The notes under the pieces: generated by a model | Databases searched by the model: none | What the model saw: only the letters and a program-made list of their open reading frames with translations | Told to the model about the DNA's origin: nothing | Made by a program: the position numbers and the translations under genes | Assembly: GCA_036172245.1 (NCBI GenBank) | Contig: JAYWIR010000108.1 | Coordinates: forward strand, 62,001-126,000 | Direction: 5' to 3' | DNA: 64,000 bases | Origin: Raillietiella orientalis | Lineage: Eukaryota | Shown here: piece after piece, positions 1 through 64,000 of the stretch | Numbering within the stretch: the stretch's first letter is position 1 | Layout: the number at the start of each line of letters is the position of its first letter

Positions 1-60
1 CCACGCGACAATCCATTGTGATTTTATTCTTTTGAATAAATGCCCCGGCATATCCGGGTG
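1..60 (+). mobile_element. 3' terminus of non-LTR element (subfamily E)
   Basis: AATAAA-TG-CCCCGGCATATCCGGGTG end motif; 3' UTR homologous to 1015-1192. Confidence 0.8.
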
Positions 61-995
61 AAAACGCGGACGACCGGTTTCTGCTTCGGTCCTGTTCCTT
101 CGGCGTGTCTGCTTTCCTCGCGCCTGTAGGAACTGACCTTTTTCTGTTGGGGCACATCCGCCTGATGTGCCCCTTCTCCCCACAGCCCAAGCACACGATG
201 TTGGGGCATTTCTTCTTCAGGTGCCCCGACACCTGGCAAAAGCCGCAGTATACGGGTTTCCCCACATACCACAGGTCGATCTCCTCCTCCCCGACCTGCA
301 GTCTGTGGGGTAGCCCACCCTCGGCACGTACCGTCACGCGCGCAGCGGCGTAACCACTAAATGCCCTGGTGTAACCCAGGACATTGGGTTTTGCCCACAA
401 CGCGTGGACCGTCCCGAACTTCTCCAAACTTTCCCGAACGGCGGTCTTGGCCATTCTCATCGTAATACCGGTGAGGTGGACAACGATGGAGTTGTCCGCC
501 GTGAACGGGAAGATTCTTCTCCCGTTCACGGTCACCGGCAGGCGGAGCAGCTGCTGAGCCATCCCTGCAGACTTGCAGTTCAGCTCAACCAGCTGCCCGC
601 ACTCCTAACCGAAAGTCCGAGGACTTCGTACTCCGGGACGTTCAATTTCTTGAACTCGGCCGCGAACGACCGCAAAACCGCGGGGGAGTACAGGCCACCT
701 GCCTTGTATAACAAGGCCAAGTTATACCCGTCGGCCATGTAGGCCCGCTGTTCCTCTGCGGGTGGCGGCGCAGGCGCCGCCACCACCGCGCTCCAAGCCC
801 TCGCCGGGGCGGGGGACGATTCCGTGGGGGAGATGGCCCCCACATCCATGGGCTGAAGGGACAAGGCTCGCTCGCCCCCCTCCGCCGTCTTTGCGGCGTC
901 CTCGGGCATCTCTGCCCAGGAACAACCGCTCACAGCTTACAGCCCCGAAAACACTCGCGAGAAAAACGCGGAGCACCACAAAAGCACGTCCAATC
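61..995 (-). mobile_element. 5' UTR and 5' half of gag-like ORF1 of an L1/Tx1-type element (3' part lost at the E insertion)
   Basis: 5' GGACGTGCTTTT motif near 990; MPEDAAK...GYNLALLYKAGGL; two knuckles CGFCQVSGHLKKKC and CLGCGEKGHIRRMC. Confidence 0.85.
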
Positions 996-1014
996 TCTCA
1001 GGCAGCGGGTTGTT

Positions 1015-1192
1015 CACACCCGGATGTGCCGGGGCATTTATTTCATAGAAATAAAATTACAGAAAAATGTCGCGTGGCGAACCCGAAGGTTCACCACTCC
1101 AAAACAGCTTGCTGCTTACCGGCTCCGTGCCGGAGAGGTCCTTCCGATGCGCGGGGATGGGAAATAAAGAAAAACAAAAAGAAACAAGTCTT
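1015..1192 (-). mobile_element. 3' UTR-only fragment (subfamily E)
   Basis: T-rich tract, GTGGTGAACC-TTCG-GGTTCGCCAC hairpin, AATAAA, terminal CCCGG hairpin. Confidence 0.75.
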
Positions 1193-1215
1193 CACGCGTT
1201 GTGGGCAAAACCCAA

Positions 1216-1352
1216 ACAAAAAGGAAGCGGTCTTCTCGCCTTCCTCACCTGAAACTGCGGCGTTCACAGGCATTTCTGCTTGTCAACGGCCGCGAAACAC
1301 ACACGAAATACCAGGCAAGAAAAACTCCCTATCCACGGAGCGCACAACAATC
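1216..1352 (-). mobile_element. 5' UTR plus first ~17 codons of ORF1
   Basis: GCAGAAATGCCT start context identical to the ORF1 starts at 15664 and 47998. Confidence 0.6.
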
Positions 1353-1363
1353 GCGACCGCCGT

Positions 1364-3036
1364 TTGCCACCCGGATATGCCGGGGCATTTATTATTCTAA
1401 TTTTCTACAAAAATTAGATAATAAAGTCTTTCAAAAGTTAATTGTGGGAAACACTTGGTTTTCCCACCTTGGTTGACGTGTCTGTTGCCGGTGCATAGAC
1501 CGGTTAGGTCCATTCCCGAGACGCATGGAAAGGAAAAACTAGAACAAAAACAAACAAAAAGAGAGATAACGGGGGAGGGAAACAGATGTATGGGAGAGGG
1601 GGGGGAGCAGGGAAGGGATCACTGGGCGCCTGGGTCGGTCCTCCGCATCCTGTTCAGGATGCAGTCAAGTTCACTTTTTATCGTGAAAGATAGACGTCAC
1701 CTTGTCGCCGTCTCTAAAGAGATCGTTGTCCAGTGGATGGCGACCATGCATCTTGAGCCTCTTCATCTGGCGCGCCACCTTTGCACAATGCCGCGCACGC
1801 AGCAGAGGACTGCTAGAGACGCAGCGGGGCGCAGGCCGTCACGAAGAAAGAGGCGACGGTAAATTTCCTGAGGGTCGCCTACTGGAAGATGAAGGATTGG
1901 GGCGATTCGACTCCAGAGTCCATCCAGGGCGACACACTCGAGGGTGAGATGCGGGAAGGTTTCTCTTTCTCCGCACTCGACACAGCGGGCATCCACATTC
2001 CCCAGTGTCCAGTGAGACAGGCGTGCTCTGCTTAACAGTCCCCAGTGCAGAAATTGCAACGCCGTCTCCTGCCACTTCAACGGAAGTGTGCCGTAATCCC
2101 AACACGCTGGGGGCGACTTCACCTCCTCCGGAGGTATTGCGAGCAGCTCTCCCCAGCGCGCAAGTCCGTGAGGCGGGACGCTCGGGGTGGCAGCGTTTGT
2201 GAGCTCCCGAGTCGTCCACGCCTTTAAAGGTTTTTCCTGCCTCGGATGAGGCAGGACACTTCCCACGATGCTTCCTCGTTACTGCTCCTACTGTTTTTCA
2301 GGGAGGACAGAACGGGGGCAAAAAGGCTCAAAGAAGCCCACAGAAACTTCCGGGGCGTGTCGATAATATCCTGCAGCGGCTGTCGAACGTACGGTCCTCG
2401 TCGTAGGCAGTTGTATTCCGCCTCGCTCGTACCGGTGATCTTAGCCCACGCGGAAGCTGACTCCTGAAGCCAGGCAGTGCAGTTCGCTGGGATGCAGGAG
2501 ATCCAGGTATTCTCCCTCATCAGGGCGACCATCTGGCGCAAATCGGGACCACAGTTGGAGAGGCTGCGCTGGCAGCCCACGAGGATCGAGGACAATCCTT
2601 CGCAGCCGGTCGCTCTTCTGGCGAGGAGCCGTGCCGGATCGCACAATGGCGTCATCCATAAGCTAGCCGCAAGGGCTAACTTTGGAATTCTTGTTTGAAG
2701 TTGGATGCGCTCCAACGTAAGGAGGCCTAAGCCACCATCCCTGCGTGGAGCGCACAAGTCTTTCAATCGGACTCGCGACCTCGCTGTGCCCCAAAGGGCA
2801 GTCCTCAAGAGGGCTTTGGTCCGTCTCTGTATGATGGGAGGGGCGGGGCAAACAAAAAGTAAGGGGCGAAGGAGAAGGGGCCGCGAACGCGTTATACACC
2901 GCGGCCCGCTCCTGCAAGTAAAACTTGCTGTTCCGGAACGGGCCGATCGCCAACTCCACCTTTTGGAGACGGTCGGACCAGGCTTCTGCAACGCAGAAGT
3001 CCCCCAACGGAACGCCAAGGTACTTGAAGCACCTGC
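1364..3036 (-). mobile_element. Subfamily A, 3' part of ORF2 (end of RT, C-terminal Zn finger) and 3' UTR
   Basis: FKYLGVPLG; RRDGGLGLLTL; CVECGERETFPHLTLEC; near-identical inverted copy at 61.64-63.31 kb; frameshifted. Confidence 0.9.
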
Positions 3037-3240
3037 CGATCCAACGATGTCGACCCAACTTGAAGCTAGTGAAGTTTGGGGAACAGCATCCGGATCTGCA
3101 ATCGCGGAACCGACGGCCGCCTCCACTTCGTCTTTCTCCCCAATGGAGAGGAGTTTTGCTGACGTTGGTGCCACAGCAGCCGTCAAAGGGAAACCACTCG
3201 ACGAGTCGGAGAAGGCTATAGACCTGCTCTCCGATATAAG

Positions 3241-4950
3241 GTGAGTGGTTTTCTTTCTGCGCGCGACGGGAATCAGTTCAACGATGAACTGACCCGTGCT
3301 GGCGTGCGTGAGGAGGACCTTCTCGCCATTATGCCCGTAAAAGACATGGGCTATTTCAAGGTGCTTTGCAAAGACGCTGCACTTGTGCAACGCTTGCTGC
3401 GCACCCCGTTGTCGATCCGTGGCCAGAATGTCTTCCCGGCCGCCAAGGACGACTCATTTGTGGCGGAGATTTTCGACATCGAGTCGGAAATCTCCGATAT
3501 TGATATTCGGAACGCGTTGGCGAAATTCGCCACGGTCAATGCGCTGTGGAGGGTGCGTAGCAACCTCAAGGACTTCCCGTCCATACACAGCGGAGTCGCT
3601 GGAGTCCGGCTTACAATGCCGGACCGCCGTCTGCTGCCCACCAAACTACAGGTGAAAGACACAGTCGTTCACCTGTGGTTCGTGGGCAAAGTAAGAACGT
3701 GCGAGCAATGCGGGAAGGAGGGGCATTGTTTGGAAAAATGCCATTCTGGAAAATGCCGTTATTGCAAACTATCCGGGCACCAATTGAAAAATTGCCCGGA
3801 TCTTTTGCGAAAAAAGGCAGCCGCGGAGCTCCATTTTAAAAAACAAAGCGCGGATAATAAGAAAAAATCTGCGAAAAACCTGGAGACCCCACGGCAGAAA
3901 TTCCGTAAAAACGCGAGGCGGAATGTCGCCCCAAAGCAGCAGGAAACCTCGCACGCGAAGCCCTGCGCACCCCCTCTCGCGGCAGGGGAGCCGCAAAAGA
4001 AAGGGTGCGGGGAATCCGGGGCAATGGTAAGTCCCCCTAGGCGCAATAGCTGTCCTTCCCAAGCACGCCCGGCTCTCTCGGAGTTCGAGCAACCGGCGGG
4101 GACGCCAATGGACAACGGCGGTAAGGACACTTCCAGTACCGTCAGATCCATTCCTTCACCTCCTGCAGTGGCTGAGAAGCCCAAATCGGGTAAGAAGGGT
4201 TGTGCCGTGTCGACTTCGAAAGTCGGCAAAAAAAAATCCGCGTCGCGATCCAACACCGCGAAAGCGGAGAAAAATCTCACGCCGTCGCAGTCGGAGAGCA
4301 AGCTCTCGACTGGCGCGGATGCCATGCTAACGAAGGGATTAGAAGCCCTTCCGAAAGCAGCGTCCATGACGAGCGTGTCGGAGCCATCGAAAGTGCTCCC
4401 GTCCAAAGGCGCGGATGGCTTTAAAGATGGCCATGGAGCACAATCTCCATTTACGGCGCCACGCGAAGTGAGGAACCGTAATGAAGTAAAGAAGACTTCA
4501 GCAAAGGTCCCTCGTGCAACTGCGCGTGAGCACGCTGAAAACGCGCGCGCCGGGAAAGCAGCCGTCACCAAAAGCGATGCTCTGGTGACGGAAGACGACA
4601 ACAGGACAGCTGTCAATACAGCAGAATTTGTCACTGCTTCGCGGAAGGCCGAAACCCGATCGAACATGCGCCGGTCGGACTCCGAAATGGATGCCGTTCC
4701 GTTCACCGAGACGAGGACAACTCGTTCGAAAGCGTGTGCGCGCCGATCAAAAGTAGGCAGCCAGGCAACGCTCGCCGCGAAGCAACGCGAAGTCTCCACG
4801 AAACCCGACGGGGTTCAGCCTGGCGCGGAGGCATTACATGCATGCAGCACGACAAATGACGGTGGCGACCGTCCCCTCCAGCTAGTCGTGCTGCTCGCCG
4901 TCTGCTCGCCGCATAAAGCGAGCAAAAAGCCGCCACCTTCCCAGCAGTAA
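3241..4950 (+). pseudogene. ORF1 gag-like protein with 2 CCHC zinc knuckles (N-terminus from 3048 in another frame)
   Basis: CEQCGKEGHCLEKC, CRYCKLSGHQLKNC; long K/A/S-rich tail. Confidence 0.85.
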
Positions 4951-7234
4951 TGCGGGGAATCGCGTCTTCTCGTCGTCTGTCCGTCACGTGTTGGAACGTG
5001 AACGGACTACAGAACGACGAGAAGAGGCGATTAGTGGCCAACGCCCTGCGCCCCTTCGACCTCGCGCTCCTGCAGGAGATTCACGTAATCTCCGACGAGC
5101 AGGCAGCCGAAATCGAGGAGCGCACAGGCGGAAAGCTATATTGGCGGTGCGGCGTCGTGTTTTTCGTAAGAAGAAAAATGGAGGAAGCGGTGCGTAGTGT
5201 TCGTTTCGATGACGAAGGACGGATAAACCAGCTTGTCTTCATGTGGTCCGAGTCCATCGATCTCGTCGTTACGAACGTCTACGCGCCGAGTGGCTCTCGC
5301 TACCTCGAAGAAAGAGTAGCTTTCTTTGGTGAGGTGCAGAGCCTCTGGCTCAACAACTTCGGCTTCCAAGTGGCGCACCTCGTCGCTGGGGACTTCAACG
5401 TCCGCCTGCTCTCCGACGATTGGAGCCGCCCGAGGGAGCGCGCGCTGCCCATCGAGATGTGCACGTCCGTGCACGTTGCCAACTTGATGGTCTGCGAACC
5501 TGGAATGGAAAGATCGCTCGAGCACGTTTTCCTCGATGAAAACCTGCATTCGCGTGTGGGTAGGAGAGGAAGATTGTTGACTAGGCTTTCTGACCACCAC
5601 AGGTTGGAGTTTGAGATCCTTCCGTCAGGCAGGGGGCCTCCGTTGCATAACTGCAGGATGCAGGCGGATTGGCTCCGTCAACCGGAGGCTGCGGAGCATC
5701 TACGTGGACACCTCCGAGGCTTTGCCATTCAAGAACTTGCGGACTTGGACGATCTCAAAAGATCTGTCCACGAGTTCTGCTGCCAATTGCCCTTGCACCG
5801 GCTTTCACGTGGTTTCGAAGAGGGTGTGGCCAACAGTAGAGACTTTCTGCAGATTTCGAGACGCGCGGATGTCGGGCGTCTTTCATAGTACAAGGCGAGG
5901 GCCGAGCGCTAGGTCTGGCAGTCCGGAGAAGCATGCCTGTTGGACGACAAGGGCTCGACGAGCCCTTCACGGCGGATGAATTTTCGTCCGCCATCGCTGG
6001 GCTGAAAAGACGAAAGGCGCAAGGCGAGGATGGGCTCCCTGGAGAGTTTTATCAGTGCTTTGAAGTGGAGCTTATTCCCTTCATGCTGAGACTCGCGACG
6101 CTGATGAGTGAATCCGGGAATCTCCCGGATTCCTTCCTCTCAGCGAAGGTGCGTCTCCTGCCGAAAGGCGGAGACTTGCGTCAACTTAACAACTGGCGTC
6201 CGATCACCTTGGTGAACTCGGACGTCAAGTTGTTTTCCAAGATGTGGGTCGCGCGGTTAGGAAGTATCGCGGAATCTGTGGTGAGCACGGAACAAACCTA
6301 CGCGGTTCCGGGACGATCCATGGAGGCGAACATCCTTTTCGCGCGTACATTGATGCAGCTGCAGGAACTTGTGGCGCAGCAAAGCCAGCCTGCTGATAAA
6401 GTCACTGCTGCAGGCAAGAAGCACAGGCGCCGACGGCAGGAGAGAACGCCAGGTGCCTTGGCGGTCGCGGTCGATCTCCACAAGGCGTTCGAATGCGTAA
6501 ACCAGAAGCTGCTTTTGGAGCTTATGGAAAGCCTTGGGTTCCCGGCGCAACTCCTGCTGTATTTGAGCGCGTGCTGGCGCCACGCGCTAACCTGCATCAC
6601 TTTCAGCGGCTGCCGCGTGTATGGTATTCCCGTTCGTAGGAACGTCCGACAGGGCGACAGCTTAAGCCCGTTGCTCTTCAGCATCTTCTTCGAGCTGGTG
6701 CTTAGAGCATACAGGCTGACGCTGTCTCACTTGCCAAGCCTCTGCCTGGGAACGCCTGCCGTGGCCGCCTACGCTGATGACCTGCTTCTTCTGCTCCCCA
6801 TGTCCACCCCGGCGTCCAGTGTCAAAGATTTCTTCGACCTGATTCGTCGGGGAGCGGGCGTGAGCGTGAACAGAGAGAAGAGCGTGGTCGTTCCTGTGGG
6901 TACGTCGTGGGAGGGACAGTCCGACTGGATCCGCCTGGGGATACCCATGAGCGGGTACTTCAAGTACCTTGGCGTTCCGTTGGGCGCTTTCGGCGCAGCC
7001 GAGGCGTGGGCGGACTGTCTTCAGAAAGCAGAGTTGGCCATCTGCCCGTTCTTTAACGGCAAGTTTACCTTGCAGGAACGGGCGACTATTTGGAACACCT
7101 TTGTGGCCCCCCTTCTCCGTCCCCTGTTTTTTGTTTTGCACTTCCCCTATGCGGCAAAATGCGGGCTAAAAGCCTGCTCAGGAACGCTCTCTGGGGTCCG
7201 GCGAGATCGAGGATCCGCCTTAAAGATTTGTTAG
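4950..7234 (+). pseudogene. ORF2 APE endonuclease and reverse transcriptase (stops, internal deletion near 5955)
   Basis: WNVNG, LQEIH, NVYAP, AGDFN, SDH; NWRPITL, DLHKAF, RQGDSLSP, YADD, KYLG. Confidence 0.92.
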
Positions 7235-8180
7235 CTCCGCGTCGGGATGCTGGTTTGGGTATGTTGACAATGGAGCGAATCGGACTGCAGGTGCAGTTCC
7301 TACTGTTAGCACTGTGTGCCCAGCTATGGACATCCCCCCTGTGTGTGTCAGCCCGCATTCTCCTACGGAGATGCACCGGCAGCGGAGGATTTCTCTCGCT
7401 TTTGCCGGGCACTCATTACAGGAAGCGGGGTTTCGGGTTTCCATTGCGGCAGTTGACCGCACTTCTGGAAGCACACTCGTGGATCTCCTGCCGCCCAATA
7501 AACTTTGAAGCTGGGCGGCAGGAGTCTGTTGAATCCTGAACGGCGTTCCAATAAAGGCGCCCTGAAGATCTTCGCCCCCTGCGCCAATTTTTTCCACGAT
7601 CCTTGGAAGAAGTACTGCAGGACGAGGTGAAGTTTTCTATCCTGGCTGCCGCGCCTCTTGCCGCAGCGCTGTCTGCCCTGAGGGCAAGAAACGACAGTTA
7701 CCAATTGGCGAGGTGGGAGATTTTCGGCACGATAGCGGGAAAAACCAAACTTCTTGACGCCTGGAAGACGAGTGAGTTGACGGACGCCTCCACTCCTCGT
7801 TTAAACTGCAAAGGAACTCCTCCGGTGGGCAGAAGAACTTGCTGTCACCCCCGAAGAACTTGTAGTCCCTCCACAGTGTATTGAAGGTTCGCTGCTCCCC
7901 CTTGCTTGGAAACAAGCCATGGTGCTTTTCGTTCACTGGTGTTTTCATTGGCATCGTGACTCCTTGGGACTTGCGTCTGCGAACTGATTTCGTAGCGGAT
8001 CGACGGAGTCGATTCCGCACCTACTTCTGAACTTCGGTGTCCTACAAGGACTGCGGCGTAGGCTGGCAACAGCACTAATGCACCCCGTGGACACCGCAAG
8101 AGACTTGCTGCGACGATTCTTCACGCCGAGCGGGCTGTTCCTAAGCGCAAGGATTGCAACCATCGGTTGCATACGCGCGA

Positions 8181-10216
8181 TACGGCCAAAGGCCACAATC
8201 TTCGATGGCTACGATAGCCTTTTCGGAGGGCAGGCCGCCGCGCGCGTGACGGTGAAAGAGAGTGGGCTTCCCCACAAACTAGAGGTCAATGGCGAAGTCG
8301 TAGACCTCTGGTACGTGGGGAAACCCCGCTTTTGTGGCTACTGCAATGCAGTAGGACACTTGCGCAAGCGGTGCCCGAACATTGTGTGCCACTTATGAGA
8401 GTAGAAGGGACACGTACGCCGCATATGCCCTAAACGCCCCACTCCGGTGCCGCCTGCTGCAAAGAAAGCACAGGCAAAACGCGGTAAACTGGTCGAAAGA
8501 CCAAAAAGCGATACTGGCCGGCAGCAGCCGCTAGCCCCTGTTCCTCCCACACAGGCGTCGGAAGAAAAACCCTCCGAAGACGCGGGAGTCCAAGACGGCT
8601 GGCAGCTGGTCAAGGCCAGGAAGGAGACAAAGGTGCCCCCCGCGGAACCCGCGAAAGCGGTAAAAAAGACAGCCGGCAAGGCGAAGAAACCTGGGCCGCG
8701 CTCTAAGACCATGCGGGAGTGTACGGTAGCACTGGAGCGCATAGCCGTTCCCGAGATTGCCACCCGGGGCGACGAGCCTTCCCTCGCCGTTTCCGCCGCG
8801 CCCGAGGTTCGCGACGGCGAACCCTCTGTTTACACAGAGGGTGAGCCGCGCGACGCGCCGGTCGACACCGAGGACGCCGCGTTCGCAAAGGCGGCGGAGG
8901 AGCTCGCGGCCACGCTGGCGGAGCGTGAGAACCCCTCAGGCAAGGCCGTGCGAAGGCCGGCTCCCGCGAAAAAGGCCCCCACAGGTGAGTCGGACCTGGG
9001 GGCCGGAAGTGCATCCTCCTCCTCGGAGGCACCCCCCAGGAAGTCGGGACGCAAGTCCCAGAAACCCAGGAGGCGCCTCCCCTCCACCAGCGAGGGGGAG
9101 AAGCAGGAAGGTAGCGCTAGCGTGGGAATCCCGGAGGGGGAACTCCCACGCTCGGAAGCCGTCGAGCCGGCCACCCCCATGGAGGAGGGTGAGCAGGGGG
9201 GCGAAGTCCTCCCTGCAGTCGCCGAGCCTGAACAGCCCGCCCCCATGGAGGAGGGCCAACAGGTAGGCGCGACCCCACTTAAGGGTGACCCCTCGACGCG
9301 CCGTTACCCATGGAGGAGGGGGACCAGGTGCACGCAGCGCCTGACCCTCCTCCTCCACCTAGCGTCCCGCCCCAACAGGTGGCGGACGCCGCATCGCCAT
9401 CTTCCCAGGAATAACACCTGGGCTCGCCAGTCGCCGTCGGATTCGCGCCGTCTGTTGGAACGTCAACGGGCTGCGCGACGACGGTAACAGGCGAGATACG
9501 GCCGACACCCTGCGTGAGCTCGACCTGGCCCTGCTGCAGGAGATCCACGTGATCACCGCGGCAGACGCCCAGGAGATCGAGACGATCGCGGGGGGTCGGC
9601 TGTATTGGCGGTGCGGCCTCCGCAACACCTGAGGGGTCGCGTTCTTCGTGAAGCCGGCCATCGACGCGGCCGTGAAGGGCGTGCGCTTCGATGACGACGG
9701 TCGGGTCGTTCAGCTGATTCTCAGCTGGTCCGACTCGATCGAATTGATCTTCACGAATGTGTACGCCCCCAGCGGTAAACAGGGATACAGCGACCGTACC
9801 AGGCTGCTGGATTCCCTGAAGCGCGACTGGCTGGCGGACACGAACGTGCGTAAGGCTCACCTGATAGCGGGAGATTTCAATCTCCGTCTGCTAACAGGTG
9901 AGCCAGAAACACAAGAGAACGCGATGAACGAGTTGTGCGCCGCCATGCGTGCGCGCAACTTGTTCGCGGGTGAGAGGGGAATGGTCCGCAGCATCGAACA
10001 CGTCTTCCTCGACGCTGACCTGTGTTCACGGGTCGGCAAACGGGGGAGGGTTGCGTCGACGTTGTCGGACCATTCCCGGTTAATTTTCGAGATGCGGCCT
10101 CGTGACAAGAGACCGCCATCCAGGGATTGGCGTCTGCCGGGGGACTGGACGCGACTCTTAGGTGCGAAGGAGTACCTTCGCGAACACCTGAGAGGTGTCC
10201 CGCTCCGGAATCTCCA
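8181..10216 (+). mobile_element. Subfamily B1, 3' part of ORF1 and APE; continues at 15748
   Basis: CGYCNAVGHLRKRC knuckle; PMEEG repeats; APE motifs; sequence resumes after the TSD at 15748. Confidence 0.9.
10201..10216 (+). repeat. Target-site duplication, left copy (right copy 15748-15763)
   Basis: Exact CGCTCCGGAATCTCCA on both sides; host frame LRNL|QDWD rejoins. Confidence 0.95.
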
Positions 10217-10429
10217 TTGAAACCCGGGTGCGCCGGGAGGTTTATTTTAAAGAATAAACTTATACAATCTGTGACTGGACCAGTAGTCCAGCCACGCCCT
10301 GGAAAGATATAGCCTGCCGGGCTACCGGTGCGCAGACCGGCGCGGTCGACCTCGGCAGCAGAGGGGAGGGGGAACGAAACAAAAAGAAAACAAAAAATAA
10401 ACAAAAATCAGGGAGGGAGCGGGAAGGAA

Positions 10430-13400
10430 TCACAGTCTGCTGGGAGGGTCCGTCATCCTCTGGAGGATGCCGGCAAGCTGTTTCTGCTTGTGTGGTTCCA
10501 GATGGGGCCAACGCGTCGCCATCCTGAGGAAACGGGCAGCATACACGTTGGCATCCGTGTCGCTGGATCCTCCCGACGCTTTGGTCCATGCCACGACGAT
10601 CCCGCGTAGGCAGCACAGGGCTGCAAGCGAGGCCGCTGGAGGCAGGGCGTCACGGACGAAGAGGAAGCGCAAAGCGTCTCTGGAATTGCCTTCGGGGATC
10701 CCCAGGGCTGCGGCAAAGCGTTCCCACAAGGGACGGAGGGCAACACAATCCACTAACAGGTGGGGTAGGTATTCCCTCTCCCCGCACCTGACACAATTAG
10801 GGTTGACACCCCCCCGCGTCCAGTGGTGTCGGCGGGCTTTGCAAGGAAGCCCCCAATGCAACACCATCAGTGCCGACTGTTGCCACTTCATGGGGAGGGT
10901 GCGCGATTCCATGAGCACCGGAGGCCACTCGAGATGTTCCTCTGGAACATCCAGTAGCTCTCCCCAGCGCAAAAGTCCATTTGGGTTGGTCCTCGGGGTC
11001 GCAGCGTAGGTGAGCTGACCCGTTCTCCAATCCCCGATCTTCTTTGCCCTGCTGGCGATCTTCAGAGTTACCTCCCATTGTGCCGCGACGTCGCTGCCCA
11101 GATGTTCCCGTAGGTTAGGCAGTACCGCAGCAAGGAAGGTTCTTTGTGCCCACACTCTCCTTCGGGGATTCTCGATGATTTCTCGGAGCGTGCGGCGGGC
11201 ATGCGGCCCGAACAGAGCTATTCCCTCGTGTTGCGGGCTCTGCTCCTGAATCATCGCCCACGTGCGGACGGTTTCCTGCAACCAGCCAGGACCGTTCGCG
11301 GGGCGTACGCGGATCCGCGCCGAGTTGTTCTTCACGAGCTTGGCCGCCCTCCGAAGTTGAAGTCCGCAGTGGCAGATGGGGCTTCGGAGTGCAAAGTAGG
11401 ACGAGAGTCCCGCATTGCCGGTGGCCCGCTCGACGAGGAGACGTGCAGGGAGGCACCAAGGGGTGCACCAATTTCCTGCCATAAAGTCAACAACTCGAAA
11501 CTGGAGCTGTAGCTCCAGCCGCTCCAACGTCAGGAGGCCCAGACCACCATTCCGACGAGGAGCGCACAAGTCCGAAAGACAAACTCGGGGCCTCCCTCTG
11601 CCCCAAAGGGCGATCCTCAGGAGGTCCTTCGTCCTCTTCTTTGACTCCGCTGAGGGGGGGCAAACAAAAAGCAAGGGGCGAAGGAGGGGGGCCGCAAACG
11701 CGTTCCAGGCCGCGGCCCGTTCCTGCAGGTAGAACCTGCCATCCTGGAACAGGCCGATCGCCGCCTGAGCCTTCTGAAGGCAGCCAGACCACGCTTCCGC
11801 AGGGGAGTAATCCCCCAACGGCACACCAAGGTACTTTAAGTACCTCACCGTGGGGATCCTCAAACGGACCCAGTCCTGCTGCCCTGCCCACGCCGCTCCG
11901 ACTGGCATTACGGACGACTTCGCCCTGTTCACCGTCAGTCCTGTTCCACGACTCAGCAGGTCGAAGAAGTCCTCGACCGCCCAGGCCGGGGTGGACATAG
12001 GCAGCAGCAGCAGAAGATCGCCGCGTACGCCGAAGCCGCAGGCGTACCGGGGCAATCGCACGGCAGGTGCGCAAGAGACTCCCTGTACGCTCTCAGCACC
12101 AATTCGAAAAAGGCGCTAAAGAGCAGGGGGCTCAGGCTGTCTCCCTGCCGTATGCCGCGTCGCACCGGTACTCCGCGCACGGTTTGCCCGCTGAAAAGAA
12201 CATTAGTGAGCGCGTCGCGCCAGCTGGAGCGCAGGTAGGCCAACAAAGAGGCCGGGAAGCCCAAGCGTTCCGGGAGCTCCAGCAGGAGATTCTGGTCGAC
12301 GCTGTCGAATGCTTTACGCAAGTCGACAGCGACCGCAAGGGCTCCCTTCCCCACCCAACCGTTCCGTCTCCCGCCAACGGACGCACCGGAATTCCGGCTG
12401 CTCAATAAGCCCCTTCCTTGTTGGAGCTCTAACCATGTGGAAGCGTGGAACAGGGTCGCCTCCATGCTCCGCCCGGGAACAGCATAAGTCTGTTCCGGGC
12501 TGATGAAGATGTTGGCGACCCGTCCCAGGCGCTCTGCCCACATCTTGGCTATCAACTTGGCGTCCGCATTCACTATTGTGATGGGACGCCAGTTGTTCAT
12601 GCTCCTTAGGTCTCCTCCGTTCGGGAGGAGCCGCACCTTTGCTGAACGAAACGAGGTGGGAACGTCACCTGTTTCACGGATCAGCAAGGTGAGCTGATGT
12701 ACCAGGGGAGTAAGCTCAGCCGCGAAAGTTTGGTAATACTCCGCGGGCAGGCCGTCCTCCCCTGGAGCCTTCCGCCTCTTGAGCTTTCCGATGGCCGAGA
12801 GGATCTCGTCCATCGTGAAAGGCTCGTCGAGGCTTCTTTTCTCCTCCTCCCCGATCGCTGGAGCACCTTCCGGAAGCAGAAGTCGTGAGACGTCTCGCTC
12901 CGAAGGCGCCCTGGCTTACAGGGAGGAGTAAAATTTCCTTACTATCCCGCGTTTCTGAGCGGGAACCGAGTGCTCCCGGCCCTGGTCGTCCAGCAAGGTG
13001 GCCGATCCGGATTGCCAGGCTTGCCTCTCGGCTCACGCTCGGTACCCTGCTAACCTGCCCATGTCGGGGGTTCTCGCGTAACGTCGGGCCTGAAGATAGC
13101 ACCTTTTGTTACGCGGCCCCTCACCAAAACCCGCAGGTAGGCGATGCAGGGGGAACTGATCGCAGAACTCCTGCACGGACCGCTTCAAGCGGTCCCAGTC
13201 CTGAAGTGTCTGCATCCTGAAGCTCCGAATAAACGCGCGGAGGTGCTCCGCCGCGTCGGGAAACTTCAGCCAGTCCCCTGGAAGACACCACGCTGACGAT
13301 GGGGGGCCCTTGTCGCGCGGACGCACTTCGAACATAATCCGACCATGGTCTGACAGCTCGGATGGTTCCTTGCCGCGCCTGCCCACCCGAGAGCATAGTT

Positions 13401-14007
13401 GCTGATCAAGGTACACGTGATCGATGCTTTCCATGGCCGTGTCCCCGGCCAACAAGTTGCGCGTGTTCATTTCTGCGCACAACTCGTTGACGCGGTCGTT
13501 CAGTGTATCCGGCGCACCTGAAAGCAGGCGCAGGTTGAAATCACCTGCGATCAGGTGCGCTTTGCGAACTCCTGCATCGGTCAGCCAATCGCGTCGCAAG
13601 GCAAGGTAGAATTCCCTTCTTGCCTTCGCCTTCAACCCCTTATTTCCGCTAGGAGCGTATAGGTTGGTGACGACCAGGTCGATAGAGTCGGACCAGCTGA
13701 GAGTCAGCTGACCGACGCGACCTGCGTCATCGATCCGAACGTCCTTTATTGCGGCGTCGATGGCTGGCCGAAGCAGGAAGGCGACACCGCTTGATTTCGC
13801 GGTGCCGCAACGCCACAACAGCCGCCCACCCAAGATACGTTCGATCTCCCGGACTTGATCTGCGGAGATCACGTGGATCTCCTGCAGCAGCACCAGGTCG
13901 GAGGATGCCAGGGTGGCGGCCACGTCACGCCTCTTGCCGTCGTCGCTTAGCCCGTTCACGTTCCAACAGGCGATCAGAAGACGACGCCGAGAGGCGATTC
14001 CCGGCAT
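10430..14007 (-). pseudogene. ORF2 APE-RT-Zn finger, disrupted
   Basis: Collinear ORFs 13033-14007, 11953-12813 and 10430-12061; YADD lost by a 1-nt deletion. Confidence 0.92.
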
Positions 14008-15664
14008 TATGGCTGGGAAAGTGGCGTCGCGGCACCTGCCGCGGGGCAGGTGTACGAAAGGTCCATCGGTACGAGGACCATCGGAACGAGGACGGAGGCC
14101 TCTTCAGGCGCCTGGGGTACCTGTTCGGCGTCCATCCTCACCATCCCCTCCGTTTCCGCGCGTGGGAGTCTCTCGGGCGACGGGTCCCGGGAGTTTCCCA
14201 CGCTCATGGCACCCTCGTTACCGGAAGCCATCTCTTCCCCTTCGTCGGGGGAGACGATCTTCCGGGGCATTGTGGACTTTCGTCCTGATTTTTTGCTGGG
14301 TGCCGCGGAGATGGATGCTGTGTTTCCGGCCTTCACCTCGGGGTCGGAAGTGGCCGACTCCTGAGGGGAAGCCTGACGCCTGTCGGCCTTCTTGCCAGCC
14401 TTGGGGCAACCGGCTGCAACGAGGCAGCCAACTCCTCCGCAGCGCGCTCGAAGGCGACGTCATCGAACATGGGCTCGATGACGGACGCCGCCGCCTCGCT
14501 CCCCTCCTTGTTGACTTTGTCAACGGAGGGTTGAGCAGGGGCAGCGGCGAGTTCTTTAGCGCCGCATTCGCCGATGGCGGGAATCCGCTCTACAACGACG
14601 TAGCAGCTTTTAATTTTATCGCGGCGCAGAGCGGTTTCACTACGTTTCGCCACGTTCTTTCCCTTCTTATGGAAGTTTTCCTTGGGGTCGACCTTCTGCC
14701 ACCTTGGCTCTTGACCCTCGCCCTCGACCTTTTCGGCGTTTTTCGCCGAAGTCTCATGGCTAACCTTCGCCTTGGTGGCGGAGGTGACCTCCTTAGCAGC
14801 AGCAGGAGCTGCCAGCTTCTTTCTCTTTTTTGCCGCGCGCTTTCTCGCGTTTTTCGCGGACACGACGCGGACTGTGTTTTGAGGGCACACCAGACGGATG
14901 TGCCCCGCTTGTTCGCATTGCTGGCACTGCACGCTCGGACACCTCATTTTAAAGTGACCAAAGCTGCTGCAGCAGCCGCAAAACTTGGGTTTCCCCACGT
15001 ACCACACGTCAACGGATTCACCGTTGACGGTGAGTTTGTAAGGAATCTCACATCCCAAGCGAACCGTCATTCGCGCTGCACCCAGGCCGCCAAGCAACCC
15101 GTCGTAATCGACAAAAGAAGTTGGCTTGCCCCACAGCGCGTGGACAGTTGCGAATTTTTCCAATTTGTTCCGGACGGCCTCCTTCGTCATCCGGAACGTG
15201 ATACCGGTCAGGTGAATGATCACCGACCGGTCTTCTGTTATTGGGAGAAGCCTCCGGCTGCCCATACTTACGGGGGTTCGCAGAAGTCTCTGCGCAAGAG
15301 TTGCCTCCTTGCAGATAACTTCCACAAATTGACCCCCGCTTCTGACGGACATAGCCAGAAGCTCCTCTTTCTGTACGCCGAGAACGCGCATCGCCTGTGA
15401 GAAGGCGCGCGCGTTCTCGGGAGAATATAGACCGCCTACCTTATATAGAAGGGGTGGGTTATACCCCTCCTCCAGGTAAGCGCTCATTTCCGCCATAGCC
15501 GCTGGCGTAGATGCCGCAGCCACGGCGTTCCAAGCCCTGGGTAGGGCCGGGGGCGCATCCATGCTGGCGGGAGCCTCCACTGATGCGGGAGCTCCCACCT
15601 CCATCTGCTCCGGGGGCAATGAGGTCATCGACCCCGGATCCTCACCGGTGGTGGTATCAGGCAT
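14007..15664 (-). pseudogene. ORF1 gag-like protein (frameshift near 14370)
   Basis: CGCCSSFGHFKMRC, CQQCEQAGHIRLVC; stop overlaps the ORF2 ATG. Confidence 0.85.
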
Positions 15665-15747
15665 TTCTGCCTAATCCTCCACCCACACCACGCAAAAGCA
15701 CCAACGGAAATAAAACTCAGGAGCAACGAAAAGACACGTCCGCTTGA

Positions 15748-18700
15748 CGCTCCGGAATCTCCAGGACTGGGACCTATTTAAGGAATCGGTCCGCGAGTTC
15801 TGTGAGCAGTTCCCCCTGGATCGCCTGCCCCCCGGATTCGGCGAGAATGCTCGCAACCATCGGGCCTATTTACAGGCTCGTAGGTACGAGAGAACCCCTA
15901 ATGTCCGTCGCCTGGCCGAGTACCGCGCCGGGGCCGAACGCCAAGCCTGGCAATCCGGGTCGGCCAGCTTGCTGGATGACCAGGGCCGGGAATGTTCGTC
16001 CCCGGCGTCGGTACGGCAACTCGTGCGGAGTTTCTATTCCTTTCTTTACGCCAGGGAGCCCCCGGATCGAGACGCCTCTCGGCGCTTGTTTCCGGATGGC
16101 GCCCCGGCAATAGGGGAGGAGGAGATGGAAAGCCTCGACGAGCCTTTTACCACCGGCGAAATTCTCGCCGTATCAAAAGGCTCAAGAGGCGGAAAGCTCC
16201 AGGGGAAGACGGCTTACCCGCGGAGTTCTTTCAGAGCTTCGAGGAAGAGCTGGCAGCCCTGCTGCTTAAGTTGATCAAGCTGATCCGAGACGAAGGCGAT
16301 GTTCCCGCCTCGTTTCGGTAAGCCAGAGTGAGGCTCCTGCCGAAAGGGGGAGACCTCAGGGATTTAAAGAACTGGCGTCCGATCACGATCGTGAATACGG
16401 ACGCCAAGTTGATCGCAGGGCTATGGGCTTCGCGTCTGGGGAAGGTGGCAGAATCCGTAATTAGCCCGGAGCAGACTTATGCTGTTCGCGGGCGAAGTAT
16501 GGATGCCAACCTCTTCTTCACAAGCACATGGGTGCATCTGCAGCGAAGAGAGAAGAAAGGGATAGGGAAAGTCGGCAACCCCACATTGGGGCCGCCAGCC
16601 GGGCTGGGAAGGGACCCCCGTGCGGGGAAGGGGGCCCTAGCGCTCGCAGTCGATCTCCACAAGGCGTTCGACTGTGTAGACCAGGAACTTCTCTTGAAGC
16701 TCCTGGGTCGCATGGGTTTTCCACCCTCCCTGATTTCCTACCTGCGCTCTTACTGGCGGAATGCGATAATTACCGTCTCTTTCGGCGGTCAAAAGGTGTA
16801 TGGCGTGCCGGTGCGGCGGGGCATAAGGCAGGGAGATAGCCTCAGCCCCCTGCTCTTCAGCACCTACTTTGAGTTGGTGCTGAGAGCGTACAGGGTGACT
16901 TTGGCCCCATTGCCGAGCTCGTGCCCCGGCACGCCCGCCGTAGTAGCGTACGCCGACGATCTTCTGCTTTTGTTGCTAATGTCCACCCCGGCAAAGGCTG
17001 TCGGAGATTTCTTCGATCTGCTCAGCCGCGGAACCGGACTGCAGGTTAACCGGGCGAAGTCGTCGCTTGTGCCAATAGGCGCGGCGTGGCCAGGGCAGCA
17101 GGACTGGGTCCGTCTGGGGATCCCCACGGCGAGGTGCTTCAAGTACCTTGGTGTGCCGTCGGGGGACTACTCCCCTGCGGAAGCATGGTCCAGCTGCCTC
17201 CAAAAAGTCGAGACGGCGATCGGACCGTTCCTGTAAGGCAAGTTTCACTTGCCGGAACGGGCCGCGGTTTGGAACGCCTTCGCGGCCCCCGTCCTCCGCC
17301 CCTTGCTTTTTGTTTGCCCCCCCACCGTGGAATCTAAGAAGAGGACGAAGGACCTCCTCCGTATCGCACTTTGGGGCAAGGGGAGGCCCCGAGTCCCACT
17401 AAAGGACTTGTGCGCTCGGCGTCGGGACGGCGGTCTTGGCCTCCTGACGCTGGAGCGCGTGGAGAAGCAGCTGCGGTGGCGAACCCTCGCCATCGCAGCG
17501 AAGATGTGGAGCACCCCTTGGTGCACTCCGGCCCGCCTCCTGGCCAGCCGTGTGTCCCGGTGCGATGGACTCGCGTCTTTTCTTCTGAGCCGTGGCCGGA
17601 AGATGCGAAGATGCGGCCTACTCCTCGGGCGCATGGCAACATTGGCCAAGCAGAACAGCTGGATGGTTTGCTGCCCCGCCAACTCCCCCGCCTGGCTGGA
17701 GGAGAATATTGGAACGTGGGCAGTAGTTAACCAGAGAAGCCACGAGACGTGGAATCGTCTCCGATGCAGCCTCTACGCCCGCTGCACGCTGCGGAATCTC
17801 CTGGAGAGTCCAGCAAGATGCACGTGGGCAGAGACGACCTGTCTAGCTACGGCGCTGCCCTTCCTGAAGAGGGCACTTCACAGCAGCCGGACGCCAAGGT
17901 GGCAAGTCTCCTGCTGCTTCGGGGGACGCGAAAAGTTGATCAGCCGCTGGACAACAGGAGAACTGGCTGACGCCACGACCCCGAGCGTCCAGCCGCGAGG
18001 ATTATTAAGATGGGGCGAGCTGCTCGCCATCCCCAGGGATGAGCTGAAGTGGCCCCCGGTGATGAAGGAATCCAGGATCCTGCCCCTCAAGTGGTAAGAT
18101 TCGGCGTTGCTTTTGTTGCATTGGGGTCTACCCTGCAACGCGCGCCGCTTCCACTGGACGAGGGGAGCTGTGGATCCTGCGTGTGCCAGGTGCGGGGAGC
18201 GGGAGTCGCTTCCCCACCTTATTGTGGATTGTGCTGCCCTCCGACCCCTTTGGGGACGGTTCGCGACGACCCTCGGGCTCCCTACTTGCAGCACCCCCAG
18301 AGACGTTCTTCGGCCCCTCTTCGTGAAGGACGCACTGCAGCCAGCCGCTGCCATCGCAGCATTGTGCTGCGTCCGTGGCATCGTGGGGGCATGGAGCGAC
18401 GCCAACAACGAAGGAGTGGGTGCACAGGCGAGGGATGTCATCTTGTATGCCAAACGCTTCTTGCGAAGAGCTGCCGGAAGGGTCCAGCTGGGGAATATGC
18501 AGACTGACCTCGAGGGCTTAGTTCGACGAATGGGGCCTCCCCGAAGCGACCAGTGATCCCTTCCCTGCCCTCCAACTTCTTTTTGTTTGTTTCTTTTTAT
18601 TTTACGTTTTGTCTAATCCCCATTCCCCTTCGCTGTCGGGGAGTGCCACGCCGGGCTGCGTCCCGGTGTCCCGACAGGTCCTGTGTTTACGGCCGTGGTG

Positions 18701-18761
18701 GGGCCTTGTACCACGCATGTGAAGTTTATTAATAAACGTTCCGGGCGTACCCGGGTGATAA
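15748..18761 (+). mobile_element. Subfamily B1, linker-RT-Zn finger-3' UTR
   Basis: ORFs 16328-17236 (YADD), 17249-18097, 18107-18556; 3' end AATAAA..CCGGGCGTACCCGGGTGATAA. Confidence 0.92.
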
Positions 18762-19511
18762 CGCCGAAACCTGGAGGGAGACGGTTCAGGGGAAACTGGT
18801 CGCAGAACTCGCTGACTGAGCTCTTCATGTCGTCCCAGTCCGCGAGCGACTGCAGATGGAAGCCTTGTAGGAACGAGCGAAGATGTTGCGCTGCTCCTGC
18901 GAGGCGCAACCAGTTCCCTGGCAAACGCCACGCTGTGGAGGGTGGACCTCTACCGCGCGGGTGTATTTATAGCGCGAGCCGGGGATGGTCGGAAAGTTCG
19001 GATGGCACTGCCCCTCGATTTTCCACCCGCGAACACAGATGGTTGTCGAGGAACATGTGGTCGATCCTCGTCTCCGTCCCGGCGTCACCAGCCAACAAGT
19101 TGCGCGCGTGCATGGCAGCGCACATATCTTTGGCCAGCTGTGCGCGAATGTCGGGCGCACCTGCCAGCAGGCGGACGTTAAAGTCCCCGGCAATGAGGTG
19201 CGCCTTTCGTATGTCTGCTTCGGCCAGCCAATCTCGCCGCAGGCCTTCGAAGAACGCAGTGCGTTCCCCGCGCCTGTGGCTCCTGCCGGGCGCGTACACG
19301 TTGGTCACGACGAGGTCGATCGCGTCGGACCACTTGGCAACAAGCTGCCCGATTTGACCTTCCCCGTCGAAGTGCACGTCGCGCAGCGCATTAACGACGG
19401 CTGGCTGCAGCATGAAAGCCACACCGCGGGTGCGGTCTCTCCCGTTGTGGTATACGAGCCGCCCGCCTGAGATCCGTTCGATTTCCTGGGCCTCCCCTGC
19501 GTGGAGCACGT
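18762..19511 (-). mobile_element. APE fragment (possibly the 5'-truncated end of the A element at 1364-3036)
   Basis: NVYAP, AGDFN, IDH, SDH; ends at PPGFG. Confidence 0.85.
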
Positions 19512-22075
19512 GCGTCCGCCGTGCACCGCGCAGTCAAGCGCTACTACTCCTCGTTGTACGAGGAGGGGCCTACGAAACGCAGTCTCTCTGAGCTGCTTCT
19601 TCCGACGGGTAACCCTGCTATCGATGAGGAGGAACGTTCTAGTTTGGATTGGTCCTTCACGGCGGAACAAGTATCTTTCGTTTTCGCGGACCTGAAAAGG
19701 CGTAAGGCGCATAGCAAGGATGGCCTGTCCGCGGAGTTTTTTCATTGCTTCGCTGTGGAGCTCGTCCTTCGGGTGCGAAGGCTCTCCTCGCTGAAGAGTA
19801 AGACGGGAGATGTTAACGCTTCTTTCCGCTCAGCAAAGGTGCATGTATTCCTGAAAGGCGAAGATTTGCGCCACCTCAGCAGCTTGAGTCCGATCACCTT
19901 GGGGAATTCGGACTTCAAGTTGTTTTGAAGCTATGGGTCGTGCGCCTGGGAAAAATCGCGGACTGCTGAATAAGTACGGAGCAGATGTATGCTGTTCCGG
20001 GGCGACCCATGGACGCGAATCTCCTCTTCGCGCGAACATGTTTCGAGATGCAGCAGCGCGTGGAGCAGCAGAGCCAGGCAGCCAAAATCGCAGCTGCCAA
20101 AGGTAAGCGGCGGTGTTCAAGGCACGATGGAACGCCGGGAGCCTAAGCGCTCGCCGTCGATCTCTGCAAAGCGTTTGACAGAGAAATCCAGGACCTCCTT
20201 CTAGAGCTTCTGGGACGCCTAGGCTTCCCGACGCACCTCATCGCTTACTTGAGCTTCTGTTGGCACCACGCGTTACTGCTGTATCTCCTTCAGCGGGCAC
20301 CACGTGTACGGCATTCCCATACGGCGGGGTATCGAGCAGGGAGACAGCTTAAGCTGCCTGCTCTTCAGCATCTTCTTTGAGTTGGTGCCGAGGTCGTACA
20401 GGATGACGCCGGCCAGCCTGCCTTGCTCCTGCCGGGGAACAATGGCCGTGGCCGCCTATACTGACGACCTTGTCCTGCTGCTGCCCATGTCCTCCCCGCC
20501 GTCCATGATCGAGGACTTCTTCGAGCTCATTCGTCGTGGAGTTGGCCTGAGCGTCAAGAGGACGAAATCAACCGTTGTACCGATTGGCTCTTCTTGGGAG
20601 GGGCAGTCCGACTGGATCCGCTTGGGGATCCCCACGGGCAGGTGCTTGAAGTACCTCGGCGTTTCCTTGGGCGCCTTCTGTCCAGCAGAAGCGTGGTCCG
20701 ACTGCCTTCACAAAGCCCAGACTGCTCTGGGCCCGTTCTAAGGCGGCAGCTTTCACCTCTCGGAACGGGATTACGTGTGGAACATATTTGTTGCCCCCCT
20801 CCTCCGTCCTTTCTTTTTTGTTTGTCCTCCTTTCTACTCGGCTATGCGTCAAGCGCAACGCCTGTTGCGGAACGCCCTGTGGGGACCGGCGAGGTCCAGT
20901 ATCCGCCTTCAAGACTTGGCGCCTCCGCGTTGGGATGCTGGCATGGGCATACTGACGCTGGAGAGAATCGAGCTGCAGGTGCACCTTCGCATGTTAGCCC
21001 TGTGCGCCAACGAACTTTCAATCCTGGTGGGAGGAACCTTTGCATGGCTGGGCAAAGCACCAAAGTGCTATCCTCCGGAACTCCGGTGCGCTTACCTCTC
21101 CCCATACTGCACTTGGATGAGGTGTGCATTGCCAGATTCAGTGGACTCGCCTTTGCCGTCACGCCTCTCTTCGATGCGCTGTCAACCCTCAGAGCAAGAG
21201 ATGACAGCTGCGAACAGGCGAGATGGGAGGTCGCATGCACCATTGCAGGAACAACACGAATCATTGGCGGCTGGATGACTTGCGAGCTCTAAGACGTTGT
21301 CACGCCTCGCTACATCTCGAAAAGACTACTTTAATGGAGTGAACGCTTTAGTGTGCCCTCCAAAGAACTTGTTGTCCCTTCCTCCTGTTTGAACACTTCC
21401 GTGTTCCCCCTTTTGTGGAAGCAGGACGTCATCATGCTGATGCATTGGGGTTTTCTTTCCAACCAGCGGACGACAGCGTTTTCGGGGGAGTTGTCTTCTC
21501 AAACTGTAAACGGTGCGGGTAATTGGAGACGCTGGAGCACCTGCTCCTGGACTGCGGTGTTCTCCTAGTACTGTGTTGGCGGCTGGCCTTAGCTCTCCTG
21601 CACCAGAAGGACACCGCCAGATACTTGAAGCGCCGCTTCTTCACATCAGGCTCCCTGTCTTTAGGTGCTGTCGTTGCAACCTTGTTTTGCACCCGCACCA
21701 TCGACAAGGCCCACCGAGAAGTGGAGAAGCTGGCCGTCCTTCGTCAGCCCACCGGATTAGCCAGCGCAAGCATGTGGTGGGCTGCCGAGTGAACCCATCT
21801 ACCACAGAGCGAAATGAGAGATATCGCCGGTATCCATCGCCGGTTCTAAAAGGAAAAAACGGCCGAACCAAAGGCCTTTGTCCACTGCCCTCCATATTTT
21901 TATTAATATTTTTTATACTGGTGTACTTGTGGTCCCTGCCTCCCGTTTCGGACTTTTGGTATACCGACCTGCGTGCGGGGGATCCTACCCTATTCGTCTT
22001 CTCTGTGTCCTTTGTCCGGGAACATTGTTCCCGGATAGTTTTACAATAAACGCCCCGGCACATTCGGGTGATACA
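19512..22075 (+). mobile_element. Subfamily D, heavily decayed linker-RT-3' UTR
   Basis: QGDSLS, YTDD, KYLG; 3' UTR homologous to 50174-50400 and 38638-38865. Confidence 0.88.
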
Positions 22076-24068
22076 CAGCCGACCCCTGCGATAGTCTTGA
22101 TCTCCTGGACATCTGCCGCGGTGATCACGTATATCTACTACAGCAGGGCCAGGTCGAAATCACGCAGTGTGTAGGCCGTATCTCGTCTGTTGCCGTCGTC
22201 GCGCAACCCGTCGACGTTCCAGCTGGCCACGCGGATTCGACAAAGACAGGCAAGTCCAGGAGTTATTCCTGGGAAATTGGCTCGTAAGCGTCCGCCAACT
22301 TTGGGGCGGAACTCTAGGTGAAGGGGCTGTGTCACGCAGCGCTTCTCCCTTCCATATGGGAGCCTAATCGTCGTCAGGACCGTGCAAAGGAAGGAGGGGT
22401 TATAGCCACCTGCACTTCTTCCTCTATAAGGGTCGTCAGCTGCACGGTGTCGGGGAATGAGTGATTCCCGCCCTCGCCTCCCACGCTGCCGGCTTCCCTC
22501 TTCGGTTCCGGTTCATTTCCCTACTTCTTTGTTCGGATGCACTTTCTGGGAATCTGAGACTTGCGTCCCGTCTTTTCTGCTAGCGCTTGCGCTTAGGAGG
22601 ACGCACTTCCGCCATCCGGAACGGCATCACTTGCCTCCGGAGCCTTCCTTGCGGCCGGCCTTCGTAAGACATTCCACGAGATTTTCTCCCGGCCTTGCAG
22701 TTCAGCCGCGAGTTTTTGCACCGTTTACTCGAAGGCGTCCTCCTCGATCGCATCGAGCGCAGCACGCGGTTCCCTCTCTCTTCCCTCAGATGTTTCACCA
22801 TCGACCGTCGCTGCTCCGGCAGACGCGAGGGGTAGATTGCTCCCTCGGTGTCGGCATCGAGTGCCTTTACACGCTCTTTTTTCACCGAACATTTGCGTGG
22901 ATTCACGCAAAACAATTTTTTGTGCTGCGATTTTGTTTTCCCTTGGTTTCTTTCGAAAGTCCCGGGCTTTCTTCTTGGCTGCACAGTCTGCCAGCCTCCG
23001 CCGTCGCCAGCATCGTCAGAGTGCTCTCAACCAATGTTTGCTGGAAGGGTTCACGAACTGGAATCTGGCTTTTAACAGCCTGTTCTCTGTTATTCATCTG
23101 TTCTCACCGCTTTCACTTTGCCTTTTTCGCAGGGGGTTGGACCAGGATTTCTCTTGTTGGGCACACCTTTCGAATATGGCCCTTATTTCCACATAAGTGG
23201 CATTGGATGTTAGGGCATCGTATTTTTAAGTGTCTTGTGGCATCGCAATGACCACAATAGTTGATTTTTCCAACGTACCAAACATCGACTTTCTCTTCGC
23301 CGAGGTTTAGCTTGTGGGTAAGCCCACCATTCTATCGTAATGTGACGCGGGCGGCGTCCATGCCACTGAATAGTCTTCCGTACGTTCGGAAGGCATTGGG
23401 TTTGGCCCAATACGCGTGCACTCTACCATGTTTTGACAACTCCTTATGGACGCTGGTTTTGTCTATTCGGAGTGATACGCCCGTGAGGTGGACCACTACG
23501 GAGCGGTCCTCCTTCACAGGGAAGATCCTGCGGCCGTCAATCGTAATTGGGGTGTCGAGTAGGCGCTGCGACAGACTTTCCTCTCTGCAAGTCAGCTCAA
23601 CTCGCTGCCCCCCACTAAGGAGGAAGAGGCCCGCAATGTCTTTCTCCCTTACATTCATTCTTTGCAGCTCCATCTCAAAGGAACGTGCAATTTTCTCTTC
23701 AAATACATTGCCCACCTTATTGATTAGCGAAGGTTTGTAGCCGCTGTCCTTGTAGGCAGTCTGTCCTGCAGCTGCAGCCCGGATGTTCTAGCAACGACGG
23801 CACTCCAACACCTCGCCGCTGGCAAAGAGGGTCGCGAAGAAGCGGTTGTCCCCGTTTCCGACGGAACAAGTGCTCCGTATTCCGTATGGGCGGATGCTCT
23901 TACTTTCATGGCTGGAAGAGCGCAAGCTGCCTTTCCTTTCTCAGTTTCCATCGCAATGTCCTTAGGCGTTTCTGCCATGGGACACCAGCGCTCTCACACG
24001 CCATACAAACTTCCCAAACCCTAAGCACTATATAGACCGTTGAGCGATGCCAAACCACTTCCACTCCC
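22076..24068 (-). mobile_element. Subfamily B3, decayed 5' UTR-ORF1-start of APE
   Basis: MAETPKD start 23978; VHLTGVSLR, CGHCDATRHLKIRC; ASWNVDG. Confidence 0.85.
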
Positions 24069-24200
24069 TTAGAGGACACGAGGAAATGTGAATCCTAAGT
24101 GTACTGAATGTGATGATCGAGAATCCCTCCCGCACATTTTAGTTACTGTGTTGCCCTCCGGTTCCTGTGGGAACGTTTCGGTACCACCATAGGGTTCTTG
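24069..24200 (+). mobile_element. Remnant of ORF2 C-terminal Zn-finger region
   Basis: TRGNVNPKCTECDDRESLPHIL...CVALRFLWERFG. Confidence 0.7.
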
Positions 24201-24840
24201 GAAGGTAGCCATTCCGGAAGAGAAACGCGACTCCGCACGTGTGCGCGGAGCCTTGCCGCCAGTGTAGCGTCACGCCCACGCGCTTTTCCTCATCCGATGC
24301 CTGCCGTTCGGAGATGGTATGTATCTCTTGGAGCAGCACCAGATCAAAAGCGCGCAAGGCGTTGGCTACCGTCCGCTTTTTGTCAGCGTTGCGCAGACCC
24401 TTGACGTTCCAACAGGTCACACTGACACGACGAGGTGACTCGAGTTCACGCATTACTGCTGCGGACATGACAGCGTACTATTTGCCCCGTCCGGCGAGAA
24501 GTCAGCAGGAGCACAGAGGATTGGGAAACGGAATCGCTTGCGTTCAAAGCCACATCGCACCCAGCTGAGTCCTGGGAGCCGTGAATCATCATCTCGGGCT
24601 CCAAGCATGGGCCGGAAGCGTCTCTGGCAACAGGCTCGTGCTTGCGCATTTTAGACCGGCGCACTTCCGCGTTACTCAGGAATGCACGCTCTGTTTCTTT
24701 GCAATCGGACCCCACTCGGACTCCGAATGCCTAACACGAGACTGGCGTTTCGCTTGTCTCTTTTTGTTTTGGCCGGTGGAAGCTTGCCCTGCACGCGCGC
24801 CAATCGCCGAAGATCATCTTGGAGTAGCAGAGTGTAGCAA
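24201..24840 (-). mobile_element. D/F-group fragment, ORF1 end and APE start
   Basis: TAATG overlap; TCWNVKG..LQEIH; distal boundary uncertain. Confidence 0.75.
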
Positions 24841-27800
24841 TGTACCTATTGCTGACCAAGTACACTGCTTTGTTTTAACAATATGTCTGCACATGAAGGA
24901 GGACGTATGATTTCCATGCGGGACATTTTACACGTAGCCAACGTGACGATATTGTCATTATCTATCGTGGGAAATCGGGAAAAGCAATTACAAAGCCCTA
25001 GAAATAACACTGATTTTTCTTTGAAAACTCTGGATATTGTGATAATGGCAAGCGACAGGGTTTGCAGAAAGGTCAACGGTAAACTGCAGCATAGTGAGTA
25101 GACGAGACTCGTTGCTTGGAGAAATAAATGATTGCCGGATCCAGCTGCTATTTTATGTGTTTCGAACGAAGTTCTGTTACGCAAGATAGGGCTCAGGAGA
25201 TTCTTTCTGCAACATGTGTTTTCAAGAAGAAAATTTCAAGATGCGTAGAAAGAATAATGCGAGCATTTCATCCTTATATTCGACCTCGTCTCTTAATGAT
25301 CGAGTCACGAAGTGAGAATTCCTATTGTATCTTTTTCCAGCTGTAAATAACTACCATTCAAAAACATTCAAAGTAATGGTCAGAACGTTTTTATTCTTAA
25401 AAGCTCATTCTACAGAAGAATCTTCAGAGGTAGCGTTGAAGACCTTCCGAGCAATTATAGGTGGAGATCTGATTGTAACTGTGAAACGGCTTCCTCTAAG
25501 AGTGGACCAACTACACCTCAACTTGCTAGGAGCAACTCCATAATGGAATCCAGGCTCTAACCTTCAGTATATTCAAGGATAAACACGAAATTAGAGCATA
25601 CATTAAAACCAATAGACAAATCAATCAATAGTTCATAAGCACGTTCATTCAAAAGTGCGCGTTTTCGATATCAAGAACAACTGAAAATCCGGAAATCCGC
25701 AAACAGATTACAAAAATACCGAAAACTTTAAAAACACACATTATAAGGTGTACAAACGTTAACAAATTAGGTCAAAGTGAGGTTATACTATAATGTACTA
25801 AGTTACACTAATATTACGCTAAGTTATACTACGATTATAGAAAGATACGAAAAAAAGAGTACGTCCACGAATACCAAAGGACACAGAAACTTGCTTGGAA
25901 TATACAGACACTCGAAAATCTTTTTGAGGAGAGCTAAAAACTACAGAAAAACAAACGGAAATCAGCACTCAAACTTTCTCAACTAGTGCCAATATACAAA
26001 CATGGAGTCAGCACAAGTAACACATACCTCCAAGTTAAACCTCCTACCGTCAGATAACAGCTTCCACTGAATTCCGTTAAAAAGAAACTAAATTCCACAC
26101 TAGTTAGGGGATTCAATGACTGAAATGCTAATAAGATCAGTGCGTATGAGAAATCAGCTTACAAATAAAGACACAGAGCAAACACCACGACCCAACGTGG
26201 AACGTGAATTAGTCAGAGCTATCTCGCATGCTCCTGCACGGTTGGTAAAAAAAGAAACACAAGGTCCGCGTTCATCTTCGAAGCCCACTACTCCTGAGAG
26301 AGCCCTATCCTGAGCAGCAGTAAACTTTCCTATGTCAGAAGAATCGGAAGCACTTTCCTTGAAGCATAAAAATCCAGGAATCACCTACGAAAAACAAACA
26401 GTGAGTGATTTTGGTAAAGTATGCGAAACGTCAAATGCGGAGGAAAAAATTTAGCAGCAATAAGCAAGCAGTTTGAGAAACGTGAAACGAGGGCATTCTA
26501 GATGATCGCAATGCTTGATATCACGGCGAGTAGTGGACGCAACTTGGTGAAGAGCACTTCCACAAGCCACACGACTCCACAAAGAAATACGTGACTTTTC
26601 CGTTGAGCGTCCTCCATACAAGTGGTAACATCCAATGGGCATTACGTTGAAAATCACATCTGACATGAGAAAGCCAAAAACATTGCGGGGATGACGACGG
26701 AATTAGAAAGCAACCACGAAGAAAAAATACACGGAAGCCTGCATTTGAAAACGAAACAACAGACAAAAGCAATGTGACAAAGAATGCGCGAAAACTTGGA
26801 AAGGGAGGACAAAACTTTTACTTTACAAGTAGGCAGACTCAGCATCCGCACGCAAGTGCTCTTCGATGGATGGACGCATGCCAAGCGCGCACGTGACTCT
26901 CTGAAGGTCGCAGCAAACGTTCTCCGGATCCGCGACTCCGCATCCAAATTTATTCCGGTCATCTCCAGAACCCATCGGTAACCAGCAGGGTTGGCTGCCG
27001 TAGAAGCGCACATGGTTAGAAAAGAAACACTGCACACCAAGGAAGATTCCCGAAAGAGTAATTCGACCATGTCTGAACTTCGCAGAAGACGTAATAGCAG
27101 CGCATACGCCATGTGAAGTTCCAAAGCAGCAATCACTTCTTCAGAGGGTACCACGGAGCCCATGTCTATCGAGAAACTCGGCACAAATTGAAAAAATTCT
27201 GTTCTGCGGCGCGATGAACGGAAGTGGAGACGAAGTTTCGTTTCGACGGTAGCAACGCGCAAGCCCCAGGAGAAAACAGACCACATTCTTCCGCAGTCGG
27301 CATGCGAACTAACGGAGGGCCAAAGAAGCGTAGCGCTTCTCTTAGTTGCGCGATGAAAGTAGACTGCGCGACGCCGGATAAAAGAAGTTGCACGCAAGAA
27401 GAGGAAAAGCGGTCCGACTAGAGATGCAATAGCTCTTTCTACTAATGCTGCTTACGATGGTTAACAAGACGCGCCACAGCATGCTGCTGCCTTCCATAAC
27501 TTCACACAGGACGAGTAATTTCTTGAGCGCTGCATTCAGCAGAGGCGCGGATTTTCTGCAGCATTTATACCGAATTACGCACATTTCCAACCAATAGCAG
27601 CCATGGTCAACACTTGGAACGACAGGAGTCAAATGTGTCGAAGACACATGGTTCTGGATTGCCTCGCATCGTGGTATCGGTGATGCATTCCTAAAGGATT
27701 GCCAGCTGCAGGAACCTTAGCTGCAAATCAGACGAGCGAAGTCTCCACGAATCTGCGCTACAAAGATTCGTTTACGATTATCGGCAAAACGCCGTGAGAA

Positions 27801-28200
27801 GGCACAGATCACTGCAGCCTCCCGATCCGCCCGGCAAAACGGCAAAGAAACTCATGCAGCCAAGGGAGATTTATTTCAACATATGCTGTTTCCACAGTAG
27901 CTACTAACAAGAAATACCTACATATCAAGTGACGCAAAACGAATGATCTGCGTGTCGTAGAAAAAGGACCTCGCAGCTTGATATCGAAAACTACATGTCC
28001 ACAGGAACAAAGGAAGTTGAAAGGCCACAAAAAGCATTTAGAGGTCGCCGCCGTTTTTTTGATCCTTGGGTCTGCGTTGCTCTAATGTTGCTTGTCAGCT
28101 GAGAGGTGCACGAGTGAGGCATTCCTCGAACAGACACATACTATCAGACTGTCGCAACGCTTCCAAAACCAACCTCCCAAACAAGTCCACTTTGCTATTC
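24841..28200. other. AT-richer non-element island of unknown function
   Basis: No retroelement motifs; very A-rich at 25.55-26.1 kb. Confidence 0.6.
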
Positions 28201-29758
28201 GGAATACTCGCCTCCAGCCAGATTTGGTGCAAGAACGCAAAATCTGCCGGCAAAGTAGGACATCTAGTCCGAAACTGCCCGCAGCCGGAGGTGTGCTCCT
28301 CCTGCAAGAAACACGGACATGCCAAATGGAGCTGTTCGGAGTTTGCAAACTGCAGAAGGATTCGAGGTCTCTCTCCCGTGAGAGAGAGAAACACCAAGGA
28401 GGCGGAACAGCCTCAGAAGGCAGGAAGGCCGATAAAGGTGAAAGAAGCCGTACCGGAATCGGAAGACGGCTTCATACAGGTAGGGAAGAAAGGAAAGAGG
28501 AGGATGCTCGTCAAGGAGCAAGAAACCCCTCTTACCCTACAAGGTGAAGAGCAAGAAGGCGAGAAGATGGAGGTAGCGCAGGAAGGCGCGGAAGAAGAAA
28601 TAGCCGAAGCCACTCCGGTGTCGCAGGAGGCCCTGCAATCTACGGAGGAGTTGGCATCACTGGCTAATGAAGTCTTAGAGGTGCAGAGCGGTCCCCAGCA
28701 AGAGAAAATCTTGCAGAAGATCTGCAATGCACAGGAGAAGGTCAACCAGGTTGTGAAGGTCACCGAGCGCGAAAAGCTAGAGAAACAGCTTCTCGACGTA
28801 AAGGCAAACTTCTGCGCCAAGTTCCAGCTAGAGACGCTATCTCAAAAACCGATCGCGCCGGCCGAACACTCGACGGAGGAGGCGGAAGTAACCGACCTCA
28901 CTGGAACAGAGAGTGACGCCGGCAGCGAGAAGCCCGCTGCTTCTTCATTGTCTGGAAGAGCACGCTCTCTCAGACAGAAGAAGCTCAGGAAGGCCAAAAA
29001 ATAGGTCTTCCCCTTTTATGGCCTCTTCCCTATCGACCGCCAGGAGGATGAACATCGCCTCCTGGAATGTAAACGGTATGGTCGACCAGGGAAAAAGAAA
29101 AAGGATTGTGCGGACCATCGCACAACAAGACATAGTGTGCCTGCATTAGACCCACAAGATGGGTCTCGAGATTAGTCAGCAAATGGAACGGCGATTCAAC
29201 GGGCAGATTTTCGTCAGCGAGGGAGAACTAAACACGCAGGATGTGGCGGTCCTAATCAAGAACAACTTGGCCCTCACTATTCTGGAAGTGTTCTGTCCCC
29301 AACCCGGACGAATCATCTGCGTGCGACTGGCCTGGTCCGCTACTGTTCACCTCATCCTGGTGAACGTGTACGGGCCGCACAGGCTGAAACATCGTTGTGC
29401 GGAGGCGCTGCATGCAGCACTCCGTGAAAAGGTTGCTTCAAAGGACGTCGTGATTGTTGCTGGCGATCTCAACATATTGGATGAGATCACTCACTCCGAA
29501 AACGCCAGAGGAAGGACGGCGTATCGGCGGTTATCCGACGAGTTCGGACTGGAGTGGCGAACTGCAAGTCACAAGTCGATCGATCACGTCCTGCACAGCA
29601 CCGAACTTGGGAATCGCATCCAGGGTTTTCGAGACATTATGACCACGGTGTCTGATCACCCCCTGGTGCGGTTTTCCCTGAGAACGGAAAATCCTCGGCG
29701 GAGGCAAGGCACCAGGGCGGCGCTCATCAGCATGCCCGCCTGGTTCGAAACCCATCCC
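28200..29758 (+). mobile_element. Divergent subfamily J, 3' part of ORF1 and APE
   Basis: GHLVRNC, CSSCKKHGHAKWSC; IASWNVNG, NVYGP, AGDLN, IDH, SDH. Confidence 0.85.
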
Positions 29759-30546
29759 AGCCTTGCTCCAAGTGGTGACGATCCCGCTTAGGCAGCACAA
29801 AGCTGCTAACAAGGCCGCTGGCCGAAGGACGTCGGCAACGAAGAGGGCTTTCAGTGCGTCCCTGGGGTTGCCGCAAAGGATTTCGATGGCCGCGGCAGAG
29901 CGAAACCTAACGGACCAAAGGGCAACACAATCAACTAGCAGATGGGGGACGGACTCCCGTTCCCCATACCTGAAGCAATTGGGGTCCACCGCTTTCCAGG
30001 TCCAGTAATGTCGGCGGGCGTTGCAGAGGAGTTCCCAGTGCTGCAACAGCAGAGCCGACTCCTGCCATTTTAAGGGGAGGGCGGAAGTGTTCATGAGCAC
30101 CGGGGGCCACTTCAGATGTTCAATGGGAACATCGAGCAGCGCGCCCCAGCGCAGAAGTCCATTGGGAGGCGTACTCGGGGTCGCAGCGTCTGTTAACTGG
30201 CCCGTCTTTCACTCTCCTATCTTCTTCTGCTTTCCGGAGATTGTTACTCTAACCACCCACTTCGCCGCAACATCGCTGTCCAGATCTTTCATCAGGGAGG
30301 GCAGCGCAATAGCGAGGGGGGTTCTTCCTGCCCACGCTTAATTCTTTGGATCCTCCAGGATCTCGCGGAGCGTGGGACTTCTGTAACCCCCAAACAGGAA
30401 CCTTCGTTCCTGTTGGGAGCGTTGCATGCCGAACTGTCCCCACGTTCGAACGGTTTCCTGCAATCAGGCACTACCGTTAAACGGGCGACAGGTGTGCAAT
30501 CCTAGGTTTTTTGATACAGCGCAACCACCCTCCGTAGCTAAAGTCC

Positions 30547-33192
30547 TCATCGGTTGACGTGGCGACGGAGTGCAAGAAACGACGTCAGTCCCGTCTTGCC
30601 GGTGGCTTGCTGGAGAAGGAGACGTGCAGGGACGCACCAACAGGTGCACCACAACTCTGCAACGAGTGCCGACAAGCGGAACTGGAGCTGAAGCTCCAGG
30701 CGCTCAAGCGTCAGGGGGCCCAGACCACCATCCCGACGAGGAGCGCACAAGTCCTTTAAGAGGACTCGGGCCCTCACGTTGCCCCAAAGCGCGATACAAA
30801 GGAGGTCCTTTGTCTGCTTTTCAATCCTCTCTGTGGGGGGGCAAACAAAAAGCAGGGGGCGGAGGAGAGGAGCCGCGAACGTGTTCCAAACCGCGGCCCG
30901 TTCAGGCAGGAAAAACCTGCCGCCTCGGAACGGGCCGATCGCCGTCTCTACTTTTTGAAGGCAGCCGGACCACGCTTCCGCAGGGGAGTAGTCCCCCAAC
31001 GGCACACCAAGGTACTTGAAGTACCTCACCGTGGGGATCCCCAAACGGACCCAGTCCTGCTGCCCTGACCGCGCCGCACCAACTGGCATCACGGACGGCT
31101 TCGCCCTGTTCACCGTAATTCCGGTACCCCGATGCAGCAGGTCGAAGAACTCCTCGACCGCCGCAGCCGGAATGGACATAGAGAGCAGCAGCAGAAGGTC
31201 GTCCGCGTATGCTGAAACGGCCGGCGTACCAGCACACTCGTGCGGCAGGTGCGCCAGAGTTCCCCTGTACGCTCTCAGTACCAACTCAAAGTAGGTACTG
31301 AACAGCAAGGGGCTCAGGCTGTCTCCCTGCCGGGTCCCACGCCGCACCGGCACGCCGTGCACGTTCTGCCTGCTGAAAGTAACATTGATGAGCGCGTCGC
31401 GCCAGCAGGAGCGCAGATAGGCCAATAAAGAGACCGGGAAGCCCAAGCGTTCCAGAAGCTCCAGAAGGAGATTCTGGTCGATGCAATCGAATGCTTTTCG
31501 CAAGTCGATTGCGACCGCAAGGGCTCCCTCCCTCACCCGACCATCCAACCCCTTGCCGGCGCACGCACCGGAATTCCGGCTGCGCACCAAGCTCCTTTCA
31601 TGTTGGAGCTCTAGCCAGGTGGAAGCGAGGAAAAGGTTTGCCTCCATGCTTCGCCCTGGAACAGCATATGTCTGTTCCGGGCTGATGAAGATTTTGGCAA
31701 CACGTCCCAGACGCTCTTGCCAAACCTTAGCCACCAACTTGGCGTCCGCATTCACTATTGTAATGGGACGCCAGTTGTTCATGCTCCTCAGATCTCCTTT
31801 CTTAAAGAGGAGCCGCAGCTTTGCCGAACGAAACGAGGCGGGAACGTCACCTGTTTCGCGTATCAGCAAGGTGAGTTGCTGTACCAGGGGGGTAAGCTCA
31901 GCCGCAAAAGTTTGATAAAACTCCGAGGGCAGGCCGTTTTTTTCTGGAGCCTTTCGCCTCTTGAGCTTTCCGATGGGATAGAGGTTCTCGTCCATCGTGA
32001 AGGGGTCGTCGACGGTCTTTCTCTGCTCCTCCCCTATCGCTGGAACGCCTTCGGGAAGCAGGAGTCGTGAGACGTTCCTCTCCGGAGGTGCCCTGGCATA
32101 CAGGGAGGAGTAGTAACTCCGCAGCAGGCCGCGGATTTGGGCAGGTGCCGAGTGCTCGTGGCCCTGATCGTCCAGTAAGCTGGCCAATCCGTACTGCCAG
32201 GCTTGCCTCTCGGCTCCCGCTTTGTATTCCGATAGCCTGCGGATGTCGGGGGTCCTGGCGTAACGACGGGCCTGCAGGTAGGCTCGTTCGTTACGGACCC
32301 CGGTCCCAAAACCCGTGGGTAGGCGGTGCAGAGGGAACTGGTCGCAGAACTCCTGGACCGACCGCTTGAAGCGGTCCGAATCCTGGAGTGTCCGCAGACT
32401 GAAGCTCCGTATGAACGTGCGAAGATGTTCCGCCGCGTCCGGGAGCTTCAACCAGTCCCCTGGGAGACGCCACGCTGACGAGGGGGGGCCCCTGTCGCGC
32501 GGATGGATCTCGAGGACTAGTGGGTGATGGTCGGACAGCTCGCACGGTAACCTGCCGCGCCTGCCCACGCGAGGGCACAGGTACTCGTCAAGAAACACGT
32601 ATTCAATGCTCTCTTCCATCCCCGGTGCACTGGCCAACAGATTACATGTGTGCACCGCCATGCACACCTCGTTGACCAGGCCACGCTCGTGATTCTGCTC
32701 ATCTGGTTTCAGGCGAACGTTGAAATCGCCTGCAACCAGATGGGAATTCCGCACGCCTGCTTCGGTCAGGCAGTCTCGTCGGAGGGCAAGGAAAAACACT
32801 TTCGTCGCCCTCCTGTTTATCAGGTCGTTGCCGCTCGGTGCGTACACGTTCGTGACGATCAGATCGATTGAGTCGGACCACCTGAGAGTCAGCTGGACGA
32901 CACGTCGGTGATCGTCGAACCGCACGCCCCGAGCCGCGGCCTCGACGGCTGGCCGAAGCAGGTAGGCGACACCGCAACTTTTCGCTATCCCACAGCTGTA
33001 CCATAGCCTCCCTCCGGAGATCCGTTCGACCTCTTGCGCTTGTTCTGCAGAGATCACGTGGATCTCCTGCAGCAGCGCAAGGTCCTTGGACTCCAGTAGT
33101 GCGGCCCTGTCTTGTCTCCTTTTGGCGTCTGTCATGCCGTTCACGTTCCAAACGGCGATGCGCAGACGACGGCGGGAGGAGATTCCCGGCAT
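30547..33192 (-). CDS. ORF2 APE + RT, 881 aa open (longest intact ORF; downstream C-terminus frameshifted)
   Basis: WNVNG, LQE, YAP, AGDFN, SDH, DLRKAFD, RQGDSLSP, YADD, KYLG all in one frame. Confidence 0.93.
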   Translation of the reverse strand: MPGISSRRRLRIAVWNVNGMTDAKRRQDRAALLESKDLALLQEIHVISAEQAQEVERISGGRLWYSCGIAKSCGVAYLLRPAVEAAARGVRFDDHRRVVQLTLRWSDSIDLIVTNVYAPSGNDLINRRATKVFFLALRRDCLTEAGVRNSHLVAGDFNVRLKPDEQNHERGLVNEVCMAVHTCNLLASAPGMEESIEYVFLDEYLCPRVGRRGRLPCELSDHHPLVLEIHPRDRGPPSSAWRLPGDWLKLPDAAEHLRTFIRSFSLRTLQDSDRFKRSVQEFCDQFPLHRLPTGFGTGVRNERAYLQARRYARTPDIRRLSEYKAGAERQAWQYGLASLLDDQGHEHSAPAQIRGLLRSYYSSLYARAPPERNVSRLLLPEGVPAIGEEQRKTVDDPFTMDENLYPIGKLKRRKAPEKNGLPSEFYQTFAAELTPLVQQLTLLIRETGDVPASFRSAKLRLLFKKGDLRSMNNWRPITIVNADAKLVAKVWQERLGRVAKIFISPEQTYAVPGRSMEANLFLASTWLELQHERSLVRSRNSGACAGKGLDGRVREGALAVAIDLRKAFDCIDQNLLLELLERLGFPVSLLAYLRSCWRDALINVTFSRQNVHGVPVRRGTRQGDSLSPLLFSTYFELVLRAYRGTLAHLPHECAGTPAVSAYADDLLLLLSMSIPAAAVEEFFDLLHRGTGITVNRAKPSVMPVGAARSGQQDWVRLGIPTVRYFKYLGVPLGDYSPAEAWSGCLQKVETAIGPFRGGRFFLPERAAVWNTFAAPLLRPLLFVCPPTERIEKQTKDLLCIALWGNVRARVLLKDLCAPRRDGGLGPLTLERLELQLQFRLSALVAELWCTCWCVPARLLLQQATGKTGLTSFLALRRHVNR

Positions 33193-33728
33193 TACTGCTG
33201 GGAAGATTAAGGTGTGGGGGAGCCCTCCTCTTGCGAGGCGGGAGGGATGTCCATGGGGGTTCCGGCCTTCTCAGGCACCTGAGGCACCTGTTCGGCCTCC
33301 ACCCCCTCCATCCTCTCCGTGCCCGTGCGTGGGAGTCTCTCGGGCGACGGGTCCCGAGAATTTCCCACGCTCATGGCACCCTCGCTTGCGGAAGCCATGT
33401 CTTCCTCTTCGACGGGAGAGACGAGCTTAGGTACTGTCTTTGGGTCAGCTCTGCATGTTTGCAGATGACCTCAACGTACTGACCCCCGCTGCGGATGGTC
33501 ATAGCGCTGAGCTCCTCCTCTTTCACATCGAGAGCGCGCATGAACTTCGAGAAGCCGCGCGCGCTCTCTAAAGAATATAAATTGCCTACGTTGTAGAACA
33601 TAAGGGGTTGTACCCCTCCTCTACATAGGCCGACAATTCCGCCGCGGCTGCAGGCGATGGCGCCGACACAACGGCGCTCCACGCACGCGCTGCAGCGGGG
33701 ACCGATTCTGTGGGGGCGGACGCCCCAC

Positions 33729-33811
33729 CTCCATCGCCTCTGGGGGCGACGTTGCCGCCGCCCTCTGGCTCTCCATCGCCTCTGGGGGCGGCGTTGCCGC
33801 TGCCCCCTGGC
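33729..33811 (-). repeat. 2 x 42-bp tandem repeat in ORF1 N-terminus
   Basis: Encodes QGAAATPPPEAMES / QRAAATSPPEAMEV. Confidence 0.85.
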
Positions 33812-33930
33812 CATCCCTGGTCGTCGCGTCAGGCATCGCTGCCCGATCGACCACCGAACCACACGACGCTTGCACTGGGGGAGACTTCCTGGCACGAGGA
33901 GCACCGAGAAAACACGTCCACCCTAGAGCG

Positions 33931-36035
33931 CACAAGGCGTTCGACTGCGTGGACCAGGATCTCCTGCTGGAGCTCCTGGGTCGTATGGGCTTTACCCTCT
34001 TTAGTGACCTTCCTGCGCTTTTGCTGGCGCAGCGCGCTGATCAATATCTATTTCAGAGGTCAAATGGCGTACGGCGTGCCGGTACGGCGGGGCATAAGGC
34101 AGGGAGATAGCCTCAGCCCCCTGCTCTTCAGCACCTACTTTGAGTTGGTGCTGAGAGCGTACAGGGTGACTTTGGCACCCTTGCCGAGCTCGTGCCCCGG
34201 CACGCCCGCCGAAGCGGCGTACGCCGACGATCTGCTGCTCTTGTTGCCGATGTCCACTCCGGCAAAGGCAGTCGAGGATTTCTTCGATCTGCTCAGCTGC
34301 GGGACCGGACTGCAGGTTAAGAGGGCGAAGTCGTCGGTTGTGCTAATAGGTGCGGCTTGGGCAGGGCAGCAGGGCTGGGTCCGTCTAGGGATCCCCACGG
34401 TGAGGTGCTTCAAGTACCTTGGTGTGCCGTTGGGGGACTTCTCCTTTGCGGAAGCGTGGTCCAGCTGCCTCCAAAAAGTCGAAACGGTGATCGGCCCGTT
34501 CCTGGAAGGCAAGCTTCACTTGCCGGAACGGGGCGCGGTTTGGAACGCCTTCGCGGCCCCCATCCTCCGCCCTTTGCTGTTTGTTTGCTCCCCCACCGTT
34601 GAACCCAAGAAGAGGACGAAGGTCCTCCTCCGTTTCGCCTTTTGAGGCATGGGGAGGTCCCGAGTCCCTCTGAAGGACTTGTGCGCTCCGCGTCGGGACG
34701 GCGGTCTTGGCCTCCTGACGCTGGAGCGCGTGGAGAAGCAGCTGCGGTGGCGAAACCTTGCCATCGCAGCGAAGATGTGAAGTATCCCTTGGTGCACTCC
34801 GACCCGCCTCCTGGCCAGCCTTGTATCCCGGTGCGATGGACTCGCTTCTTTTCTTCTGAGGCGTGGCCGGAAGATGCGAAGATGCGGCCTACTGCTCAAG
34901 CGCATGGCAACATTGGCCAAGGAGAACAGCTGGATGGTTTGCTGCATCGCCAACTCCCCCGCCTGGCTGGAGGAGAAAATCGGAACGTGGGCAGCGGTTA
35001 ACCAGAGGAGCCAGAAAAGGTGGAATCGTCTCCGATGCAGCCCCAACGCCCGCTGCACGCTGCGGAATCTCCTGGAGAGTCCAGCAAGATGCACGTGGGC
35101 GGAGACGACCTGCCTAGCTACGGCGCTGCCCTTCCTGAGGAGGGCACTTCACAGCAGCCGGACGCTAAGGTGGCAAGTCTCCTGCTGCATCGAGGGACGC
35201 GAGAAGTTGATTAGAGGCTGGACAACAGGAGAACTGGCCGACGTCACGACCCTGAGCGTCCAGCCGCGAGGGTTATTAAGATGGGGCAAGCTGCTCGCCA
35301 TCCCCAGGGATGGGCTGAAGTGGCCCTAGGTGATGAAGGAATCTAGGATCCTGCCCCTCAAATGGGAAGAGTCGGCGTTGCTCCTGTTGCACTTAAGTCT
35401 ACCCTGCAACGCGCGTATCTTCCACTGAACGAGGGGAGCTGTGGATCCTGCGTGTGCCAGGTGCGGGGAGCGGGAGTCGCTTCCCCACCTTATTGTGGAT
35501 TGTGCTGCTCTCCGACCCCTTTATGAGCGGTTCGGAACGACCCTCATTCTCCCTAGGGGCAGCATTCCCAGAGACTTTCTTCGGTCCCTCTTTGTGAAGG
35601 ACGCACTGCATCCAGCCGCAGCTATCGCAGCCTTGTGCTGCTTCCGTGGCATCGTGGCGGCATGGAGCGACGCCAACAACAAAGGAGTGGGTCCACAGGC
35701 GAGGGATGTCATGCCGTATGCCCAACGCTTCTTCCGGAGAGCTGCCGGATGGCCCCAGCTGGGAGATATGCAAAGAGATTTCGAGGGCTTTCTTCGAAGG
35801 ATGGGCCCTCCTCACAGCGACCAGTGATCCCTACCCTGCCCTCCAAACTCTTTTTGTTTTTTTATTTCTTTATTTTTCTTTTTGTTATTCTCCTCATCCC
35901 CTTTCGCTGTCGGGGAGTGCCATGCCGGGCTGCGTTCCGGTGTCCCGACAGGTCCTGTGTTTACGGCCGTGGTGGGGCCTTGTACCACGCATGTAGAGTT
36001 TAATTATAAACTTCCCGGGCGTACCCGGGAGATAA
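33931..36035 (+). mobile_element. Subfamily B1, RT (from HKAFD) to 3' end
   Basis: Closely similar to 16658-18761. Confidence 0.9.
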
Positions 36036-36051
36036 CCCCAAATCCATTGGC

Positions 36052-37483
36052 GAGTGGACGTGTTTTTCCTTCGCTCCCGAGTGAGTCGACAGGAAGCGGT
36101 TTTTTTCTTTGTGTGTGTTCGTGTGGAACATCGTTGGTGTCCGGTGGCAGCGATGCCAGAGGACACCACGATGGAGGTAGGTTTAGGGGAGGCTTGCCCA
36201 TCCCCACAGCATACAGAATCAGGCGCGTCCGCCCCGGAGTCGCCCTCGCCGCTCAAGGCGAGGAGCTGGAGCGCCATGGTGGCCGCGCCGAGCGCGGAAA
36301 CCATGGCAGAGATGGCGGCCCACCGGGCAGCTGGGTACAAGCCCAGCTTGGTTTACCAGGTAGGCAATCTCTTTGACAAGCGAACTGCACGCGCTTTTTC
36401 GGAAGCGCTGCAGAACGCCTACGTGTTGGAAAAGGATCTTGACGGTCTATCCGTGCTCAGCGGGGTCAGCGCGTCGAGGTTGTCTGCAAGGACATCACCT
36501 TGGCGCAAAGCTTGATTACCATTCCGCTGAACGTGGACGGACGCAAGATCCTACCAGTCACGATGGACCGCTCCGTATTGGTCCATCTGACAGGGATCAC
36601 CAGCCGTATGACGCGGTCTGCGGTTGGTGATCAGTTAAGAAAATATGGAGATGTTCACGCGCTATGGCCAAAGGCCACAATCTTCGATGGCTACGATAGC
36701 CTTTTCGGAGGGCAGGCCGCTGCGCGCGTGACAGTGAAAGAGAGGGGGCTTCCCCACAAACTAGAGGTCAATGGCGAAGTCGTAGACCTCTGGTACGTGG
36801 GGAAACCCCGCTTTTGTTGCTACTGCAATGCAGTAGGACACTTGCGCAAGCGGTGCCCGAAGATTGTGTGCCACTTATGCAAGGAGAAGGGCCACATGCG
36901 CCGCGTATGCCCTTAACGCCCCAATCCGGTGCCGCCTGCTGCAAAGAAAGCACAGGCAAAACGCGGAAAATTGGTCGAAAGACCAAAAAGAGATACTGGC
37001 CGGCAGCAGCCGCTAGCCCCTGTTCCTCCCACACAGGCGTCGGAAGAAAAACCCTTCGAAGACGCGGGAGTCCAAGACGGCTGGCAGCTGGTCAAGGCCA
37101 GGAAGGAGAAAAAGGTGCCCCCCGCGGAACCCGCGAAAGCGGTCAAAAAGACAGCCGGCAAGGCGAAAAAACCTGGGCCGCGCTCTAAGACCATGCGGGA
37201 GTGTACGGTGGCACTGGAGCGCATAGCCGTTCCCGAGACTGCCACCGGGGGCGACGAGCCTTCCCTCGCCGTTTCCGCTGCGCCCGAGGCTCCCGACGGC
37301 GAACCCTCTGTTTACACAGAGGGTGAGCCGCGCGAAATACCGACGGTCGAGGCCGAGGACGCCGCGTTCGCTCAGGTGGCGGAGGAGCTCGCGGCTACGC
37401 TGGCCGAGCGTGGGAACCTCTCGCGCGAGGCCGTGCGAACGCCGGCTATTGCGAAAAAGGCCCCCACAGGTGAGTTGGACCTG
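36052..37483 (+). mobile_element. Subfamily B1, 5' UTR and ORF1 (frameshifted, 3'-truncated)
   Basis: GGACGTGTTTTT at 36056; 36660-37480 near-identical to 8185-9000. Confidence 0.9.
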
Positions 37484-38595
37484 TGGCAGCGAGGGAGGGC
37501 ACGGCACGCGTCGAACCCTCGCGCTCGTTTCGAATTGGCTTCCCCGTCGTGACTTTCCCCTTTCGGGGCGTTGTGGGCGGGGATGCTTTCTTTTCATCCG
37601 CGGATCGCTCGTGGTTTTTTGCGAGTTTTTGCGGACGACGTTTTTTATTTGCCGCTGAGGCTTTTCGTGCAGCGGTGTCTTGAACCTGACGAATTTCCGC
37701 TGCGGCTCTTTTTCTTGCAAGTACCGGGCACTTTTTGATTTCGTGCCCGGAATCTTTGCAATAGCGGCATCTTGGAGAGGTGCACTCTTTAATTCGGTGC
37801 TTATCCTTGCCGCACTGCTCGCACGCGCCCGTTTGGCCTATGAACCACAGGTGAACGACCGTGTCGTTCACCTGCAGCTGCTCAGGCACAACACGCCTGT
37901 TCGCGACGGTAATCCGTGCGGAGGCTTGTTCGATGTGGACAGTGGAGAAATCCTTGAAAGGGTTCGGACTCCTCCACAGGACGTGCACGGTGGCGAACTT
38001 CGGTAGCACGCTTACAACATCGCGGTCGGAGATTTCCGGTTCGATGTCGCACAATTGAACGGCAAAAGAGTTGTCCATCACAGAGGGCAGGACTTCCTTG
38101 CCACCGATGGACAACGGAGTACGGAGAAGACGCTGCACAAGTGCCGCGTTTTTACATTGTATCTTGGTGTATTGCATCCGGCCCGCAGGCATGATGGGAA
38201 GAAGCTCCTCCTCCCGAACGCCGATCCGGACGGGATCATCGTTGAGCTCACGCCCGGTCCTCCCGTTAAGGGGCCCACTGAGCTTATAACGGAGTGCAGG
38301 CATGTAGCCAGATGTCACATCAGCCTGCAATTCCGCATTGCAGGGTCCTTCTCCTTGGGAGGTGACGACGGCGTAGCTCCTCACCGAAGGCGAGGAAACC
38401 GTGGCGGTGGATGCGGCCGCTTCCATTCCAATTTTATTGGATTCAACGGCTCTCTCCACCACATCATTCCCAGAAGTGGCCGTGCTGCACAACGCTTCTT
38501 CGTATACTTGCAAGAAACGCAGAAGTGCGAGCGAAAACGCACGCACAAAGATGCTCGATCGAGGACGCGGAGAGACGCGAAAACACGTCTGCACT
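37484..38595 (-). mobile_element. D/F-group 5' UTR and 5' part of ORF1
   Basis: AGACGTGTTTT; CEQCGKDKHRIKEC, CRYCKDSGHEIKKC; homologous to ORF 3241-4950. Confidence 0.88.
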
Positions 38596-38637
38596 GTGCG
38601 AGCGCAGGAGATCGAACAAATCTCCAGAGGGCAGCTA

Positions 38638-39218
38638 TTAACCTCCCGTGTGCTCCAAGGCGTTTATTAAAAACTATCCGGAAACAGGGCTCCTGGACAA
38701 AGGGGAAAACAAAATACTAAGGGGGTAGGATCCCCGACACGCAGGTGGGTATGGCGAAAGTCCGGAACGAAAGGGAAGGGACCACAAATAGACTACTATA
38801 AAAAACTAAAAATAAAAATATGGTGGGCAGGAGACAGGTGTCTTTGGTGAGTCCGTGACTACCTTTCAAAGCCGGCGATGGATGCCGGAGATCTGTCTCA
38901 TTACGTCCTGTGGCAGATGTGCCCACTCGGAAGCCGACGACATGCTCGCGCACGCTAATCCGGTGGCCTGACGAAAGACGGCCAGCTTCTCCAACACTCG
39001 GTGGGCCTTTTTGATGGCGCGGATGCAACACACGGTTACAACGTCAGCACCCAAAGACAGGCCGCATGACGTGAAGAACCGGCGCATCAAGTCCCTCGAG
39101 GTGTCCAACTGGTGCAGGAGAGCTGAGGCCAGCCTCCGCCAAAGTCCATGGAAGGCACCGCAGTCCAGCAGCAGGTGCGGGAACGTTTCCACTTCCTTGC
39201 ACCGCTTACAGTTTGGGG
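38638..39218 (-). mobile_element. Subfamily D, 3' fragment
   Basis: ETFPHLLLDCG; D-type 3' UTR. Confidence 0.88.
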
Positions 39219-42200
39219 GAACCCATTAGTTCTGGAGATCCATCCGCGCGACAGGGGCCTCCATTCGTCAGCGTGGTGTCTCCCAGGGGACTGCCTGAAG
39301 CTCCCGGACGCGGCGGAACATTTCCGTACGTTCACACGGAGCTTCAGGCTGCGGGCACTCCAGGATTGGGACCGCTTCAAGAAGTCGGTCCAGGAGTTCT
39401 GCGACCAGTTCACTCTGCTCCGCCTACCTACGGGTTTTAAGACCAGGATCCGTAACAAACGAGCCTACCTGCAGTCCCGCCGTTACGCTAGGACCCCCGA
39501 TATCCGCAGGCTGGCGAAATACAAAGCGAGAGCCAAGAGGCAAACCTGGCAGTCCGGATCGGACAGCTTGCTGGACGATCAGGACCAGGAGCATTCAGCA
39601 TCCACCCAAATCCGCGGCCTGCTGCGTAGTTACTACTCTTTCCTGTATGCCAGGGCACCTCCGGAGAGGAAAGTCTCACCATTCCTACTTCCGGAAGGCG
39701 CTCCAGCGATCGGAGAGGAGCAAAGGAAGACCCTTGCCTAGCCCTTCACGATGGACGAGATCCTCTCGTCCATCGGAGAGCTCAAAAGGCGCAAGGCTCC
39801 AGAAAAGGACGGCCTGCCCGCGGAGTTTTTTCGAATTTTCGCGGCTGAGCTTACACCTCTGGTACAGCAACTCACCTTGCTGATACGCGAAACAGGTGAC
39901 GTTCCCGCCTCGTTTCGTTCGACAAATGTGCAGCTCCTCCCTAACGAAGGAAAACTGAGGAGCATGAACAACTGGCGTCCCATCACAATAGTAAATGCGG
40001 ACGCCAAGTTGCTGGCTAAGGTTCGGCCGGAGCGTCTGGGACGGTTTGCCATCATCTTCATTAGCCCGGAACAGACATATGCTGTTCCAAAGCAAAGTAT
40101 GGAGGCGATCCTGTTCCACGCTTCCACCTGGCGAGGGCTATAACAAGAAAGGAGCTTGGTGCGCAGCCGGAATTCCGGTGCGTGCGCCGGCAAGGGGTCG
40201 GATGGTCGGGTGGGCGAGGGAGCCCTTGCAGTCGCGATCGACTTGCGCAAAGCCTTTGATTGCGTCGAACAGAATCTCCTTCTGGAGCTTCTGGAACGCT
40301 TGGGCTACCCGGTTTCATTAGTGGTCTATCTGCGCTTTAGCTGGCGCGACGCGCTCATGAACGTTTCTTTCAGAGGGCAGACCGTGGACGGCGTACCGGT
40401 GCGACGTGGGATCCGGCAGGGAGACAGCCTCAGCCCCTTGCTCTTCAGTATATACTTTGAGTTGGTAATGAGAGCGTACAGGGGAACTCTGGCGCACCTT
40501 CCGCACGACTGTGCCGGTACGCCGGCCGTTCCAGCGTACGCCGACGACTTTTTGCTGCTGCTCAATATGTCCACCACTTCTTCGGCGGACAAGGAGTTCT
40601 TCGACCTGCTGCAGAGGGGAACCGTACTTACTGTGAACAGGGCGAAGTCGTCCGTGATGCCAGTTGGTGTGGCTTGGGCAGGGCAGCAGGACTGGGTCCG
40701 TTTAGGGATCCCCACAGTGAGGTTCTTCAAGTACCTTGGTGTGCCGTTTGGAGACTACTCCCCTGCGGAAGCGTGGTACGGCTGCCTCCAAAAAGTAGAG
40801 ACGGCGATCGGCCCGTTCCGAGGCGGCAGGTTATTCCTGCCTGAACGTGCCACGGTTTGGACCACGTTCGCAACTCCTCTCCTCCGCTTCCTGCTTTTTG
40901 TTTGTCCCCCTACAGAGAGGATAAAAAAGCGGAAAAAGGATTTCCTTAGTATCGCCCTGTTGGGGCAACGGGAGGGTCCGAGTCCGTTTAATGGACTTGT
41001 GCGCTTCTCGTCGGGACGGTGGTCTGGGCCTCCTGACGTTGGAGCGGCTGGAGCTTCAGCTGGAGTTCCGAATGTCGGCACCTTTTTCAGAGTTGTGGTG
41101 CACCTGTTGGTGCGTCCCTGCACATCACTTTCACCAGCAAGCCACCGGCAAGACGGGACTGACGTCGTTTCTTGCACTCCGTCGCCGTGTCAACCGATGC
41201 GGACTTTAGCCTCGGAGGGTGGCTGCGCTGACACGGAAATACCAAGGATTGGTCACCTGTCGCCTTTTGAACGGTAGTGCTTGGTCGCAGGAAACCGTTC
41301 GAACGTGGGCACAGTTCGGCATGCAACGCTCCCAACAGGAACGAAGGTTCCTGTTCGGGGGTTACAGAAGTTGCACGCTGCGCGAGATCCTGGAGGATCC
41401 AAAGAAGATAGCGTGGGAAGAAAGAACCCCTTTCGCTGCTGCGCTGCCTTCCCTGATGAGAGATCTGGACAGCGATGTTGCGGCGATGTGGGAGGTTACA
41501 TTAACAATCTTCGATAAGAAGAAGAAAATAGGAGAGTGGAAGAAGGGCCAGTTAACAGACGCTGCGTCCCCGAGTACGCCTCTCCATGGAATTCTACGCT
41601 GGGGCGCGCTGCTCGACTTTCCCATTCAACGTTTGAAGTGGCCCCCGGTAGTAATGAACATCTTTATTCTTCCCTTGAAATGGCAGAAGTCGGCTCTGCT
41701 GTTGCAGGACTGGAAACTCTTCTACAACGCGCGCCGACCCCACTGGACCTGGGGAGCAGTGGACCCGAATTGCGTTAGGTGTGGGGAACGGGAGTCCCTC
41801 CCCCACCTGCTTGTGGATTGTGTTGCCCTTGGCCCCTTTGGTTCCTCTTTGCCGCGGCCATCGGAATCCCTTGCGGCAACCCCAGGGACGTTCTGAAAGC
41901 CCTCTTCTTTGCCGACGCCTTTTGGCTAGAGGCCTTTTTAGCAGCGCTGTATTGTCTTCGCGGGATCGTCGCCGTCTGGAGCAGGGCTACAAGAAAATCA
42001 CACGACCAGGGTGCCATCGACCCAGCCTTCCATTTTCTGAGGGCGTCGCGATGGCCTCACCTTGATGCAGGAATACAGAAGGAGCTTGCCGGCATCCTGC
42101 AAAGGATGCAACGGCCCCACCAGTTACATTGATCCCTTCTCGTTCCCTTTCACTTTTCCTTTTCTTTTTTTTGGTTTTGCTTTTTTTATTTCCCCATTTT

Positions 42201-42352
42201 CTCTGCTACCGTGGTGGACCGTACCGGTCTGCAAAGCGGTGATTCGGCAGGCTCTATGTTTCGTTTTGCGTAGCTGGAGCAATGGTCTAGCCACTGCATG
42301 TCTTTGTTAAAGTTTTTCAATTAATAATCGCCTTGGCGAAATCCGGCAGAAA
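39219..42352 (+). mobile_element. Subfamily H, 5'-truncated
   Basis: Linker, RT (YADD), Zn finger, 3' UTR; similar to 29.76-32.5 kb. Confidence 0.9.
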
Positions 42353-45211
42353 ATCTAATCCCTTATGCAAGTCTACTGCTACTGCCAAGGCTTTCAGCCT
42401 TTTTGCCGTCCGGCTGCACTGACGCTAGCGGTCGGTAGAAGGTCTGCTGCTCGGCTGTCCGCCGCAACGTGCTCTAAGAGCTGCCACGAGGTGCGCGCCA
42501 AAAGAAAGTTCGCATTCATGGATCTTCCCGGTACAGCGTAAGACTGCTCCGGGCTTACCACGGACTCCGCGACTTTCCCTAGGCACGTGACCCACAGCCT
42601 CGAAAACAACCTGACGTCCGTATTCACTAACATGATTGGACGCCAGTTGTTGAACAGATCTCCTCCTTTCATAAGGAGAAGGACCCGCGCTGAGCGGAAG
42701 GAAGAAGGGACATCGCCCGTCACCTTCATCAGCGTCGAGAGCCTTAGCACCAGGGAGCGAGTTACGCCGCGAAGCTCTGAAAGAACTTCGCGGGCAACCC
42801 GTCCTCACCTGGCGTATTCCGGCTCTTGAGTACTACGATGGCGGAAGAAACTTCCTCCAACGAGAAGGACTCGCAGAGACGGGCGCGTTCCTTCTCGCCG
42901 ATGCCTTGTTCACTTCTCGTCAGAAGCTGTTCCGAGAGGATTCTCTCCGTCTGGCATTTGGCGTAGAGCAAGGAGAAGTTACGCCTCAGTGTTCGCCGTA
43001 CTTCGGCATTAGTCGTGCATTCCCGTTTGGTCTTCGATTAGAATAGCCGTTTCAGACTGCCAGACCTGGCGCTCGGCCCTCGCCTTGTACTCTGCGAGGT
43101 GCCGGACTTCCGCACGTCTAGAAAAGGTGCGCGTTTGCAGAAATTCTTTGCTATTGGCCACGCCTTCTCAAAGCCGCGCGGTAGAAAGTGCAGGGGAACC
43201 GGTCGCAAAACTCGCGAACTGATCTTTTAAGATGGTCCTAGTCTACGAGCTGCTGGATGGCAAAGCCGCGAAGAAAGTGGCGAAGATGCTCCGCCGCCTC
43301 CAGATGACTGAGCCATTCCGCCGGCATCCTCCAACCGTTGTTCGGAGGTCCCTTGCCCGGCGGATAGTAGCTCGAACTCCAGCCTATCATGGTCGCATAA
43401 CGTGGACGGCACCCTGGCTCTCCTTCTCACTGGTGAGTGTAGGTGTTCATCGAGGTAGACGTGATCCACGCACCTTTCCAGTCCAGGCTCGCCGGCTTCC
43501 GGGTTACGCGTGTGCACCGACGCGCATGCCTCTTCCACCCGCGACCGTTCCGCCAGGGACCACGTCTCGCTGGAAAGCAGGTGGACGTTGAAGTCCCCAG
43601 CGACGAGATGCGCCACTCTGGCTCCGGAGTTCCTAAGTTACTTGCTCCCCAGCACGTCGAAGAACTCAATTCATTCGGCGCGCCGATAAAAGCCCCTTGG
43701 CGCGTAAACGTTCGTCATTACGAGGTCGATTGAATCTGACCAATTGAGTACAAGTTGGCCTATTCTCCCTTTCTGGTTCAATCGAACGCTGCGCACCGCT
43801 CCCGCTATACTACCATTAATGAGAAATTCGACTCCGCACGATTGTGCAGAACCTTCTCGCCCGTACAGGGTGCCAACCGCGCGCTGTTCAATTACGGCAA
43901 CCTCCGTGTCGGAGATGTAATGGATCTCCTGAAGGATCGCCAAGTCGAAATGTCGCAGGGTGTCTGACACGCCGCGCTTCTTTCCGTCCGTGCGCAGCCC
44001 ATTAACGTCCCAACAGGCTACGCTGAACCGACGAAGAGAGGCGACTTCTCGCATTAACGCTGGCAAGGTGAGCACAGGTTTCTTGTCCTGTCCGGCGAGT
44101 GGTCACAAGACAGATCGGCAGATCCTGGAGACTGGACAAATCCGTTTAAAACCTCCCTGCTCTTTGCCGGTAGCTCCTAAGTGAGGTCGATCCCCTCCCC
44201 TTTGCTCCCCGGCAACAGATCCTCTTCGGCAACCACGCCCTTGCGGGTCTTCGGGAGGCGATTGCGCGGTTTCGGGCGGTTGTCGCTCTGTGTGCTCTTT
44301 CTGTCGGACTCTGGATCAGAATGCGGCAGTCGAGCGCTTGCCAGGCGCTACTTCTGTTTCCCGGAATTGGGAAAATCATTTGCTTCCTGTTTTTTAGCGC
44401 TTTCTGCTACTGCGGCTGGGACTTTCGTCCTTTTAGCCGCTGCAGCAGCTCTCTGCTCCATCCACGAGAGGATGACTGCACAGGGGGAAAGGATCGCAAT
44501 CTTTTTTGGGGATGGTTTCGCGGGTTTCTTTAGCCCACTCACCTTCACACAGAGCTGCGAGGACCTCGATGGTTTCTTTTTAATTCCTTTTCTCACCTGC
44601 ATCCAGCCGTCTTCCTTCGCGTCGCAGTTATCTTCGCCATCCTTAGATGGCTCTGCGTCCGCGGATGTAAGAGGCTCTGCCTTGGCTGCCTCTTGAACTG
44701 CTGCCTTCGCGCAGGCGTAAGCGACTCCCTTAGCGATCGCGAGAGGCGCTGCCTTTTTCAGATCGGTGGATTCGCGCTGTGCCTTTGCGACCGCTGGAGG
44801 CACAGCTGTAGCGGTTGTGCTCGCTCTAGCAGTTTCTTCCTTGGCCGCAGTCGGCGCTGCGTCCGCGCGCGAGCGCAGCGGGTTTGCCGGCTGTTTCGTC
44901 GCGTTACTCGGTGCCCGGGGCACCTTGGCCGCGGTAGGTTCAAGCGTCACGGAGTTTTTTGCCCGCAGGCGCGATTTTCCCGTATCGGGCGAGCGACCGC
45001 ATTCCTCGACACTTGCCGAGTTCTCGATAGGAGGCTTCGCGATTGCAATGCCGACAGCAGGAGGCTTCTTGCTTTTCGGCGCACTCTCTCCTGCTTTGAA
45101 AAATTCGCTGCGAGGTTTAGGTGAAAGTTCGCCTTCTTCGCGAGCTTCCGTCGGCTCGGTAGCCTGAGGCTTCGCCGCGCCGAGCGTTTTTCTGTTTTTC
45201 TCCCCTTTTTT
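42353..45211 (-). mobile_element. D/F-group decayed element, ORF1 tail-APE-RT up to motif A
   Basis: TAATG at 44052-44056; AGDFN; NWRPIML; ends DLHKGLD. Confidence 0.85.
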
Positions 45212-47628
45212 GTGAAGAAGAGGAGATCTGAGGAGCATGAACAGCTGGCGTCCCATCACAATAGTGAATGCGGACGCCAAGTTGCTAGCAAAGGTTTGGG
45301 CAGAGCGTCTGGGGCGGGTTGCCAACATCTCCAACAGCCCGGAACAGACATATGCTGCTCCTGGGAGAAGCATGGAGGCGAACCTGTTCTACGCGTCCAC
45401 CTGGCTAGAGCTCCAACATCAAAGGAGCTTGATCCGCAGTCAAAATTCCGGTGCGTGCGCCGGCAAGGGGTTGGATGGTCGGGTGGGGGGAGGAGACCTT
45501 GCGGTCGCAATCGACTTGCGGAAAGCATTAGATTGCGTCGACCAGAATCTCCTTCTGGAGCTTCTGAAACGCTTCAGCTTCCCGACATCATTAGTGGCCT
45601 ATCTGCGCTTCTGCTGGCGCGACGCGCTCATCAATGTTACTTTCAGCGGGCAGACCATGCACGGCGTGCTGGTGCGGCGTGGGATCCGGCAGGGAGACAG
45701 CCTGAGCCCCTTCCTCTTCAGTATCTACTTTGAGTTGGTACTGAGAGCGTACAGGGGAACTCTGGCGCAGCTGCCGCACGACTGTGCCAGTACGCAGGCC
45801 GTTTCAGCATACGCGGACGACATTCTGCTGCTGCTCTCTATGTCCACCTTGGCTGCGGCGGTCGAAGCGTTCTTCGACCTGATGCATCGGGGAACCGGTC
45901 TTACGGAGAACAGGGCGAAGTCGTCCGTAATGCCTGTTGGTGCGGCGTGGGCAGGGCAGCAGGACTGGGTCCGTTTGGAAATCCCAACGGTGAGGTACTT
46001 CAAGTACCTTGGTGTGCCGTTGGGGGACTACTCCCCTGCGGAAGCGTGGTCCGGCTGCCTCCAATACGTAGAGACGGCGATCGGCCCGTTCCGAGGCGGC
46101 AGCTTTTTCCTGCCTGAACGGGCCGTGGTTTGGAACACGTTCGCGGCTCCTCTCCTCTGCTTCCTGCTTTTTGTTTGCCCCCCCACAGAGAGAATTAAAA
46201 AGCGGACAAAGGACCTCCTTTGTATCGCCCTTTGGGGCAACAAAAGGGCACAAGTTTGCTTAAAGGACTTGTGCGCTCCTCGTCGGGATGGTGGTCTGTG
46301 CCTCCTGCCGCTGGAGCGGCTAGAGCTTCCGCTCCAGTTCCGATTGTCGGCACTCGTTCCAGAGTTTTGGTGCACCTGTTGGTGCGACCCTGCACGTCTC
46401 CTTCTCCAGCAAGCCACCGGCAAGACGGGACTGACGTCGTTTCTTGCACTCCGTCGCCGCGTCAACCGATGCGGACTCCAGCTACGGAGGGTGGTTGCGC
46501 TGTATCGGAAAAACCCAGGATTGCTCACCTGTCGCCCTTTGAACGGTAGTGCCTGGTTGTAGGAAACCGTTCGAACGTGGGGACAGTTCGGCATGCAACG
46601 CTCCCAACAGGAACGAAGGTTCCTGTTTAGGGGTTACAGAAGTTGCACGCTCCGCGAGATCCTGGAGGATCCAAAGAAGAGAGCGTGGACAGGAAGAACC
46701 CCTCTCGCTGCTGCGCTGCCCTCCCTGATAGAAGATCTGGACAGCGATGTTGCGGCGAAGTGGGAGGTTTCAGTTACAATCTCCGGAAAGGAGAAGAAGA
46801 TAGGACAGTGGAAGACGGGCCAGTTAACAGACGCTGCGTCCCCGAGAACGCCTCCCAATGGACTTCTGCGCTGGAACGCGCTGCTCGATGTTCCCATTGA
46901 ACATCTGAAGTAACCCCCGGTGCTCATGAACACTTCTGCCCTCCTCTTAAAATGGTAGGAGTCGGCTCTCCTGTTGCAGCACTGTGGACTCCCCTGCAAC
47001 GCCCGCCGAAACAACTGGACCTGGGGAGCGGTGGACCCCAATTGCGTCAGGTGTGGGGAACGGGACTCCTTCCCCCACCTGCTAGTAAATTGTGTTGCCC
47101 TTCGGCTACTTTTATTTCGCTTTGCTGCGGCCATTGGAATACCCTGCGGCAACCCCAGGGACGCACTGAAAGCCCCCTTAGTTGCCGACGCCCTTCGACC
47201 AGCAGCCTCGTTAGCAGCTTTGTGCTGCCTACGCGGGATCGTCACCGCTTGGAGCAAGGCTACGGGAGGACCACGCGACCAGGGTGCCATCCATCCAGCC
47301 TCCCAGTTCCTGAGGAGAACGTCCCGATAGCCCCACCTGGATGCAGGAATACAGAAGGAGCTTGCCGGCCTCCTGCAAAGGATGCAACGGCCCCACCAGC
47401 AACTGTGATCCGTTCCCTTACCCTCCCAACTTTTCTTTTCTGTTTTTTTGTTTTGTTTTTTGTTTTTCGTTCTTCCCCTTGCTGCCGTGGTGGACCTTAC
47501 GGGTCTGCGTACCGGTGACCCGGCAGACTCTTTGTTTCTTCGTGCGTCGCTGGAGCAATGGTGCAGCCACTGCAGGTCTTTGTAAATGTTTGTTTTATAA
47601 TAAACGCCCCGGCGAAATCCGGGTCAAA
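45212..47628 (+). mobile_element. Subfamily H, 5'-truncated
   Basis: RT ORF 45237-46562 (YADD); 3' end AATAAACGCCCCGGCGAAATCCGGG. Confidence 0.9.
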
Positions 47629-47899
47629 ATCGAACGCCTTGTGGAGATCGACTGCGAGCGCTAGGGCCCCCTCCCCCGCTCAAGGTTCCCTTTTCAGCCC
47701 GGTTGGCGGCCCCAATGTGGGGTTGCCGACTTTCCCTATCCCTTTCTCTTCTCTTCTCTGCAGGTGCACCCATGTGCTCGCGAAGAAGAGGTTGGCATCC
47801 ATACTTCGCCCGAGAACAGCATAAGTCTGCTCCGGGCTAATTACGGATTCTGCCATCTGCCCTAGACGCGAAGCACATAGCCCTGCTATCAACTTGGCG
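47629..47899 (-). mobile_element. Subfamily B1 RT fragment (AKLIAG..DLHKAFD)
   Basis: Matches 16403-16672 in reverse. Confidence 0.85.
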
Positions 47900-50173
47900 T
47901 GCGTACGTGTTTTTGTAGCGCTCCTCCGCGCCTGGTGTTAAGCGGTTGATTTCTATTGTGTTTGTGTGTGAAGCATCTGCGGTGTCCAATGGCAGAAATG
48001 CCTGAGGACACCGCGATGGATATAGGAGGGGGAGAGGCTTGCTCCTCTCCCCAAATCACGGAGGTGAGGGCAACCGCCCCCACGGAGGTGACAACAGCCG
48101 CACCCCTGACAAAAGGAGCAACCGCCGCTTCGGAAGCGAGGGCAAAGGCTCCCTTGAAAAGGGGGCCAAAGTTAAGCTGGAACAGGGTGCAACCGCCCTT
48201 TTGAAGAAGAGGACAAGCGCCTCCTTGAAAAAGGGAGCACCTGCACCCTCGAATGCGTCTTCGGCATCGCCGAAGACCTGGAGTTCAGTGGCCACAGCTC
48301 CATCTCCTGCAGCCCTCGCCGAGCAGAAAGCCTACCTTGAGCAGGGATACAAGCCGTCCCTGATATACAAGGTAGGCAATCTGTTTGTGGGGAACACCGC
48401 TCGCAACTTCGAAAGGGAGTTGCAGCGCTTGAATGTAAAAGAGGAAGACCTGGAAGGTCTTTCCGTGTTGAGTGGTGGTCAACGGGTGGAGGTGACTTGC
48501 AGAAATGCAAGCCTTGCTCAACACCTCCTGAATACGCCAATCACACTGGAAATCCGAAAGGTTTTCCCGGTAACGGAGGATCGCTCCGTGGTGACGCACC
48601 TCACGGGAGTCACCCTCCGCATGTCGAAAGCCGACGTGCATGAGGAAGTCGGAAAATACGGAACGGTTCACGCGCTATGGATTAAGCCCAACGTCTTCCA
48701 GAGTTACGGAAGACGGTTTAGTGGCATGGCTGGTGCGCGTGTAACCGTCCACGAAAACGGTGGGCTATTCCACAAACTAGACGTCGGCAACGAGACCGTA
48801 GACTGCTGGTACTTGGGGAAGCCCAAGTATTGTGCACACTGTGATGCCACAGGGCACCTGAAAAAGCGGTGCCTTCACATCCAGCGTTTCCACTGTGGAG
48901 AGAAATGCCACCTCCGCAAAGTGTCCCCGAAGCGCGAACCCCCGGCTCCCGCTGCCTTGAAAAAGGCCAAAGGGAAACGCGCGGGGGTTACGGAAAATCC
49001 TGCGAAGGCACCCGTGAGACGGAACCCACAGCCGGAGCCCGAACCCGTACAGCAAACGCCGGTCGTGGAATCTACCGACGACGCTGAAAAGAGCGAAGGC
49101 TGGCAAAAGGCGAAGCCTAAAGCTAAGAAAACAAAGAAAACCGAAGGGTCGACAGCGGAACCTGCGACGTCTCCTTTAAATAGGAGACAACGCCGCGCCT
49201 TGATCCGCGAATGTTCGGTTGGTTTGGAGCGTGTGGAGGTACCCGAGACCGCCCCCGAGGGAGATATCCCCCGCGTCAACGCCGACGATAACGCGATCAC
49301 GGAAGGCGAACTATCTGTGCAAACAGAGGGGGAACCGCGCGACGCGCTCGCCGCGATCGACGAGGCCGCCTTCCAGAAGGCAGCGGAAGAGCTCGTGGCC
49401 GAACTCGCCGACCGTGAGAACGGCGCGCGAAAGGCCTTGCGAAGGCCGGACGCGACCAGGGCATCTCCCACAGGTGACCACGACCCGGATGCCGGAAGTG
49501 CGTGCTCCTCCACGGAGGCGCCTCCGAAGAAGACGGGACGGAAGTCCAAGAATCCCAAGAGGCGCATCCCGACGAAGAGCGCGGGATACTCACCGGCAGC
49601 CGAGGGGGAAGCCGGCAGCGTGGGAACGGAGGGAGGAATTTTCCCACACTCCGCCACCGAGCAGCCGGCCACTTCCATGGAGGAGGGGGAGCAGGTAGGG
49701 TATTGCCTCTTTCTTCCACCGGTGGAGCCTGCGGCGGAGATGGTCATGGAAGAGACGGAGCAGACAGCTGAGAACCGCTCCCCCCTGCCGACCGACGTAG
49801 CCAAGGAATCGGTCCCCATGGAAGAGGGGAAGCAGGTGCGTGAAGCATGCTCCCTTCAACCGTTGCGGTCCGCCAAGGAATCGGCCCCCATGGAGGTGGG
49901 ATAACCGCTGGGCGCTGCCCCCATGCCTTTTTCCGTCCCGCCAGACCAGGTGGCGGGAGCCCCATTGCCAGTTTCTTGGGAATAACACCTGGGCTCGCCT
50001 GTCGCCGTCGATTGCGTGTATCCTGCTGGAACGTCCACGGGCTGCGCGACGACAGCAACAGACGGTACACGGCCGCCACCCTGCGTGACTTCGACCTGGC
50101 ACTCCTGCAGGAGATCCACGTGATCACCGCGGAGAACACCCAGAAAATCGAAAGGATCGCAGGGGGACGGTTG
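47900..50173 (+). mobile_element. Subfamily B2, 5' UTR-ORF1-APE N-terminus
   Basis: ORF 48039-49904 with CAHCDATGHLKKRC; WNVHG, LQEIH; cut at GGRL. Confidence 0.9.
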
Positions 50174-53100
50174 AATGTCACGCAAGTGCGCCGGGGCGTT
50201 TATTATATACTATCCTGGAACACGGTTCCCGGACAAAGGGGAAAACAAGAGACGAAGGGGATGGGATCCCCGGCACGCAGGTCGGTATGGCGAAAGTCCG
50301 GAACGGGAGGGAAGGGACCACAAACACACAACTATATAAAAAAATAAAAGAAAAATATGGAGGGCAGGAGACAGGGGTCTTTGGTAAATCCGTTCTTTCC
50401 TTTCAAAACCGGCGATGGATGCCGGCGATCTCTCTCCTTACGCCCTGTGGCAGATGGGCCCACTGGGCAGCCGACGACATGTTTGCGCTGGCTAATCCGG
50501 TGGGCTGACGAAGGATGGCCAGCTTCTCCAACTCTCGGAGGGCCTTGTCGATGGCGCGGGTGCAACACACGGTTGCAACGACAGCACCCAGAGACAGGCT
50601 GCCTGGCGTGAAGAAGCGGCGCATCAACTTTCTCGCGGTGTCCCCCTGGTGCAGAAGAGCTGAGGCCAGCCTCCGCCAGAGTCCTAGAAGTGCACCGCAG
50701 TCCAGGAGCAGGTGCGGGAGCGTTTCCGCTCCCCCGCACTGCTTACAGTTTGGGGAGACGACTCCCAAGGAAACAAGGTTCGTGCGCTGCTTGGAGTGGA
50801 AACCCCAATGCACCAGCATAATCACGTCCTGCTTCCACGAAAAGGGGAACACAGAAGTGTTTAGACACGAGGGAGAAACCACAAGTTCTTCAAGGGGCAC
50901 ACTCAAGTGTTCGCTCCTCCGAAGAAGTCCCTTCGGAACGTGGCGAGGTGTGGCGGCGTCCGCCAGCTCGCAAGTCTGCCAGCCGCCAATAGGTCGCGTT
51001 GTTCCTGCGATGCTGCAGGCGACCTCCCATCTCGCCGGTTCGCAACTGTCATCTCTTGCCCTGAGGGCTGACAGTGCGTCTTCGAGGGGGGTGACGGTTA
51101 GGCGGGTCCACTTCTCCTGGCTGTTGCACACCTCATCTACCGTGCAGTACGGGGAGAGGTGAGCGCAACGGAGTTCCAGGAGGGAAACATCCTGGTGCTT
51201 TGCCCAGCCATGCAACGGTTCCTGCTGCCAGGCTTCAAAGTTTGTTGGGCGGCAGGAGATCCATTCCTGGGCTTCCAGGAGCCGATACAGCGGTTCCAAG
51301 GGGAAACCGATGCTTCTCGTGGCGCGCTCCGTGTGCGACCGCAGCGACAGAAGTCCATCGCTGCCTGTGCAGCGCCGCAGAAGCAGGCGCGTGGGAGCGC
51401 ACCACGGAGTGGACCAAAGGTTGGCGCACAGGGCCAACATCCGAAGCTGCACCTGCAGCTCGATTCTCTCCAGCGTCAGGATGCCTAAGCCAGCATCCCG
51501 ACGCGGAGCCGCCAAGTCTTTGAGACGGATCCTGGACCTCGCAGGTCCCCACAGAGCGTTCCTTAACAGGCTGTGCGCCTGGAGCTTGGCCGAGTAGGGG
51601 GGCGGGCAAACAAAAAGCAGGGGGCGCAAGAGAGGGGCAACGAAGGTGTTCCATATCGTGGCCCGCTCCGGCAGGACGAACCTGCCATGGTGGAACGGGC
51701 TCAGGGCATTCGAAGCCTTCCGAAGGCATTCCGACCACACTTCCACTGGGCTGATGTTCCCCAGCGGAACGCCCAGATATTGCAAGGAGGAAGCGGTCAA
51801 GATCCCCAGGCGGATCCAGTCGGACTGCCCCTCCCACGCCGCACCAATAGGTACGACCACGCTCTTGCTCCGGTTGACGCTCATGCCCGCTCCCCGGCGA
51901 ATCAGCTCGAAGAAATCCTCGAGACTGGATGCCAGGGTGGTCATGGGTAAGAGGAGGAGCAGGTCGTCAGCATAGGCCGCCATTGACGGCGTTCCTGGAC
52001 AACAGCTCGGCAGGTTTGCCAGCGTCAGCCTCTACGCCCTCAGCACCAACTCAAAGAAGATGCTGAAGAGCAACGGGCTTGAGCTGTCGCCCTGCCTGAT
52101 GCTCCGCCGCACCGGCACGCCGTACACGTGGCAGCCGCTAAAAGAGATGGAAATGAGCGCGTGGCGCCAGCTAGCGCGCAAATCCGCCACGAGGTGCACC
52201 TGGAGACCGAGACGTTCCAGGAGCTCCAGCAGGAGATCCTGATTTACGCAATCGAACGCCTTGCGGAGATCGAATGCGACCGCCAAGGCTCCCGGCGCTT
52301 CCCCAGACCGAATGCAGCGACGCCTAGCCTCGGCAGCCGCATACGCGGTTGCCTGGCTGTCGTGCGCCACGCAGCGTTGCAGCTCGAGCCATGTGCGCGC
52401 GAAGAACAGGTTCGCCTCCATGGACCGCCCGGGAACAGCGTAAGACTGCTCCGGACTTACTACGCATCCAGCGATCCTGCCCAGGCGCGCGACCTACAGC
52501 CTGGAGAACAACTTGACGTCCGCATTCACCAAGGTGATGGGACGCCAGTTGCTTAAATGGCGCATGTCTGCGCCTCTCAGCAACAGACGCACCCTTGCTG
52601 AGCGAAACGAGGCCGGGACATTGGCCGTCTCTCGCATCAGCGCAGAAAGCCTCAGCACCAGGGGGATGAGTTCCGACGCGAAGCACTGGAAGAACTCCGC
52701 AAGCAGACCATCCTCACCTGGCGCCTTGCGCTTCTTGAGTCCCGCTATGGCGGAAGACACTTCTTCCGCCGTGAAGGGCAAGTCAAGAGTGGCGCGTTCC
52801 TCCTCGTCGACCGCCGGAGAATCCGCCGGCAGAAGCAGCTCCGAGAGACTGCGTTCCGTCGGCTCCAAAGCGTACAACAAGGAGTAATAGCGCTTCAGGA
52901 GGCGGCGAACTTCGGCCGCGCCCAAGCACTCCAGGCCCTGGTCGTCGAGCAGACAAGCTGCTCCTGACTGCCAGACCTGGCGCTCGGCCTTGGCCTTGTA
53001 CTCCGCAAGGTACCGGACGTCCGGGCATCGAAAGAATTGGCGGGCCTGCAGAAACTCTCTGCTGTTGGCCACGCCTTTCCCGAAGCCACGGGGAAGCAGG

Positions 53101-54915
53101 CGCAAGGGGAACCGCCTGCAGAACTCGCGGACCGATCTTTTCAGATCGTCTCAGTCCACGAGCTCTCGAACGGCAAAGGTCCGGAGATGCTGGCGGAGGT
53201 GCTCCGCAGCCACAGGATTTCTCAGCCAGTCGGCCGACAACCTCCAGACGTGCGTCGGAGGGCCCTTGCCAGGCGGGAGTAGCTCAAACTCCAGCCTGTA
53301 GTGGTCGGAAAGCTCGGACGGAACAGGACCTCTTCGACCCACCCGACAATGCAGGTGATCTTCGAGGAACACATGGTCCGGCAAAGCACGCATTCCGGGA
53401 TCGTCGGCCAGCAAATTCGAGGCGTGCACCGACGCGCACACCTTGTTCACCAGCCGTTTTTCATGGCGACGGTGACAGTCCTCCGATAGCGCGTGGACGT
53501 TGAAGTCCCCGGCTACGAGGTGAGCCACGTCGGGGCCGGAGTTGCTGAGCCAGCAGTCGCGCAGTCTCTCGAAAAACTATAGTTTCTCGGTGTGACGCGC
53601 GGAGCCGCTCGGCGCGTACACGTTCGTGACGACAAGGTTGATCGATTCGGACCACTTGGGAACAGGTTGGCCCACACGACCTTCCTCGTCGAAACAAACG
53701 CTCCGCACCGCTCCCGCCACCCTGCCTCGGACAAGGAATGCGACTCCGCAGGTATTCTGGGAGCCTGACCTCCAATGAAGCGTCCCGCATGCGCGAACTT
53801 GCAGATCGGCCGCTTGCTGCTCGGAGAGTGCGTGAATCTCCTGCAGCAGGATCAGATCGATTTCGCGCAAGACGTTGACAACCAATCGCCTCTTCTCGTT
53901 GTCCTGCAGCCCGTTGACGTTCCAACAGGTCACTCGGACGCGACGGGAAGAAGCGAGACCGCGCATTGCTGCTACGGACATGGAGGTGCGTTCCTCGCCC
54001 CGTCCGGCGAGGCATCAGCCGGGAGCATGGCGGATGAGGTAGCGCAAGCGTTTCCTGTCCCCGCCGCGCCGCTCCAGCCGGCTCGGTGGAGTCGAGGACC
54101 ATTACCTCGGGCTCCGAGGAGCATCGGGAACCGTTCCCGGCATCAGACACTTGCCTGGCAAGTTTTGGCTTGCGCGCAGCCCTGGCCTTGACCGGGGCTT
54201 GGCGAGCCATAGCGCTGCCCTCGGACTCCACCTCGGAGTGCGAATTGCGCGCGCGCGGCGGCGGGCGTTTCGCCTGCCTCTTTGTTTGCTGGCAGCCCAG
54301 AGCTGGTCCAGCACTCTTAGAGGGTGCCTTCGTCGCCGATCCCCCTTTCGGTGTCACGGCTTCGGCAGCTCCCCTCTCGCCGCGGGTGTTTGCGGCAACG
54401 CGCGCGGCGGCAGCAGAGGCTTTTCCTTGCGCCTTTCAGGACGCGCGGGGTTGCCCCTTCACCCTGCCTACCTTTTTGATCGGGAAGTGGGAAGGATCGC
54501 GCTGTTTGCGCTCCTTCTTTCCCCCGACGAAGGTCCAGCCATCCTCGCCGCCTTCCTGTTTCCCCGGTTGTGCGCGAGGGCTTACAGGGTCCTTCGCATC
54601 CTTTCCAAGGCTTCGGATACGGAGATGGAGGCCAGTGTCTCCTTCGCCACATCTGCCTTCTGCACCTCCTTACTGGGAGGTGCGGGCACAGTGGCGGGAT
54701 TCTCGGGTGTCGCGCGAGTCTTTTCAGCCTTTGCTGGCGTTCCGCCCGCCGTGGCCGGCTTGTTTGTCGCGGGCAAAGGGGTGCGCGACTTCTTTTTCGA
54801 CGCTCCGGTGGTCTTCCCGGGCGTGCCACCGTTATTTCGCTCCGGAGCGAGAGCGGACGAAAGCGGCGGTGGTTTTGCAGCCTGCCCGATGTTTTTGCCT
54901 GTTTTTGCAGCCTGC
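50174..54915 (-). mobile_element. Subfamily D, ORF1 tail through 3' UTR
   Basis: Collinear APE, RT (YADD), CKQCGGAETLPHLLLDC; several stops. Confidence 0.92.
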
Positions 54916-57179
54916 ATTTAATACACCAATCACACTAGAAGGCCGAAAGGTTTTCCCGGAAACGGAGGATGGCTCCGTGGTGATGCACCTCATGGGAGTC
55001 AACCTCCGCATTTCAAAAGCCGACGTGCAGGAGGAACTCGGAAAATACGGAACGGTTCACGCGCTATGGACCAAGCTCAACGTCTTCCAGAGTTACGGAA
55101 GACTGTTTAGTAGCATGGCAGGTGCGCGTGTAACCGTCCACGAAAACGGTGAGCTACCCCACAAACTAGACGTCGGCAACGAGACCGTCGACGTCTGGTA
55201 CGTGGACAAGCCCAACTACTGTTGACACTGTGATGCCACAGGGCACCTGAAAAAGCGGTGCTCTAACATCCAGTGTTTCCACTGTGGAGAGAAGGGCCAC
55301 CTCTGCAAAGTGTCCCCGAAGCGCGAACCCCCGGCTCCCGCTGCCTTGAGAAAGGCCAAAGGGAAACGCGCGGGGGTTACGGAAAATCCTGCGAAGGCAC
55401 CCGTGAGACGGAACCCACAGCCGGAGCCCGAACCCGTACAGCAAACGCCGGTCGTGGAATCTACCGACGACGCTGAAAAGAGCGAAGGCTGGCAAAAGGC
55501 GAAGCCTAAAGCTAAGAAAACAAAGAAAACCGAAGGGTCGACAGCGGAACCCGCGACGTCTCCTTTAAATAGGAGACAACGCCGCGCGTTGATCCGCGAA
55601 TGTTCGGTCGCTTTGGAGCTTGTGGAGGTACCCGAGACAGCCATCGGGGCCGATATCCCCTGCGTCGATGCCTACGAGAACGCGATCACGGAAGGCGAAC
55701 TACCTGTGCAAACAGAGGGGGAACCGCGCGACGCGCTCGCCGCGATCGACGAGGCCGCCTTCCACCAGGCGGCCGAAGAGCTTGCGGCCAAATTCGCCGA
55801 CCGTGAGAACGGCGCGCCAAAGGCCTTGCGAAGGCCGGCCGCGACCAGGGCATCTCCAACAGGCGAGCACGACCCGGATGCCGGAAGTGCGTGCTCCTCC
55901 ACGGAGGCGCCTCCGAAGAAGACGGGACGGAAGTCCAAGAATCCCAAGAGGCGCATCCCGACGAAGAGCGCGGGATACTCACCGGCAGCCGAGGGGGAAG
56001 CCGGCAGCGTGGGAACGGAAGGAGGAATTTTCCCACACTCCGCCACCGAGCAGCCGGCCACTTCCATGGAGGAGGAGGGGGAGCAGGTAGGGCATTGCCT
56101 CCCCGTTCCACCGGTGGAGCCTGCGGAGGAGATGGTCATGGAATAGGCGGAGTAGACAGGTGAGAACCGCTCCACCCTGCCGACCGACGCAGCCAAGGAA
56201 TCGGTCCCCATGGAAGAGGGGAAGCAGGTGCGTGAAGCATGCTCCCTTCAACCGTTGCGGTCCGCCAAGGAATCGGCCCCCATGGAGGTGGGAGAACCGC
56301 TGGGCGGTGCCCTCATGCCTCCATCCGTCACGCCCGACCAGGTGGCGGGAGCCCCATTGCCAATTTCCCGGGAATAACACCTGGGCTCGCCTGTCGCCGT
56401 CGATTGCGTGTGGCCTGCTGGAACGTCCACGGGCTGCGCGACGACAGCAACAGACGGGACACGGACGCCAGCCTGCGTGACTTCGACCTGGCACTCCTGG
56501 AGGAGATCCACGTGATCACCAGGGAAAACGCCCAGGAGATCGAGAGGATCGCAGGGGGGCGGCTGGTGTGTCAATGCGGCACCCGATACAGCTGCGGCGT
56601 CGCGTTTTTCATGAAGCCGGCGATCGACGCTGCCGTGAAAAGCGTGCGCTTCGACGAAGCCGGTCGTGTCGGCCAGCTGATTCTCAGGTGGTCCGACACG
56701 ATCGACCTCGTCGTAACAAACGTATACGCCCCGAGCGGTTATAACGGGTACCGGGAACGCGCGGCGTTCCTGGAAAGCCTGAAGCACGACTGGCTGGTGG
56801 AAGCGAACGTGCGCGTGGCTCACCTGATAGCGGGAGACTTCAATCTCTGCCTGCTATCAGGTGATCCACGCACACAGGAACGGACGGTTAACAAGTTTTG
56901 CGCTGCCATGCGCACGCGCAACTTGTAAGGGGAACTCCCGGAAATGGTCAGCAGCATCGACCACGTCTTCCTGGACGTAGACCTGTGCTCGCGGGTAGGC
57001 AAACGTGGGAAAGTTGCGTCGGAACTGTCTGACCATTCCAAATTGATATTCGAGGTGTGCCCGCGCGACAAGGGACCCCCGTCCAGGGTGTGACGGTTGC
57101 CTGGGGACTGGACGCGTTTCTTAGATGCGAAGGAACACCTTCGCGAATTCCTGAGAGGCGTCACCTTCCGGAATCTCGC
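54916..57179 (+). mobile_element. Subfamily B2, part of ORF1 and APE
   Basis: Near-identical to 48530-50173; APE continues to FRNL. Confidence 0.9.
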
Positions 57180-60100
57180 TTGAATCCCGGGTGCGCCGGG
57201 ACGTTTGTTCTCACGAATGAACCTATATAATCTGTGACTGGACCAGTAGTCCAGCCACGCCCTGGAAAGATATGCTTGCCGGGCTACCGGTGCGCAGACC
57301 AACGCGGTCGACCTCGGCAGCAGAGGGGAGGGGTAACGAAACAAAAAGAAAACAAAAAAATAAACAAAAATCAGGGAGGGAGCGGGAAGGGATCACAGTC
57401 TGCTGGGAGGGTCCGTCATCCTCTGGAGGATGCCGGCAAGCTGCTTCTGCGTGTGTGGTTCCAGGTGGGGCCATCGCGTCGCCATCCTGAAGAAACGGTC
57501 GGCACACACGTTGGCATCCCTGTCGCTGGATCCTCCCGTCGCTTTGCTCCATGCCACGACGATCCGGCGTAGGCAGCACAGGGCTGCATTCGAGGCCGCT
57601 GGAGGTAGGGCGTAATGGACGAAGAGGGGGCGCAAAGCGTTTCTGGGGTTGCCTTTGGGAATCCCCAGGGCTGCGGCAAAGCGTTCCCACAAGGGACGGA
57701 GGGCAACACAATCCACTAACAGGTGGGGGAGGTATTCCCTCTCCCCGCATCTGACAAAATTAGGGTTGACACTCCCCCGCGTCCAGTGGTGTCTCCGGGC
57801 GTTGCAAGGAAGTCCCCAATGAAACACCAGCAGTGCCGACTGTTGCCACTTCATGGGGAGGGGGTGCGAGTCCATGAGCACCGAGGGCCATTCGAGATGT
57901 TCCTCTGGAACACCCAGTAGCTCTACCCAGCGCAAGAGTCCATTTGGGGTGGTCCTCGGGGTCGCAGCGTTGGTGAGCTGACCTGTTCTCCAATCCCCGA
58001 TCATCTTTGCCCTGCTGGCGATCTTGAGAGTGACCTCCTATTGTGCTGCGACGTCGCTGCCCAGATGTTCCCGTAGGGTAGGCAGTACCGCAGCAAGGGA
58101 TGTTCTTTCTGCCCACGCCCTCCTTCGGGGATCCTCGATGATTTCTCGGAGCGTGCGGTGGGCATGAGGCTCGAACAGAGCTATTCGCTCGTGTTGCGGG
58201 CTCTGCTCCTGAATCATCGCCCACGTGCGCACGGTTTCCTGCAGCCAGGCAGAACCGTTTGCGGGGCGTACGTGGATCCGCGCCAAGTTGTCCCTCACGA
58301 GCTTGGCCGCCCTCCGAAGTTGAAGTCCGCAGTGGCAGATGCGGCTTCGGAGTGCAAAGTAGGACGAGAGTCCCGCATTGCCGGTGGCCCGCTCGACGAG
58401 GAGACGTGCAGGGAGGCACCAAGGGGTGCACCAATGTTCTGCCATAAAGGCGACAACTCGGAACTGGAGCTGTAGCTCCAGCCGCTCCAACGTCAGGAGG
58501 CCCAGACCACCATCCCGACGAGGAGCGCACAAGTCCGAAAGACGGATTCGGGGCCTCCCTCTGCCCCAAAGGGCGATCCTCAGGAGGTCCTTCGTCCTCT
58601 TCTTTGACTCCGCTGAGGGGGGGCAAACAAAAAGCAAGGGGCGAAGGATGGGAGCCGCAAACGCGTTCCACGCCGCGGCCCGTTCCTGCAGGTAGAACCT
58701 GCCGTCCTGGAACGGGCCGATCGCCGCCTGAGCCTTCTGAAGGCAGCCGCATCACGCTTCCGCAGGGGAGTAGTCTTTCAACGGCACACCAAGGTACTTG
58801 AAGTACTTCACCGTGGGGATCCCCAAACGGACCCAGTCCTGCTGCCCTGCCCACGCCGCTCCGACTGGCATTACGCACGACTTCGCCCTGTTCACCGTAA
58901 GTCCAGTTCCACGACTCAGCAGGTCGAAGAAGTCCTCGACCGATGAGGCCGGGGTGGACATAGGCAGCAGCAGCAGAAGATCGTACGCGTACGCCGAAAC
59001 CCCAGGCGTACCGGAACAATCGCACGGCAGGTGTACCAGAGTCTCCCTGTATGCTCTCAGCACCAATTCCAAATAGGCCCTGAAGAGCAAGGGGCTGAGG
59101 CTGTCTCCCTGCCGTATGCTGCGTCGCACCGGTACGCCGTACACGTTTGATCCAGTAAAAAAAACATTAATAAGCGCCTCGCGCCAGCTAGAGCTCAAGT
59201 AGGCCAGAAAAGAGGCCAAGAAGCCCAAACGTTCCAGAAGCTCCAAAAGGAGATTCTGATCGACGCAATCGAATGCTTTATGCAAATCGACTGCGACCGC
59301 CAGGGCTCCTCTCCCCTCCCGACCCTCCCGTCCCTTACCGACGGACGCACCGGAATTCCGGTTGCTTATTATGCTCCTTCCTTGTTGGAGCTCTATCCAT
59401 GTGGAAGCGCTGAACAGGTTCGCCTCCATACTTCGCCCGGGGACCGCATATGTCTGTTCGGAGCTGATGAAGACGTTGGCGACCCGTCCCAGGCGCTCTG
59501 CCCACAGCTTGGCTAGCAACTTGGCGTCCGCATTCACTGTTGTGATGAAACGCCAGTTGTTCATGCTCTTAAGTTCTCCTCCCTTAGGGAGGAGCCGCAT
59601 CTTTGCTGAACGAAACGAGGTGGGAACGTCACCTGTTTCGCGGATCAGCAAGGTGAGCTGATGTACCAGAGGAGTAACCTCTGCCGCCAAAGTTTGGTAA
59701 AACTCCGCAGGCAGGCCGTCACCCCCTGGAGCCTTTCGTCTCTTGAGCTTTCCGATGGCCGAGATGATCTCGCCCATCGTAAAAGGCTCGTCGAGGTTCC
59801 TTTTCTCCTTCTCCCCGATTTCTGGAGCACCTTCCGGAAGCAGGAGTCGTGAGACAGCATGCTCCGAAGGCGCCCTAACGTACAGGGAGGAGTAAAATTT
59901 CCTCAGTATCCCGCGTTTCTGAGCGGGAACCGAGTGCTCCCGGCCCTGGTCCTCCAGCAAGCTGACCGACCCGGATTGCCAGGCTTGCCTCTCGGCTCCC
60001 GCTCGATACTCTGCTAACCTGCGCATGTCGGGGGTTCTCGCGTAACGGCGGGCGTGAAGATGACACCTTTCGTTACGCGGCCCCTCCCCAACTCCCTCTC
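57180..60100 (-). mobile_element. Subfamily C, linker-RT-3' UTR
   Basis: Closely similar to 10217-13130. Confidence 0.92.
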
Positions 60101-60630
60101 CTGGAGAGCGGACGTGTTTTTCCGGCGCTCCGCGAACGAGCAGCGGAAAGCGGTTTTTTTGGTTCTGTGTGTGCTTTTTCACATCGTTGGTGTCCGATGG
60201 CATCGCTGCCAGAGGACGCCACGATGGAGATAGGCGTGAGGGAGGCTAGCCCCCCCCCACGACCTACAGAATCAGGGACACCCGCTCCGGAATCGCCCTC
60301 GTCGCCCAAGACGAGCAGCTGGAGCGCCATGGTCGTCGCGCCGAGCGCGGAAACCTTGCCTGAGCAAGCGGCCTACAGGGCCTCCGGATATAAACCATCC
60401 CTGGTTTATAAGGTAGGAAACCTGTTCGACGGTCGCACCGCGCGTGCTTTTAGCAAGGCACTACAGGAATTCCCCGTGCGTGAAAAGGATCTCGACGGCC
60501 TCGCCGTACTCAGCGGAAGACAATGCGTGGAGGTCGTCTGCAAAGACGTAGCCCTAGCGCAGCGCCTCTTCAACACTTCGCTGAATGTGGCTGGCCGAAA
60601 GATCCTACCCGTTAGCATGGATCCTACCCG
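60101..60630 (+). mobile_element. B1-like 5' UTR and ORF1 N-terminus
   Basis: GGACGTGTTTTT at 60110; ORF1 similar to 36153 onward. Confidence 0.88.
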
Positions 60631-60638
60631 ATTTCATG

Positions 60639-63315
60639 GAGCTTTCCGATGGCGGAGACGATCTCCGCCATCGGAAAGCTCAGAAAGAAAAAAGCACCAG
60701 GGGAAGACGGTCTGCCCGCGAAGTACTACCAAGGCTTCGTGGCGGAGCTGGCCACCCTGGTGCATGGGCTATGCATGCTGATCCGAGAACAAGGGGACGT
60801 CCTTAAATCGTTCCGGTCAGCTAGAGTACGTCTCCTGACGAAAGGAGGAGACAATCGCAACGTAGGCAACTGGGGTCCCGTCACAGTAGTGAATGCGGAT
60901 GCGAAGTTGCTTGCCAAGCTTTGGGCTGAGCGACTGGGACGGGTGGCGGAATCCGTGGTGAGTCCGGAGCAAACATACGCTGTTCCCGGACCAAGCATGG
61001 AGGCCAACCTGTTCCTCGCCAGTACATGGTGGCAGTTGCAACAAAGCGAAGACCAAGGAGGTCAAGAGAATCCTGGATTCTCCTCTGATTAGGGAGGGGA
61101 CGCATTTCATGAAAGAGCCGCGCCCAGTGCCCTTGCGGTCGCAGTCGATCTGCGTAAAGCGTTCGATTGCGTCGACCATAAACTGCTTCTGGAGCTCCTG
61201 GAACGCTTGGGATTCCCGGCCGTCTTCCGGTCTTACCTGCGCTCCTGCTGGCGCTTCGCTCTAATAAACATCTCTTTTAGCGGCCGGCACGTGTACGACG
61301 TGCCGGTTCGGCGTGGCATAAGGCAGGGTGACAGTCTGAGCCCCATGCTCTTCAGCATCTGCTTCGAGCCGGTGCTGAGGGCATACAGGGAGACTCTGGC
61401 AACCCTGCCAAGCTCGTGTCCCGGCACGCCTGCCGTGTCGGCCTACGCCGACGACCTTCTGCTCCTGCTCCCCGGGTCCACCCCGGCGTCGACGATCGGA
61501 GATTTCTTTGAGTTGCTGCGCCGCGGGACGGGCCTCGAGGTGAACAGAGAGAAATCTTCCATCGTTCCAACATCACCACAACTTTTCAACAATATGGCGT
61601 GGGCCGGACGGCCGGACTGGATCCGCTTGGGGATCCCCACGGGCAGGTGCTTCAAGTACCTTGGCGTTCCGTTGGGGGACTTCTGCGTTGCAGAAGCCTG
61701 GTCCGACCGTCTCCAAAAGGTGGAGTTGGCGATCGGCCCGTTCCGGAACAGCAAGTTTTACTTGAAGGAGCGGGCCGCGGTGTGGAACGCGTTCGCGGTA
61801 CCCCTCCTTCGCCCCTTACTTTTTGTTTGCCCCGCCCCTCCCATCATACAGAGACGGACCAAAGCCCTCTTCAGGACTCCCTTTGGGGCACAGCGAGGTC
61901 GCGAGTCCGATTGAAAGACCTGTGCGCTCCACGCAGGGATGGTGGCTTGGGCCTCCTTACGTTGGAGCGCATCCAACTACAGACAACATTTCGGAAGTTA
62001 GCCCTTGCGGCTAGCTTATGGATGACGCCATGGTGCGATCCGGCATGGCTTCTCGCCAGAAGAGCGACCGACTGCGAAGGATTGTCCTCGATCCTCGTGG
62101 CCTACCTCCGCAGCCTCTCCAACTGTGGTCACGATGTGCGCCAGATGGTCGCCCTGATGAGGGAGAATACCTGGATCTCCTGCATCCCCGCGAACTGCAC
62201 TGCCTGGCTTCAGGAGTCAGCTTCCGCGTGGGCTAAGATCAAGGGCACGAGCGAGGCGGAATACAACTGCCTACGACGAGGACCGTACGCTCGACAGCCG
62301 CTGCAGGATATCATCAACACGCCCCGGAAGTTTCTGTGGGCTTCTTTCAGCCCCCTTGCCCCCGTTCTGTCCTCCCTGAAAAACAGTAGGAACAGCAACG
62401 AGCTGGCATCGTGGGAAGTGTCCTGCCTCATCCGAGGCAGGAAGAAACCTTTAAAGGCGTGGACGACTCGGGAGCTCACAAACGCTGCCACCCCGAGCGT
62501 CCCGCCTCACGGACTTGCGCGCTGGGGAGAGCTGCTCGCAATACCTCCGGAGGAGGTGAAGTGGCCCCCAGCGTGTTGTGATTGCAACACACTTCCGTTG
62601 AAGTGGCAGGAGACGGCGTTGCTATTTCTGCACTGGGGACTGTTAAGCAGAGCACGCCTGTCTCACTGGACACTGGGAAATGTGGATGCCCGCTGTGTGG
62701 AGTGCGGAGAAAGAGAAACCTTCCCGCATCTCACCCTCGAGTGTGTCGCCCTGGATGGACTCTCGAGTCGAATCGCCCCAATCCTCCATCTTCCAGTAGG
62801 CGACCCTCAGGAAATTTACCGTCGCCTCTTTCTGCGTGACGACCTGCGCCCCGCTGCGTCTCTAGCAGTCCTCTGCTGCGTGCGCGGCATTGTGCAAAGG
62901 TGGCGCGCCAGATGAAGAGGCTCAAAATGCATGGTCGCCATCCACTGGACAACGATCTCTTTAGAGACGGCGACAAGGTGACGTCTATCTTTCACGATAA
63001 AAACTGAACTTGACTGCATCCTCAACAGGATGCGGAGGACCGACCCAGGCGCCCAGTGATCCCTTCCCTGCTCCCCCCCCTCTCCCCATACAACTGTTTC
63101 CCTCCCCCGTTATCTCTCTTTTTGTTTGTTTTTGTTCTAGTTTTTCCTTTCCATGCGCCTCGGGAATGGACCTAACCGGTCTATGCACCGGCAACAGACA
63201 CGTCAACCAAGGTGGGAAAACCAAGTGTTTCCCACAATTAACTTTTGAAAGACTTTATTATCTAATTTTTGTAAAAAAGTAGAATAATAAATGCCCCGGC
63301 ATATCCGGGTGGCAA
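60639..63315 (+). mobile_element. Subfamily A, 5'-truncated with terminal foldback
   Basis: RT motifs incl. YADD; Zn finger; 3' end CCCCGGCATATCCGGGTGGCAA. Confidence 0.92.
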
Positions 63316-64000
63316 ACTTCGGCTGCAGCGGAGTATTCCTGGCCAGCGTCATCGAGCAGACAAGCCGCTCCAGACTGCCAAACCTGGCGCTCGGCCCTGG
63401 TCTTATACTCCGCCAGACACCGGACGCCCGGGCATCGTGAAAAGGTACACGCCTGCAGATAGGATCTGCTGTTCGCGATAACCTCCCGGAAGCCGCGTGG
63501 AAGCAGGTGCAAGGGAAACCGGCTGCAGAACTCGCGAACCGATCTTTTCAGATCGTCCCAGTCCTCGAGTTCACAGATGGAGAAGCCCCGGAGGTGTTGG
63601 CGGAGATGCTCCGCCGCCTCCGAGTTGCTAGGCCAGTCGGCCGGCAACCTTCAGACATTCATCGAAGGCCCTTTTCCAGTCGGAAGGATCTCGAACTTTA
63701 GTCTAGGATGATCCGAAATCGCGGACAGCAGGCGTTCTCTCCGACCTACTCGTAAGAGCAGGTTTTCATCGAGGAACGCATGGTCCGGCGAACTCTCCAT
63801 CATGGGCTCACCAGCAAGCAAGTTTTGAACGCGCACGGACGCGCATACCTCGCTCAACAGTTGCTTCTCCCTCAAGCGGCATCTCTCCTCTGTTAGCAGG
63901 TGGACGCTGAAGTCTCGTGCAAGGAGGCTCGCCACGTTAGGGCCGGAGTCAGCGTGCCAGCGGCTGCGCAGGCCACCCAGGAATGCAAGTCGCTGGGCGT
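63316..64000 (-). mobile_element. D/F-group APE C-half and linker
   Basis: ARDFS, PDH, SDH, LPRGF, LLDDAGQEYSAAAEV. Confidence 0.88.

Follow-up and report, generated by a model that had tools for sequence, protein, structure and literature searches.

The 64,000-nt stretch of DNA analysed here (the window) very probably holds a cluster in which at least seven APE-type LINE families are nested, each inserting by target-primed reverse transcription (TPRT) at its own short site in the coding region of other families. The evidence comes from this single 64-kb window, with one to four insertion events per family; the individual copies are listed in the table.

Element-derived sequence makes up 54,193 of the 64,000 nt (~85%) and belongs to at least seven related LINE families, with ORF2 identities of 45-85% between families and 37-89% in pairwise comparisons among copies. 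Judged by their domains, the elements are L1-like non-LTR retrotransposons of the APE+RT kind: an apurinic/apyrimidinic-like endonuclease lies N-terminal to the reverse transcriptase in ORF2, Exo_endo_phos and RVT_1 occur together in one 907-aa frame and in many further copies, and the closest solved relative is human L1 ORF2p (E=5e-40; R2 reaches only 2e-13). At the C-terminus there is a weak zf-RVT match (E1, E=0.0047, 18 bits against a Pfam cut-off of 27.5; D1, E=0.05), and a C-x2-C...H...C pattern is seen in the alignment. All element copies in the window are defective—ORF2 is intact in none, the longest frame spanning 907 of ~1,220 residues—and many are 5'-truncated yet carry an intact 3' end. 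Among 1.84 billion protein representatives there were 26,210 matches, with only P0001 (72%) and P0013 (68%) above 33% identity; a word-index protein search gave seven matches, P0001 being the sole close one (71%). A protein atlas held nothing beyond generic APE+RT clusters, a first metagenome scan gave no relative, and the 80 loci of a second were generic LINEs, 21-44% identical. One DNA sequencing run contains a small share of the sequence and no RNA runs are listed; the 172 read-derived contigs over 38001-58000 are short and mostly 90-95% alike, and none bridges a junction usably.

The 3' ends are the most uniform part of these elements. All 13 intact termini proposed in the earlier note were found within a few bases of their expected positions, and a profile made from them recovered exactly those 13 in the window (E <= 6e-6; next match E = 0.44). 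Each consists of AATAAA, a hairpin-like CCCGG-N5-6-CCGGG motif, and a further 2-7 nt; none of the 13 ends in poly(A) or an A run, and tails within a type stop cleanly at the same base. Compensatory changes were seen in none of the five pairs of the hairpin, and Rfam gave no match. The AATAAA/hairpin motif may be a recognition element for the reverse transcriptase.

Table. Element copies and junctions in the window (J, 3' terminus at the position given)
Copy or segment	Positions	Strand	Features
J60, 3' terminus of A'-type copy	1..60	+	flank is antisense ORF1 of copy b
b, 5' UTR + ORF1	61..1014	-	cut by J60 at about U946; full-length 5' start motif 980-991; 23-nt spacer 992-1014 to next 3' end
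c, 349-bp internally deleted mini-element	1015..1363	-	A'-type tail (J1015); 5' UTR + ORF1 start fused to 3' UTR
d, A-type, 5'-truncated	1364..3037	-	J1364; 96% identical to 61642-63317
G (clade 2)	3038..8182	+	ORF1 + APE + RT; no 3' end
f, left half (B family)	8176..10216	+	host of E1; TSD copy 10201-10216 at end
E1, full-length E-family insert, 5.5 kb	10217..15747	-	3' end 10217; ORF1; ORF2 in 3 frames; 5' start motif 15730-15741 + 6 extra nt
f, right half	15748..18761	+	begins with TSD copy 15748-15763; ends with B-type tail (J18761)
h, host of f	18762..19512	-	cut directly after ..PPGFG
i, D-type, 5'-truncated	19533..22075	+	J22075
j, B/F-like, host of i	22076..24000 (right boundary approximate)	-	cut at GGRL; 81% nt identity to f; ORF1 23140-23778
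Cfull, C family	29750..33919	-	no 3' end; full 5' end, start motif 33908-33919; 907-aa APE+RT frame 30550-33270
B2, B family, host of Cfull at KAFD site	33920..36035	+	B-type tail (J36035); 33920-33945 is 11 extra nt + 15-nt target copy
Antisense GFG-site spacer opening the segment of Z, 20 nt	36036-36055		
Z, B family, together with the spacer ahead of it	36036..37486	+	full 5' end; 93.6% identical to f; tandem re-insertion
W, 5' part of clade-2-like copy	37593..38590	-	full 5' end 38579-38590
Remnant of C-like host, 47 nt	38591..38637	+	last 36 nt encode AQEIEQISRGQL; match Cfull 29/36
D3, D-type, 583 bp, 5'-truncated	38638..39220	-	J38638
C2, C family, 5'-truncated	39220..42352	+	J42352
K1, divergent host of C2	42353..45146 (right boundary approximate)	-	cut after ..DLHKGLD
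C3, C family, 5'-truncated	45147..47628	+	J47628
K2, B-like host of C3	47629..47902	-	cut after ..DLHKAFD; other end adjoins f'' 5' end
f'', F family, host of D1	47903..50173	+	full 5' end; cut after ..AGGRL
D1, D family, 5'-truncated	50174..54900 (right boundary approximate)	-	J50174
f', F family, host of E1'	54920..57179	+	93% identical to f''; cut after ..FRNL; GGRL site at 56565 empty
E1', E family	57180..60091	-	J57180; homology to E1 stops beside GFG site, at Y2 start
Y2, B-like 5' part	60092..60622	+	start motif 60110-60121; antisense in E1' at GFG site
A2, A family, 5'-truncated	60643..63315	+	J63315
K3, clade-2 host of A2	63316..64000, runs off window	-	cut after ..SAAAE

What lies beyond these termini is, for the most part, another element. 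The claim that the flanks are antisense to a sibling's coding region was borne out for 11 of the 13, each time as the ORF of another copy: the flank is antisense ORF2 in nine (J10217, J18761, J22075, J38638, J42352, J47628, J50174, J57180, and J63315), lies antisense within ORF1 in one (J60), and in one (J36035) is a 20-nt spacer that reads ..NGFG in antisense, beyond which a same-strand copy begins with its 5' end. The other two, J1015 and J1364, have spacers of 23 and ~12 nt with no assignable host, and then same-strand 5' ends. Head-to-tail junctions thus account for 3 of the 13—an arrangement absent from the earlier note that fits repeated insertion at one site—and the remaining 10 are antisense.

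All five site motifs proposed beforehand (GGRL, RNL, GFG, A(A)E|V, and DLHKAFD) were recovered, and the insertion point is nucleotide-identical within each tail type. Numbered by residues of the 907-aa reference frame, D tails (J22075, J50174, J38638) lie after residue 89 at GGRL (three events), E tails (J10217, J57180) after residue 295 at LRNL (RNL; two events), the B tail (J18761) after residue 322 at GFG (three to four events at that site), the A tail (J63315) after residue 378 at AAE(V) (one event), and C tails (J42352, J47628) after residue 595 at KAFD (two to three events at that site). The sites are unsaturated in the window, with 3 of 12 covering copies occupied for D, 2 of 10 for E, 3 of 10 for B, 1 of 7 for A, and 3 of 13 for C. 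By ORF2 comparison the host family differs from the insert family in every resolved case, and no clear pattern of self-avoidance, in which a family would lack its own target, appears in this small data set. Targeting had also been described as partly reciprocal; this holds for at least one pair, the RNL-site family being found in two GFG-family-like hosts and the GFG-family-like Y2 in an RNL-site copy.

Could such coincidences arise if insertion were merely regional, directed for example to centromeric or heterochromatic chromatin, with the shared sites due to chance or to breakage hot spots? The whole window is indeed one dense cluster, as has been described for Zepp and ZeppL (PMC3446292, PMC8226300), but the chance of one same-site coincidence (within +-3 nt, same strand, in a 5.5-kb element) is about 6e-4 and at least six nucleotide-exact, same-strand coincidences were seen, so that chance falls far short of explaining the recurrence. 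Wherever the host strand could be assigned at a family-specific site, seven sites in all, the insert is antisense. The present data already contradict a purely regional preference, which we regard as extremely improbable.

A second alternative is that the junctions are single events copied by segmental duplication or unequal exchange, with later gene conversion making the inserts look younger than the hosts. The cluster does contain a large direct duplication (48531-50173 versus 54920-56565, 93%) and several non-canonical breakpoints, and Cfull/B2 and C3/K2 show opposite sides of their site, their mutual independence being unprovable. Against copying, the equal divergence of host and insert that the earlier note named as a refutation was not found in the three same-tail pairs with alignable hosts, in each of which the host sequences have diverged significantly more than the inserts: inserts and hosts are 92.6% and 79.1% identical in the E pair (800 bp each, Fisher p=3e-15), 81.8% and 72.7% in the D pair J22075/J50174 (p=4e-5), and 80% and 62% in the C pair (p=3e-7). 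The third D host could not be aligned with either of the others, flanks failed to align in four further pairs compared, and the three D hosts, like the three B hosts, belong to different families; conversion tracts would, moreover, need to end exactly at every junction. Because host divergence far exceeds insert divergence, the insertions are independent events rather than segmental duplications, and copying of single junctions is very unlikely.

The hallmarks of TPRT present in the window are 5' truncation and, at E1, a target-site duplication (TSD). E1 is the only insert with both junctions in one host, and its TSD is a perfect 16 bp, a sequence with no third occurrence in the window. At its 5' end, Cfull adjoins B2 through 15 nt copied from the KAFD-site target; a 26-nt duplication was considered and rejected, as only 15 nt are host-derived and the other 11 are extra. 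The 5' end of Y2 adjoins E1' beside the GFG site, and Z starts 20 nt past the B2 3' end. A single element inverted by twin priming was likewise rejected as an account of Y2 and E1' (Y2 ORF1 is only 38% identical to that of E1), as was treating h and j as parts of a single host of copy i duplicated over 70 nt, since they are only ~70% identical where they overlap. Most 5'-truncated copies adjoin unrelated pieces (G|f at 8176-8182, h|i at 19512-19533, K1|C3 at 45146, and Y2|A2 at 60622-60643), so further rearrangements or target deletions or duplications must be assumed.

The most likely mechanism would begin with a family-specific endonuclease nicking the sense strand of the host copy, followed by TPRT; since the nick would fall on that strand, every new copy would be antisense to the copy it enters. 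The short TSD would come from a second cut ~15-16 bp away, and a few extra bases would often be added at the 5' junction. The TSD would restore the target beside the 3' end; another element could then enter at that position, which would explain the head-to-tail pairs with a short spacer. Site specificity would then reside in the endonuclease of each family. Pairing between RNA and target offers a different source of specificity, one likened to proposals for some rDNA-specific elements: a read-through 3' extension from the flank of the donor's host would anneal to the same sequence elsewhere, and each lineage would inherit its founder's site. This would suit the single site per family even in hosts just ~60-80% identical, the conservation of the first 15 nt past the nick (14 of 15 between C-family hosts, and also well conserved between E-family hosts), and the fact that no nick motif common to the families is visible. 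New copies, however, carry no flank sequence and their tails end cleanly, the tail is not evidently complementary to the primer strand, and a nick at a fixed position would still be required; we consider pairing improbable as what sets the site.

Endonuclease-guided insertion into sibling elements may give these families a harmless, self-renewing target. The partitioned niche and the disabling of competitors suggested in the earlier note are conjecture, every copy in the window being defective already. It is possible, if somewhat doubtful, that the cluster represents a LINE radiation living only on each other—endonucleases specialised on different codon-level sites of the sense strand, with two-way targeting, in a closed and self-renewing ecosystem of mutual parasites that, like Zepp clusters, may be the sole chromosomal location of the elements and may mark the centromere. 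If this is true, a transposon population can itself serve as a multicopy "safe harbour" in which families are both parasite and host. Exact-site nesting would also provide a concrete mechanism for the growth and confinement of LINE-only clusters, such as the centromeric Zepp arrays of algae. Programmable, endonuclease-guided gene insertion has its natural models in site-specific LINEs. In the window, no fewer than five endonucleases, closely related to one another, appear to recognise five distinct sequences of 15-20 bp, a compact natural series on how APE domains gain new specificities.

Several known systems share part of this arrangement. The Tx1 group (Tx1L in Tx1D, Keno, Mutsu) comprises APE-type, L1-like LINEs with sequence-specific targets, one of them inside another transposon, and the window elements resemble it in integrating sequence-specifically into a multicopy target at nucleotide-exact, recurrent sites. 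To our knowledge the Tx1-group host is an unrelated DNA transposon or RNA gene, and each case pairs one element with one target; in the window, the hosts are coding sequences of sibling LINEs. The rDNA guild of LINEs (R1, R2, R4-R9, RT) likewise places site-specific relatives at distinct positions of a conserved multicopy sequence; its target is a host gene array, whereas the targets in the window are the elements' own relatives, parasites and targets forming one population.

Self-nesting offers further parallels, and the novelty suggested in the earlier note was overstated in this respect, since self-nesting LINEs are in print for Zepp/ZeppL (PMC8226300, PMC3446292) and Cnl1 (PMC9942834); a multi-family, antisense, reciprocal LINE-in-LINE system was not found in the published literature searched. 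Zepp of Coccomyxa subellipsoidea C-169 and ZeppL-1_cRei of Chlamydomonas are L1-type LINEs found nearly always in nested clusters (PMC3446292, PMC8226300); ZeppL is described as one family per species in C. reinhardtii and up to two in some relatives, and Zepp and Zepp-like copies form tandem, same-orientation arrays of 3' ends (PMC8226300), the Zepp 3' end being poly(A) (PMC3472496, Table 1). The cluster in the window was likewise built by insertion into existing copies, with sibling elements at 11 of 13 flanks. Zepp as described in these papers differs from the window, where seven or more families occur, the tails lack poly(A), inserts lie antisense to their hosts, and every family has an exact site of its own; in place of tandem nesting, head-to-tail junctions are the minority given above. 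Cnl1 of Cryptococcus, LINE-1-like, inserts preferentially into itself and so forms nested arrays (PMC9942834); it is a single family, tandem (sense) and subtelomeric, without cross-family targeting. The window extends the known LINE self-nesting of algae and fungi to a network in which several families target one another.

The earlier note proposed that L1/Tx1-like subfamilies each insert antisense at a conserved site of their own in sibling elements, and this holds in the 64-kb window: there is good support for site-specific, antisense, family-specific insertion into sibling LINEs—antisense sibling ORF sequence lies behind 11 of the 13 3' termini (the exceptions are those at 1015 and 1364), and exact positions recur. 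The elements are best read, from their sequence, as APE-type, L1-like non-LTR retrotransposons, since the closest solved structure is human L1 ORF2p (E=5e-40), with R2 far behind at 2e-13. Long open frames are abundant on both strands, and Exo_endo_phos and/or RVT_1 were found in 14 of the 32 scanned with Pfam; both domains fall within one 907-aa frame of a copy named Cfull, which serves as our reference. The best-kept copy, E1, is 5.5 kb long; its 445-aa ORF1 shows a cysteine pattern of CCHC type, its ORF2 (~1,220 residues) is split into three frames, and a weak zf-RVT match near the ORF2 C-terminus stays under the Pfam cut-off. U positions are nucleotides counted along E1 in the sense direction. 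No copy in the window is intact.

By self-comparison and protein mapping, 54,193 of the 64,000 nt are element-derived, and the remainder is mostly UTR or ill-conserved ORF1 tail; element sequence amounts to 31.6 kb on the plus strand vs 28.8 kb on the minus strand. G+C is 56-63% except in a lower-GC part at ~24-29 kb, and different sequence occurs in one place alone, a 4.3-kb stretch of 45-47% G+C without homology to the cluster families. After it comes a separate lower-GC LINE, K. Its ORF1-like frame bears zinc-knuckle motifs, with zf-CCHC reaching only E=0.05, and its APE start (Exo_endo_phos E=2e-7) is 27% identical to the reference; K ends abruptly where it meets the truncated 3' side of Cfull, a copy whose 5' region holds a 42-bp tandem duplication (two copies, 92% matches) that looks exact. 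In one public DNA run compared with 38001-58000, many short contigs match C-, D-, E- and F-family sequence at 90-95% identity, so some related strain, species or sample carries these families too.

All 13 termini listed in the earlier note are present. Aligned, they share one order—AATAAA, CCCGG-N5-6-CCGGG, then 2-7 more bases, often AA-final—and neither poly(A) nor a microsatellite is present at any of the 13. When they were made into a profile HMM, a search of the window recovered the same 13 and no others (next match E=0.44). The predicted 3' hairpin is plausible but unproven, as its five base pairs are conserved in sequence with no compensatory change among the 13 aligned termini. Six tail types can be told apart (A, A', B, C, D and E; our E and C are the C and H of the earlier note). 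As a side observation, the D-type tail (..GGTGATACA, 22066-22075) resembles the host bases immediately upstream of the nick position at an unoccupied GGRL site (copy h, 19447-19456, ..GTGGTATAC in insert orientation), so that the 3' junction re-creates part of the uninterrupted target; no such mimicry is evident by eye in the E, B and C tails.

Coordinates of termini, sites and other features. Handles such as f'' or K1 denote single element copies; hosts are listed per family of insert.
Feature	Position	Strand	Flank reading or remark	Residue	U	Occupied / covering copies	Hosts
D site (GGRL), tail D	50174; 22075; 38638		..AGGRL; ..AGVG+2 nt (same nucleotide); ..SRGQL	89	U1921	3 / 12	f'' (F), j (B/F-like), C-like remnant
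E site (RNL), tail E	10217; 57180		..LRNL; ..FRNL (+2 nt)	295	U2541	2 / 10	f (B), f' (F)
B site (GFG), tail B	18761; 36035		..PPGFG; ..NGFG (20 nt)	322	U2621	3 / 10	h, remnant of unassigned family, E1' (E) (B and B-like inserts)
A site (AEV), tail A	63315		..SAAAE (+2 nt)	378	U2790	1 / 7	K3 (clade 2)
C site (KAFD), tail C	47628; 42352		..DLHKAFD; ..DLHKGLD	595	U3439	3 / 13	K1, K2 (B-like), B2 (B)
Tail A', host in ORF1	60						b
Other tail A'	1015		23 nt, then same-strand 5' end				
Other tail A	1364		~12 nt, then same-strand 5' end				
Reference frame (Cfull)	30550-33270	minus					
E1	10217-15747	minus					
E1 target-site duplication	10201-10216; 15748-15763		perfect, 16 bp				
GGACGTGTTTTT starts	980-991; 15730-15741; 33908-33919; 36056-36067; 38579-38590; 47903-47914; 60110-60121						
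Join d/G	3037						
Join G/f	8176-8182		not a TPRT junction				
Join h/i	19512-19533						
Join D3/C2	39220						
Join K1/C3	45146						
Join D1/f'	~54900						
Join Y2/A2	60622-60643		not a TPRT junction				
Further non-canonical breakpoint	24214-24264		not a TPRT junction				
K/Cfull breakpoint	~29750		not a TPRT junction				
Direct duplication	48531-50173; 54920-56565						
Internal-deletion derivative	1015-1363						
Unrelated stretch	24645-28984						
K	28063-29791						
K ORF1-like frame	28063-29001						
K APE start	29150-29788						
Cfull tandem duplication	33729-33811						

To read the insertion sites, each flank was reverse-complemented, translated and aligned to the 907-aa reference. 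Nine of the 13 flanks give clear ORF2 matches that stop exactly at the junction, and the RT motif that contains the C site is strongly conserved. At 60 the flank reads as antisense ORF1 from copy b (tblastn E=5e-61), and the short B-site flank at 36035 leads into the full-length 5' end of Z, a same-strand B-family copy; for the flanks at 1015 and 1364 no host was identified. Where the host strand could be assigned, at seven family-specific sites, it is antisense in every case (~1 in 64, two-sided).

Shared junctions might have been copied by segmental duplication rather than made anew; this would give equal divergence of host and insert—the outcome that the earlier note held would count against its proposal. 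We compared insert identity with host-flank identity in same-site pairs by Fisher tests, and the hosts are the more diverged each time: 92.6% for the insert and 79.1% for the host in the E pair (800 bp each, p=3e-15), 81.8% and 72.7% in the D pair at 22075 and 50174 (800 bp each, p=4e-5), and 80% and 62% in the C pair (500/250 bp, p=3e-7). These are therefore separate insertions. The third D host, a 47-nt remnant nearest to the C family (29/36), is unalignable to the other two, and the three B-site hosts (h, a 20-nt remnant and E1') are all unlike each other. Two pairs of copies, Cfull/B2 and C3/K2, display opposite sides of the C site and could be one event. We count 10-12 independent events over four recurrent sites and thus at least six exact coincidences, each with a chance of ~6e-4 (±3 nt, same strand, within 5.5 kb).

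The 5' junctions carry further detail. A start motif, GGACGTGTTTTT (up to two mismatches), followed by ..GCTCC.., opens seven copies and is common to full-length 5' ends despite only ~45-85% ORF2 identity among families; it is probably a conserved element, either an initiator or an internal promoter. E1 is a textbook target-primed insertion: its target-site duplication is a 16-mer absent elsewhere in the window, and host f resumes in register on either side (U2542 and U2522). At the 5' end of Cfull (33919), 11 extra bases precede 15 nt that duplicate the KAFD-site target and belong to B2, a plus-strand B-family copy. Z begins 20 nt past the 3' end of B2, which fits two successive B-family insertions, the later one into the target that the earlier had duplicated. 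Copy Y2 has its 5' end (60110) against E1', a minus-strand E-family copy, where E1'-E1 homology ends next to the GFG codons. Two more family-specific sites, also antisense, are hinted at by f'', whose 5' end adjoins the minus-strand copy K2 inside a ..DAKL.. motif (~U3180), and by W, the 5' end of which falls in a C-like remnant, 47 nt upstream of the D site.

The observations that bear on mechanism are the exact sites, the orientation, the 16-bp duplication, the extra 5'-junction bases, 5' truncation and tandem re-insertion. We infer that each family's own endonuclease would nick the sense strand of the host copy at the family site (for the E family ..AATCTCCA^GGACTGG), that the resulting 3' OH would prime reverse transcription of the element RNA, beginning at its conserved 3' end, and that a second cut ~15-16 bp off would finish integration. 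That read-through RNA pairing with the target sets the site is improbable in our judgment. A hypothetical adaptive reading is that such insertion may offer a target that does no harm and renews itself, while also disabling competitors.

The sites are specific, yet not saturated, as counted by probing all copies that span each site and adding hosts that the probes missed. Near-identical empty sites occur—the GGRL site of f' (56565) is empty, although in f'', with 93% identity to f', it is occupied. The sequence TCCGGAATCTC is carried by two copies only (B and F families), and both E events fall there. Projected on the reference frame, copies share 37-89% pairwise ORF2 identity and form groups E, C, B, F and A and a second clade (G, D and K3), plus the divergent h and K1. 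Targeting between E and B/F is reciprocal; own-family insertions number zero, which is not significant at ~12 events and seven families.

The cluster is clearly rearranged as well as nested. Apart from E1, truncated inserts mostly have 5' ends that adjoin pieces not continuing their host, and copies G and Cfull have no 3' end; elements that lack 3' ends or are joined at non-homologous positions indicate that deletion or rearrangement shaped the cluster besides insertion. Some of these joins may represent deletion of target sequence (for D3, in its C-like host, the loss would come to ~480 nt). A direct duplication of 1,643 bp (93% identity) flanks D1, with the GGRL site empty in its right-hand copy; this f''/f' repeat could be an unusually long duplication of the target, could stem from unequal exchange, or could be a pair of distinct F-family copies. 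A 349-bp internal-deletion derivative joins a 5' UTR and the first ORF1 codons to a 3' UTR with intact tail and matches the opposite strand of copy b ORF1 exactly over 23 nt (384-406); it may be a SINE-like, non-autonomous element that rides on the A' family.

Site-specific APE LINEs are established in the Tx1 group and R1, as is the sharing out of rDNA sites among element families. Relatives of the window elements are few, with two above 33% identity among 26,210 matches (1.84 billion representative proteins); the lineage is poorly sampled. In published work, Zepp-like clusters are located at Chlamydomonas centromeres (PMC8226300), C. reinhardtii has one ZeppL family (PMC9940879), and Zepp and L1-1_CR have poly(A) 3' ends (PMC3472496, Table 1). 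The window elements nest in their own kind as Zepp does; however, they lack its poly(A) tail and its tandem orientation. The novelty claimed in the earlier note stands in part: the literature searched, supplements and original Zepp reports aside, gave no account of multiple LINE families that enter each other's ORFs antisense, every family at an exact site of its own, but the system is less unprecedented than claimed. The findings are relevant to transposon biology and to studies of endonuclease specificity—self-targeting and site-specific LINEs are already known, and multi-family antisense cross-targeting adds a variant.

Follow-up and report, generated by a model that had tools for sequence, protein, structure and literature searches.

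Two copies of one LINE family, family C, end at the homologous base and in the same orientation within the APE genes of two host LINEs, B1 and B2, in the 64-kb stretch of DNA analyzed here (the window), and the comparison of hosts and inserts supports two independent insertions, C1 and C2. Such a pair of same-base insertions suggests that these LINEs home in on each other's genes. In the explanation that we favor, with a probability of roughly 0.8, C is an autonomous L1-like LINE that would insert by TPRT at one defined site in the endonuclease genes of B-type LINEs, C1 and C2 being separate events.

The C elements, their junctions and their proposed mode of insertion

The elements concerned and their landmarks are as follows.

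8176..10216, plus strand: left part of host LINE B1, 5'-truncated at about 8176, in which ORF1 is present from about residue 170 onward and APE as far as the RNL site (tblastn map: ORF1 8150-8881, APE 9378-10217)
10201..10216, no strand: left copy of the target-site duplication (TSD), 16 bp of host B1 sequence (codons ...P L R N L plus CA), read directly and equal to 15748-15763
10217..15747, minus strand: C1, a full-length family C LINE of 5531 bp, 3' end at 10217 and 5' end at 15747 (Pfam matches, ORF layout and tblastn map)
10217..10262, minus strand: 3' terminus of C1, with an A/U hairpin around AAUAAA, a G+C hairpin (CCCGG-CGCAC-CCGGG), a 6-nt tail UUUCAA and no poly(A)
10433-12115, minus strand: C-terminal part of C1 (weak zf-RVT Pfam match at 10430-12115)
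11953-12915, minus strand: RT of C1 (Pfam RVT_1, E 5.3e-15)
13033-14103, minus strand: APE of C1 (Pfam Exo_endo_phos, E 5.4e-16)
14336..15670, minus strand: ORF1 of C1, 445 open codons with CCHC knuckles (translation; weak match to a zinc-knuckle protein)
15748..15763, no strand: right copy of the TSD, 16 bp, read directly
15764..18762, plus strand: right part of B1, with the remaining APE, RT, the C-terminal part and a 3' hairpin, tail UGAUAAC, end at 18762
18763..19512, minus strand: host X, an APE-gene fragment (about residues 71-329) of an older LINE, antisense to B1, whose 3' end abuts the GFG codons of X
54920..57179, plus strand: host LINE B2, in which ORF1 is present from about residue 125 onward and APE as far as the RNL site (Exo_endo_phos match at 56236-56928, E 1.6e-8)
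57180..60091, minus strand: C2, the 3' 2.9 kb of a family C LINE, 3' end at 57180 with the tail AUUCAA, its 5' side cut off near 60091 by a B-like LINE, which meets it with its 5' end
60092..60622, plus strand: B-like LINE, 5' UTR and about the first 147 ORF1 codons, 74.5% identical to 36036-36567, abutting C2 at C2's own GFG codons

Family C is an APE-type non-LTR retrotransposon (LINE), in which APE is followed by RT, terminal repeats are absent and a 16-bp TSD is present; at its 5' end C1 carries the conserved motif GGACGTG..., and at its 3' end a hairpin. Its closest solved relative is human L1 ORF2p (E 4.9e-40), with R2 at E 2e-13 or weaker; among named database proteins, ORF2 of turtle and fish LINEs comes nearest, at approximately 30% identity. 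Pfam also finds Exo_endo_phos and RVT_1 within a single 907-codon ORF in the sister family E, and zf-CCHC in ORF1 of host B2. Since family C is encoded on the minus strand, the junctions at 10217 and 57180 are the 3' ends of the element, and C lies antisense to both hosts. C1 is dead, its ORF2 being interrupted by one frameshift and by at least two in-frame stops. C2 resembles C1 as far as about 60091, and from there on the sequence is the 5' end of another LINE; C2 lacks its 5' part and therefore offers no second junction and no duplication to check, so that the TSD is seen for one event only. The minus-strand coding, the incompleteness of C2 and the dead state of C1 are three points missing from the initial annotation.

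At C1 the junction reads GTCCCGCTCCGGAATCTCCA followed directly by TTGAAACCCGGG, with the boundary at 10216/10217, and at C2 it reads GTCACCTTCCGGAATCTCGC followed by TTGAATCCCGGG, with the boundary at 57179/57180. The 16-mer cgctccggaatctcca at 10201-10216 is repeated perfectly at 15748-15763. The match ends there in both directions (10200 c vs 15747 a; 10217 t vs 15764 g), which sets the duplication at C1 at exactly 16 bp. The target core CCGGAATCTC has three mismatch-free matches in the 64 kb (at 10205, 15752 and 57168), while the first 22 nt of the insert occur in the window solely at 10217 and 57180, with none expected by chance. Up to the junction the host frames read ...LRGVPLRNL in B1 and ...LRGVTFRNL in B2. 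In a multiple alignment the two pieces of B1 overlap by exactly 16 nt, and when joined they are collinear with eight uninterrupted APE genes of other families. Both junction strings, the perfect 16-bp TSD and the name of an 'RNL' site had been given in the initial annotation, and all are borne out, the strings at the positions claimed, the duplication bounded by mismatches outside it and both host frames ending in RNL. The integration had also been called TPRT-type; the exact 16-bp duplication and the joint coding capacity for APE and RT fit this description, and TPRT itself is the process to which they would point.

In the proposed mechanism, family C would contribute an ORF1 with CCHC knuckles, an ORF2 with APE, RT and a Cys-rich C-terminal part, and a structured 3' hairpin with a 6-nt tail and no poly(A). 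The first nick would fall in the sense strand of the host gene, between ...CGGAATCTC(CA/GC) and GGACTGGGAC, and the freed 3'-OH would prime cDNA synthesis from the 3' end of the C RNA, so that C would come to lie antisense to the host. A second nick 16 bp away on the opposite strand would give rise to the 16-bp duplication. C1 and C2 would be separate integrations of nearly identical C RNAs into B1 and B2 subfamilies that had already diverged by about 22%.

The target may be read by the endonuclease itself or through annealing of the 3' flank of a read-through RNA to the homologous target, as has been proposed for R1 and R2. In the second version, which is compatible with the favored explanation as a sub-mechanism but which we regard as doubtful, RNA and not the endonuclease would choose the site: read-through transcripts of source copies resident there would end in target sequence, anneal to the nicked or breathing homologous site and prime RT. 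The nick contexts are completely different between families, which this version would easily explain. In head-to-tail pairs, the 3' tail of the first element is separated from the 5' end of the second by 13-40 nt that look like target sequence; for example, the tail of the B family at 36036 is followed by cccaaatcc... (antisense GFG codons), and the tail at about 38637 by some 40 nt similar to the F/H target. However, these spacers could equally be duplications that date from a previous insertion at that position. B1 and B2 also have different bases (CA vs GC) in the two positions that precede the C junction, which makes pairing at the very end unneeded. By eye, no general rule was found for pairing of the 3' tail with the primer end, which is partly possible for E and F and impossible for C, B, and K.

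Divergence of hosts and inserts

The insert pair (10217-13127 vs 57180-60091) matches at 2662 of 2910 aligned bases (91.5%), whereas the host pair (9345-10216 vs 56310-57179) matches at 680 of 870 (78.2%; Fisher p 6.7e-24). Within the nearest 300 bp on each side, the identities are 94.0% for the insert and 76.3% for the host, and in 100-column windows the step in identity falls inside the one that contains the junction; B1/C1 and B2/C2 differ at five of the last 20 host bases and at one of the first 20 insert bases. Over ORF1, which lies further upstream, identity between the hosts is 54-79% per window, and B1 and B2 are therefore different subfamilies. The host differences are distributed over the three codon positions as 49/34/88, a third-position bias (chi-square p 1.2e-6) from which it follows that the hosts diverged under selection, while functional, before insertion. 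In the coding part of C, the corresponding counts are even (29/33/40, p 0.40), as would be expected of neutral decay after insertion. CpG per base is approximately 0.115 in the flank and 0.079 in the insert, which could speed decay of the flank somewhat, but not 2.6-fold, nor would it yield a third-position bias.

The initial annotation had described the hosts as clearly different and the C inserts as much more alike, and had read them as independent site-specific events. The alignment of hosts against inserts that it proposed was run, and equal divergence is rejected at the p value above; the identity step at the junction and the codon-position patterns support independence for the two C copies. 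Site specificity of C is suggested by these two copies, all that the window holds, and the same behavior in the other families of the window adds weight to it.

It is improbable that both copies descend from one ancestral C insertion into a single B element. In that case the composite would have been multiplied by segmental duplication or by its own retrotransposition, and one host part would then have been gene-converted from a B2-type element up to the junction, where donor homology ends. Such a history would agree with the single collinear BLAST match over the junction (9345-13127 vs 56310-60091), with the richness of the window in related repeats able to convert one another, and with the presence of a second B2 copy (48531-50173), 93% identical and 6.4 kb away. 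It agrees poorly with the abruptness of the step, given the five differences in the last 20 host bases, and conversion would have had to replace at least 870 bp of flank while leaving the insert in place. Furthermore, host identity drops upstream to the 54-79% given above, the same coincidence would be required in two more families, E and F/H, and the third-position bias, by which the hosts differ as functional lineages, is accommodated through the conversion step only.

Occupancy of the site and the other families of the window

Both C 3' ends in the 64-kb window lie at the RNL site, and both B-type APE genes that reach this site are occupied. The APE genes of other families are uninterrupted there (8/8), with GGACTGGGAC-like sequence kept downstream and CCGGAATCTC absent upstream. 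X1 is the only sequencing run with part of the stretch, in the form of short contigs, three of which join 10138-10193 directly to 15764-15789 and thus represent B-like copies with an empty site; in runs X2 and X3, the sole match is a low-complexity stretch at about 10363-10401, which is uninformative.

Among the contigs listed, none is shown bridging the junction at 10217, which rests on one assembly, and one X1 contig stops exactly at 10216. In so repetitive a region, one or both junctions might be assembler joins of similar repeats, but we consider this very improbable. A false join would not make an exact 16-bp duplication that restores the host frame once the insert is removed, nor would it put the second junction at the homologous base of a different host, and a graph contig end at 10216 is what is expected of a branch between filled and empty copies.

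Beyond the window, the lineage is nearly missing from databases, and the eukaryotic lineage is almost unsampled. Only two proteins with more than 50% identity were found among 1.84 billion representatives. A full HMMER protein search returned P0001 (72%) and a 132-residue fragment, P0013 (68%), followed by none above 36%; a word-index protein search returned one close protein, P0001; and protein atlas matches were to generic LINE clusters only. In the metagenome scan, no relatives of the last 261 residues of C1 ORF2 were found, and the scan with a two-sequence alignment gave one distant locus, L001, at 25% identity, too remote for use here.

The window contains 13 LINE 3' ends, nine of which abut antisense LINE coding sequence; the other four adjoin the 5' end of a further element that points the same way, and none lies elsewhere. 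All 13 have a hairpin and a 6-8 nt tail without poly(A), and a two-hairpin layout is predicted in all five ends that were folded (C1, C2, B1, E1, and K; four families). Fold energy was not better than that of shuffles for four of the five (z -0.1 to -1.2; C1 z -1.2), one standing at -2.7, and it is the shared layout alone, not the energy, that is used here.

Other families show the same behavior as C. Family E has 3' ends at 42353 and 47629, and in both cases the preceding base is the same one within the codons K-(A/G)-(F/L)-D of the host's RT gene; the inserts are 85.3% and the flanks 54.9% identical. Similarly, the 3' ends of family F/H at about 22076 and 50174 follow GG(C/T)TG of the GGRL codons in APE; over whole lengths the inserts are 76.9% and the flanks 64.6% identical, although within the nearest 205 bp the flank shows no significant deficit of identity relative to the insert (76.6% vs 81.3%, p 0.12). 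In addition, one X1 contig has a junction at base 9603, the F/H-equivalent site, in a B1-like copy. Base and orientation are thus shared in 3/3 families with two in-gene junctions. That C lacks sequence specificity, prefers a LINE-rich (perhaps centromere-like) region and shares its site by chance is hardly credible: regional targeting would also place 13/13 3' ends in or beside other LINEs, but the same base and orientation in a target of about 5.5 kb would recur in approximately 1 in 11,000 pairs (an estimate from element length), and the site is shared in all three of these families.

Two further candidates were rejected. The two copies of family K are 96% identical with different flanks, and a single shared site is unsupported, the flank at 1362 having no clear match to that at 63317. 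Tandem re-insertion at a retained duplication does not account for all head-to-tail pairs, since it fails for the 350-bp element at 1012-1361, which has two differing flanks.

Tentatively, and at somewhat short of even odds, the window may be a sample of a closed 'LINE-in-LINE' guild of at least five related families, each with a private base-precise antisense site in ORF1 or ORF2 of the others, hit reciprocally. The putative sites would be the following.

Family C, antisense: RNL codons of APE
Family B, antisense: GFG codons, about 30 codons beyond RNL
Family F/H, antisense: GGRL codons near the APE start
Family E, antisense: KAFD codons of RT
Family K, antisense: about residue 379

The targeting would be reciprocal in that C lies in B1 and B2 while the B-like element at 60092 would be a targeted insertion into C2. 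Within B1, 8176-9001 is 93.6% identical to 36658-37486.

Relation to known site-specific LINEs

Family C would be a site-specific LINE, in behavior closest to the nests of Zepp and to Tx1L. Zepp has poly(A) at its 3' end, which is absent from all 13 3' ends here. Zepp of Chlorella and Coccomyxa and ZeppL of green algae are described as L1 LINEs in nested clusters (Craig et al.), and the likeness, drawn by behavior and description, is that of L1-type LINEs nested by insertion into existing copies, as at 13/13 3' ends here. Zepp elements have a mean of 61% G+C (PMC3446292), and the window has 54-63% outside one low-G+C stretch. As far as the source describes it, no RRM or zf-CCHC domains are reported for ORF1 of Coccomyxa Zepp (PMC5203782), whereas ORF1 of the window elements carries CCHC knuckles. 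A further difference from Zepp is that several families are present here, each apparently with its own site, precise to the base, on the strand antisense to the coding sequence of another family.

The known targets of site-specific LINEs are ribosomal genes, telomeric repeats, genes for small RNAs, and a single DNA transposon. Tx1L of Xenopus belongs to the Tx1 group of sequence-specific, APE-type, L1-like LINEs and is likened to C by behavior, as an APE-type, L1-related element with a defined target inside another transposable element; its target, however, is a DNA transposon, and that of C is the coding sequence of a fellow LINE. The RIME and ingi elements of Trypanosoma brucei lie in RHS genes, at the same relative position in many members of a multigene family, but their target is a host gene family, and they come from another clade of LINEs. 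The endonuclease of R2 is restriction-like, in contrast to the APE of C. R1/R2, TRAS/SART, and other site-specific LINEs of multicopy genes and repeats (PMC4640811, PMC6530143, PMC7265360) resemble the present families in a multicopy target of one sequence, a fixed orientation, tandem re-insertion, and a structured 3' end replacing poly(A). Their targets are host genes or simple repeats, unlike the endonuclease or RT gene of another parasite. In the open-access literature searched, no description was found of LINE families whose targets are particular positions in the coding sequence of other LINEs.

The target in the window is the coding sequence of a competing LINE, at one base, always antisense and apparently mutual among several families. 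If this is false genome-wide, the window would still hold one clear instance of a site hit twice independently. If it is true genome-wide, it would provide a concrete mechanism by which nests of LINEs grow, among them those of Zepp type at algal centromeres. It would also supply naturally occurring APE endonucleases, or priming reactions guided by RNA, that differ in their defined targets and are useful for understanding or engineering LINE target choice. Transposons that parasitize each other would also do less damage to the host, and if the guild reading is true, mutual targeting would build nested, centromere-like LINE clusters while host genes stay untouched.

Family C at the RNL site of B-type LINEs

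The 64-kb window consists of densely nested, related non-LTR retrotransposons (LINEs), which lie on both strands. About 20 element fragments were placed in it by tblastn with three proteins from the window itself: ORF1 of C1 (the longer of two copies of LINE family C), E3 (an intact 907-codon frame of apurinic-type endonuclease (APE) and reverse transcriptase (RT) at 30550-33270, minus strand), and the C-terminal part of C1; E3 is the ruler for residue numbering throughout. Many long frames of the window matched Exo_endo_phos and RVT_1 in Pfam, with weak zf-RVT and zf-CCHC matches, and self-BLAST gave identities of 65-80% between families and 85-96% within them. G+C content is 54-63% across the window, apart from the 24000-29000 stretch (45-47%), in whose longer frames no Pfam match was found. 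At the right edge of this stretch lies an APE gene (28985-29791, plus strand) that is only 27% identical to the other APE genes and adjoins the 3'-truncated end of E3 at ~29750.

Both copies of family C, C1 and C2, lie antisense to their hosts, the B-type LINEs B1 and B2.

10217-15747, minus strand: C1, 5531 bp, with ORF1, APE, RT, and a C-terminal part rich in Cys
57180-~60091, minus strand: C2, with 2.9 kb of the 3' part kept
8176-10216 and 15764-18762, plus strand: host B1, a 5'-truncated LINE
54920-57179, plus strand: host B2, whose frame stops ...LRGVTFRNL at 57179
10201-10216 and 15748-15763: target-site duplication cgctccggaatctcca, bounded on both sides by mismatches
15733-15747 (minus), 36050-36067 (plus), 60104-60121 (plus), and 980-997 (minus): 5'-terminal motif GGACGTG(T/C)(T/C)TTT...GCTCC, at the starts of full-length elements of several families

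The initial annotation had described two C inserts at the same 'RNL' site of different hosts, one of them within a perfect 16-bp duplication; both junction strings (10216/10217 and 57179/57180) and the repeat were read in the window at exactly the positions it claimed. Exact matches to the 10-nt core of cgctccggaatctcca occur in the window only at the two repeat copies and at 57168, and the insert's first 22 nt only at 10217 and 57180. The APE frame of B1 runs as ...LRGVPLRNL up to the junction and onward as QDWD... after the insert; in a multiple alignment with eight APE genes from other families, all uninterrupted, its two pieces are collinear with these genes and overlap by just 16 nt.

C1 is coded on the minus strand, and 10217 is therefore its 3' end and 15747 its 5' end. 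Its ORF1 is open over 445 codons and carries CCHC knuckles. At least two in-frame stops and one frameshift interrupt ORF2 and mark C1 as a dead copy. The 3' end consists, in order, of AAUAAA, a hairpin (CCCGG-CGCAC-CCGGG), and the tail UUUCAA, without poly(A); family C tails read UUUCAA or AUUCAA after the G+C hairpin. A hairpin and tail without poly(A) were found at all 13 LINE 3' ends in the window, with family-specific loops and tails. The same two-hairpin layout was folded for five 3' ends from four families, with energies not better than those of shuffles in four of the five. The 5' end of C1 starts TCAAGCGGACGTGTC, and GGACGTG(T/C)(T/C)TTT is common to four of six aligned 5' ends; this conserved motif may serve as an internal promoter or as an initiator. 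Similarity of C2 to C1 ends at ~60091, and beyond this point come the 5' UTR and first part of ORF1 of a plus-strand B-like LINE, so that C2 has no second junction.

Both C 3' ends in the window are at the RNL site, and both B-type APE genes reaching this site are occupied, while all eight APE genes from other families (including that of C itself) are uninterrupted at the corresponding position. In the alignment with the eight other-family genes, CCGGAATCTC ahead of the nick position is confined to B1 and B2, and a GGACTGGGAC-like sequence directly past it is present in all APE genes aligned. A near copy of the target (cgctccggaatcgccc, 14/16 bases) lies at 60283-60298 (plus strand) in ORF1 of the B-like element, without a C insert. 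In X1, a public sequencing run with short contigs, three contigs link 10138-10193 straight to 15764-15789 and, judged by this linkage, represent B-like copies whose site is empty; in one of the three, ...CGAAATCTCGCT stands between both sides. One X1 contig stops at 10216, as expected of a graph branch, and bridging of the 10217 junction was not shown in any listed contig of the sequencing runs compared.

Independence of the insertions and the proposed mechanism

Since host and insert form one collinear match in BLAST, it was necessary to exclude duplication of a host-plus-insert unit. Identity is 91.5% for the insert pair (2662/2910) vs. 78.2% for the host pair (680/870; Fisher p 6.7e-24), and the values for the nearest 300 bp on each side are 94.0% and 76.3%. 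In 100-column windows, host identity is 71-84% up to the junction and falls to 54-79% farther upstream, and insert identity is 88-98% from the junction onward. Host differences by codon position number 49/34/88, a third-position excess (p 1.2e-6) indicating that the hosts diverged as functional lineages, with 52 synonymous vs. 79 non-synonymous codon changes. Differences in the C coding part are evenly spread (29/33/40, p 0.40), a pattern expected of neutral decay if both copies derive from nearly the same master. The identity gap, the step at the junction, and the codon-position patterns all stand against the duplication. CpG is ~1.45 times higher in the flank than in the insert; this can account neither for the 2.6-fold difference nor for a bias among codon positions. 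The lower identity of the hosts bears out the earlier interpretation of independence, and the sequence comparison supports C1 and C2 as separate insertions into two different hosts at the homologous base.

The junctions, orientation, and duplication are directly observed. By analogy with APE-type LINEs, for which nicking and priming are established, the host-sense strand would be nicked between ...ATCTC(CA/GC) and GGACTGG, and the freed 3'-OH would prime cDNA synthesis on the 3' tail of the C RNA (target-primed reverse transcription); a second nick 16 bp away would then produce the 16-bp duplication. The nick contexts of five families have nothing in common, which fits family-specific recognition by the endonuclease. 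These unrelated contexts are also compatible with guidance by the read-through 3' flank of the RNA, as are the target-like spacers of 13-40 nt in head-to-tail pairs. Such spacers fit re-insertion at a retained duplication equally well, and RNA guidance is rated as a less probable variant of the proposed mechanism.

Shared sites of the other families

Further copies in the window were compared at their 3' ends.

39220-42353 and 45147-47629, plus strand: family E copies, with flanks 42354-42753 and 47630-47925 (minus)
19533-~22076 (plus) and ~50174-54011 (minus): family F/H copies, with flanks 22077-22281 (minus) and 49910-50173 (plus)
1362-3037 (minus) and 61642-63317 (plus): family K copies, inverted and 96% identical, the window's youngest pair
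1012-1361, minus strand: 350-bp element, in which the 5' UTR and first ORF1 codons of a LINE run straight into a LINE 3' UTR with hairpin and tail

In each E copy the 3' end directly follows one shared base in the host's K-(A/G)-(F/L)-D codons (host sense: ...TTCGA / ...TTAGA), within an RT gene that lies antisense, at about residue 595, and the inserts are 85.3% identical vs. 54.9% for the flanks (p 2.5e-30). Both F/H 3' ends follow GG(C/T)TG of antisense GGRL codons at about residue 90, near the APE start; over whole lengths the inserts are 76.9% identical vs. 64.6% for the hosts (p 4e-18), and identity in the 205 bp of flank closest to the junction is not significantly below that of the insert (p 0.12). 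In one X1 contig, an F/H-type junction lies at this same base (9603) in a B1-like copy, with a short side of 25 nt.

Family B appears to use antisense GFG codons of APE. Its one clear 3' junction is 18762/18763, where the B1 3' end adjoins these codons (about residue 329) in X, an older LINE APE fragment (18763-19512, minus strand). Downstream of another B-family 3' end, at 36036, comes cccaaatcc... (GFG antisense), and 19 nt on a further B copy begins with its 5' end; the B-like 5' end at ~60092-60110 adjoins C2's own GFG region. These two sequence contexts are suggestive of further B uses of GFG, and the latter would be a reciprocal nesting of B and C.

The 3' flanks of the two K copies differ (at 63318, antisense APE at about residue 379; at 1361, a 5' end after a spacer of 16 nt), and K therefore has no simple same-site fit. 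The 350-bp element sits head-to-tail between the elements at 1362-3037 and ~146-1011 and, by its composition, looks like an internally deleted, non-autonomous derivative. A further LINE 3' end, at 1-65, comes from a family listed besides B, C, E, F/H, and K. Among the 13 3' ends of the window, nine adjoin antisense LINE coding sequence and four adjoin the 5' end of an element in the same orientation; none lies in other sequence or in sense orientation inside a gene.

Relatives and known target-specific systems

The best match among solved structures was human L1 ORF2p (E 4.9e-40), and R2 matched far less strongly. A search of 1.84 billion representative proteins gave only two with more than 50% identity to E3, P0001 (72%) and the fragment P0013 (68%), each from a short metagenome contig; the next best reach at most 36%, and the nearest named are turtle and fish LINE proteins. 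The low database identities and the L1 ORF2p match therefore point to an L1-like, very poorly sampled lineage.

Tx1L targets a DNA transposon, and R1 and R2, and TRAS and SART, are rDNA and telomere specialists, respectively; all share with the window LINEs the principle of a multicopy target. The closest known case in behavior is Zepp, from which the window differs in having several families with base-precise antisense sites and elements without poly(A). The CCHC-type ORF1 is also unlike that of Coccomyxa Zepp, in which CCHC is reported absent (PMC5203782). No description of LINEs that target coding sites in other LINEs was found in the open-access literature searched. The C insertion is a new form of site-specific LINE integration, and the window may hold a LINE-in-LINE guild, whose families each have their own site in the genes of others, a reading that draws on a single 64-kb window plus a few short contigs and is given a probability of about 45%.

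Follow-up and report, generated by a model that had tools for sequence, protein, structure and literature searches.

The window analyzed here, a 64-kb stretch of DNA, consists of LINE retrotransposons nested in one another, with interleaved copies filling nearly all of it, which raises the question of whether these elements enter their sister copies at chosen bases or have come to lie there by some other route. We consider it probable that integration of subfamily B1, and of a near relative in the B lineage, is site-specific: both would enter sister copies, in antisense orientation, at the bond that follows the GFG codons and one further base.

A nest of sister LINE subfamilies

Judged from their sequence, the elements are eukaryotic L1-like non-LTR retrotransposons with an APE endonuclease and a reverse transcriptase (RT), arranged as ORF1 followed by ORF2 (APE, linker, RT). 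An 881-aa frame at 30547-33192(-) matches RVT_1 (2.3e-20) and Exo_endo_phos (8.6e-08) in Pfam, and the closest solved structure to ORF2 in the PDB is human L1 ORF2p (4.3e-40). The APE motifs WNVNG, LQEIH, GDFN, and SDH are retained in all eight aligned copies that span them; the fragment F6, discussed below, stands in this alignment without the WNVNG and LQEI region. CDH replaces SDH in one copy, and occasional single substitutions are seen. A zf-RVT match lies at the expected place of ORF2 in two copies, at 18.0 and 14.8 bits and thus below the cut-off of 27.5 bits, and the domain is present in two database protein matches. Placement in the L1 group is suggested by indirect signs only, namely the best PDB match to L1 ORF2p and the two database matches with zf-RVT. 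A protein search returned seven matches, only one of them close (71% identity), and the ESM Atlas returned generic APE and RT clusters.

LINEs lack terminal repeats, are frequently 5′-truncated, and have target duplications of variable length, and the window agrees with this in its truncated copies, its excess of 3′ ends over recognizable 5′ ends, and a 16-bp duplication around one C element. A 3′-terminus profile search of the window found exactly 13 ends, with the next-best matches at E values of at least 0.95, and there are seven recognizable 5′ ends. Each 3′ end is built of AATAAA, a conserved hairpin (CCCGG/CCGGG), and a short A-rich tail of two to four A, with a poly(A) run in none of the 13. 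None of five base pairs in the hairpin covaries, so it counts as a conserved sequence whose structure is unproven. A reading as a group II intron or another structured RNA was rejected, as Rfam gave no match in the window; no tRNAs were found either, and a low-GC stretch at 24.5-28 kb and several long ORFs had no match in Pfam.

At least five sister subfamilies appear to be present, A, B1, C, and D plus an older E group. In RT, copies of A are 88-92% identical to one another, those of C 92%, and those of B1 90%, compared with 72-81% between A, B1, and C, which argues that these subfamilies are real. The nest also contains duplicated blocks, such as the fragments F17 and F19, which are 93% alike on both sides of the E-group copy E_F18, and the D copies at the two ends of the window are 93-98% alike. 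Several non-terminal junctions, including 8165-8190 and about 60616, show microhomology.

B1 junctions at the GFG codons

The first B1 copy, B1a, is split in two by a C element. Its left part (8182..10216, plus strand) is 5′-truncated, runs from late ORF1 to the ORF2 codons LRNLQ, and is 93.6% identical to 36658-37486; its 5′ edge meets an unrelated, 3′-cut E-group copy at a microhomology stretch and not F6. The right part (15748..18761, plus strand) resumes at LRNLQ, retains its own intact GFG site at 15834-15843, and ends in ...AATAAACGTTCCGGGCGTACCCGGGTGATAA. This 3′ end, ...CCGGGCGTACCCGGGTGATAA (…GATAA), stops at 18761, and the flank from 18762, CGCCGAAACCTGGAGG..., reads in reverse complement as R-L-P-P-G-F-G plus one base. 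The flank belongs to the host of B1a, F6 (18762..19512, minus strand), an ORF2 fragment covering residues about 45-296 that is cut exactly one base past GFG, with the B target as its first 16 nt (18762-18777, CGCCGAAACCTGGAGG). This long flank aligns with positions 2622..2504 of the reference C element, antisense and starting at flank base 2, and the F6 endonuclease region is 62-65% identical to those of A, B1, C, and F. At that identity, F6 is a separate lineage and not a C element.

The second copy, B1b (33931..36035, plus strand), is 90% identical to B1a in RT, and it has lost its 5′ part at the KAFD codons, where a minus-strand A copy has its 5′ junction. Its 3′ end, ...CCGGGCGTACCCGGGAGATAA / ...GGGAGATAA (…GATAA), stops at 36035 and is followed by a 16-nt spacer (36036..36051, plus strand), CCCCAAATCCATTGGC, which reads antisense as A-N-G-F-G plus one base. 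From 36052 onward there is a conserved LINE 5′ end, which opens B1c (36052..37486, plus strand). B1c comprises the 5′ end, the 5′ UTR, and ORF1 and stops short where a 5′ fragment of E type on the minus strand adjoins it, a non-terminal junction. B1b and B1c thus sit head to tail, and the spacer that separates them is a remnant of a GFG target. A spacer that formed a constant part of the B1 terminus would count against a target here, but about 6 of its 16 bases differ from those before the other B-lineage 5′ end, at 60103, where the first 10 bases continue the host reading frame.

That other 5′ end interrupts Cb (57180..60085, minus strand), a second C copy that is 92% identical in RT to the full-length C element of the window, Cref. 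Cb reads antisense as ...G-V-G-E-G-P-R-N and stops at the B nick, T60085, with 60086-60095 (CCCCAACTCC) continuing as its G-V-G codons. Between the nick position and the conserved 5′ end lie 10-17 nt (60086..60102, plus strand), the first 10 of them GFG-site-like and the remaining CTCTCCT part of a near-palindromic filler; the conserved 5′ end (GGAGAGC GGACGTGTTTTTCC) begins at 60103-60110. These junction bases match Cref at only 9 of 16 positions though Cb and Cref are about 92% alike, so they may not be Cb's own. The fragment that follows (60103..60616, plus strand) holds the 5′ end, the UTR, and the start of ORF1, and its 74.5% identity to B1c places it in the B lineage but outside B1 proper. 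After about 515 nt, near 60616, it joins a D-subfamily ORF2 at a CATGGA microhomology. The D body (60617..63316, plus strand) runs from about residue 395 to the 3′ end ...GGGTGGCAAA, and the sequence beyond it, from 63317, reads antisense as SAAAE plus one base in the host F22. As this is another host and another site, no simple insertion accounts for the element at 60103.

Set in register with the eight uninterrupted GFG sites of the window, the three junctions fall on one homologous base, the bond past the first base of the codon after GFG. Both B1 3′ ends (2/2) adjoin the antisense of GFG plus one base, in the linker between endonuclease and RT of another LINE copy. The two B-lineage 5′ ends that the window shows (2/2) lie at the same homologous base. 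The B1 insertions are antisense to their host copies, and the three target sequences, CGCCGAAACC, CCCCAAATCC, and CCCCAACTCC, differ from one another. When both strands of the window are counted, 45 of 128,000 positions carry the pattern CCNAANCC, the antisense of GG.TT.GG, about 3.5e-4 per end, and a 16-mer would match any GFG site as closely as the spacer does (11/16) with P = 3.7e-3. The first-pass annotation had proposed from these 3′ ends, with flanks at 18762 and 36036, that B1 targets the GFG codons, and both the sequence as it described it and the comparison of the flanks bear it out. Its B1-like 5′ end near 60101 in a C copy holds as a junction at the GFG base of Cb; the element itself is of the B lineage and is joined to a D body.

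As the profile search yielded only 13 ends, the two B1 3′ ends are all that the window offers, and one of the two hosts is the 16-nt remnant. The other eight GFG sites of the window, those used for the line-up, are unoccupied. The B1 target duplication, expected earlier at about 16 bp, could not be confirmed: no second copy of either B1 flank was found in the window within two mismatches at a plausible place, and none of the B1 copies has its two flanks within a single host, which leaves no duplication to measure. Microhomology between element tail and target was seen for none of B1, C, and A.

Sites of the sister subfamilies and the independence of their insertions

The C elements display the same behavior at a different site. 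Cref (10217..15747, minus strand), about 5.5 kb long and lying inside B1a, retains its 5′ end (GGACGTGTC). Its ORF1 contains CCHC knuckles, and its ORF2 matches APE and RT and, weakly, zf-RVT. On either side of it stands the same 16-bp sequence, CGCTCCGGAATCTCCA, a perfect duplication (10201-10216 = 15748-15763), and when the window was searched for a second copy of each 3′ flank, a true repeat was obtained for Cref only. The 3′ end of Cb (57180) lies in the same RNL site of the host F19 (54920..57179, plus strand), a B-related copy interrupted at the C site, whose endonuclease region is 78% identical to that of B1a, so that both C 3′ ends (2/2) follow LQ, antisense to the host. The C site is upstream of the B site in the same linker. 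In B1a, the two nicks are 80 nt, about 27 codons, apart (10216/15764 to 15843), rather than the roughly 22 codons first estimated. The idea that B1 and C insert into each other rests on one case each way, Cref inside B1a and the B-lineage 5′ end inside Cb; it does not extend to the long B1 host, as F6 belongs to a separate lineage.

The A copies meet their hosts at KAFD, with two of two 3′ ends and one 5′ junction there. A16 (39221..42353, plus strand; 3′ end …CAGAAAA) adjoins the antisense RT motif ..KAFD of the host F14 (42354 onward), and A18 (45215..47629, plus strand; 3′ end …GTCAAAA) adjoins antisense DLHKAFD of the host F16 (47630-47895). The 5′ junction belongs to A_F11 (29760..33930, minus strand), which has the open 881-aa APE and RT frame and an internal ORF1 deletion, and follows 14 nt of the A target (33931-33944) in B1b. 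All three E 3′ ends follow SGGR. E_F18 (50171..54919, minus strand) adjoins antisense IAGGR of the host F17 (47896-50170) with its 3′ end at 50171, and E_F7 (19513..22078, plus strand) adjoins antisense IAGVG of its host with its 3′ end at 22078. E_386 (38591..39220, minus strand), the 3′ part of an E copy with its 3′ end at 38635, adjoins a 44-nt remnant of the same site, read as ISRGQ (38591-38634); beyond this remnant, from 38590 downward, comes the 5′ end of a further E-type element. The truncated 5′ edge of E_F7 meets F6 54 nt from the same site; we considered whether F6 and the host on the right side of E_F7 might be a single element carrying a 54-bp duplication and rejected this, the two copies being only about 68% alike. 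The four D-type ends have no one clear common site.

Across the window, for 9 of the 13 3′ ends there is a second end of the same subfamily at the same place in its host (E 3/3, C 2/2, B1 2/2, A 2/2), and all nine are antisense to the host. This regularity could reflect common descent, if one old junction in each of B1, A, C, and E had been copied by segmental duplication or ectopic recombination. The nest is rich in non-terminal junctions and duplicated blocks (F17/F19 93%; D copies 93-98%), and insert and flank identities are close in E18/E7 (82.7% vs 78.3%) and in E7/E386, which is equally diverged in both (78.5% vs 77.5% over 40 nt), so that duplication of an old junction is possible for the latter pair. 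In the other E pair, the figures are 85.1% and 73.7%. The flanks of C and A, however, are clearly more diverged than their inserts (94.0% insert vs 81.4% flank; 84.1% vs 76.3%), and Cref has its own perfect duplication. The B1a and B1b flanks differ at 6 of 16 bases and are unrelated past 16 nt, where the former runs on as 750 nt of host and the latter gives way to a 5′ end, while the B1 copies themselves are 87-90% alike. Even if the B1b junction had been copied from B1a, the B1c 5′ and Cb junctions would be further events in other hosts. We therefore regard copied junctions as an improbable general explanation. Taken together, the B1, C, A, and E ends behave as separate insertions that each subfamily made at one base of its own target, in hosts that have diverged.

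Host bases carried on the ends of the RNA might alternatively have guided the cDNA to a homologous spot by annealing or gene conversion, the carried bases being a copy of the old target that precedes the 5′ end. The targets before the two B-lineage 5′ ends, CCCCAAATCC and CCCCAACTCC, are closer to each other than CCCCAACTCC is to Cref's own site, CACCAAAACC; 7 of the first 16 bases past the nick at the Cb junction differ from Cref; and the spacers of the D tandem array are unequal, where a simple model of repeated insertion predicts equal ones. Such guidance sits poorly, however, with 3′ junctions that are base-exact without bases common to element tail and target, with flanks beside the C junctions that are no more alike than the hosts overall (81% vs 78%), with the perfect 16-bp duplication of Cref, a signature of staggered cuts, and with the conservation of an intact APE domain, and we give it little credence. 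Coincidence or mis-joining in a repeat-rich assembly is very improbable: repeat nests are difficult to assemble, and the microhomology junctions at 8165-8190 and about 60616 could be mis-joins or real deletions, but in 9 of 13 cases an intact 3′ terminus adjoins one and the same base in hosts that have diverged, mis-assembly joins at shared sequence rather than an element tail to an unrelated coding site, and the register chance is about 3.5e-4 per end.

Proposed mechanism and relation to known LINEs

Site-specific insertion, our preferred reading, would most likely proceed by an endonuclease nick followed by target-primed reverse transcription. Junction positions, orientation, the differences among hosts, and the duplication around Cref are read directly from the sequence; the specificity of the endonuclease, the position of the second B1 cut, and the order of events are inferred. 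The APE-type endonuclease would recognize a stretch of some 10-16 bp on the antisense strand (N-CC-N-AA-N-CC...) and nick it, and the freed 3′ OH would prime reverse transcription of an element RNA whose end carries AAUAAA, the conserved CCCGG/CCGGG hairpin, and a short A-rich tail. A target duplication would then arise from a second cut, some 13-17 bp onward. As the site lies within the bases so duplicated, another element could land beside the first, giving the head-to-tail order of B1b, 16 nt, and B1c. Sister subfamilies would act alike at their own sites, E after SGGR, C after LQ, and A at KAFD, and as each targets sister copies, the family would pile up in itself.

A wider reading, which we put forward tentatively as a serious possibility, is that of a guild. 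It would comprise four or five sister subfamilies at the least, some of them only about 20% apart in RT, each with its APE endonuclease retargeted to its own conserved motif in the coding sequence of sibling ORF2 (SGGR, LQ|D, GFG, or KAFD, all antisense). The family would then live almost wholly inside itself, possibly in a centromere-type cluster, as a self-feeding nest in which each insertion re-creates its own site and yields head-to-tail arrays. If true, this would offer a natural series of changes in APE endonuclease specificity and a case of retrotransposons parasitizing or disabling one another.

LINEs with a fixed site are, to our knowledge, uncommon, and within any known lineage there is essentially a single target. 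In the window, close relatives with different base-exact targets stand side by side, so that the residues responsible for APE specificity should be findable by comparison and segment swaps, a question that bears on the engineering of targeted insertion. Site-specific self-insertion would also provide a concrete mechanism for the growth of LINE-only clusters, such as are reported from green-algal centromeres, and would show that the chosen targets are motifs that host copies cannot easily change. The value of the case is limited in that it rests on one 64-kb window. The B1 3′-end pattern had no match in metagenome, genome, and viral contigs, and a scan for related loci gave 71 pattern matches, none confirmed. 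One DNA sequencing run contained 0.11 of the sampled words, and no RNA run was listed as containing them; the contigs of the DNA run were short and mostly 90-95% alike, with none of those listed spanning the three junctions, and are thus no evidence either way on them. Literature searches found no LINEs that target the coding sequence of sister LINEs, which is not proof that none has been published.

Human LINE-1, the best solved relative of ORF2 (4.3e-40), has the same ORF1 and ORF2 architecture with APE, linker, and RT. It nicks a loose TTTT/A consensus and needs poly(A), whereas the elements of the window have fixed sites and a conserved 3′ hairpin. Such a hairpin corresponds to the "stringent" type of 3′ end (PMC3747384). 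Zepp of Coccomyxa/Chlorella and ZeppL of Chlamydomonas, which we liken by description, are L1-type LINEs piled in clusters of nested self copies, as in the window (PMC8226300, PMC3446292). The tails of Zepp and L1-1_CR are given as (A)n (PMC3747384, Table 3), in contrast to none of the 13 ends here, ZeppL exceeds 8 kb compared with about 5.5 kb here, and the excerpted descriptions of Zepp and ZeppL name no base-exact or subfamily-specific sites (PMC8226300, PMC3446292).

R2 and Utopia resemble the window elements in site-specific insertion (into rDNA and U2 genes), but they use a restriction-like endonuclease, and their target is a host gene and not another retrotransposon. One Utopia family is described as occasionally found in tandem in its target (PMC4640811), which resembles the head-to-tail pairs of the window. 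The members of the Tx1 and R1 clades that we compared by their features (Tx1L in the Tx1D transposon, Keno, R1, and TRAS/SART), are APE-encoding and site-specific and have exact 3′ junctions, as in the window. Tx1L, for instance, targets the Tx1D transposon. APE LINEs of these clades have strict target sequences in multicopy DNA, transposons included (PMC4640811). Unlike in these clades, the targets in the window are the coding sequences of sister LINE copies, always in antisense, and sisters that are 72-81% alike in RT each have a different site.

Composition of the window and plan of its elements

Nearly all of the 64 kb (GC 45-63%) consists of repeats that interrupt one another on both strands, and a scan of the whole 64-kb window returned no tRNA and no Rfam match. 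The longest open frame, 881 aa at 30547-33192(-), carries Exo_endo_phos and RVT_1 domains, and its top relative among solved structures is human LINE-1 ORF2p (4.3e-40). One complete copy, Cref of subfamily C (reverse complement of 10217-15745; 5,529 nt), shows the element plan: the 5′ end, GGACGTGTC, is conserved, ORF1 carries CCHC knuckles, and ORF2 comprises APE, linker and RT plus a weak match to zf-RVT. Taken together, the domains of the frame, its likeness to L1 ORF2p and the plan of Cref identify these elements, judged by sequence, as eukaryotic non-LTR retrotransposons (LINEs) built like L1. In eight aligned copies the catalytic motifs of APE are conserved wherever the region is covered.

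A profile search built from the 3′ termini found 13 3′ ends in the window and no others. All of them consist of AATAAA, 3-4 nt, a CCCGG-loop-CCGGG hairpin and a tail of 2-4 A (for example at 18730-18761, 10217-10250 and 47595-47629), and poly(A) was present at none of the 13. No covarying pairs were detected in the hairpin, though its sequence is conserved. The tail sits ~25-30 nt past AATAAA, a spacing that looks like that of a canonical polyadenylation signal; the signal of green algae differs. At seven 5′ ends, GGACGTGTYTTT or a near match is found. Subfamilies were set by RT identity and tail type, giving A (88-92% within; …CAAAA), C (92% within; …TTCAA), B1 (90% within; …GATAA), D (~71% to all others; …GGCAAA) and an older group, E (72-75% within). 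A and C are ~80% alike, B1 is ~75% identical to each of them, and the B1 3′ terminus follows the pattern …CCGGGCGTACCCGGG-N-GATAA.

The stretch 24500-29760 is lower in GC (45-54%), and between 24.5 and 28 kb no ORF is recognisable. A different LINE follows, with zinc knuckles in ORF1 (28063-29004) and an APE domain (29150-29791); it shares only ~27% identity with the main family and is cut at 29760, where it meets an A copy on its truncated 3′ side. A public DNA sequencing run yielded short contigs mostly 90-95% alike to the elements of 18000-37900, so relatives of the family are present in another sample.

B-lineage junctions at the antisense GFG site

We consider it likely that LINEs of the B lineage (B1 and a close relative at 60103) insert site-specifically at antisense Gly-Phe-Gly (GFG) codons in the endonuclease-RT linker of ORF2, as part of a guild in which every sister subfamily has a site of its own. 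The two B1 3′ ends were found as the first-pass annotation had read them, at 18761 and 36035, each followed by antisense GFG. The first, of the copy B1a, is flanked by CGCCGAAACCTGGAGG…, which runs for 750 nt antisense to F6, a piece of ORF2 that covers residues ~45-296 and breaks off at P-P-G-F-G plus one base. After the second, of the copy B1b, the next sixteen bases, CCCCAAATCCATTGGC, are antisense A-N-G-F-G plus one base, and directly past this spacer, at 36052, a B1 5′ end (copy B1c) begins. The third junction lies in Cb, a second C copy on the minus strand, whose frame (…G-V-G-E-G-P-R-N) stops at 60085/60086; 10-17 bases follow, and then the conserved 5′ end at 60103-60110. Alignment with eight GFG sites that are uninterrupted in the window places the three junctions at one common bond. 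The register CCNAANCC is present at 45 of 128,000 positions, and P = 3.7e-3 for a 16-mer as site-like as the B1b spacer; the GFG observation is real and not due to chance.

The interpretation placed on these junctions stood in part. F6, the only long B1 host, is not a C element, its identity over the endonuclease region being 62-65% to each of A, B1, C and F, and the sites of B1 and C, proposed to lie about 22 codons apart, are 80 nt apart from nick to nick in B1a. The element at 60103 belongs to the B lineage but is not B1 proper: over its 5′ 515 nt the identity to B1c is 74.5%, ahead of 60.5% for the C and 63.9% for the A 5′ regions. A CATGGA microhomology near 60616 marks its switch to D-type ORF2 (~residue 395 on), whose D 3′ end abuts a different host at a different site. 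This may be a fusion of two elements by deletion, both site rules then being kept, or a single internally deleted element whose flanks come from different hosts.

The spacer is not a constant part of the B1 terminus: the two B-lineage 5′ ends are preceded by different bases, those at Cb continuing the host frame. Since the bases at Cb match Cref at just 9 of 16 positions, a copy of the target may have been carried along in the element RNA. The two 16-nt B1 targets have 6 differences, the B1 copies are 87-90% alike, and their flanks are unrelated past 16 nt. Even if one B1 3′ junction was copied from the other, two more events hit that base, one at the 5′ end of B1c and one at Cb, which brings our count of B-lineage events to three or more, in three hosts. 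No B1 copy in the window keeps both flanks, the truncated 5′ edge of B1a meeting an E copy in microhomology and B1b being cut by an A insertion; the only hints of the length of a B1 duplication are therefore the spacer, 13-16 nt, and the 10-17 nt found at Cb. Where ORF1 starts, the B-lineage 5′ regions hold a sequence close to the C target (60278-60293 and 36245-36262; CCGCTCCGGAATCGCC vs CCGCTCCGGAATCTCC), unoccupied and in sense orientation.

Sites of the sister subfamilies and probable later rearrangement

B1 is one member of a wider site rule. Nine of the 13 3′ ends sit at a host position used by at least one more end of their own subfamily, all nine in antisense orientation to the host. 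C inserts after the L-Q of 'LRNLQ|DWD', at 10217 in B1a and at 57180 in the B-related F19; A at the RT motif '..KAFD' in two different hosts (42353 and 47629); and E after 'SGGR', near the endonuclease start, in three diverged hosts (50171, 38635 and 22078). A perfect 16-bp repeat, CGCTCCGGAATCTCCA, lies either side of Cref (10201-10216 = 15748-15763), and the 5′ junction of an A copy (33920-33944) is preceded by 14 nt of A target inside B1b.

In the compared pairs, identity is higher between inserts than between flanks: 94.0% and 81.4% for C, 84.1% and 76.3% for A, and, among three E copies, 82.7% and 78.3% for E18/E7, 85.1% and 73.7% for E18/E386, and 78.5% and 77.5% (40 nt) for E7/E386. With values this close, the last pair could reflect an old junction that was duplicated rather than two insertions.

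E-type 5′ junctions are found 44 nt (38591-38634) and 54 nt (19459-19512) past the E nick, and because these distances are far above the 14-17 nt of A, B and C, they suggest a much wider stagger in the E group.

The site pattern is less clear for the four D-type ends than for A, B1, C and E. The end at 63316 adjoins the linker 'SAAAE', and those at 1363 and 1010 are followed by spacers of 14 and 18 nt and then the 5′ region of another element. D-type elements are chained head to tail in this part of the window (985-1363 (-) and 1-130): past the end at 1363 and its 14-nt spacer lies a short element, internally deleted, whose end at 1010 precedes the 18-nt spacer and, at 991, the 5′ end of a further element. 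The two spacers are unlike each other, whereas simple repeated insertion into one duplicated site predicts otherwise. The end at 64 may be a further case, its neighbour resembling, by eye only, a spacer plus 5′ end. Two D copies near the window ends (1592-2798 and 61879-63086), in opposite orientation and 93-98% identical with differing 3′ flanks, look like two recent insertions.

Many junctions are non-terminal (8181, 19512, 29760, 37486, 39220, 54920 and 60616), pointing to subsequent deletion and recombination within the nest. Microhomology marks internal deletions or fusions at ~60616, where CATGGA joins ORF1 to mid-ORF2, at 33428-33436, where an A copy is without reference positions ~460-1485, and at 8165-8190, where the 5′ edge of B1a and an E copy share a 20-nt look-alike stretch. 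Two F-type 5′ halves (47896-50170 and 54920-56565), 93% identical, flank an E copy (50171-54919); they overlap by ~1.6 kb in element coordinates and are therefore not halves of one host split by that copy.

Proposed mechanism and comparison with known systems

A sequence-specific nick followed by target-primed reverse transcription fits this anatomy, because the APE domain is intact, the 3′ junctions are base-exact with no bases shared between tail and target, the 5′ junctions are variable with few filler bases, and a staggered-cut duplication is seen wherever it is visible. We infer that the specificity would reside in the endonuclease, which among the aligned copies is most variable between GDFN and SDH, a candidate specificity region. 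Repeated insertion would predict head-to-tail pairs split by a stretch of target if the duplicated bases keep the site; B1b, 16 nt and B1c form one such pair, and E386, 44 nt and an E-type 5′ end another.

In the parts of the sources covered, the Zepp/ZeppL elements of green algae form nested LINE clusters that 'target existing copies' (PMC3446292, PMC8226300, PMC9940879, PMC11005252 and a 2025 preprint), and LINE copies are likewise nested in clusters in the window. Zepp has a poly(A) tail (Table 3, PMC3747384), unlike the elements of the window. The Tx1 and R1 clades contain APE-type LINEs with strict targets, transposons included (PMC4640811). The literature search returned no base-exact, always-antisense sites in the coding sequence of sister copies, one per closely related subfamily; the primary Zepp papers lay outside it, so the arrangement cannot be called unpublished. 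Within the material covered, per-subfamily sites in sister coding sequence appear in neither group, and what is already known is nested LINE clusters on the one hand and APE LINEs with strict targets on the other.

Follow-up and report, generated by a model that had tools for sequence, protein, structure and literature searches.

The 3' ends of a clade of LINE elements, designated D, repeatedly adjoin the same nucleotide of the APE endonuclease coding sequence of other LINEs, and do so in antisense orientation, in a window of 64 kb (the whole stretch of DNA that was analysed). BLASTN of the window against itself located three copies of the D 3' end, at 21700-22076 (+), 38637-39000 (-) and 50174-50500 (-), which are 79-86% identical to each other and in which AATAAACGCC is followed by a short hairpin and a tail of 8 nt, beyond which APE-coding sequence begins in reverse complement. 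In an alignment of the three D flanks with four APE copies that lack an interruption, the breakpoints all fell on one column (±1 nt), immediately 3' of the codons G-G-R-L (in host sense ...GGnCGGCTG^T), the final bases of D being 22075/22076, 38637 and 50174 and the initial host bases 22076/22077, 38636 and 50173. The elements concerned, together with the neighbours to which the following paragraphs refer, are these:

19530..22076, plus strand: D1, a D-clade LINE represented by its 3' 2.5 kb, from about ORF2 position q378 to the 3' terminus (found by tblastn, the terminus by nhmmer)
22077..23780, minus strand: H1R, an HR-type host of which the 5' part is present (ORF1 and APE through the GGRL codons), interrupted at the nick by D1
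38637..39219, minus strand: D2, a D-clade LINE represented by its 3' 583 nt and interrupted on the right by an A2-type element from 39220
38590..38636, plus strand: H2, a 47-nt APE-coding remnant (..TVRAQEIEQISRGQL) ending exactly at the nick
37593..38589, minus strand: E37k, the full-length 5' end of a D/E-clade element (GACGTGTTTTCG...) with the N-terminal part of ORF1, in tandem with D2
50174..54919, minus strand: D3, a 4.75-kb D-clade copy truncated or broken within the upstream ORF1 region
47903..50173, plus strand: Ha, the 5' part of an HR-type host with the 5' terminus GTACGTGTTTTT, a 632-aa ORF1 and APE through GGRL, interrupted at the nick by D3
54920..57179, plus strand: Hb, HR-type, from ORF1 residue ~170 to ORF2 q295, with an intact D site (nick position between 56565 and 56566)
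8176..10216, plus strand: Hn1, the 5' part of an HR-type element with an intact D site (between 9602 and 9603), resuming at 15748-18762 past a nested A1
10217..15747, minus strand: a full-length A1-type LINE of 5531 nt, antisense in Hn1 at ORF2 q295
57179..60085, minus strand: a second A1-type copy, its 3' end in Hb at the same nucleotide site (CCGGAATCTCG^)
42308..42355, plus strand: an A2-type 3' terminus adjoining, in antisense, RT motif A (AVAVDLHKGLD) of a D/E-clade element
47584-47631: a twin A2-type 3' terminus adjoining AVDLHKAFD of an HR-type fragment
63271..63317, plus strand: an X-type 3' terminus, antisense in a D/E-clade element at ORF2 q378, a site shared with the left edge of D1

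The host codons at the nick read QEIKTIAG(G)RL at D1, AQEIEQISRGQL at D2 (38637) and QKIERIAGGRL at D3, and the 1-nt deletion within the GG codons of H1R is genuine. An earlier sequence-only reading had claimed three different hosts, always antisense and hit at the same codon, as well as that deletion, and each of these points was borne out; within the window all three D 3' flanks lie at the same APE site and none is unrelated. The sample consists of three 3' junctions and one 5' junction from this single window. Two further insertions at random into a 5.5-kb element would agree with the first in both nucleotide (±1) and orientation with a probability of about 7e-8, a figure that presupposes independent events, for which the comparison of host and D identities provides support.

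The hosts indeed differ considerably from each other, Ha and H1R being 74.7% identical over 250 nt, while H2 over its 47 nt is 54% identical to Ha, 67% to H1R and closest to A2_30k (77.8%), which belongs to a different subfamily, A2. The nearest relative of Ha is Hb (90.8% over 250 nt, 93.4% over 1643 nt) and that of H1R is Hn1 (82.6%), and both of these relatives are uninterrupted at the D site. Since Hb is 91-93% identical to Ha and yet free of D, the D3 insertion must be younger than the split of ~25% between Ha and H1R; LINE insertions are not known to be excised precisely. With hosts that are 54-75% alike and D copies that are 78-85% alike, the three D insertions are, as judged from these identities, independent events. 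One might instead suppose that a single ancestral insertion of D into a host was spread by segmental duplication within the cluster, so that the three junctions represent one event, and the D1/H1R and D3/Ha junctions do align as one continuous block (21007-22281 versus 51248-49967, 80%) in which host (74.7%) and D (82.5%) divergence is of similar order over 250-370 nt. However, Hb lacks D at the site in spite of its closeness to Ha, the H2 flank stems from another subfamily while D2 is as close as 78-85% to D1 and D3, and the 5' extents differ among the three D copies, by which a single duplicated event is already largely refuted and has to be regarded as highly improbable.

The designation of D as a tight subfamily does not hold. 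D1 is decayed, with at least 11 stops in every frame, and ORF2 of D3 (54035-50406) occupies one frame of 1210 codons with 4 internal stops past the start region; in the RT region the two are only 72% identical and both group with a third element, E5k, so D is better described as a clade, and the specificity is old and clade-wide. Among 12 aligned APE copies the D site is occupied in three of the eight non-D copies and in none of the four from the D/E clade. The D/E-clade APE reads quite differently at the target position (in D3, for example, ..CAAGTTCGCGCATGCGGGACGCTT), and the APE of the D clade itself lacks the target motif.

On the 5' side, the full-length 5' end of E37k sits 47 nt upstream of the nick of D2, as is expected if a duplicated target is hit again, and H2 is interpreted as the target-site duplication (TSD) of an earlier D-clade insertion that was later re-used by D2. 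ORF1 of E37k is 53% identical to that of E5k and 30-34% to those of other types. For TSDs on D the window offers indirect evidence, namely this 47-nt spacer between D2 and E37k; a direct one was not found, none of the three D copies in the window having both flanks of one host. The reference case of true nesting through target-primed reverse transcription (TPRT) is the A1 copy in Hn1, which is bracketed by a 16-bp TSD (CGCTCCGGAATCTCCA) at 10201-10216 and 15748-15763. At its 5' end D3 is joined to another host copy, Hb, at ORF1 residue ~170, and Ha 48531-50173 and Hb 54920-56565 form direct repeats (1643 bp, 93.4%) that flank D3. This duplication counts against ordinary TPRT, which does not predict such a repeat; it could stem from a long staggered cut with repair synthesis, from a separate 5'-truncated HR copy or from a later deletion.

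To the left of D1 lies an antisense APE piece (H1L, 18763-19529) whose topology would fit an inverted 5' part of D1 generated by twin priming, a candidate that was rejected, as H1L aligns over its full length with the A and H types (66-68%) and over only 84 nt with D3. The reading of H1L as the 5' flank and TSD of a D insertion (its edge lies 57 nt upstream of the nick) was downgraded because the left edge of D1, which adjoins a different element, falls 8-11 nt upstream of the q378 site that the X-type terminus (63317) also uses. H1L is not counted as a D event, and in the simpler reading the left edge of D1 marks a later insertion into D1.

Antisense homing stood up for D, but not as a peculiarity of D, since a fixed antisense site of its own is seen for every LINE subfamily of the window. 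All 13 LINE 3' termini in the window carry AATAAA, a CCCGG..CCGGG hairpin and a tail of ~7-9 nt, and none has an A-run. Nine of them adjoin LINE coding sequence in antisense, each subfamily at fixed sites of its own, and the other four are tandem re-insertions; none touches non-LINE DNA, the window (58% GC) being almost wholly LINE. The sites of the other subfamilies lie at q295 (twice), q322, q378 and q595 (twice), and the D site is used by D-clade termini only. While the 5' extents of the copies vary, the 3' termini are precise and common to all 13. A covariation test of the 3' hairpin gave five nearly invariant pairs and no compensatory changes, which leaves the structure no more than plausible; an Rfam search at gathering thresholds gave no matches, and Tandem Repeats Finder reported one 42-bp duplication.

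Many junctions in the window have non-matching flanks (the 5' ends of D1, D3, two A2-type copies and Ha), which points to frequent rearrangement and could be taken to favor a spot in the host APE that is fragile or prone to recombination, where breaks capture D cDNA or recombine with D and no specificity is encoded by D. Such an origin is very unlikely, given that D-clade termini alone occur at this site, with the other subfamilies elsewhere, and that every junction retains the D 3' terminus in full, as expected under TPRT.

A second way to dispense with a sequence-reading endonuclease would be a choice of target made mainly by base pairing, as proposed for some telomere- and rDNA-specific LINEs, in which the nicked strand pairs with the tail of the D RNA or with a read-through transcript that includes flanking host sequence. 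The 8 nt 3' of the nick resemble, by eye, the reverse complement of the D tail in two of five intact hosts (7/8 in Hb, 6/8 in H1L), the three D tails differ more than the adjacent hairpin and are unusually variable, as though partly copied from the host, and a D copy read through past its end would carry the complement of the same site in other hosts. Because of these tail-like bases and variable tails, annealing between primer and RNA may contribute. Nevertheless, agreement with the tail drops to 2-4 of 8 positions in the remaining three intact hosts, a comparable similarity between tail and target is lacking in the A1 and HR subfamilies, and the AATAAA ~25 nt from the end suggests that the RNA stops at the element terminus. 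When the final 370-580 nt of D were compared by short-word BLAST with the 160 nt around two intact targets, no extended complementarity emerged, only chance-level matches of 7-13 nt (E of at least 0.047), and the idea of an RNA guide was rejected on this result. Base pairing as the main determinant is therefore unlikely, though less so than a fragile site.

As to the class of the elements, a 907-aa ORF (30550-33270, minus strand) contains the Pfam domains Exo_endo_phos and RVT_1, which are also found in many fragments; pieces of D3 match both weakly, and D3 aligns to residues 12-907 of this ORF at 55%. The nearest solved structure for ORF2 is human L1 ORF2p (E 5e-40, compared with 2e-13 for R2), and zf-RVT is matched weakly at the C-terminus of ORF2 (E 0.002-0.005, below cut-off), as is zf-CCHC in one ORF1. 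An ORF2 with APE and RT, a TSD on the 5531-nt nest, a common 3' end with variable 5' extents and the absence of LTRs characterize them as APE-type LINEs, and the independent insertions at the same nucleotide and in one orientation, seen at all three D junctions, are those of a sequence-specific LINE. A poly(A) or simple-repeat 3' tail is typical of L1, and in this respect the 13 termini depart from L1/Tx1-type elements. Among 1.84 billion representative proteins, two fragments stand out at 72% and 68% identity, the next closest protein being 33% identical, and a protein cluster atlas contained generic LINE clusters only. A scan of genome contigs for the shared 3' motif yielded only six bacterial loci, about the chance expectation, and was not used. 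Pfam HTH_1, which passages of one paper report in ORF1 of Coccomyxa L1 (PMC5203782), was absent from five long ORF1-region frames (48006-49901, 3163-4947, 14336-15670, 8405-9484 and 55226-56143). Taken together, the elements are probably L1-like, sequence-specific LINEs that insert by TPRT into conserved codons of their rivals.

For D, this mode of insertion would begin with a nick made by its endonuclease in the sense strand of the resident element, directly past the G-G-R-L codons (5'-..ATCGAnnnATCnCnGGnGGnCGGCTG^T..). The 3'-OH at the nick would prime reverse transcription at the end of the D RNA with its AATAAA, 5-bp GC hairpin and ~8-nt tail, and a sense-strand nick combined with priming at the RNA end would leave the new copy antisense to the host. 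The second strand would be cut tens of nucleotides upstream, a length that we infer for D, leaving a TSD that rebuilds the site beside the 5' end of the insert, so that it can be hit again and head-to-tail tandems arise. Other subfamilies would act likewise at other conserved codons, giving rise to a self-reinforcing LINE-only island. The target would be read by the endonuclease protein itself, for which the lack of guide-like complementarity between the D 3' region and the target offers indirect support; in passages of PMC1919474, LINE APE endonucleases are described as reading ~10 bp around the nick, and a swap of the endonuclease as transferring the choice of target. Because the APE of the D clade lacks the motif, D would spare itself and disrupt its rivals, which may be the selective rationale.

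Several known systems resemble parts of this arrangement. Tx1L of Xenopus laevis (Tx1 clade, L1-related), whose endonuclease reads about 10 bp around the nick according to the same passages (PMC1919474), likewise encodes an APE and occupies a fixed sequence within another transposable element, Tx1D, and the best solved relative of ORF2 in the window is L1 ORF2p. The target of Tx1L, however, is a DNA transposon, whereas here it is protein-coding sequence of sister LINE lineages, and several subfamilies each have their own site, all antisense. R1, TRAS1 and SART1 (R1 clade) as well as R2 share with the present elements one nucleotide-precise multicopy target, precise 3' and variable 5' junctions and occasional tandems, and in the R1 clade target specificity is attributed to the APE domain (PMC1919474; PMC4640811). 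They differ in that their targets are host multicopy genes or repeats rather than other mobile elements of the same superfamily, and R2 uses a restriction-like endonuclease and not an APE.

In green algae, the L1 LINEs Zepp and ZeppL are described in literature passages as occurring almost only in nested clusters, one per chromosome, that are centromere candidates (PMC3446292; PMC8226300; PMC9940879), with a GC content of 61% for Zepp (PMC3446292); these passages make no mention of fixed target codons or orientation for Zepp. The window resembles such clusters in consisting of nested LINEs with little other DNA, all 13 termini being flanked by LINE, and in its GC content. The likeness does not extend to the 3' ends. 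Zepp has poly(A) tails, whereas the termini here have none. Homing endonuclease genes and mobile introns, which cut a constrained motif in copies that lack the element while the copy carrying it is immune, are a functional analogy only. The absence of its target motif from the D clade and the cut of the A2 type at RT catalytic motif A fit this analogy; the use of TPRT rather than DNA repair-mediated homing does not, nor does the fact that the invaded "gene" is itself a parasite that is destroyed and not spliced. Target-specific LINEs have been likened to homing endonuclease genes before, in passages of PMC4640811.

It is tentatively proposed, with slightly less than even confidence, that the LINEs of the window form a guild that behaves as homing elements toward one another, their endonucleases hitting conserved, hard-to-mutate ORF1 or ORF2 codons of rivals. 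The codon blocks may comprise APE "GGRL", the end of APE, the linker and RT motif A "DLxKAFD", each absent from the attacking lineage and always hit antisense. Retrotransposition may in this way both kill rivals and build a gene-safe LINE-only island like the putative centromeres of some algae, and target regeneration through the TSD may let the island grow by tandems and nests without a host-encoded targeting factor. Site-specific LINEs are known from rDNA, telomeres, snRNA genes, microsatellites and one DNA transposon, and full-text literature searches yielded no report of LINE subfamilies hitting fixed codons of other LINEs in antisense. If true, LINE subfamilies that home antisense into each other's conserved codons would constitute a new target class and a concrete case of transposon-versus-transposon competition. 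The homing of D may account for the growth of a LINE-only island that does not hit host genes, and would offer a simple, testable mechanism for a long-debated question, namely how Zepp-type clusters stay confined and yet grow: if the cut sequences occur nowhere but in the cluster, a chromatin reader becomes unnecessary. The pairs of endonuclease variants and targets of ~20-30 bp would, moreover, form a natural series on how APE-type endonucleases gain new specificities.

The 3' end of D, the LINE clade under study, occurs in exactly three copies in the window, which are 79-86% identical:

21700-22076, plus strand, 3' end of D1
38637-39000, minus strand, 3' end of D2
50174-50500, minus strand, 3' end of D3

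Every one of these ends consists of AATAAACGCC, a short GC hairpin and an 8-nt tail, and directly past each tail lies APE-coding sequence in reverse complement. In an alignment with uninterrupted APE copies the three breakpoints share one column (+-1 nt), which in host sense reads ..GGnCGGCTG^T.., right behind the codons G-G-R-L. The sequence-only reading, according to which D ends three times at the same codon, always antisense and in three different hosts, was borne out in all of these points, and its peptide readings and the 1-nt deletion noted in one host proved correct on the same alignment. Repeated insertion of D at the GGRL codon is real and far beyond chance, the sample being three copies in one 64-kb window.

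The three insertions are independent events, since the hosts have diverged further than the D ends, the nearest relatives of the hosts are empty at the site, and D1 and D3 themselves have diverged in their RT. The D ends are alike at 78-85% over 370 nt, whereas Ha, the host cut by D3 (at 50173), and H1R, the host cut by D1 (at 22077), share 74.7% over 250 nt, and H2, the 47-nt host remnant beside D2 (at 38636), is 54% identical to Ha, 67% to H1R and closest to the A2 subfamily (77.8%). The D site is uninterrupted both in Hb, an HR-type copy and the nearest relative of Ha (90.8% over 250 nt, 93.4% over 1643 nt), and in Hn1, the HR-type copy nearest to H1R (82.6%). As precise excision is not known for LINE copies, the empty site in Hb makes the D3 insertion younger than the split between Ha and H1R. 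The RT regions of D1 and D3 share just 72% identity and, together with that of a third element, E5k, make up one clade (support 1.0), so site specificity is an old property of the clade. If the events are independent, two further insertions would agree with the first in orientation and, to +-1 nt, in position along a 5.5-kb element with a probability of ~7e-8.

The surrounding sequence (58% G+C over 64 kb) consists nearly entirely of copies from one non-LTR retrotransposon superfamily on both strands, with 110 repeat pairs of 65-96% identity in a self-BLAST of the window and Pfam matches to Exo_endo_phos (APE) and RVT_1 in many frames, those to zf-RVT and zf-CCHC being weak and sub-threshold. 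A single uninterrupted APE+RT frame of 907 aa (30550-33270, minus strand) served as a ruler for ORF2, with positions denoted q; the D site lies at q89. About 20 element fragments were mapped by tblastn with this ruler, a 561-aa ORF2 C-terminal frame and three ORF1 frames. The full-length element measures 5531 nt; its ORF1 has ~450-630 aa and its ORF2 ~1200 aa, its 3' UTR spans ~215-230 nt, and full-length elements share the 5' terminus GGACGTGYTTTT or a near variant of it:

36057, plus strand, 5' terminus
60111, plus strand, 5' terminus
15740, minus strand, 5' terminus
990, minus strand, 5' terminus
~47903, plus strand, 5' terminus
~38589, minus strand, 5' terminus

Ahead of this terminus there are often ~6 variable nt, and before these a target remnant. 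The best solved-structure relative of ORF2 is human L1 ORF2p (5e-40; R2, 2e-13). Among 1.84 billion representative proteins the close relatives are two fragments only (72% and 68%), followed by a next best match of 33% identity; this LINE lineage is poorly sampled among known proteins.

Some segments stand apart from this pattern. At ~24650-28980 the sequence is AT-richer (45-47% G+C, compared with 58% overall); no similarity to the remaining window was found for it, and its two longest frames have no Pfam match. It is followed by an APE frame (28985-29668, plus strand) just 27% identical to the ruler, a distant LINE. Upstream of the ORF2 of the A2-type copy A2_30k, a 42-bp unit occurs twice with 92% matches (33729-33811), the window's sole tandem repeat with a score of at least 80. 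At 37486-37593 an HR-type ORF1 (plus strand, ending at ~37486) converges on the ORF1 of the D/E-clade element E37k (minus strand, running to ~37593) with no 3' terminus in between, so that the breakpoint is to be put down to rearrangement and not to insertion.

An HMM built from the termini found 13 LINE 3' ends in the window, with no further match at E<10:

20-66, plus strand, LINE 3' terminus
1011-1057, minus strand, LINE 3' terminus
1362-1408, minus strand, LINE 3' terminus
10216-10261, minus strand, LINE 3' terminus
18717-18762, plus strand, LINE 3' terminus
22029-22076, plus strand, LINE 3' terminus of D1
35991-36036, plus strand, LINE 3' terminus
38637-38685, minus strand, LINE 3' terminus of D2
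42308-42355, plus strand, LINE 3' terminus, A2-type
47584-47631, plus strand, LINE 3' terminus, A2-type
50174-50220, minus strand, LINE 3' terminus of D3
57179-57224, minus strand, LINE 3' terminus, A1-type
63271-63317, plus strand, LINE 3' terminus, X-type

All 13, across all subfamilies, share AATAAA, 3-4 nt, CCCGG-loop-CCGGG and a tail of ~7-9 nt (consensus TGAnAAC); none carries a poly(A) tail. The 5-bp terminal hairpin predicted by RNAalifold is plausible; its pairs are nearly invariant, and none of the five shows a compensatory change.

Targets were read by blastx from the 450 nt downstream of each terminus. Antisense LINE coding sequence follows directly at nine of the 13, a short spacer and then an element in the same orientation at the other four, and non-LINE DNA at none. 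The antisense target sites are:

ORF1 residue ~321, antisense, one terminus
ORF2 q89, antisense, D1 and D3
q295, antisense, two A1-type copies at the identical nucleotide, CCGGAATCTC(C/G)^
q322, antisense, HR type
q378, antisense, X type
q595, antisense, two A2-type copies, inside RT motif A (A-V-D-L-H-K-A/G-F/L-D)

The A2-type copies end in antisense motif A of two host lineages (..DLHKAFD and ..DLHKGLD; 42353-42400 and 47629-47660), and q595 is a second codon-precise site, here in a catalytic motif of the RT. With random orientation at each site, six distinct sites would all be antisense with a probability of 0.016. As far as one 64-kb window shows, antisense, subfamily-specific targeting across lineages is a family-wide trait.

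At ORF2 q295 an HR-type element harbours, nested in antisense, a full-length A1-type copy of 5531 nt (10217-15747, minus strand). The same 16 bp of host sequence, CGCTCCGGAATCTCCA, stand on both sides of this copy as a perfect duplication (10201-10216 and 15748-15763), beyond which the host continues. The duplication and the continuous host show that the junctions arose by target-primed reverse transcription, with a first nick in the sense strand of the host and a second one in the opposite strand, ~16 nt farther upstream. The second A1 copy ends at the identical q295 nucleotide (57179).

The D2 3' end is followed by 47 nt of APE sequence in antisense (38590-38636, ..TVRAQEIEQISRGQL) and these by E37k, which has the orientation of D2 and begins with a full-length 5' terminus, GACGTGTTTTCG.., and an ORF1. 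This ORF1 is 53% identical to the ORF1 of the D-clade element E5k, compared with 30-34% to other types. E37k may represent a fourth insertion at the D nick, and the arrangement is as expected if so: E37k would have come first and duplicated up to 47 nt of the target on its 5' side, thereby regenerating the site for the later insertion of D2. Other subfamilies, too, form tandems with a spacer: one at 1011, and one at 36036 whose spacer of ~19-20 nt is similar to the q322 site.

Twelve APE copies were aligned at the D site, eight of them non-D and four of the D/E clade (D3, E5k, E43k and x24k). The pre-nick motif ..CAGGAGATCGAnnnATCnCnGGnGGnCGGCTG is present in the HR, A1 and A2 types and in H1L, an antisense APE fragment left of D1, and the site is occupied in three of the eight non-D copies. 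The D/E-clade copies have a quite different sequence there, and none is interrupted. Occupied q378 sites are found only in D/E-clade elements (..GCnGCCGAA^GT..; junction regions 19520-19545 and 63316-63330), namely E63k, where the X-type 3' end lies directly at q378 (63317), and the D1 left edge, at a distance of 8-11 nt on its upstream side. These two uses of q378 point to targeting in both directions between the lineages, which, in these few copies, appear to target one another and not themselves.

The 5' junctions are less regular, and in none of the three D copies in the window do the two flanks come from a single host. At its left edge (~19530) D1 adjoins H1L, which belongs to another subfamily and is 64% identical to H1R in their overlap (hand count on the alignment); given the nearness of this edge to q378, a later insertion into D1 is the likeliest reading. 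D2 is interrupted at 39219/39220 by an A2-type copy. The 5' end of D3 (54919, ORF1-side region) joins Hb at ORF1 residue ~170, and D3 is flanked by a 1643-bp direct host repeat of ORF1 and the start of APE (48531-50173 and 54920-56565, 93.4%), which could reflect a very long staggered break and target-site duplication, a separate truncated HR copy, or a later deletion or rearrangement. Comparable mismatches in the 5' flank of Ha and at the 5' end of either A2-type copy suggest frequent ectopic recombination, or else 5' junctions at which 0.5-1.6 kb is often deleted or duplicated.

As to what sets the site, no extended complementarity was found between the last 370-580 nt of D and 160 nt around two intact targets, which counts against an RNA guide. 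We infer recognition by the APE domain, the option that is then left; for TRAS1, SART1, R1 and Tx1L such recognition is described as established in the part of the literature consulted (PMC1919474). Compared by eye, the D tail in reverse complement is similar to the 8 nt that follow the nick on its 3' side in two of five intact hosts (7/8 and 6/8; regions compared: 9603-9610, 56566-56573 and 19440-19470), and the tails differ among the three D copies more than the adjoining hairpin does. Annealing of the primer with the RNA end may fine-tune the start of reverse transcription.

To judge from their sequence, the D elements are in function a target-specific APE-type LINE. Known LINE targets include transposons, as excerpts of one account state (PMC4640811), and the closest analogue is Tx1L, which, by the portion of the report drawn on here, inserts at one sequence within another transposon and so shares with the LINEs of the window a fixed site inside another transposable element (PMC1919474). 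In its architecture the cluster recalls the nested clusters that Zepp and Zepp-like L1 elements form in green algae, one per chromosome; the excerpts of these papers make no mention of fixed target codons or orientation (PMC3446292, PMC8226300, PMC9940879). A full-text literature search whose scope did not extend to the primary Zepp reports, which are relevant to novelty, turned up no account of antisense homing by LINE subfamilies into fixed codons of other LINEs. Codon targeting between LINEs extends a known kind of element, the sequence-specific LINEs.

Follow-up and report, generated by a model that had tools for sequence, protein, structure and literature searches.

Copies of an L1-like retrotransposon subfamily end at one site in the reverse transcriptase motif-A coding sequence of related elements

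Site-specific LINEs are rare, and they serve both as models for the reading of DNA by AP-type endonucleases and, in targeted gene insertion, as tools. For the 64-kb window studied here (the whole stretch of DNA that was analysed) a preliminary description had proposed that one LINE subfamily, H, inserts antisense at a fixed site in the DNA that encodes the catalytic motif A of the reverse transcriptase (RT) of other LINEs. The locus thereby raises two questions, namely whether the H copies do end at one site in their relatives, and whether sequence-specific insertion explains this better than chance, copying, rearrangement or a loose preference would.

The elements in the window

The window is a dense, near-continuous nest of L1-like (endonuclease plus RT) non-LTR retrotransposons, with nested clusters that arose by insertion into existing copies. 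The family has an ORF1 with CCHC knuckles and an ORF2 in which an AP-type endonuclease and an RT are followed by a C-terminal Cys/His motif, and the ORF2s of the subfamilies are 50-80% identical to one another. All 13 element 3' ends in the window have the same order of AATAAA, a CCCGG-N4-6-CCGGG palindrome and a tail of 6-9 nt that varies by subfamily; poly(A), the tail by which the L1 group is recognised, was absent from each of them (13/13). Long antisense LINE coding sequence follows 9 of the 13 element 3' junctions, and some elements form head-to-tail pairs spaced by host slivers of ~15-42 bp. For the inverted pair at 18763-19512 and 19533 twin-priming was considered and rejected, as the minus fragment hosts the E-type 3' end at 18762. 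Scans of the window with Rfam and for tRNAs and tandem repeats returned nothing relevant.

Two Pfam domains exceeded the cut-offs in ORF2 of the first H copy (H1), Exo_endo_phos (aa 40-187, 9.1e-8) and RVT_1 (aa 491-757, 2.4e-20), and by these H is classified as a non-LTR retrotransposon (LINE) with a predicted AP-type endonuclease. The closest solved relative was human L1 ORF2p (E 4.9e-40). R2, which resembles H in having a multicopy target with a conserved product (28S rDNA), gave a far weaker match (2e-13) and differs in its restriction-like endonuclease and single ORF. Going by this best solved relative, the family would seem to be L1-like. In the alignment with human L1 ORF2p, AIDLRKAFD of H1 is paired with SIDAEKAFD and YADD with FADD, so that motif A had been named correctly.

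Copies of H were defined by blastn and by trees, in both of which H1, H2 and H3 group as a single clade with 100% support (Table 1). Of the three, H1 alone has a 5' end of the full-length type (CGCTCTAGG GTGGACGTGTTTT...); its ORF2 is open over 907 aa (30547-33270) and has DLRKAFD as motif A (31486-31506), while its final ~370 bp are gone, with an abrupt break at 29759. Motif A reads DLRKAFD in H2 (40240-40260) and DLRKALD in H3 (45513-45533).

Table 1. Positions in the window of the H copies, their hosts, copies of the target site and a sister element
Feature	Position	Strand	Remarks
H1	33930 down to 29759	-	blastn, tblastn, Pfam
H2	39221-42354	+	5' truncation at ~ORF2 aa 249; 3' end ...GGCGAAATCCGGCAGAAAAT
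H3	~45215-47630	+	5' truncation at ~ORF2 aa 490; 3' end ...GGCGAAATCCGGGTCAAAAT
H1 host, E-type	33931-36036	+	motif A to own 3' end, tail AGATAAC
H2 host, deep-branching D/F	42353-45214	-	C-terminal half of ORF1 and ORF2 aa 20-595
H3 host, E-type sliver, 270 bp	47629-47899	-	ORF2 aa ~507-595, ending ...CAC AAG GCG TTC GAT
Target-site copy CACAAGGCGTTCGAC (HKAFD)	33931-33945	+	directly at H1 5' end; first bases of E-type host
Unoccupied exact 14-mer CACAAGGCGTTCGA	16658-16671	+	E-type element e4
Second unoccupied exact 14-mer	6479-6492		
A-type full-length element	10217-15747	-	nested antisense in E-type host

H termini coincide at the motif-A site

Both H 3' ends (2/2) and the one full-length-type H 5' end (1/1) in the window were found at the same site, the 14-mer CAYAAGGNNTTNGA, which in another element codes for HK(A/G)(F/L)D, from RT motif A, and H is antisense to its host in all three cases. 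At the H2 3' junction (42352-42354) the tail ...GGCAGAAAAT runs into GTA GAC TTG CAT AAG GGA TTA GAT (VDLHKGLD) in reverse complement. At the H3 3' junction (47628-47630) the tail ...GGGTCAAAAT likewise runs into the reverse complement of GTC GAT CTC CAC AAG GCG TTC GAT (VDLHKAFD). Each of the two has an ambiguity of 2 nt, because the AT at the boundary can be assigned either to the H tail or to the GAT codon of the host. At the H1 5' junction the reverse complement of ...GAAAACACGTCCACCCTAGAGCG adjoins CAC AAG GCG TTC GAC TGC GTG... at 33931. Within the window the exact terminal word of H, GGCGAAATCCGG, is confined to the 3' ends of H2 and H3. The first part of the preliminary description, a fixed antisense site where other elements encode motif A, was thus borne out by the reading of the junctions (3/3).

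As the window is mostly LINE, nesting as such is expected, and random insertions into such a LINE-rich region might have coincided by chance. However, for random insertion into a 3.66-kb ORF2 the probability that two further insertions fall within 5 nt in the same orientation is ~5e-7, for the positional coincidence alone, and CAYAAGGNNTTNGA has five matches in the 64 kb where 0.03 are expected, three of which touch an H terminus. At this level chance is refuted, and we attach hardly any credence to it.

We also looked at the elements into which H was inserted. The H1 host and the E-type copy at 16658-18762 are 89.4% identical; of the host, the upstream half lies outside the window. In the D/F host of H2, as the preliminary description had recognised, ORF2 shares ~70% identity with the G-type copy and stops exactly at ...CAT AAG GGA TTA GAT (42353-42373). 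The host of H3, earlier taken for a B1 element, turned out to be an E-type sliver (47631-47900) that shares 92.6% identity with the E-type copy at 16401-16670; on its far side it meets, at 47900, the 5' end of a plus-strand element. With two of E-type and one of D/F type the hosts belong to different clades, and the three insertions are therefore independent events. This bears directly on the explanation that all three junctions descend from one H-in-host junction, multiplied by segmental duplication, composite retrotransposition or 3' transduction of flanking DNA, for which it can be said that duplicated blocks do occur in the window (two B-type copies, at 48531-50173 and 54920-56565, share 93% identity). 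The host phylogeny, E-type against deep D/F, largely refutes it; moreover, the first 40 nt of the two H 3' flanks agree at 26/40 positions, whereas the H 3' ends are 83% alike, and H1 and H3 are separate copies since they overlap over 2 kb at 91% identity. We consider a copied junction very improbable. Independent copies at one target and in one orientation, as characterise a sequence-specific LINE, were found at 3/3 H termini in this window.

Fixed sites of sister subfamilies and the proposed mechanism

Four other subfamilies were also found at fixed sites of their own, always antisense. Numbered along H1 ORF2, the A 3' ends follow ...RNL (aa ~296; 2/2), the E 3' ends ...GFG (aa ~322; 2/2), the G 3' ends ...GGRL (aa ~89; 3/3) and the C 3' ends ...AAAE or ...IATA (aa ~379; 2/2), these counts being drawn from the 13 element 3' ends in the window. 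The inserted sister copies resemble each other more than their host flanks do (for A, 93% versus 81%). The choice of site by H appears to be one case of a family-wide habit in which each sister subfamily has its own fixed site, and from such antisense sites in the ORF2 of hosts, we propose, the nested cluster builds up.

A perfect target-site duplication (TSD) of 16 bp, CGCTCCGGAATCTCCA, flanks the A-type full-length element at 10201-10216 and 15748-15763; for a G-type insertion at 50174 a second TSD copy was sought and none was found. Other marks of target-primed reverse transcription (TPRT) are seen in H2 and H3, which are 5'-truncated with intact 3' ends. Each H insertion keeps one side only, and none of the three H copies in the window has both junctions at the site. 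The copy at the 5' junction begins with CAC and the 3' junctions finish with GA(T), which together span ~15 bp. Of the ~15-bp TSD suggested before, the geometry is thus supported, with the A-type TSD as a precedent in the family, while an H copy that carries it on both sides was lacking (0/3).

Besides such regular insertions, the window has abrupt non-TPRT breaks (29759 and ~37450-37490) and one C-type element of which the 5' and 3' junctions sit at different host sites, and rearrangement is therefore common in it. The H2 5' end adjoins the C-terminal part of a G-type element (this left flank is 86% identical to G-type, against 70% for the D/F ORF2, and may or may not be the 3' portion of the D/F element that hosts H2), and the H3 5' end adjoins ORF1 of the D/F element. 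Because both adjoin unrelated sequence, an extra multi-kb target deletion or a later rearrangement is needed to account for them. From these 5' ends and the abrupt breaks it could be argued that the coincident junctions, too, are products of inversion, deletion or end joining, or of misassembly of a repeat cluster. Homologous recombination, however, joins like positions and not a 3' tail to antisense aa 595, random breakage is unlikely to give three breaks with an intact terminus at one 15-bp site, and the sister element has a perfect TSD. An origin of the junctions by rearrangement or misassembly is, in our opinion, improbable.

Alternatively, H might have a loose preference, made up of a short nick motif and the chromatin of LINE clusters, with a broader spread of sites that the window did not sample. 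The evidence on H consists of three junctions in one 64-kb window, two exact sites (6479 and 16658) are unoccupied, and the 5' junctions of H2 and H3 are irregular. Furthermore, excerpts of PMC1919474 state that the R1Bm endonuclease recognises ~8-10 bp although the element is site-specific, so that other factors can aid targeting. Against this stands that all three H termini lie at a 14-mer found just five times in 64 kb, that their positions agree within 2 nt, and that the four other subfamilies are all-or-none at their own sites. A loose preference is, in our view, unlikely.

We therefore regard sequence-specific TPRT of H into ~15 bp of the RT motif-A DNA of its relatives as the probable explanation. 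The target would be 5'-CAYAAGGNNTTNGA(Y)-3', the sense strand for HK(A/G)(F/L)D in other subfamilies. The H endonuclease would nick the host sense strand directly after ...TTNG(AT), and the freed 3'-OH would prime cDNA synthesis on the tail of the H RNA (...AAAAU), with at most 2 nt of pairing; priming from the sense strand of the host would explain why H is always antisense to it. A cut in the opposite strand ~15 bp away would then lead to duplication of CACAAGGCGTTCGA(C). The specificity lies most likely in the endonuclease domain of H, by analogy with Tx1L, TRAS1, SART1 and R1, and we infer that H may be confined to this site genome-wide.

RNA-guided targeting was rejected. When the last 45 nt of the elements were compared with their own 30-nt flanks at the 13 junctions, no signal was obtained: own pairs scored 5.6 (same-strand) and 4.9 (reverse-complement) against 5.2±1.0 and 5.4±1.1 for cross-subfamily pairs, and as own pairs were no better the idea was dropped.

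Self-avoidance, relatives and known systems

The preliminary description had also contrasted the motif-A codons of H with those of its hosts, and reading of the codons confirmed this: H has CGA/CGC/CGG AAA GCA/GCC/GCA, whereas the occupied hosts have CAT AAG GGA, CAC AAG GCG and CAC AAG GCG. Self-avoidance, which had been derived from it, is in line with the absence of an insertion in any of the three H copies, compared with three of the five CAYAAGG sites (Fisher p = 0.18). Over all 13 motif-A sites the comparison is 3/5 CAYAAGG sites against 0/8 others (p = 0.035), for sites that are non-independent by kinship, because the sister clade A has the same AAA GCA as H. The difference between H and its hosts may therefore be inherited and not adaptive, and the adaptive part of the proposal is indistinguishable from shared ancestry. 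The idea that hosts can barely mutate this target fails at the DNA level. Subfamilies that keep the motif differ in these 15 bases (e.g. CGT AAA GCA, CAT AAA GCA, CGC AAG GCG and TGC AAA GCG), and to judge from these variants escape by a synonymous or H-to-R change would evidently be tolerated.

Close relatives of the family were scarce. One protein search gave seven matches, of which P0001 alone was close (71%), and a second, among 1.84 billion representatives, gave 26,210 matches at E<=1e-3; within the best 150 of these, just P0001 (72%) and P0013 (68%) exceeded 36% identity. The Atlas protein clusters contained generic APE+RT clusters only. In a metagenome scan with an alignment of eight RT sequences, the 80 loci kept were all LINEs of 23-33% identity, P0001 was not among them, and the H terminal word was found in none (0/80). 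The collections of genome contigs and viral contigs that were scanned yielded no relative.

The family can be set beside Zepp, Cnl1 and Tx1L, known LINEs that are self-nesting or site-specific, as a new form. Like Zepp and ZeppL of green algae, L1-type LINEs that pile up as nested copies, it inserts into existing elements. The nesting of Zepp, as described in excerpts of PMC8226300, consists of tandem arrays mostly of 3' ends, whereas here, alongside the head-to-tail pairs, the insertions, compared with Zepp and ZeppL by description, are antisense at defined ORF2 codons, and each of several sister subfamilies uses another site. Cnl1 of Cryptococcus differs in its tandem nesting near telomeres, in contrast to the antisense insertion into coding motifs of other subfamilies seen here, and the target sequence of H is absent from H itself. 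Tx1L, TRAS1, SART1 and R1 (Tx1/R1 clades) have in common with H an AP-type endonuclease, an RT and insertion at one sequence. In APE-type LINEs the endonuclease decides the target, and Tx1L inserts into the transposon Tx1D, according to excerpts of PMC1919474; excerpts of PMC4640811 and PMC5035012 name transposons as one kind of target of target-specific LINEs. The target of H is the DNA that encodes RT motif A in related LINEs, and not a DNA transposon, rDNA, telomere or microsatellite. In the literature covered, subscription journals and Repbase Reports excepted, no LINE was described that has the RT-coding motif of other LINEs as its target.

If sequence-specific insertion of H is true, transposons exploit what their relatives encode, a catalytic motif included, as a landing pad present in many copies. 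This would explain how nested LINE islands such as those of Zepp or Cnl1 grow, and one would have to ask how transposon lineages come into conflict and how they escape one another. The close subfamilies, which seemingly read different 15-bp sites, form a natural swap series for residues that determine specificity.

More tentatively, the subfamilies might have evolved distinct long ORF2 sites in their relatives, always antisense, with changes in motif A as immunity alleles in an arms race between lineages. Since insertion would always be antisense into relatives, the family would then feed on itself and build safe-haven islands. The sites that would be involved are located in the endonuclease (GGRL), the linker (RNL, GFG and AAAE), RT motif A and possibly the RT motif NxDAK. 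Candidate immunity alleles are the synonymous and H-to-R changes that the H and A clades have in common.

Ends of the H copies at reverse transcriptase motif A

Nested copies of one non-LTR retrotransposon family make up nearly the whole 64-kb window (GC ~56-62%), in which scans found no tRNA, Rfam family or other gene. Its long frames yield an ORF1 with CCHC knuckles and an ORF2 with an AP-type endonuclease, a reverse transcriptase (RT) and a C-terminal Cys/His motif. In the ORF2 of H1, one of three copies of subfamily H, both Exo_endo_phos and RVT_1 exceeded the Pfam cut-off; its top relative of solved structure was human L1 ORF2p (E 4.9e-40), with R2 far behind (2e-13), and two close protein relatives (72% and 68% identity), both metagenome fragments, were found among the best 150 of 26,210 matches in 1.84 billion representatives.

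The three H copies, defined by blastn and trees, form a single clade (100% support) with subfamily A as sister, outside which E, then C, then a deep group (G, e3, the element at 19533-22075 and the 'D/F' host) branch off. The 5' end of H1 bears GTGGACGTGTTTT, the mark of element 5' ends here (9 matches in the window versus 1.4 expected); the last ~370 bp at its 3' end are gone at an abrupt break. H1 and H3 are 91% identical across a 2-kb overlap and are therefore distinct copies. Relative to the A-type copy at 14261-15309, ~1 kb of ORF1, namely the RNA-binding and zinc-knuckle region, is missing from H1 (33264-33930), in which 42 bp are also duplicated in tandem at 33729-33811; the ORF1 region of H is readable in H1 only, H2 and H3 being 5'-truncated.

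Coordinates of the H copies, of the 3' junctions per subfamily (amino acids on the H1 ORF2 scale) and of a divergent LINE
Feature	Position	Strand or orientation	Description
H1	33930 to 29759	minus	full-length-type 5' end; 907-aa ORF2 open
H2	39221-42354		5'-truncated, ~aa 249
H3	about 45215-47630		5'-truncated, ~aa 490
H 3' junctions		antisense	2/2 after HK(A/G)(F/L)D, aa 595
A 3' junctions	10217, 57180	antisense	2/2 after EHLRGVPLRNL / EFLRGVTFRNL, aa ~296
E 3' junctions	18762, 36036	antisense	2/2 after LPPGFG / LANGFG, aa ~322
G 3' junctions	22075, 38636, 50171-50174	antisense	3/3 after IAGGRL and homologues (..GGRL), aa ~89
C 3' junctions	1362, 63317	antisense	2/2 after EYSAAAE / ERTTIATA, aa ~379; the second a mere 24-bp sliver, assigned through its resemblance to ECTTNAE of D/F
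Divergent LINE ORF1	28063-29004		with CCHC
Divergent LINE endonuclease	28985-29700		27% identical to H1

The tail of H2 (...GGCAGAAAAT) is followed by the reverse complement of GTA GAC TTG CAT AAG GGA TTA GAT, that of H3 (...GGGTCAAAAT) by the reverse complement of GTC GAT CTC CAC AAG GCG TTC GAT, and CAC AAG GCG TTC GAC TGC GTG... adjoins the 5' end of H1. The H 3' junctions can be placed only to within 2 nt, because 'AT' belongs equally to the H tail and to the GAT codon of the host. No place in the window other than the two H 3' ends carries the exact H terminal word. The target 14-mer, CAYAAGGNNTTNGA, has five matches in the window versus 0.03 expected; all five lie in motif A and an H end adjoins three of them. 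Since AIDLRKAFD of H1 aligns to SIDAEKAFD of human L1 ORF2p, and YADD to FADD, the H site is RT motif A, of which the first Asp is catalytic; the published text names D702 and D703. The preliminary description, which had placed H ends at the motif-A DNA of other elements, was thus borne out for both 3' ends and for the single 5' end; the coincidence is real and far beyond chance (p ~5e-7 under random insertion into ORF2). The geometry likewise fits the proposed target-site duplication (TSD) of ~15 bp: the span from the copy at the H 5' junction to the H 3' junctions is ~15 bp, matching a 16-bp duplication around an A-type element.

A single H junction that was copied along, or 3' transduction, is excluded by the differing hosts and flanks and by the distinct H copies. 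H3 is hosted by a 270-bp sliver sharing 92.6% identity with the E-type copy e4, H1 by a separate E-type copy (89.4% identical to e4), and H2 by a deep-branching element ~70% identical to G-type. Over their first 40 nt, the two H 3' flanks agree at 26/40 positions, versus 83% likeness of the H 3' ends themselves.

Conservation of the target and self-avoidance

It had also been proposed that hosts can barely mutate this target. This holds for the protein motif (D589, L590, K592 and A593 are invariant in an alignment of eight sequences) but not for the DNA, which varies among copies that keep the motif (CGT AAA GCA, CAT AAA GCA, CGC AAG GCG, TGC AAA GCG). The A and C sites lie in variable linker sequence, i.e. 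not all subfamilies target conserved motifs, so that targeting the unmutable is no general rule here. As to self-avoidance, H indeed lacks its own target and none of its three copies was hit at motif A, but the comparison with CAYAAGG sites (3/5) gives p = 0.18; over all 13 motif-A sites, which are non-independent, it is 3/5 versus 0/8 (p = 0.035). Because the AAA GCA state is common to H and its sister clade A, it may be inherited, and self-avoidance or an arms race is no more than a possible reading of the H codons.

Sites of the sister subfamilies and target-primed insertion

Translating the flanks of 3' ends revealed that, in this window, the 3' ends of subfamilies A, E, G, C and H each fall at one subfamily-specific position, antisense in host ORF2. 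No motif common to the sites of different subfamilies was found, and host flanks are less alike than the inserted copies (e.g. 81% versus 93% for A). All 13 element 3' ends in the window carry AATAAA, a CCCGG-N4-6-CCGGG palindrome and a subfamily-typical tail of 6-9 nt (e.g. 47599-47630, 10217-10246), and none has poly(A), a departure from what is usual in L1-like elements. Folding energies lend the hairpin little support (z +0.1 to -2.0 for six ends), and in H2 it is degenerate. The two S-type 3' ends show no clear site of this kind; one of them is followed by antisense ORF1.

Of all insertions in the window, only the full-length A-type element at 10217-15747 (minus) is complete on both sides; it lies antisense in an E-type host with the perfect 16-bp TSD CGCTCCGGAATCTCCA at either end (10201-15763), which demonstrates true target-primed reverse transcription (TPRT) with a TSD of ~15-16 bp in this LINE family. 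Subfamily H would correspondingly insert into motif-A DNA by site-specific TPRT, which we regard as the best explanation and, on the basis of one window, as probable. Since likeness or complementarity between element 3' ends and their targets did not rise above background, a protein that reads the site, most likely the endonuclease, would be the simplest account. The endonucleases of TRAS1, Tx1L and R1 are described as sequence-specific, and a swap between TRAS1 and SART1 as shifting the insertion site, in PMC1919474.

Self-nesting LINEs are already known. According to PMC4640811 and PMC5035012, site-specific LINEs of the APE type occur in the Tx1 and R1 clades, with transposons among the listed targets. 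Tx1L targets the transposon Tx1D (PMC1919474), whereas H would target motif-A DNA of related LINEs. Antisense insertion at defined ORF2 codons of related LINEs, RT motif A included, and different such sites among sister subfamilies, were not found in print (coverage excluding subscription journals and Repbase Reports).

At 47899/47900, a plus-strand B-type 5' end adjoins an E-type sliver within ..VNTDAK.. (H1 aa ~507), a conserved motif of the RT; the position may mark a further subfamily-specific site, seen at a 5' end in a window without a B-type 3' end. In head-to-tail pairs, host slivers of ~15-42 bp separate a 3' end from the 5' end that follows (36037-36051, 38594-38635, ~1339-1361, ~994-1011). 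The first is the reverse complement of ANGFG (E site) and the second spans host aa ~79-92, beside the G site, which suggests that the same host site was hit repeatedly, at or beside it. Two B-type copies (48531-50173 and 54920-56565) are 93% identical; in one the sequence is cut at aa 89, the G site, and in the other it continues past that position and is cut at the A site (aa 296).

Junctions that fit poorly

None of the three H copies keeps both junctions, and the exact H 14-mer also occurs twice without an insertion. At its 5' end, H2 adjoins the C-terminal region of a G-type element (microhomology of 2-3 nt) and H3 the ORF1 of the D/F element (imperfect microhomology of ~10 nt); both junctions imply that a few kb of target were deleted during insertion, or that rearrangement followed. 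The abrupt junctions at 29759 and ~37450-37490 are beyond the reach of TPRT. At 29759, a rearrangement breakpoint, the divergent LINE and the truncated 3' part of H1 are joined tail-to-tail; this LINE ends a region (24000-29759) of lower GC (45-47%) with few frames.

Simple insertion does not account for the C-type element at 60100-63317: to its left, the 5' junction coincides with the GFG site of the neighbouring A-type copy, and to its right the 3' junction falls at the aa-379 site of another host. It has an internal gap, and the copy at 1362-3037 matches its 3' part at 96% identity. At ~1012-1345 (minus strand), a 5' end of the element type, together with the beginning of ORF1, is fused directly to a 3' UTR with the terminal hairpin; this ~330-bp unit may be a short non-autonomous derivative.
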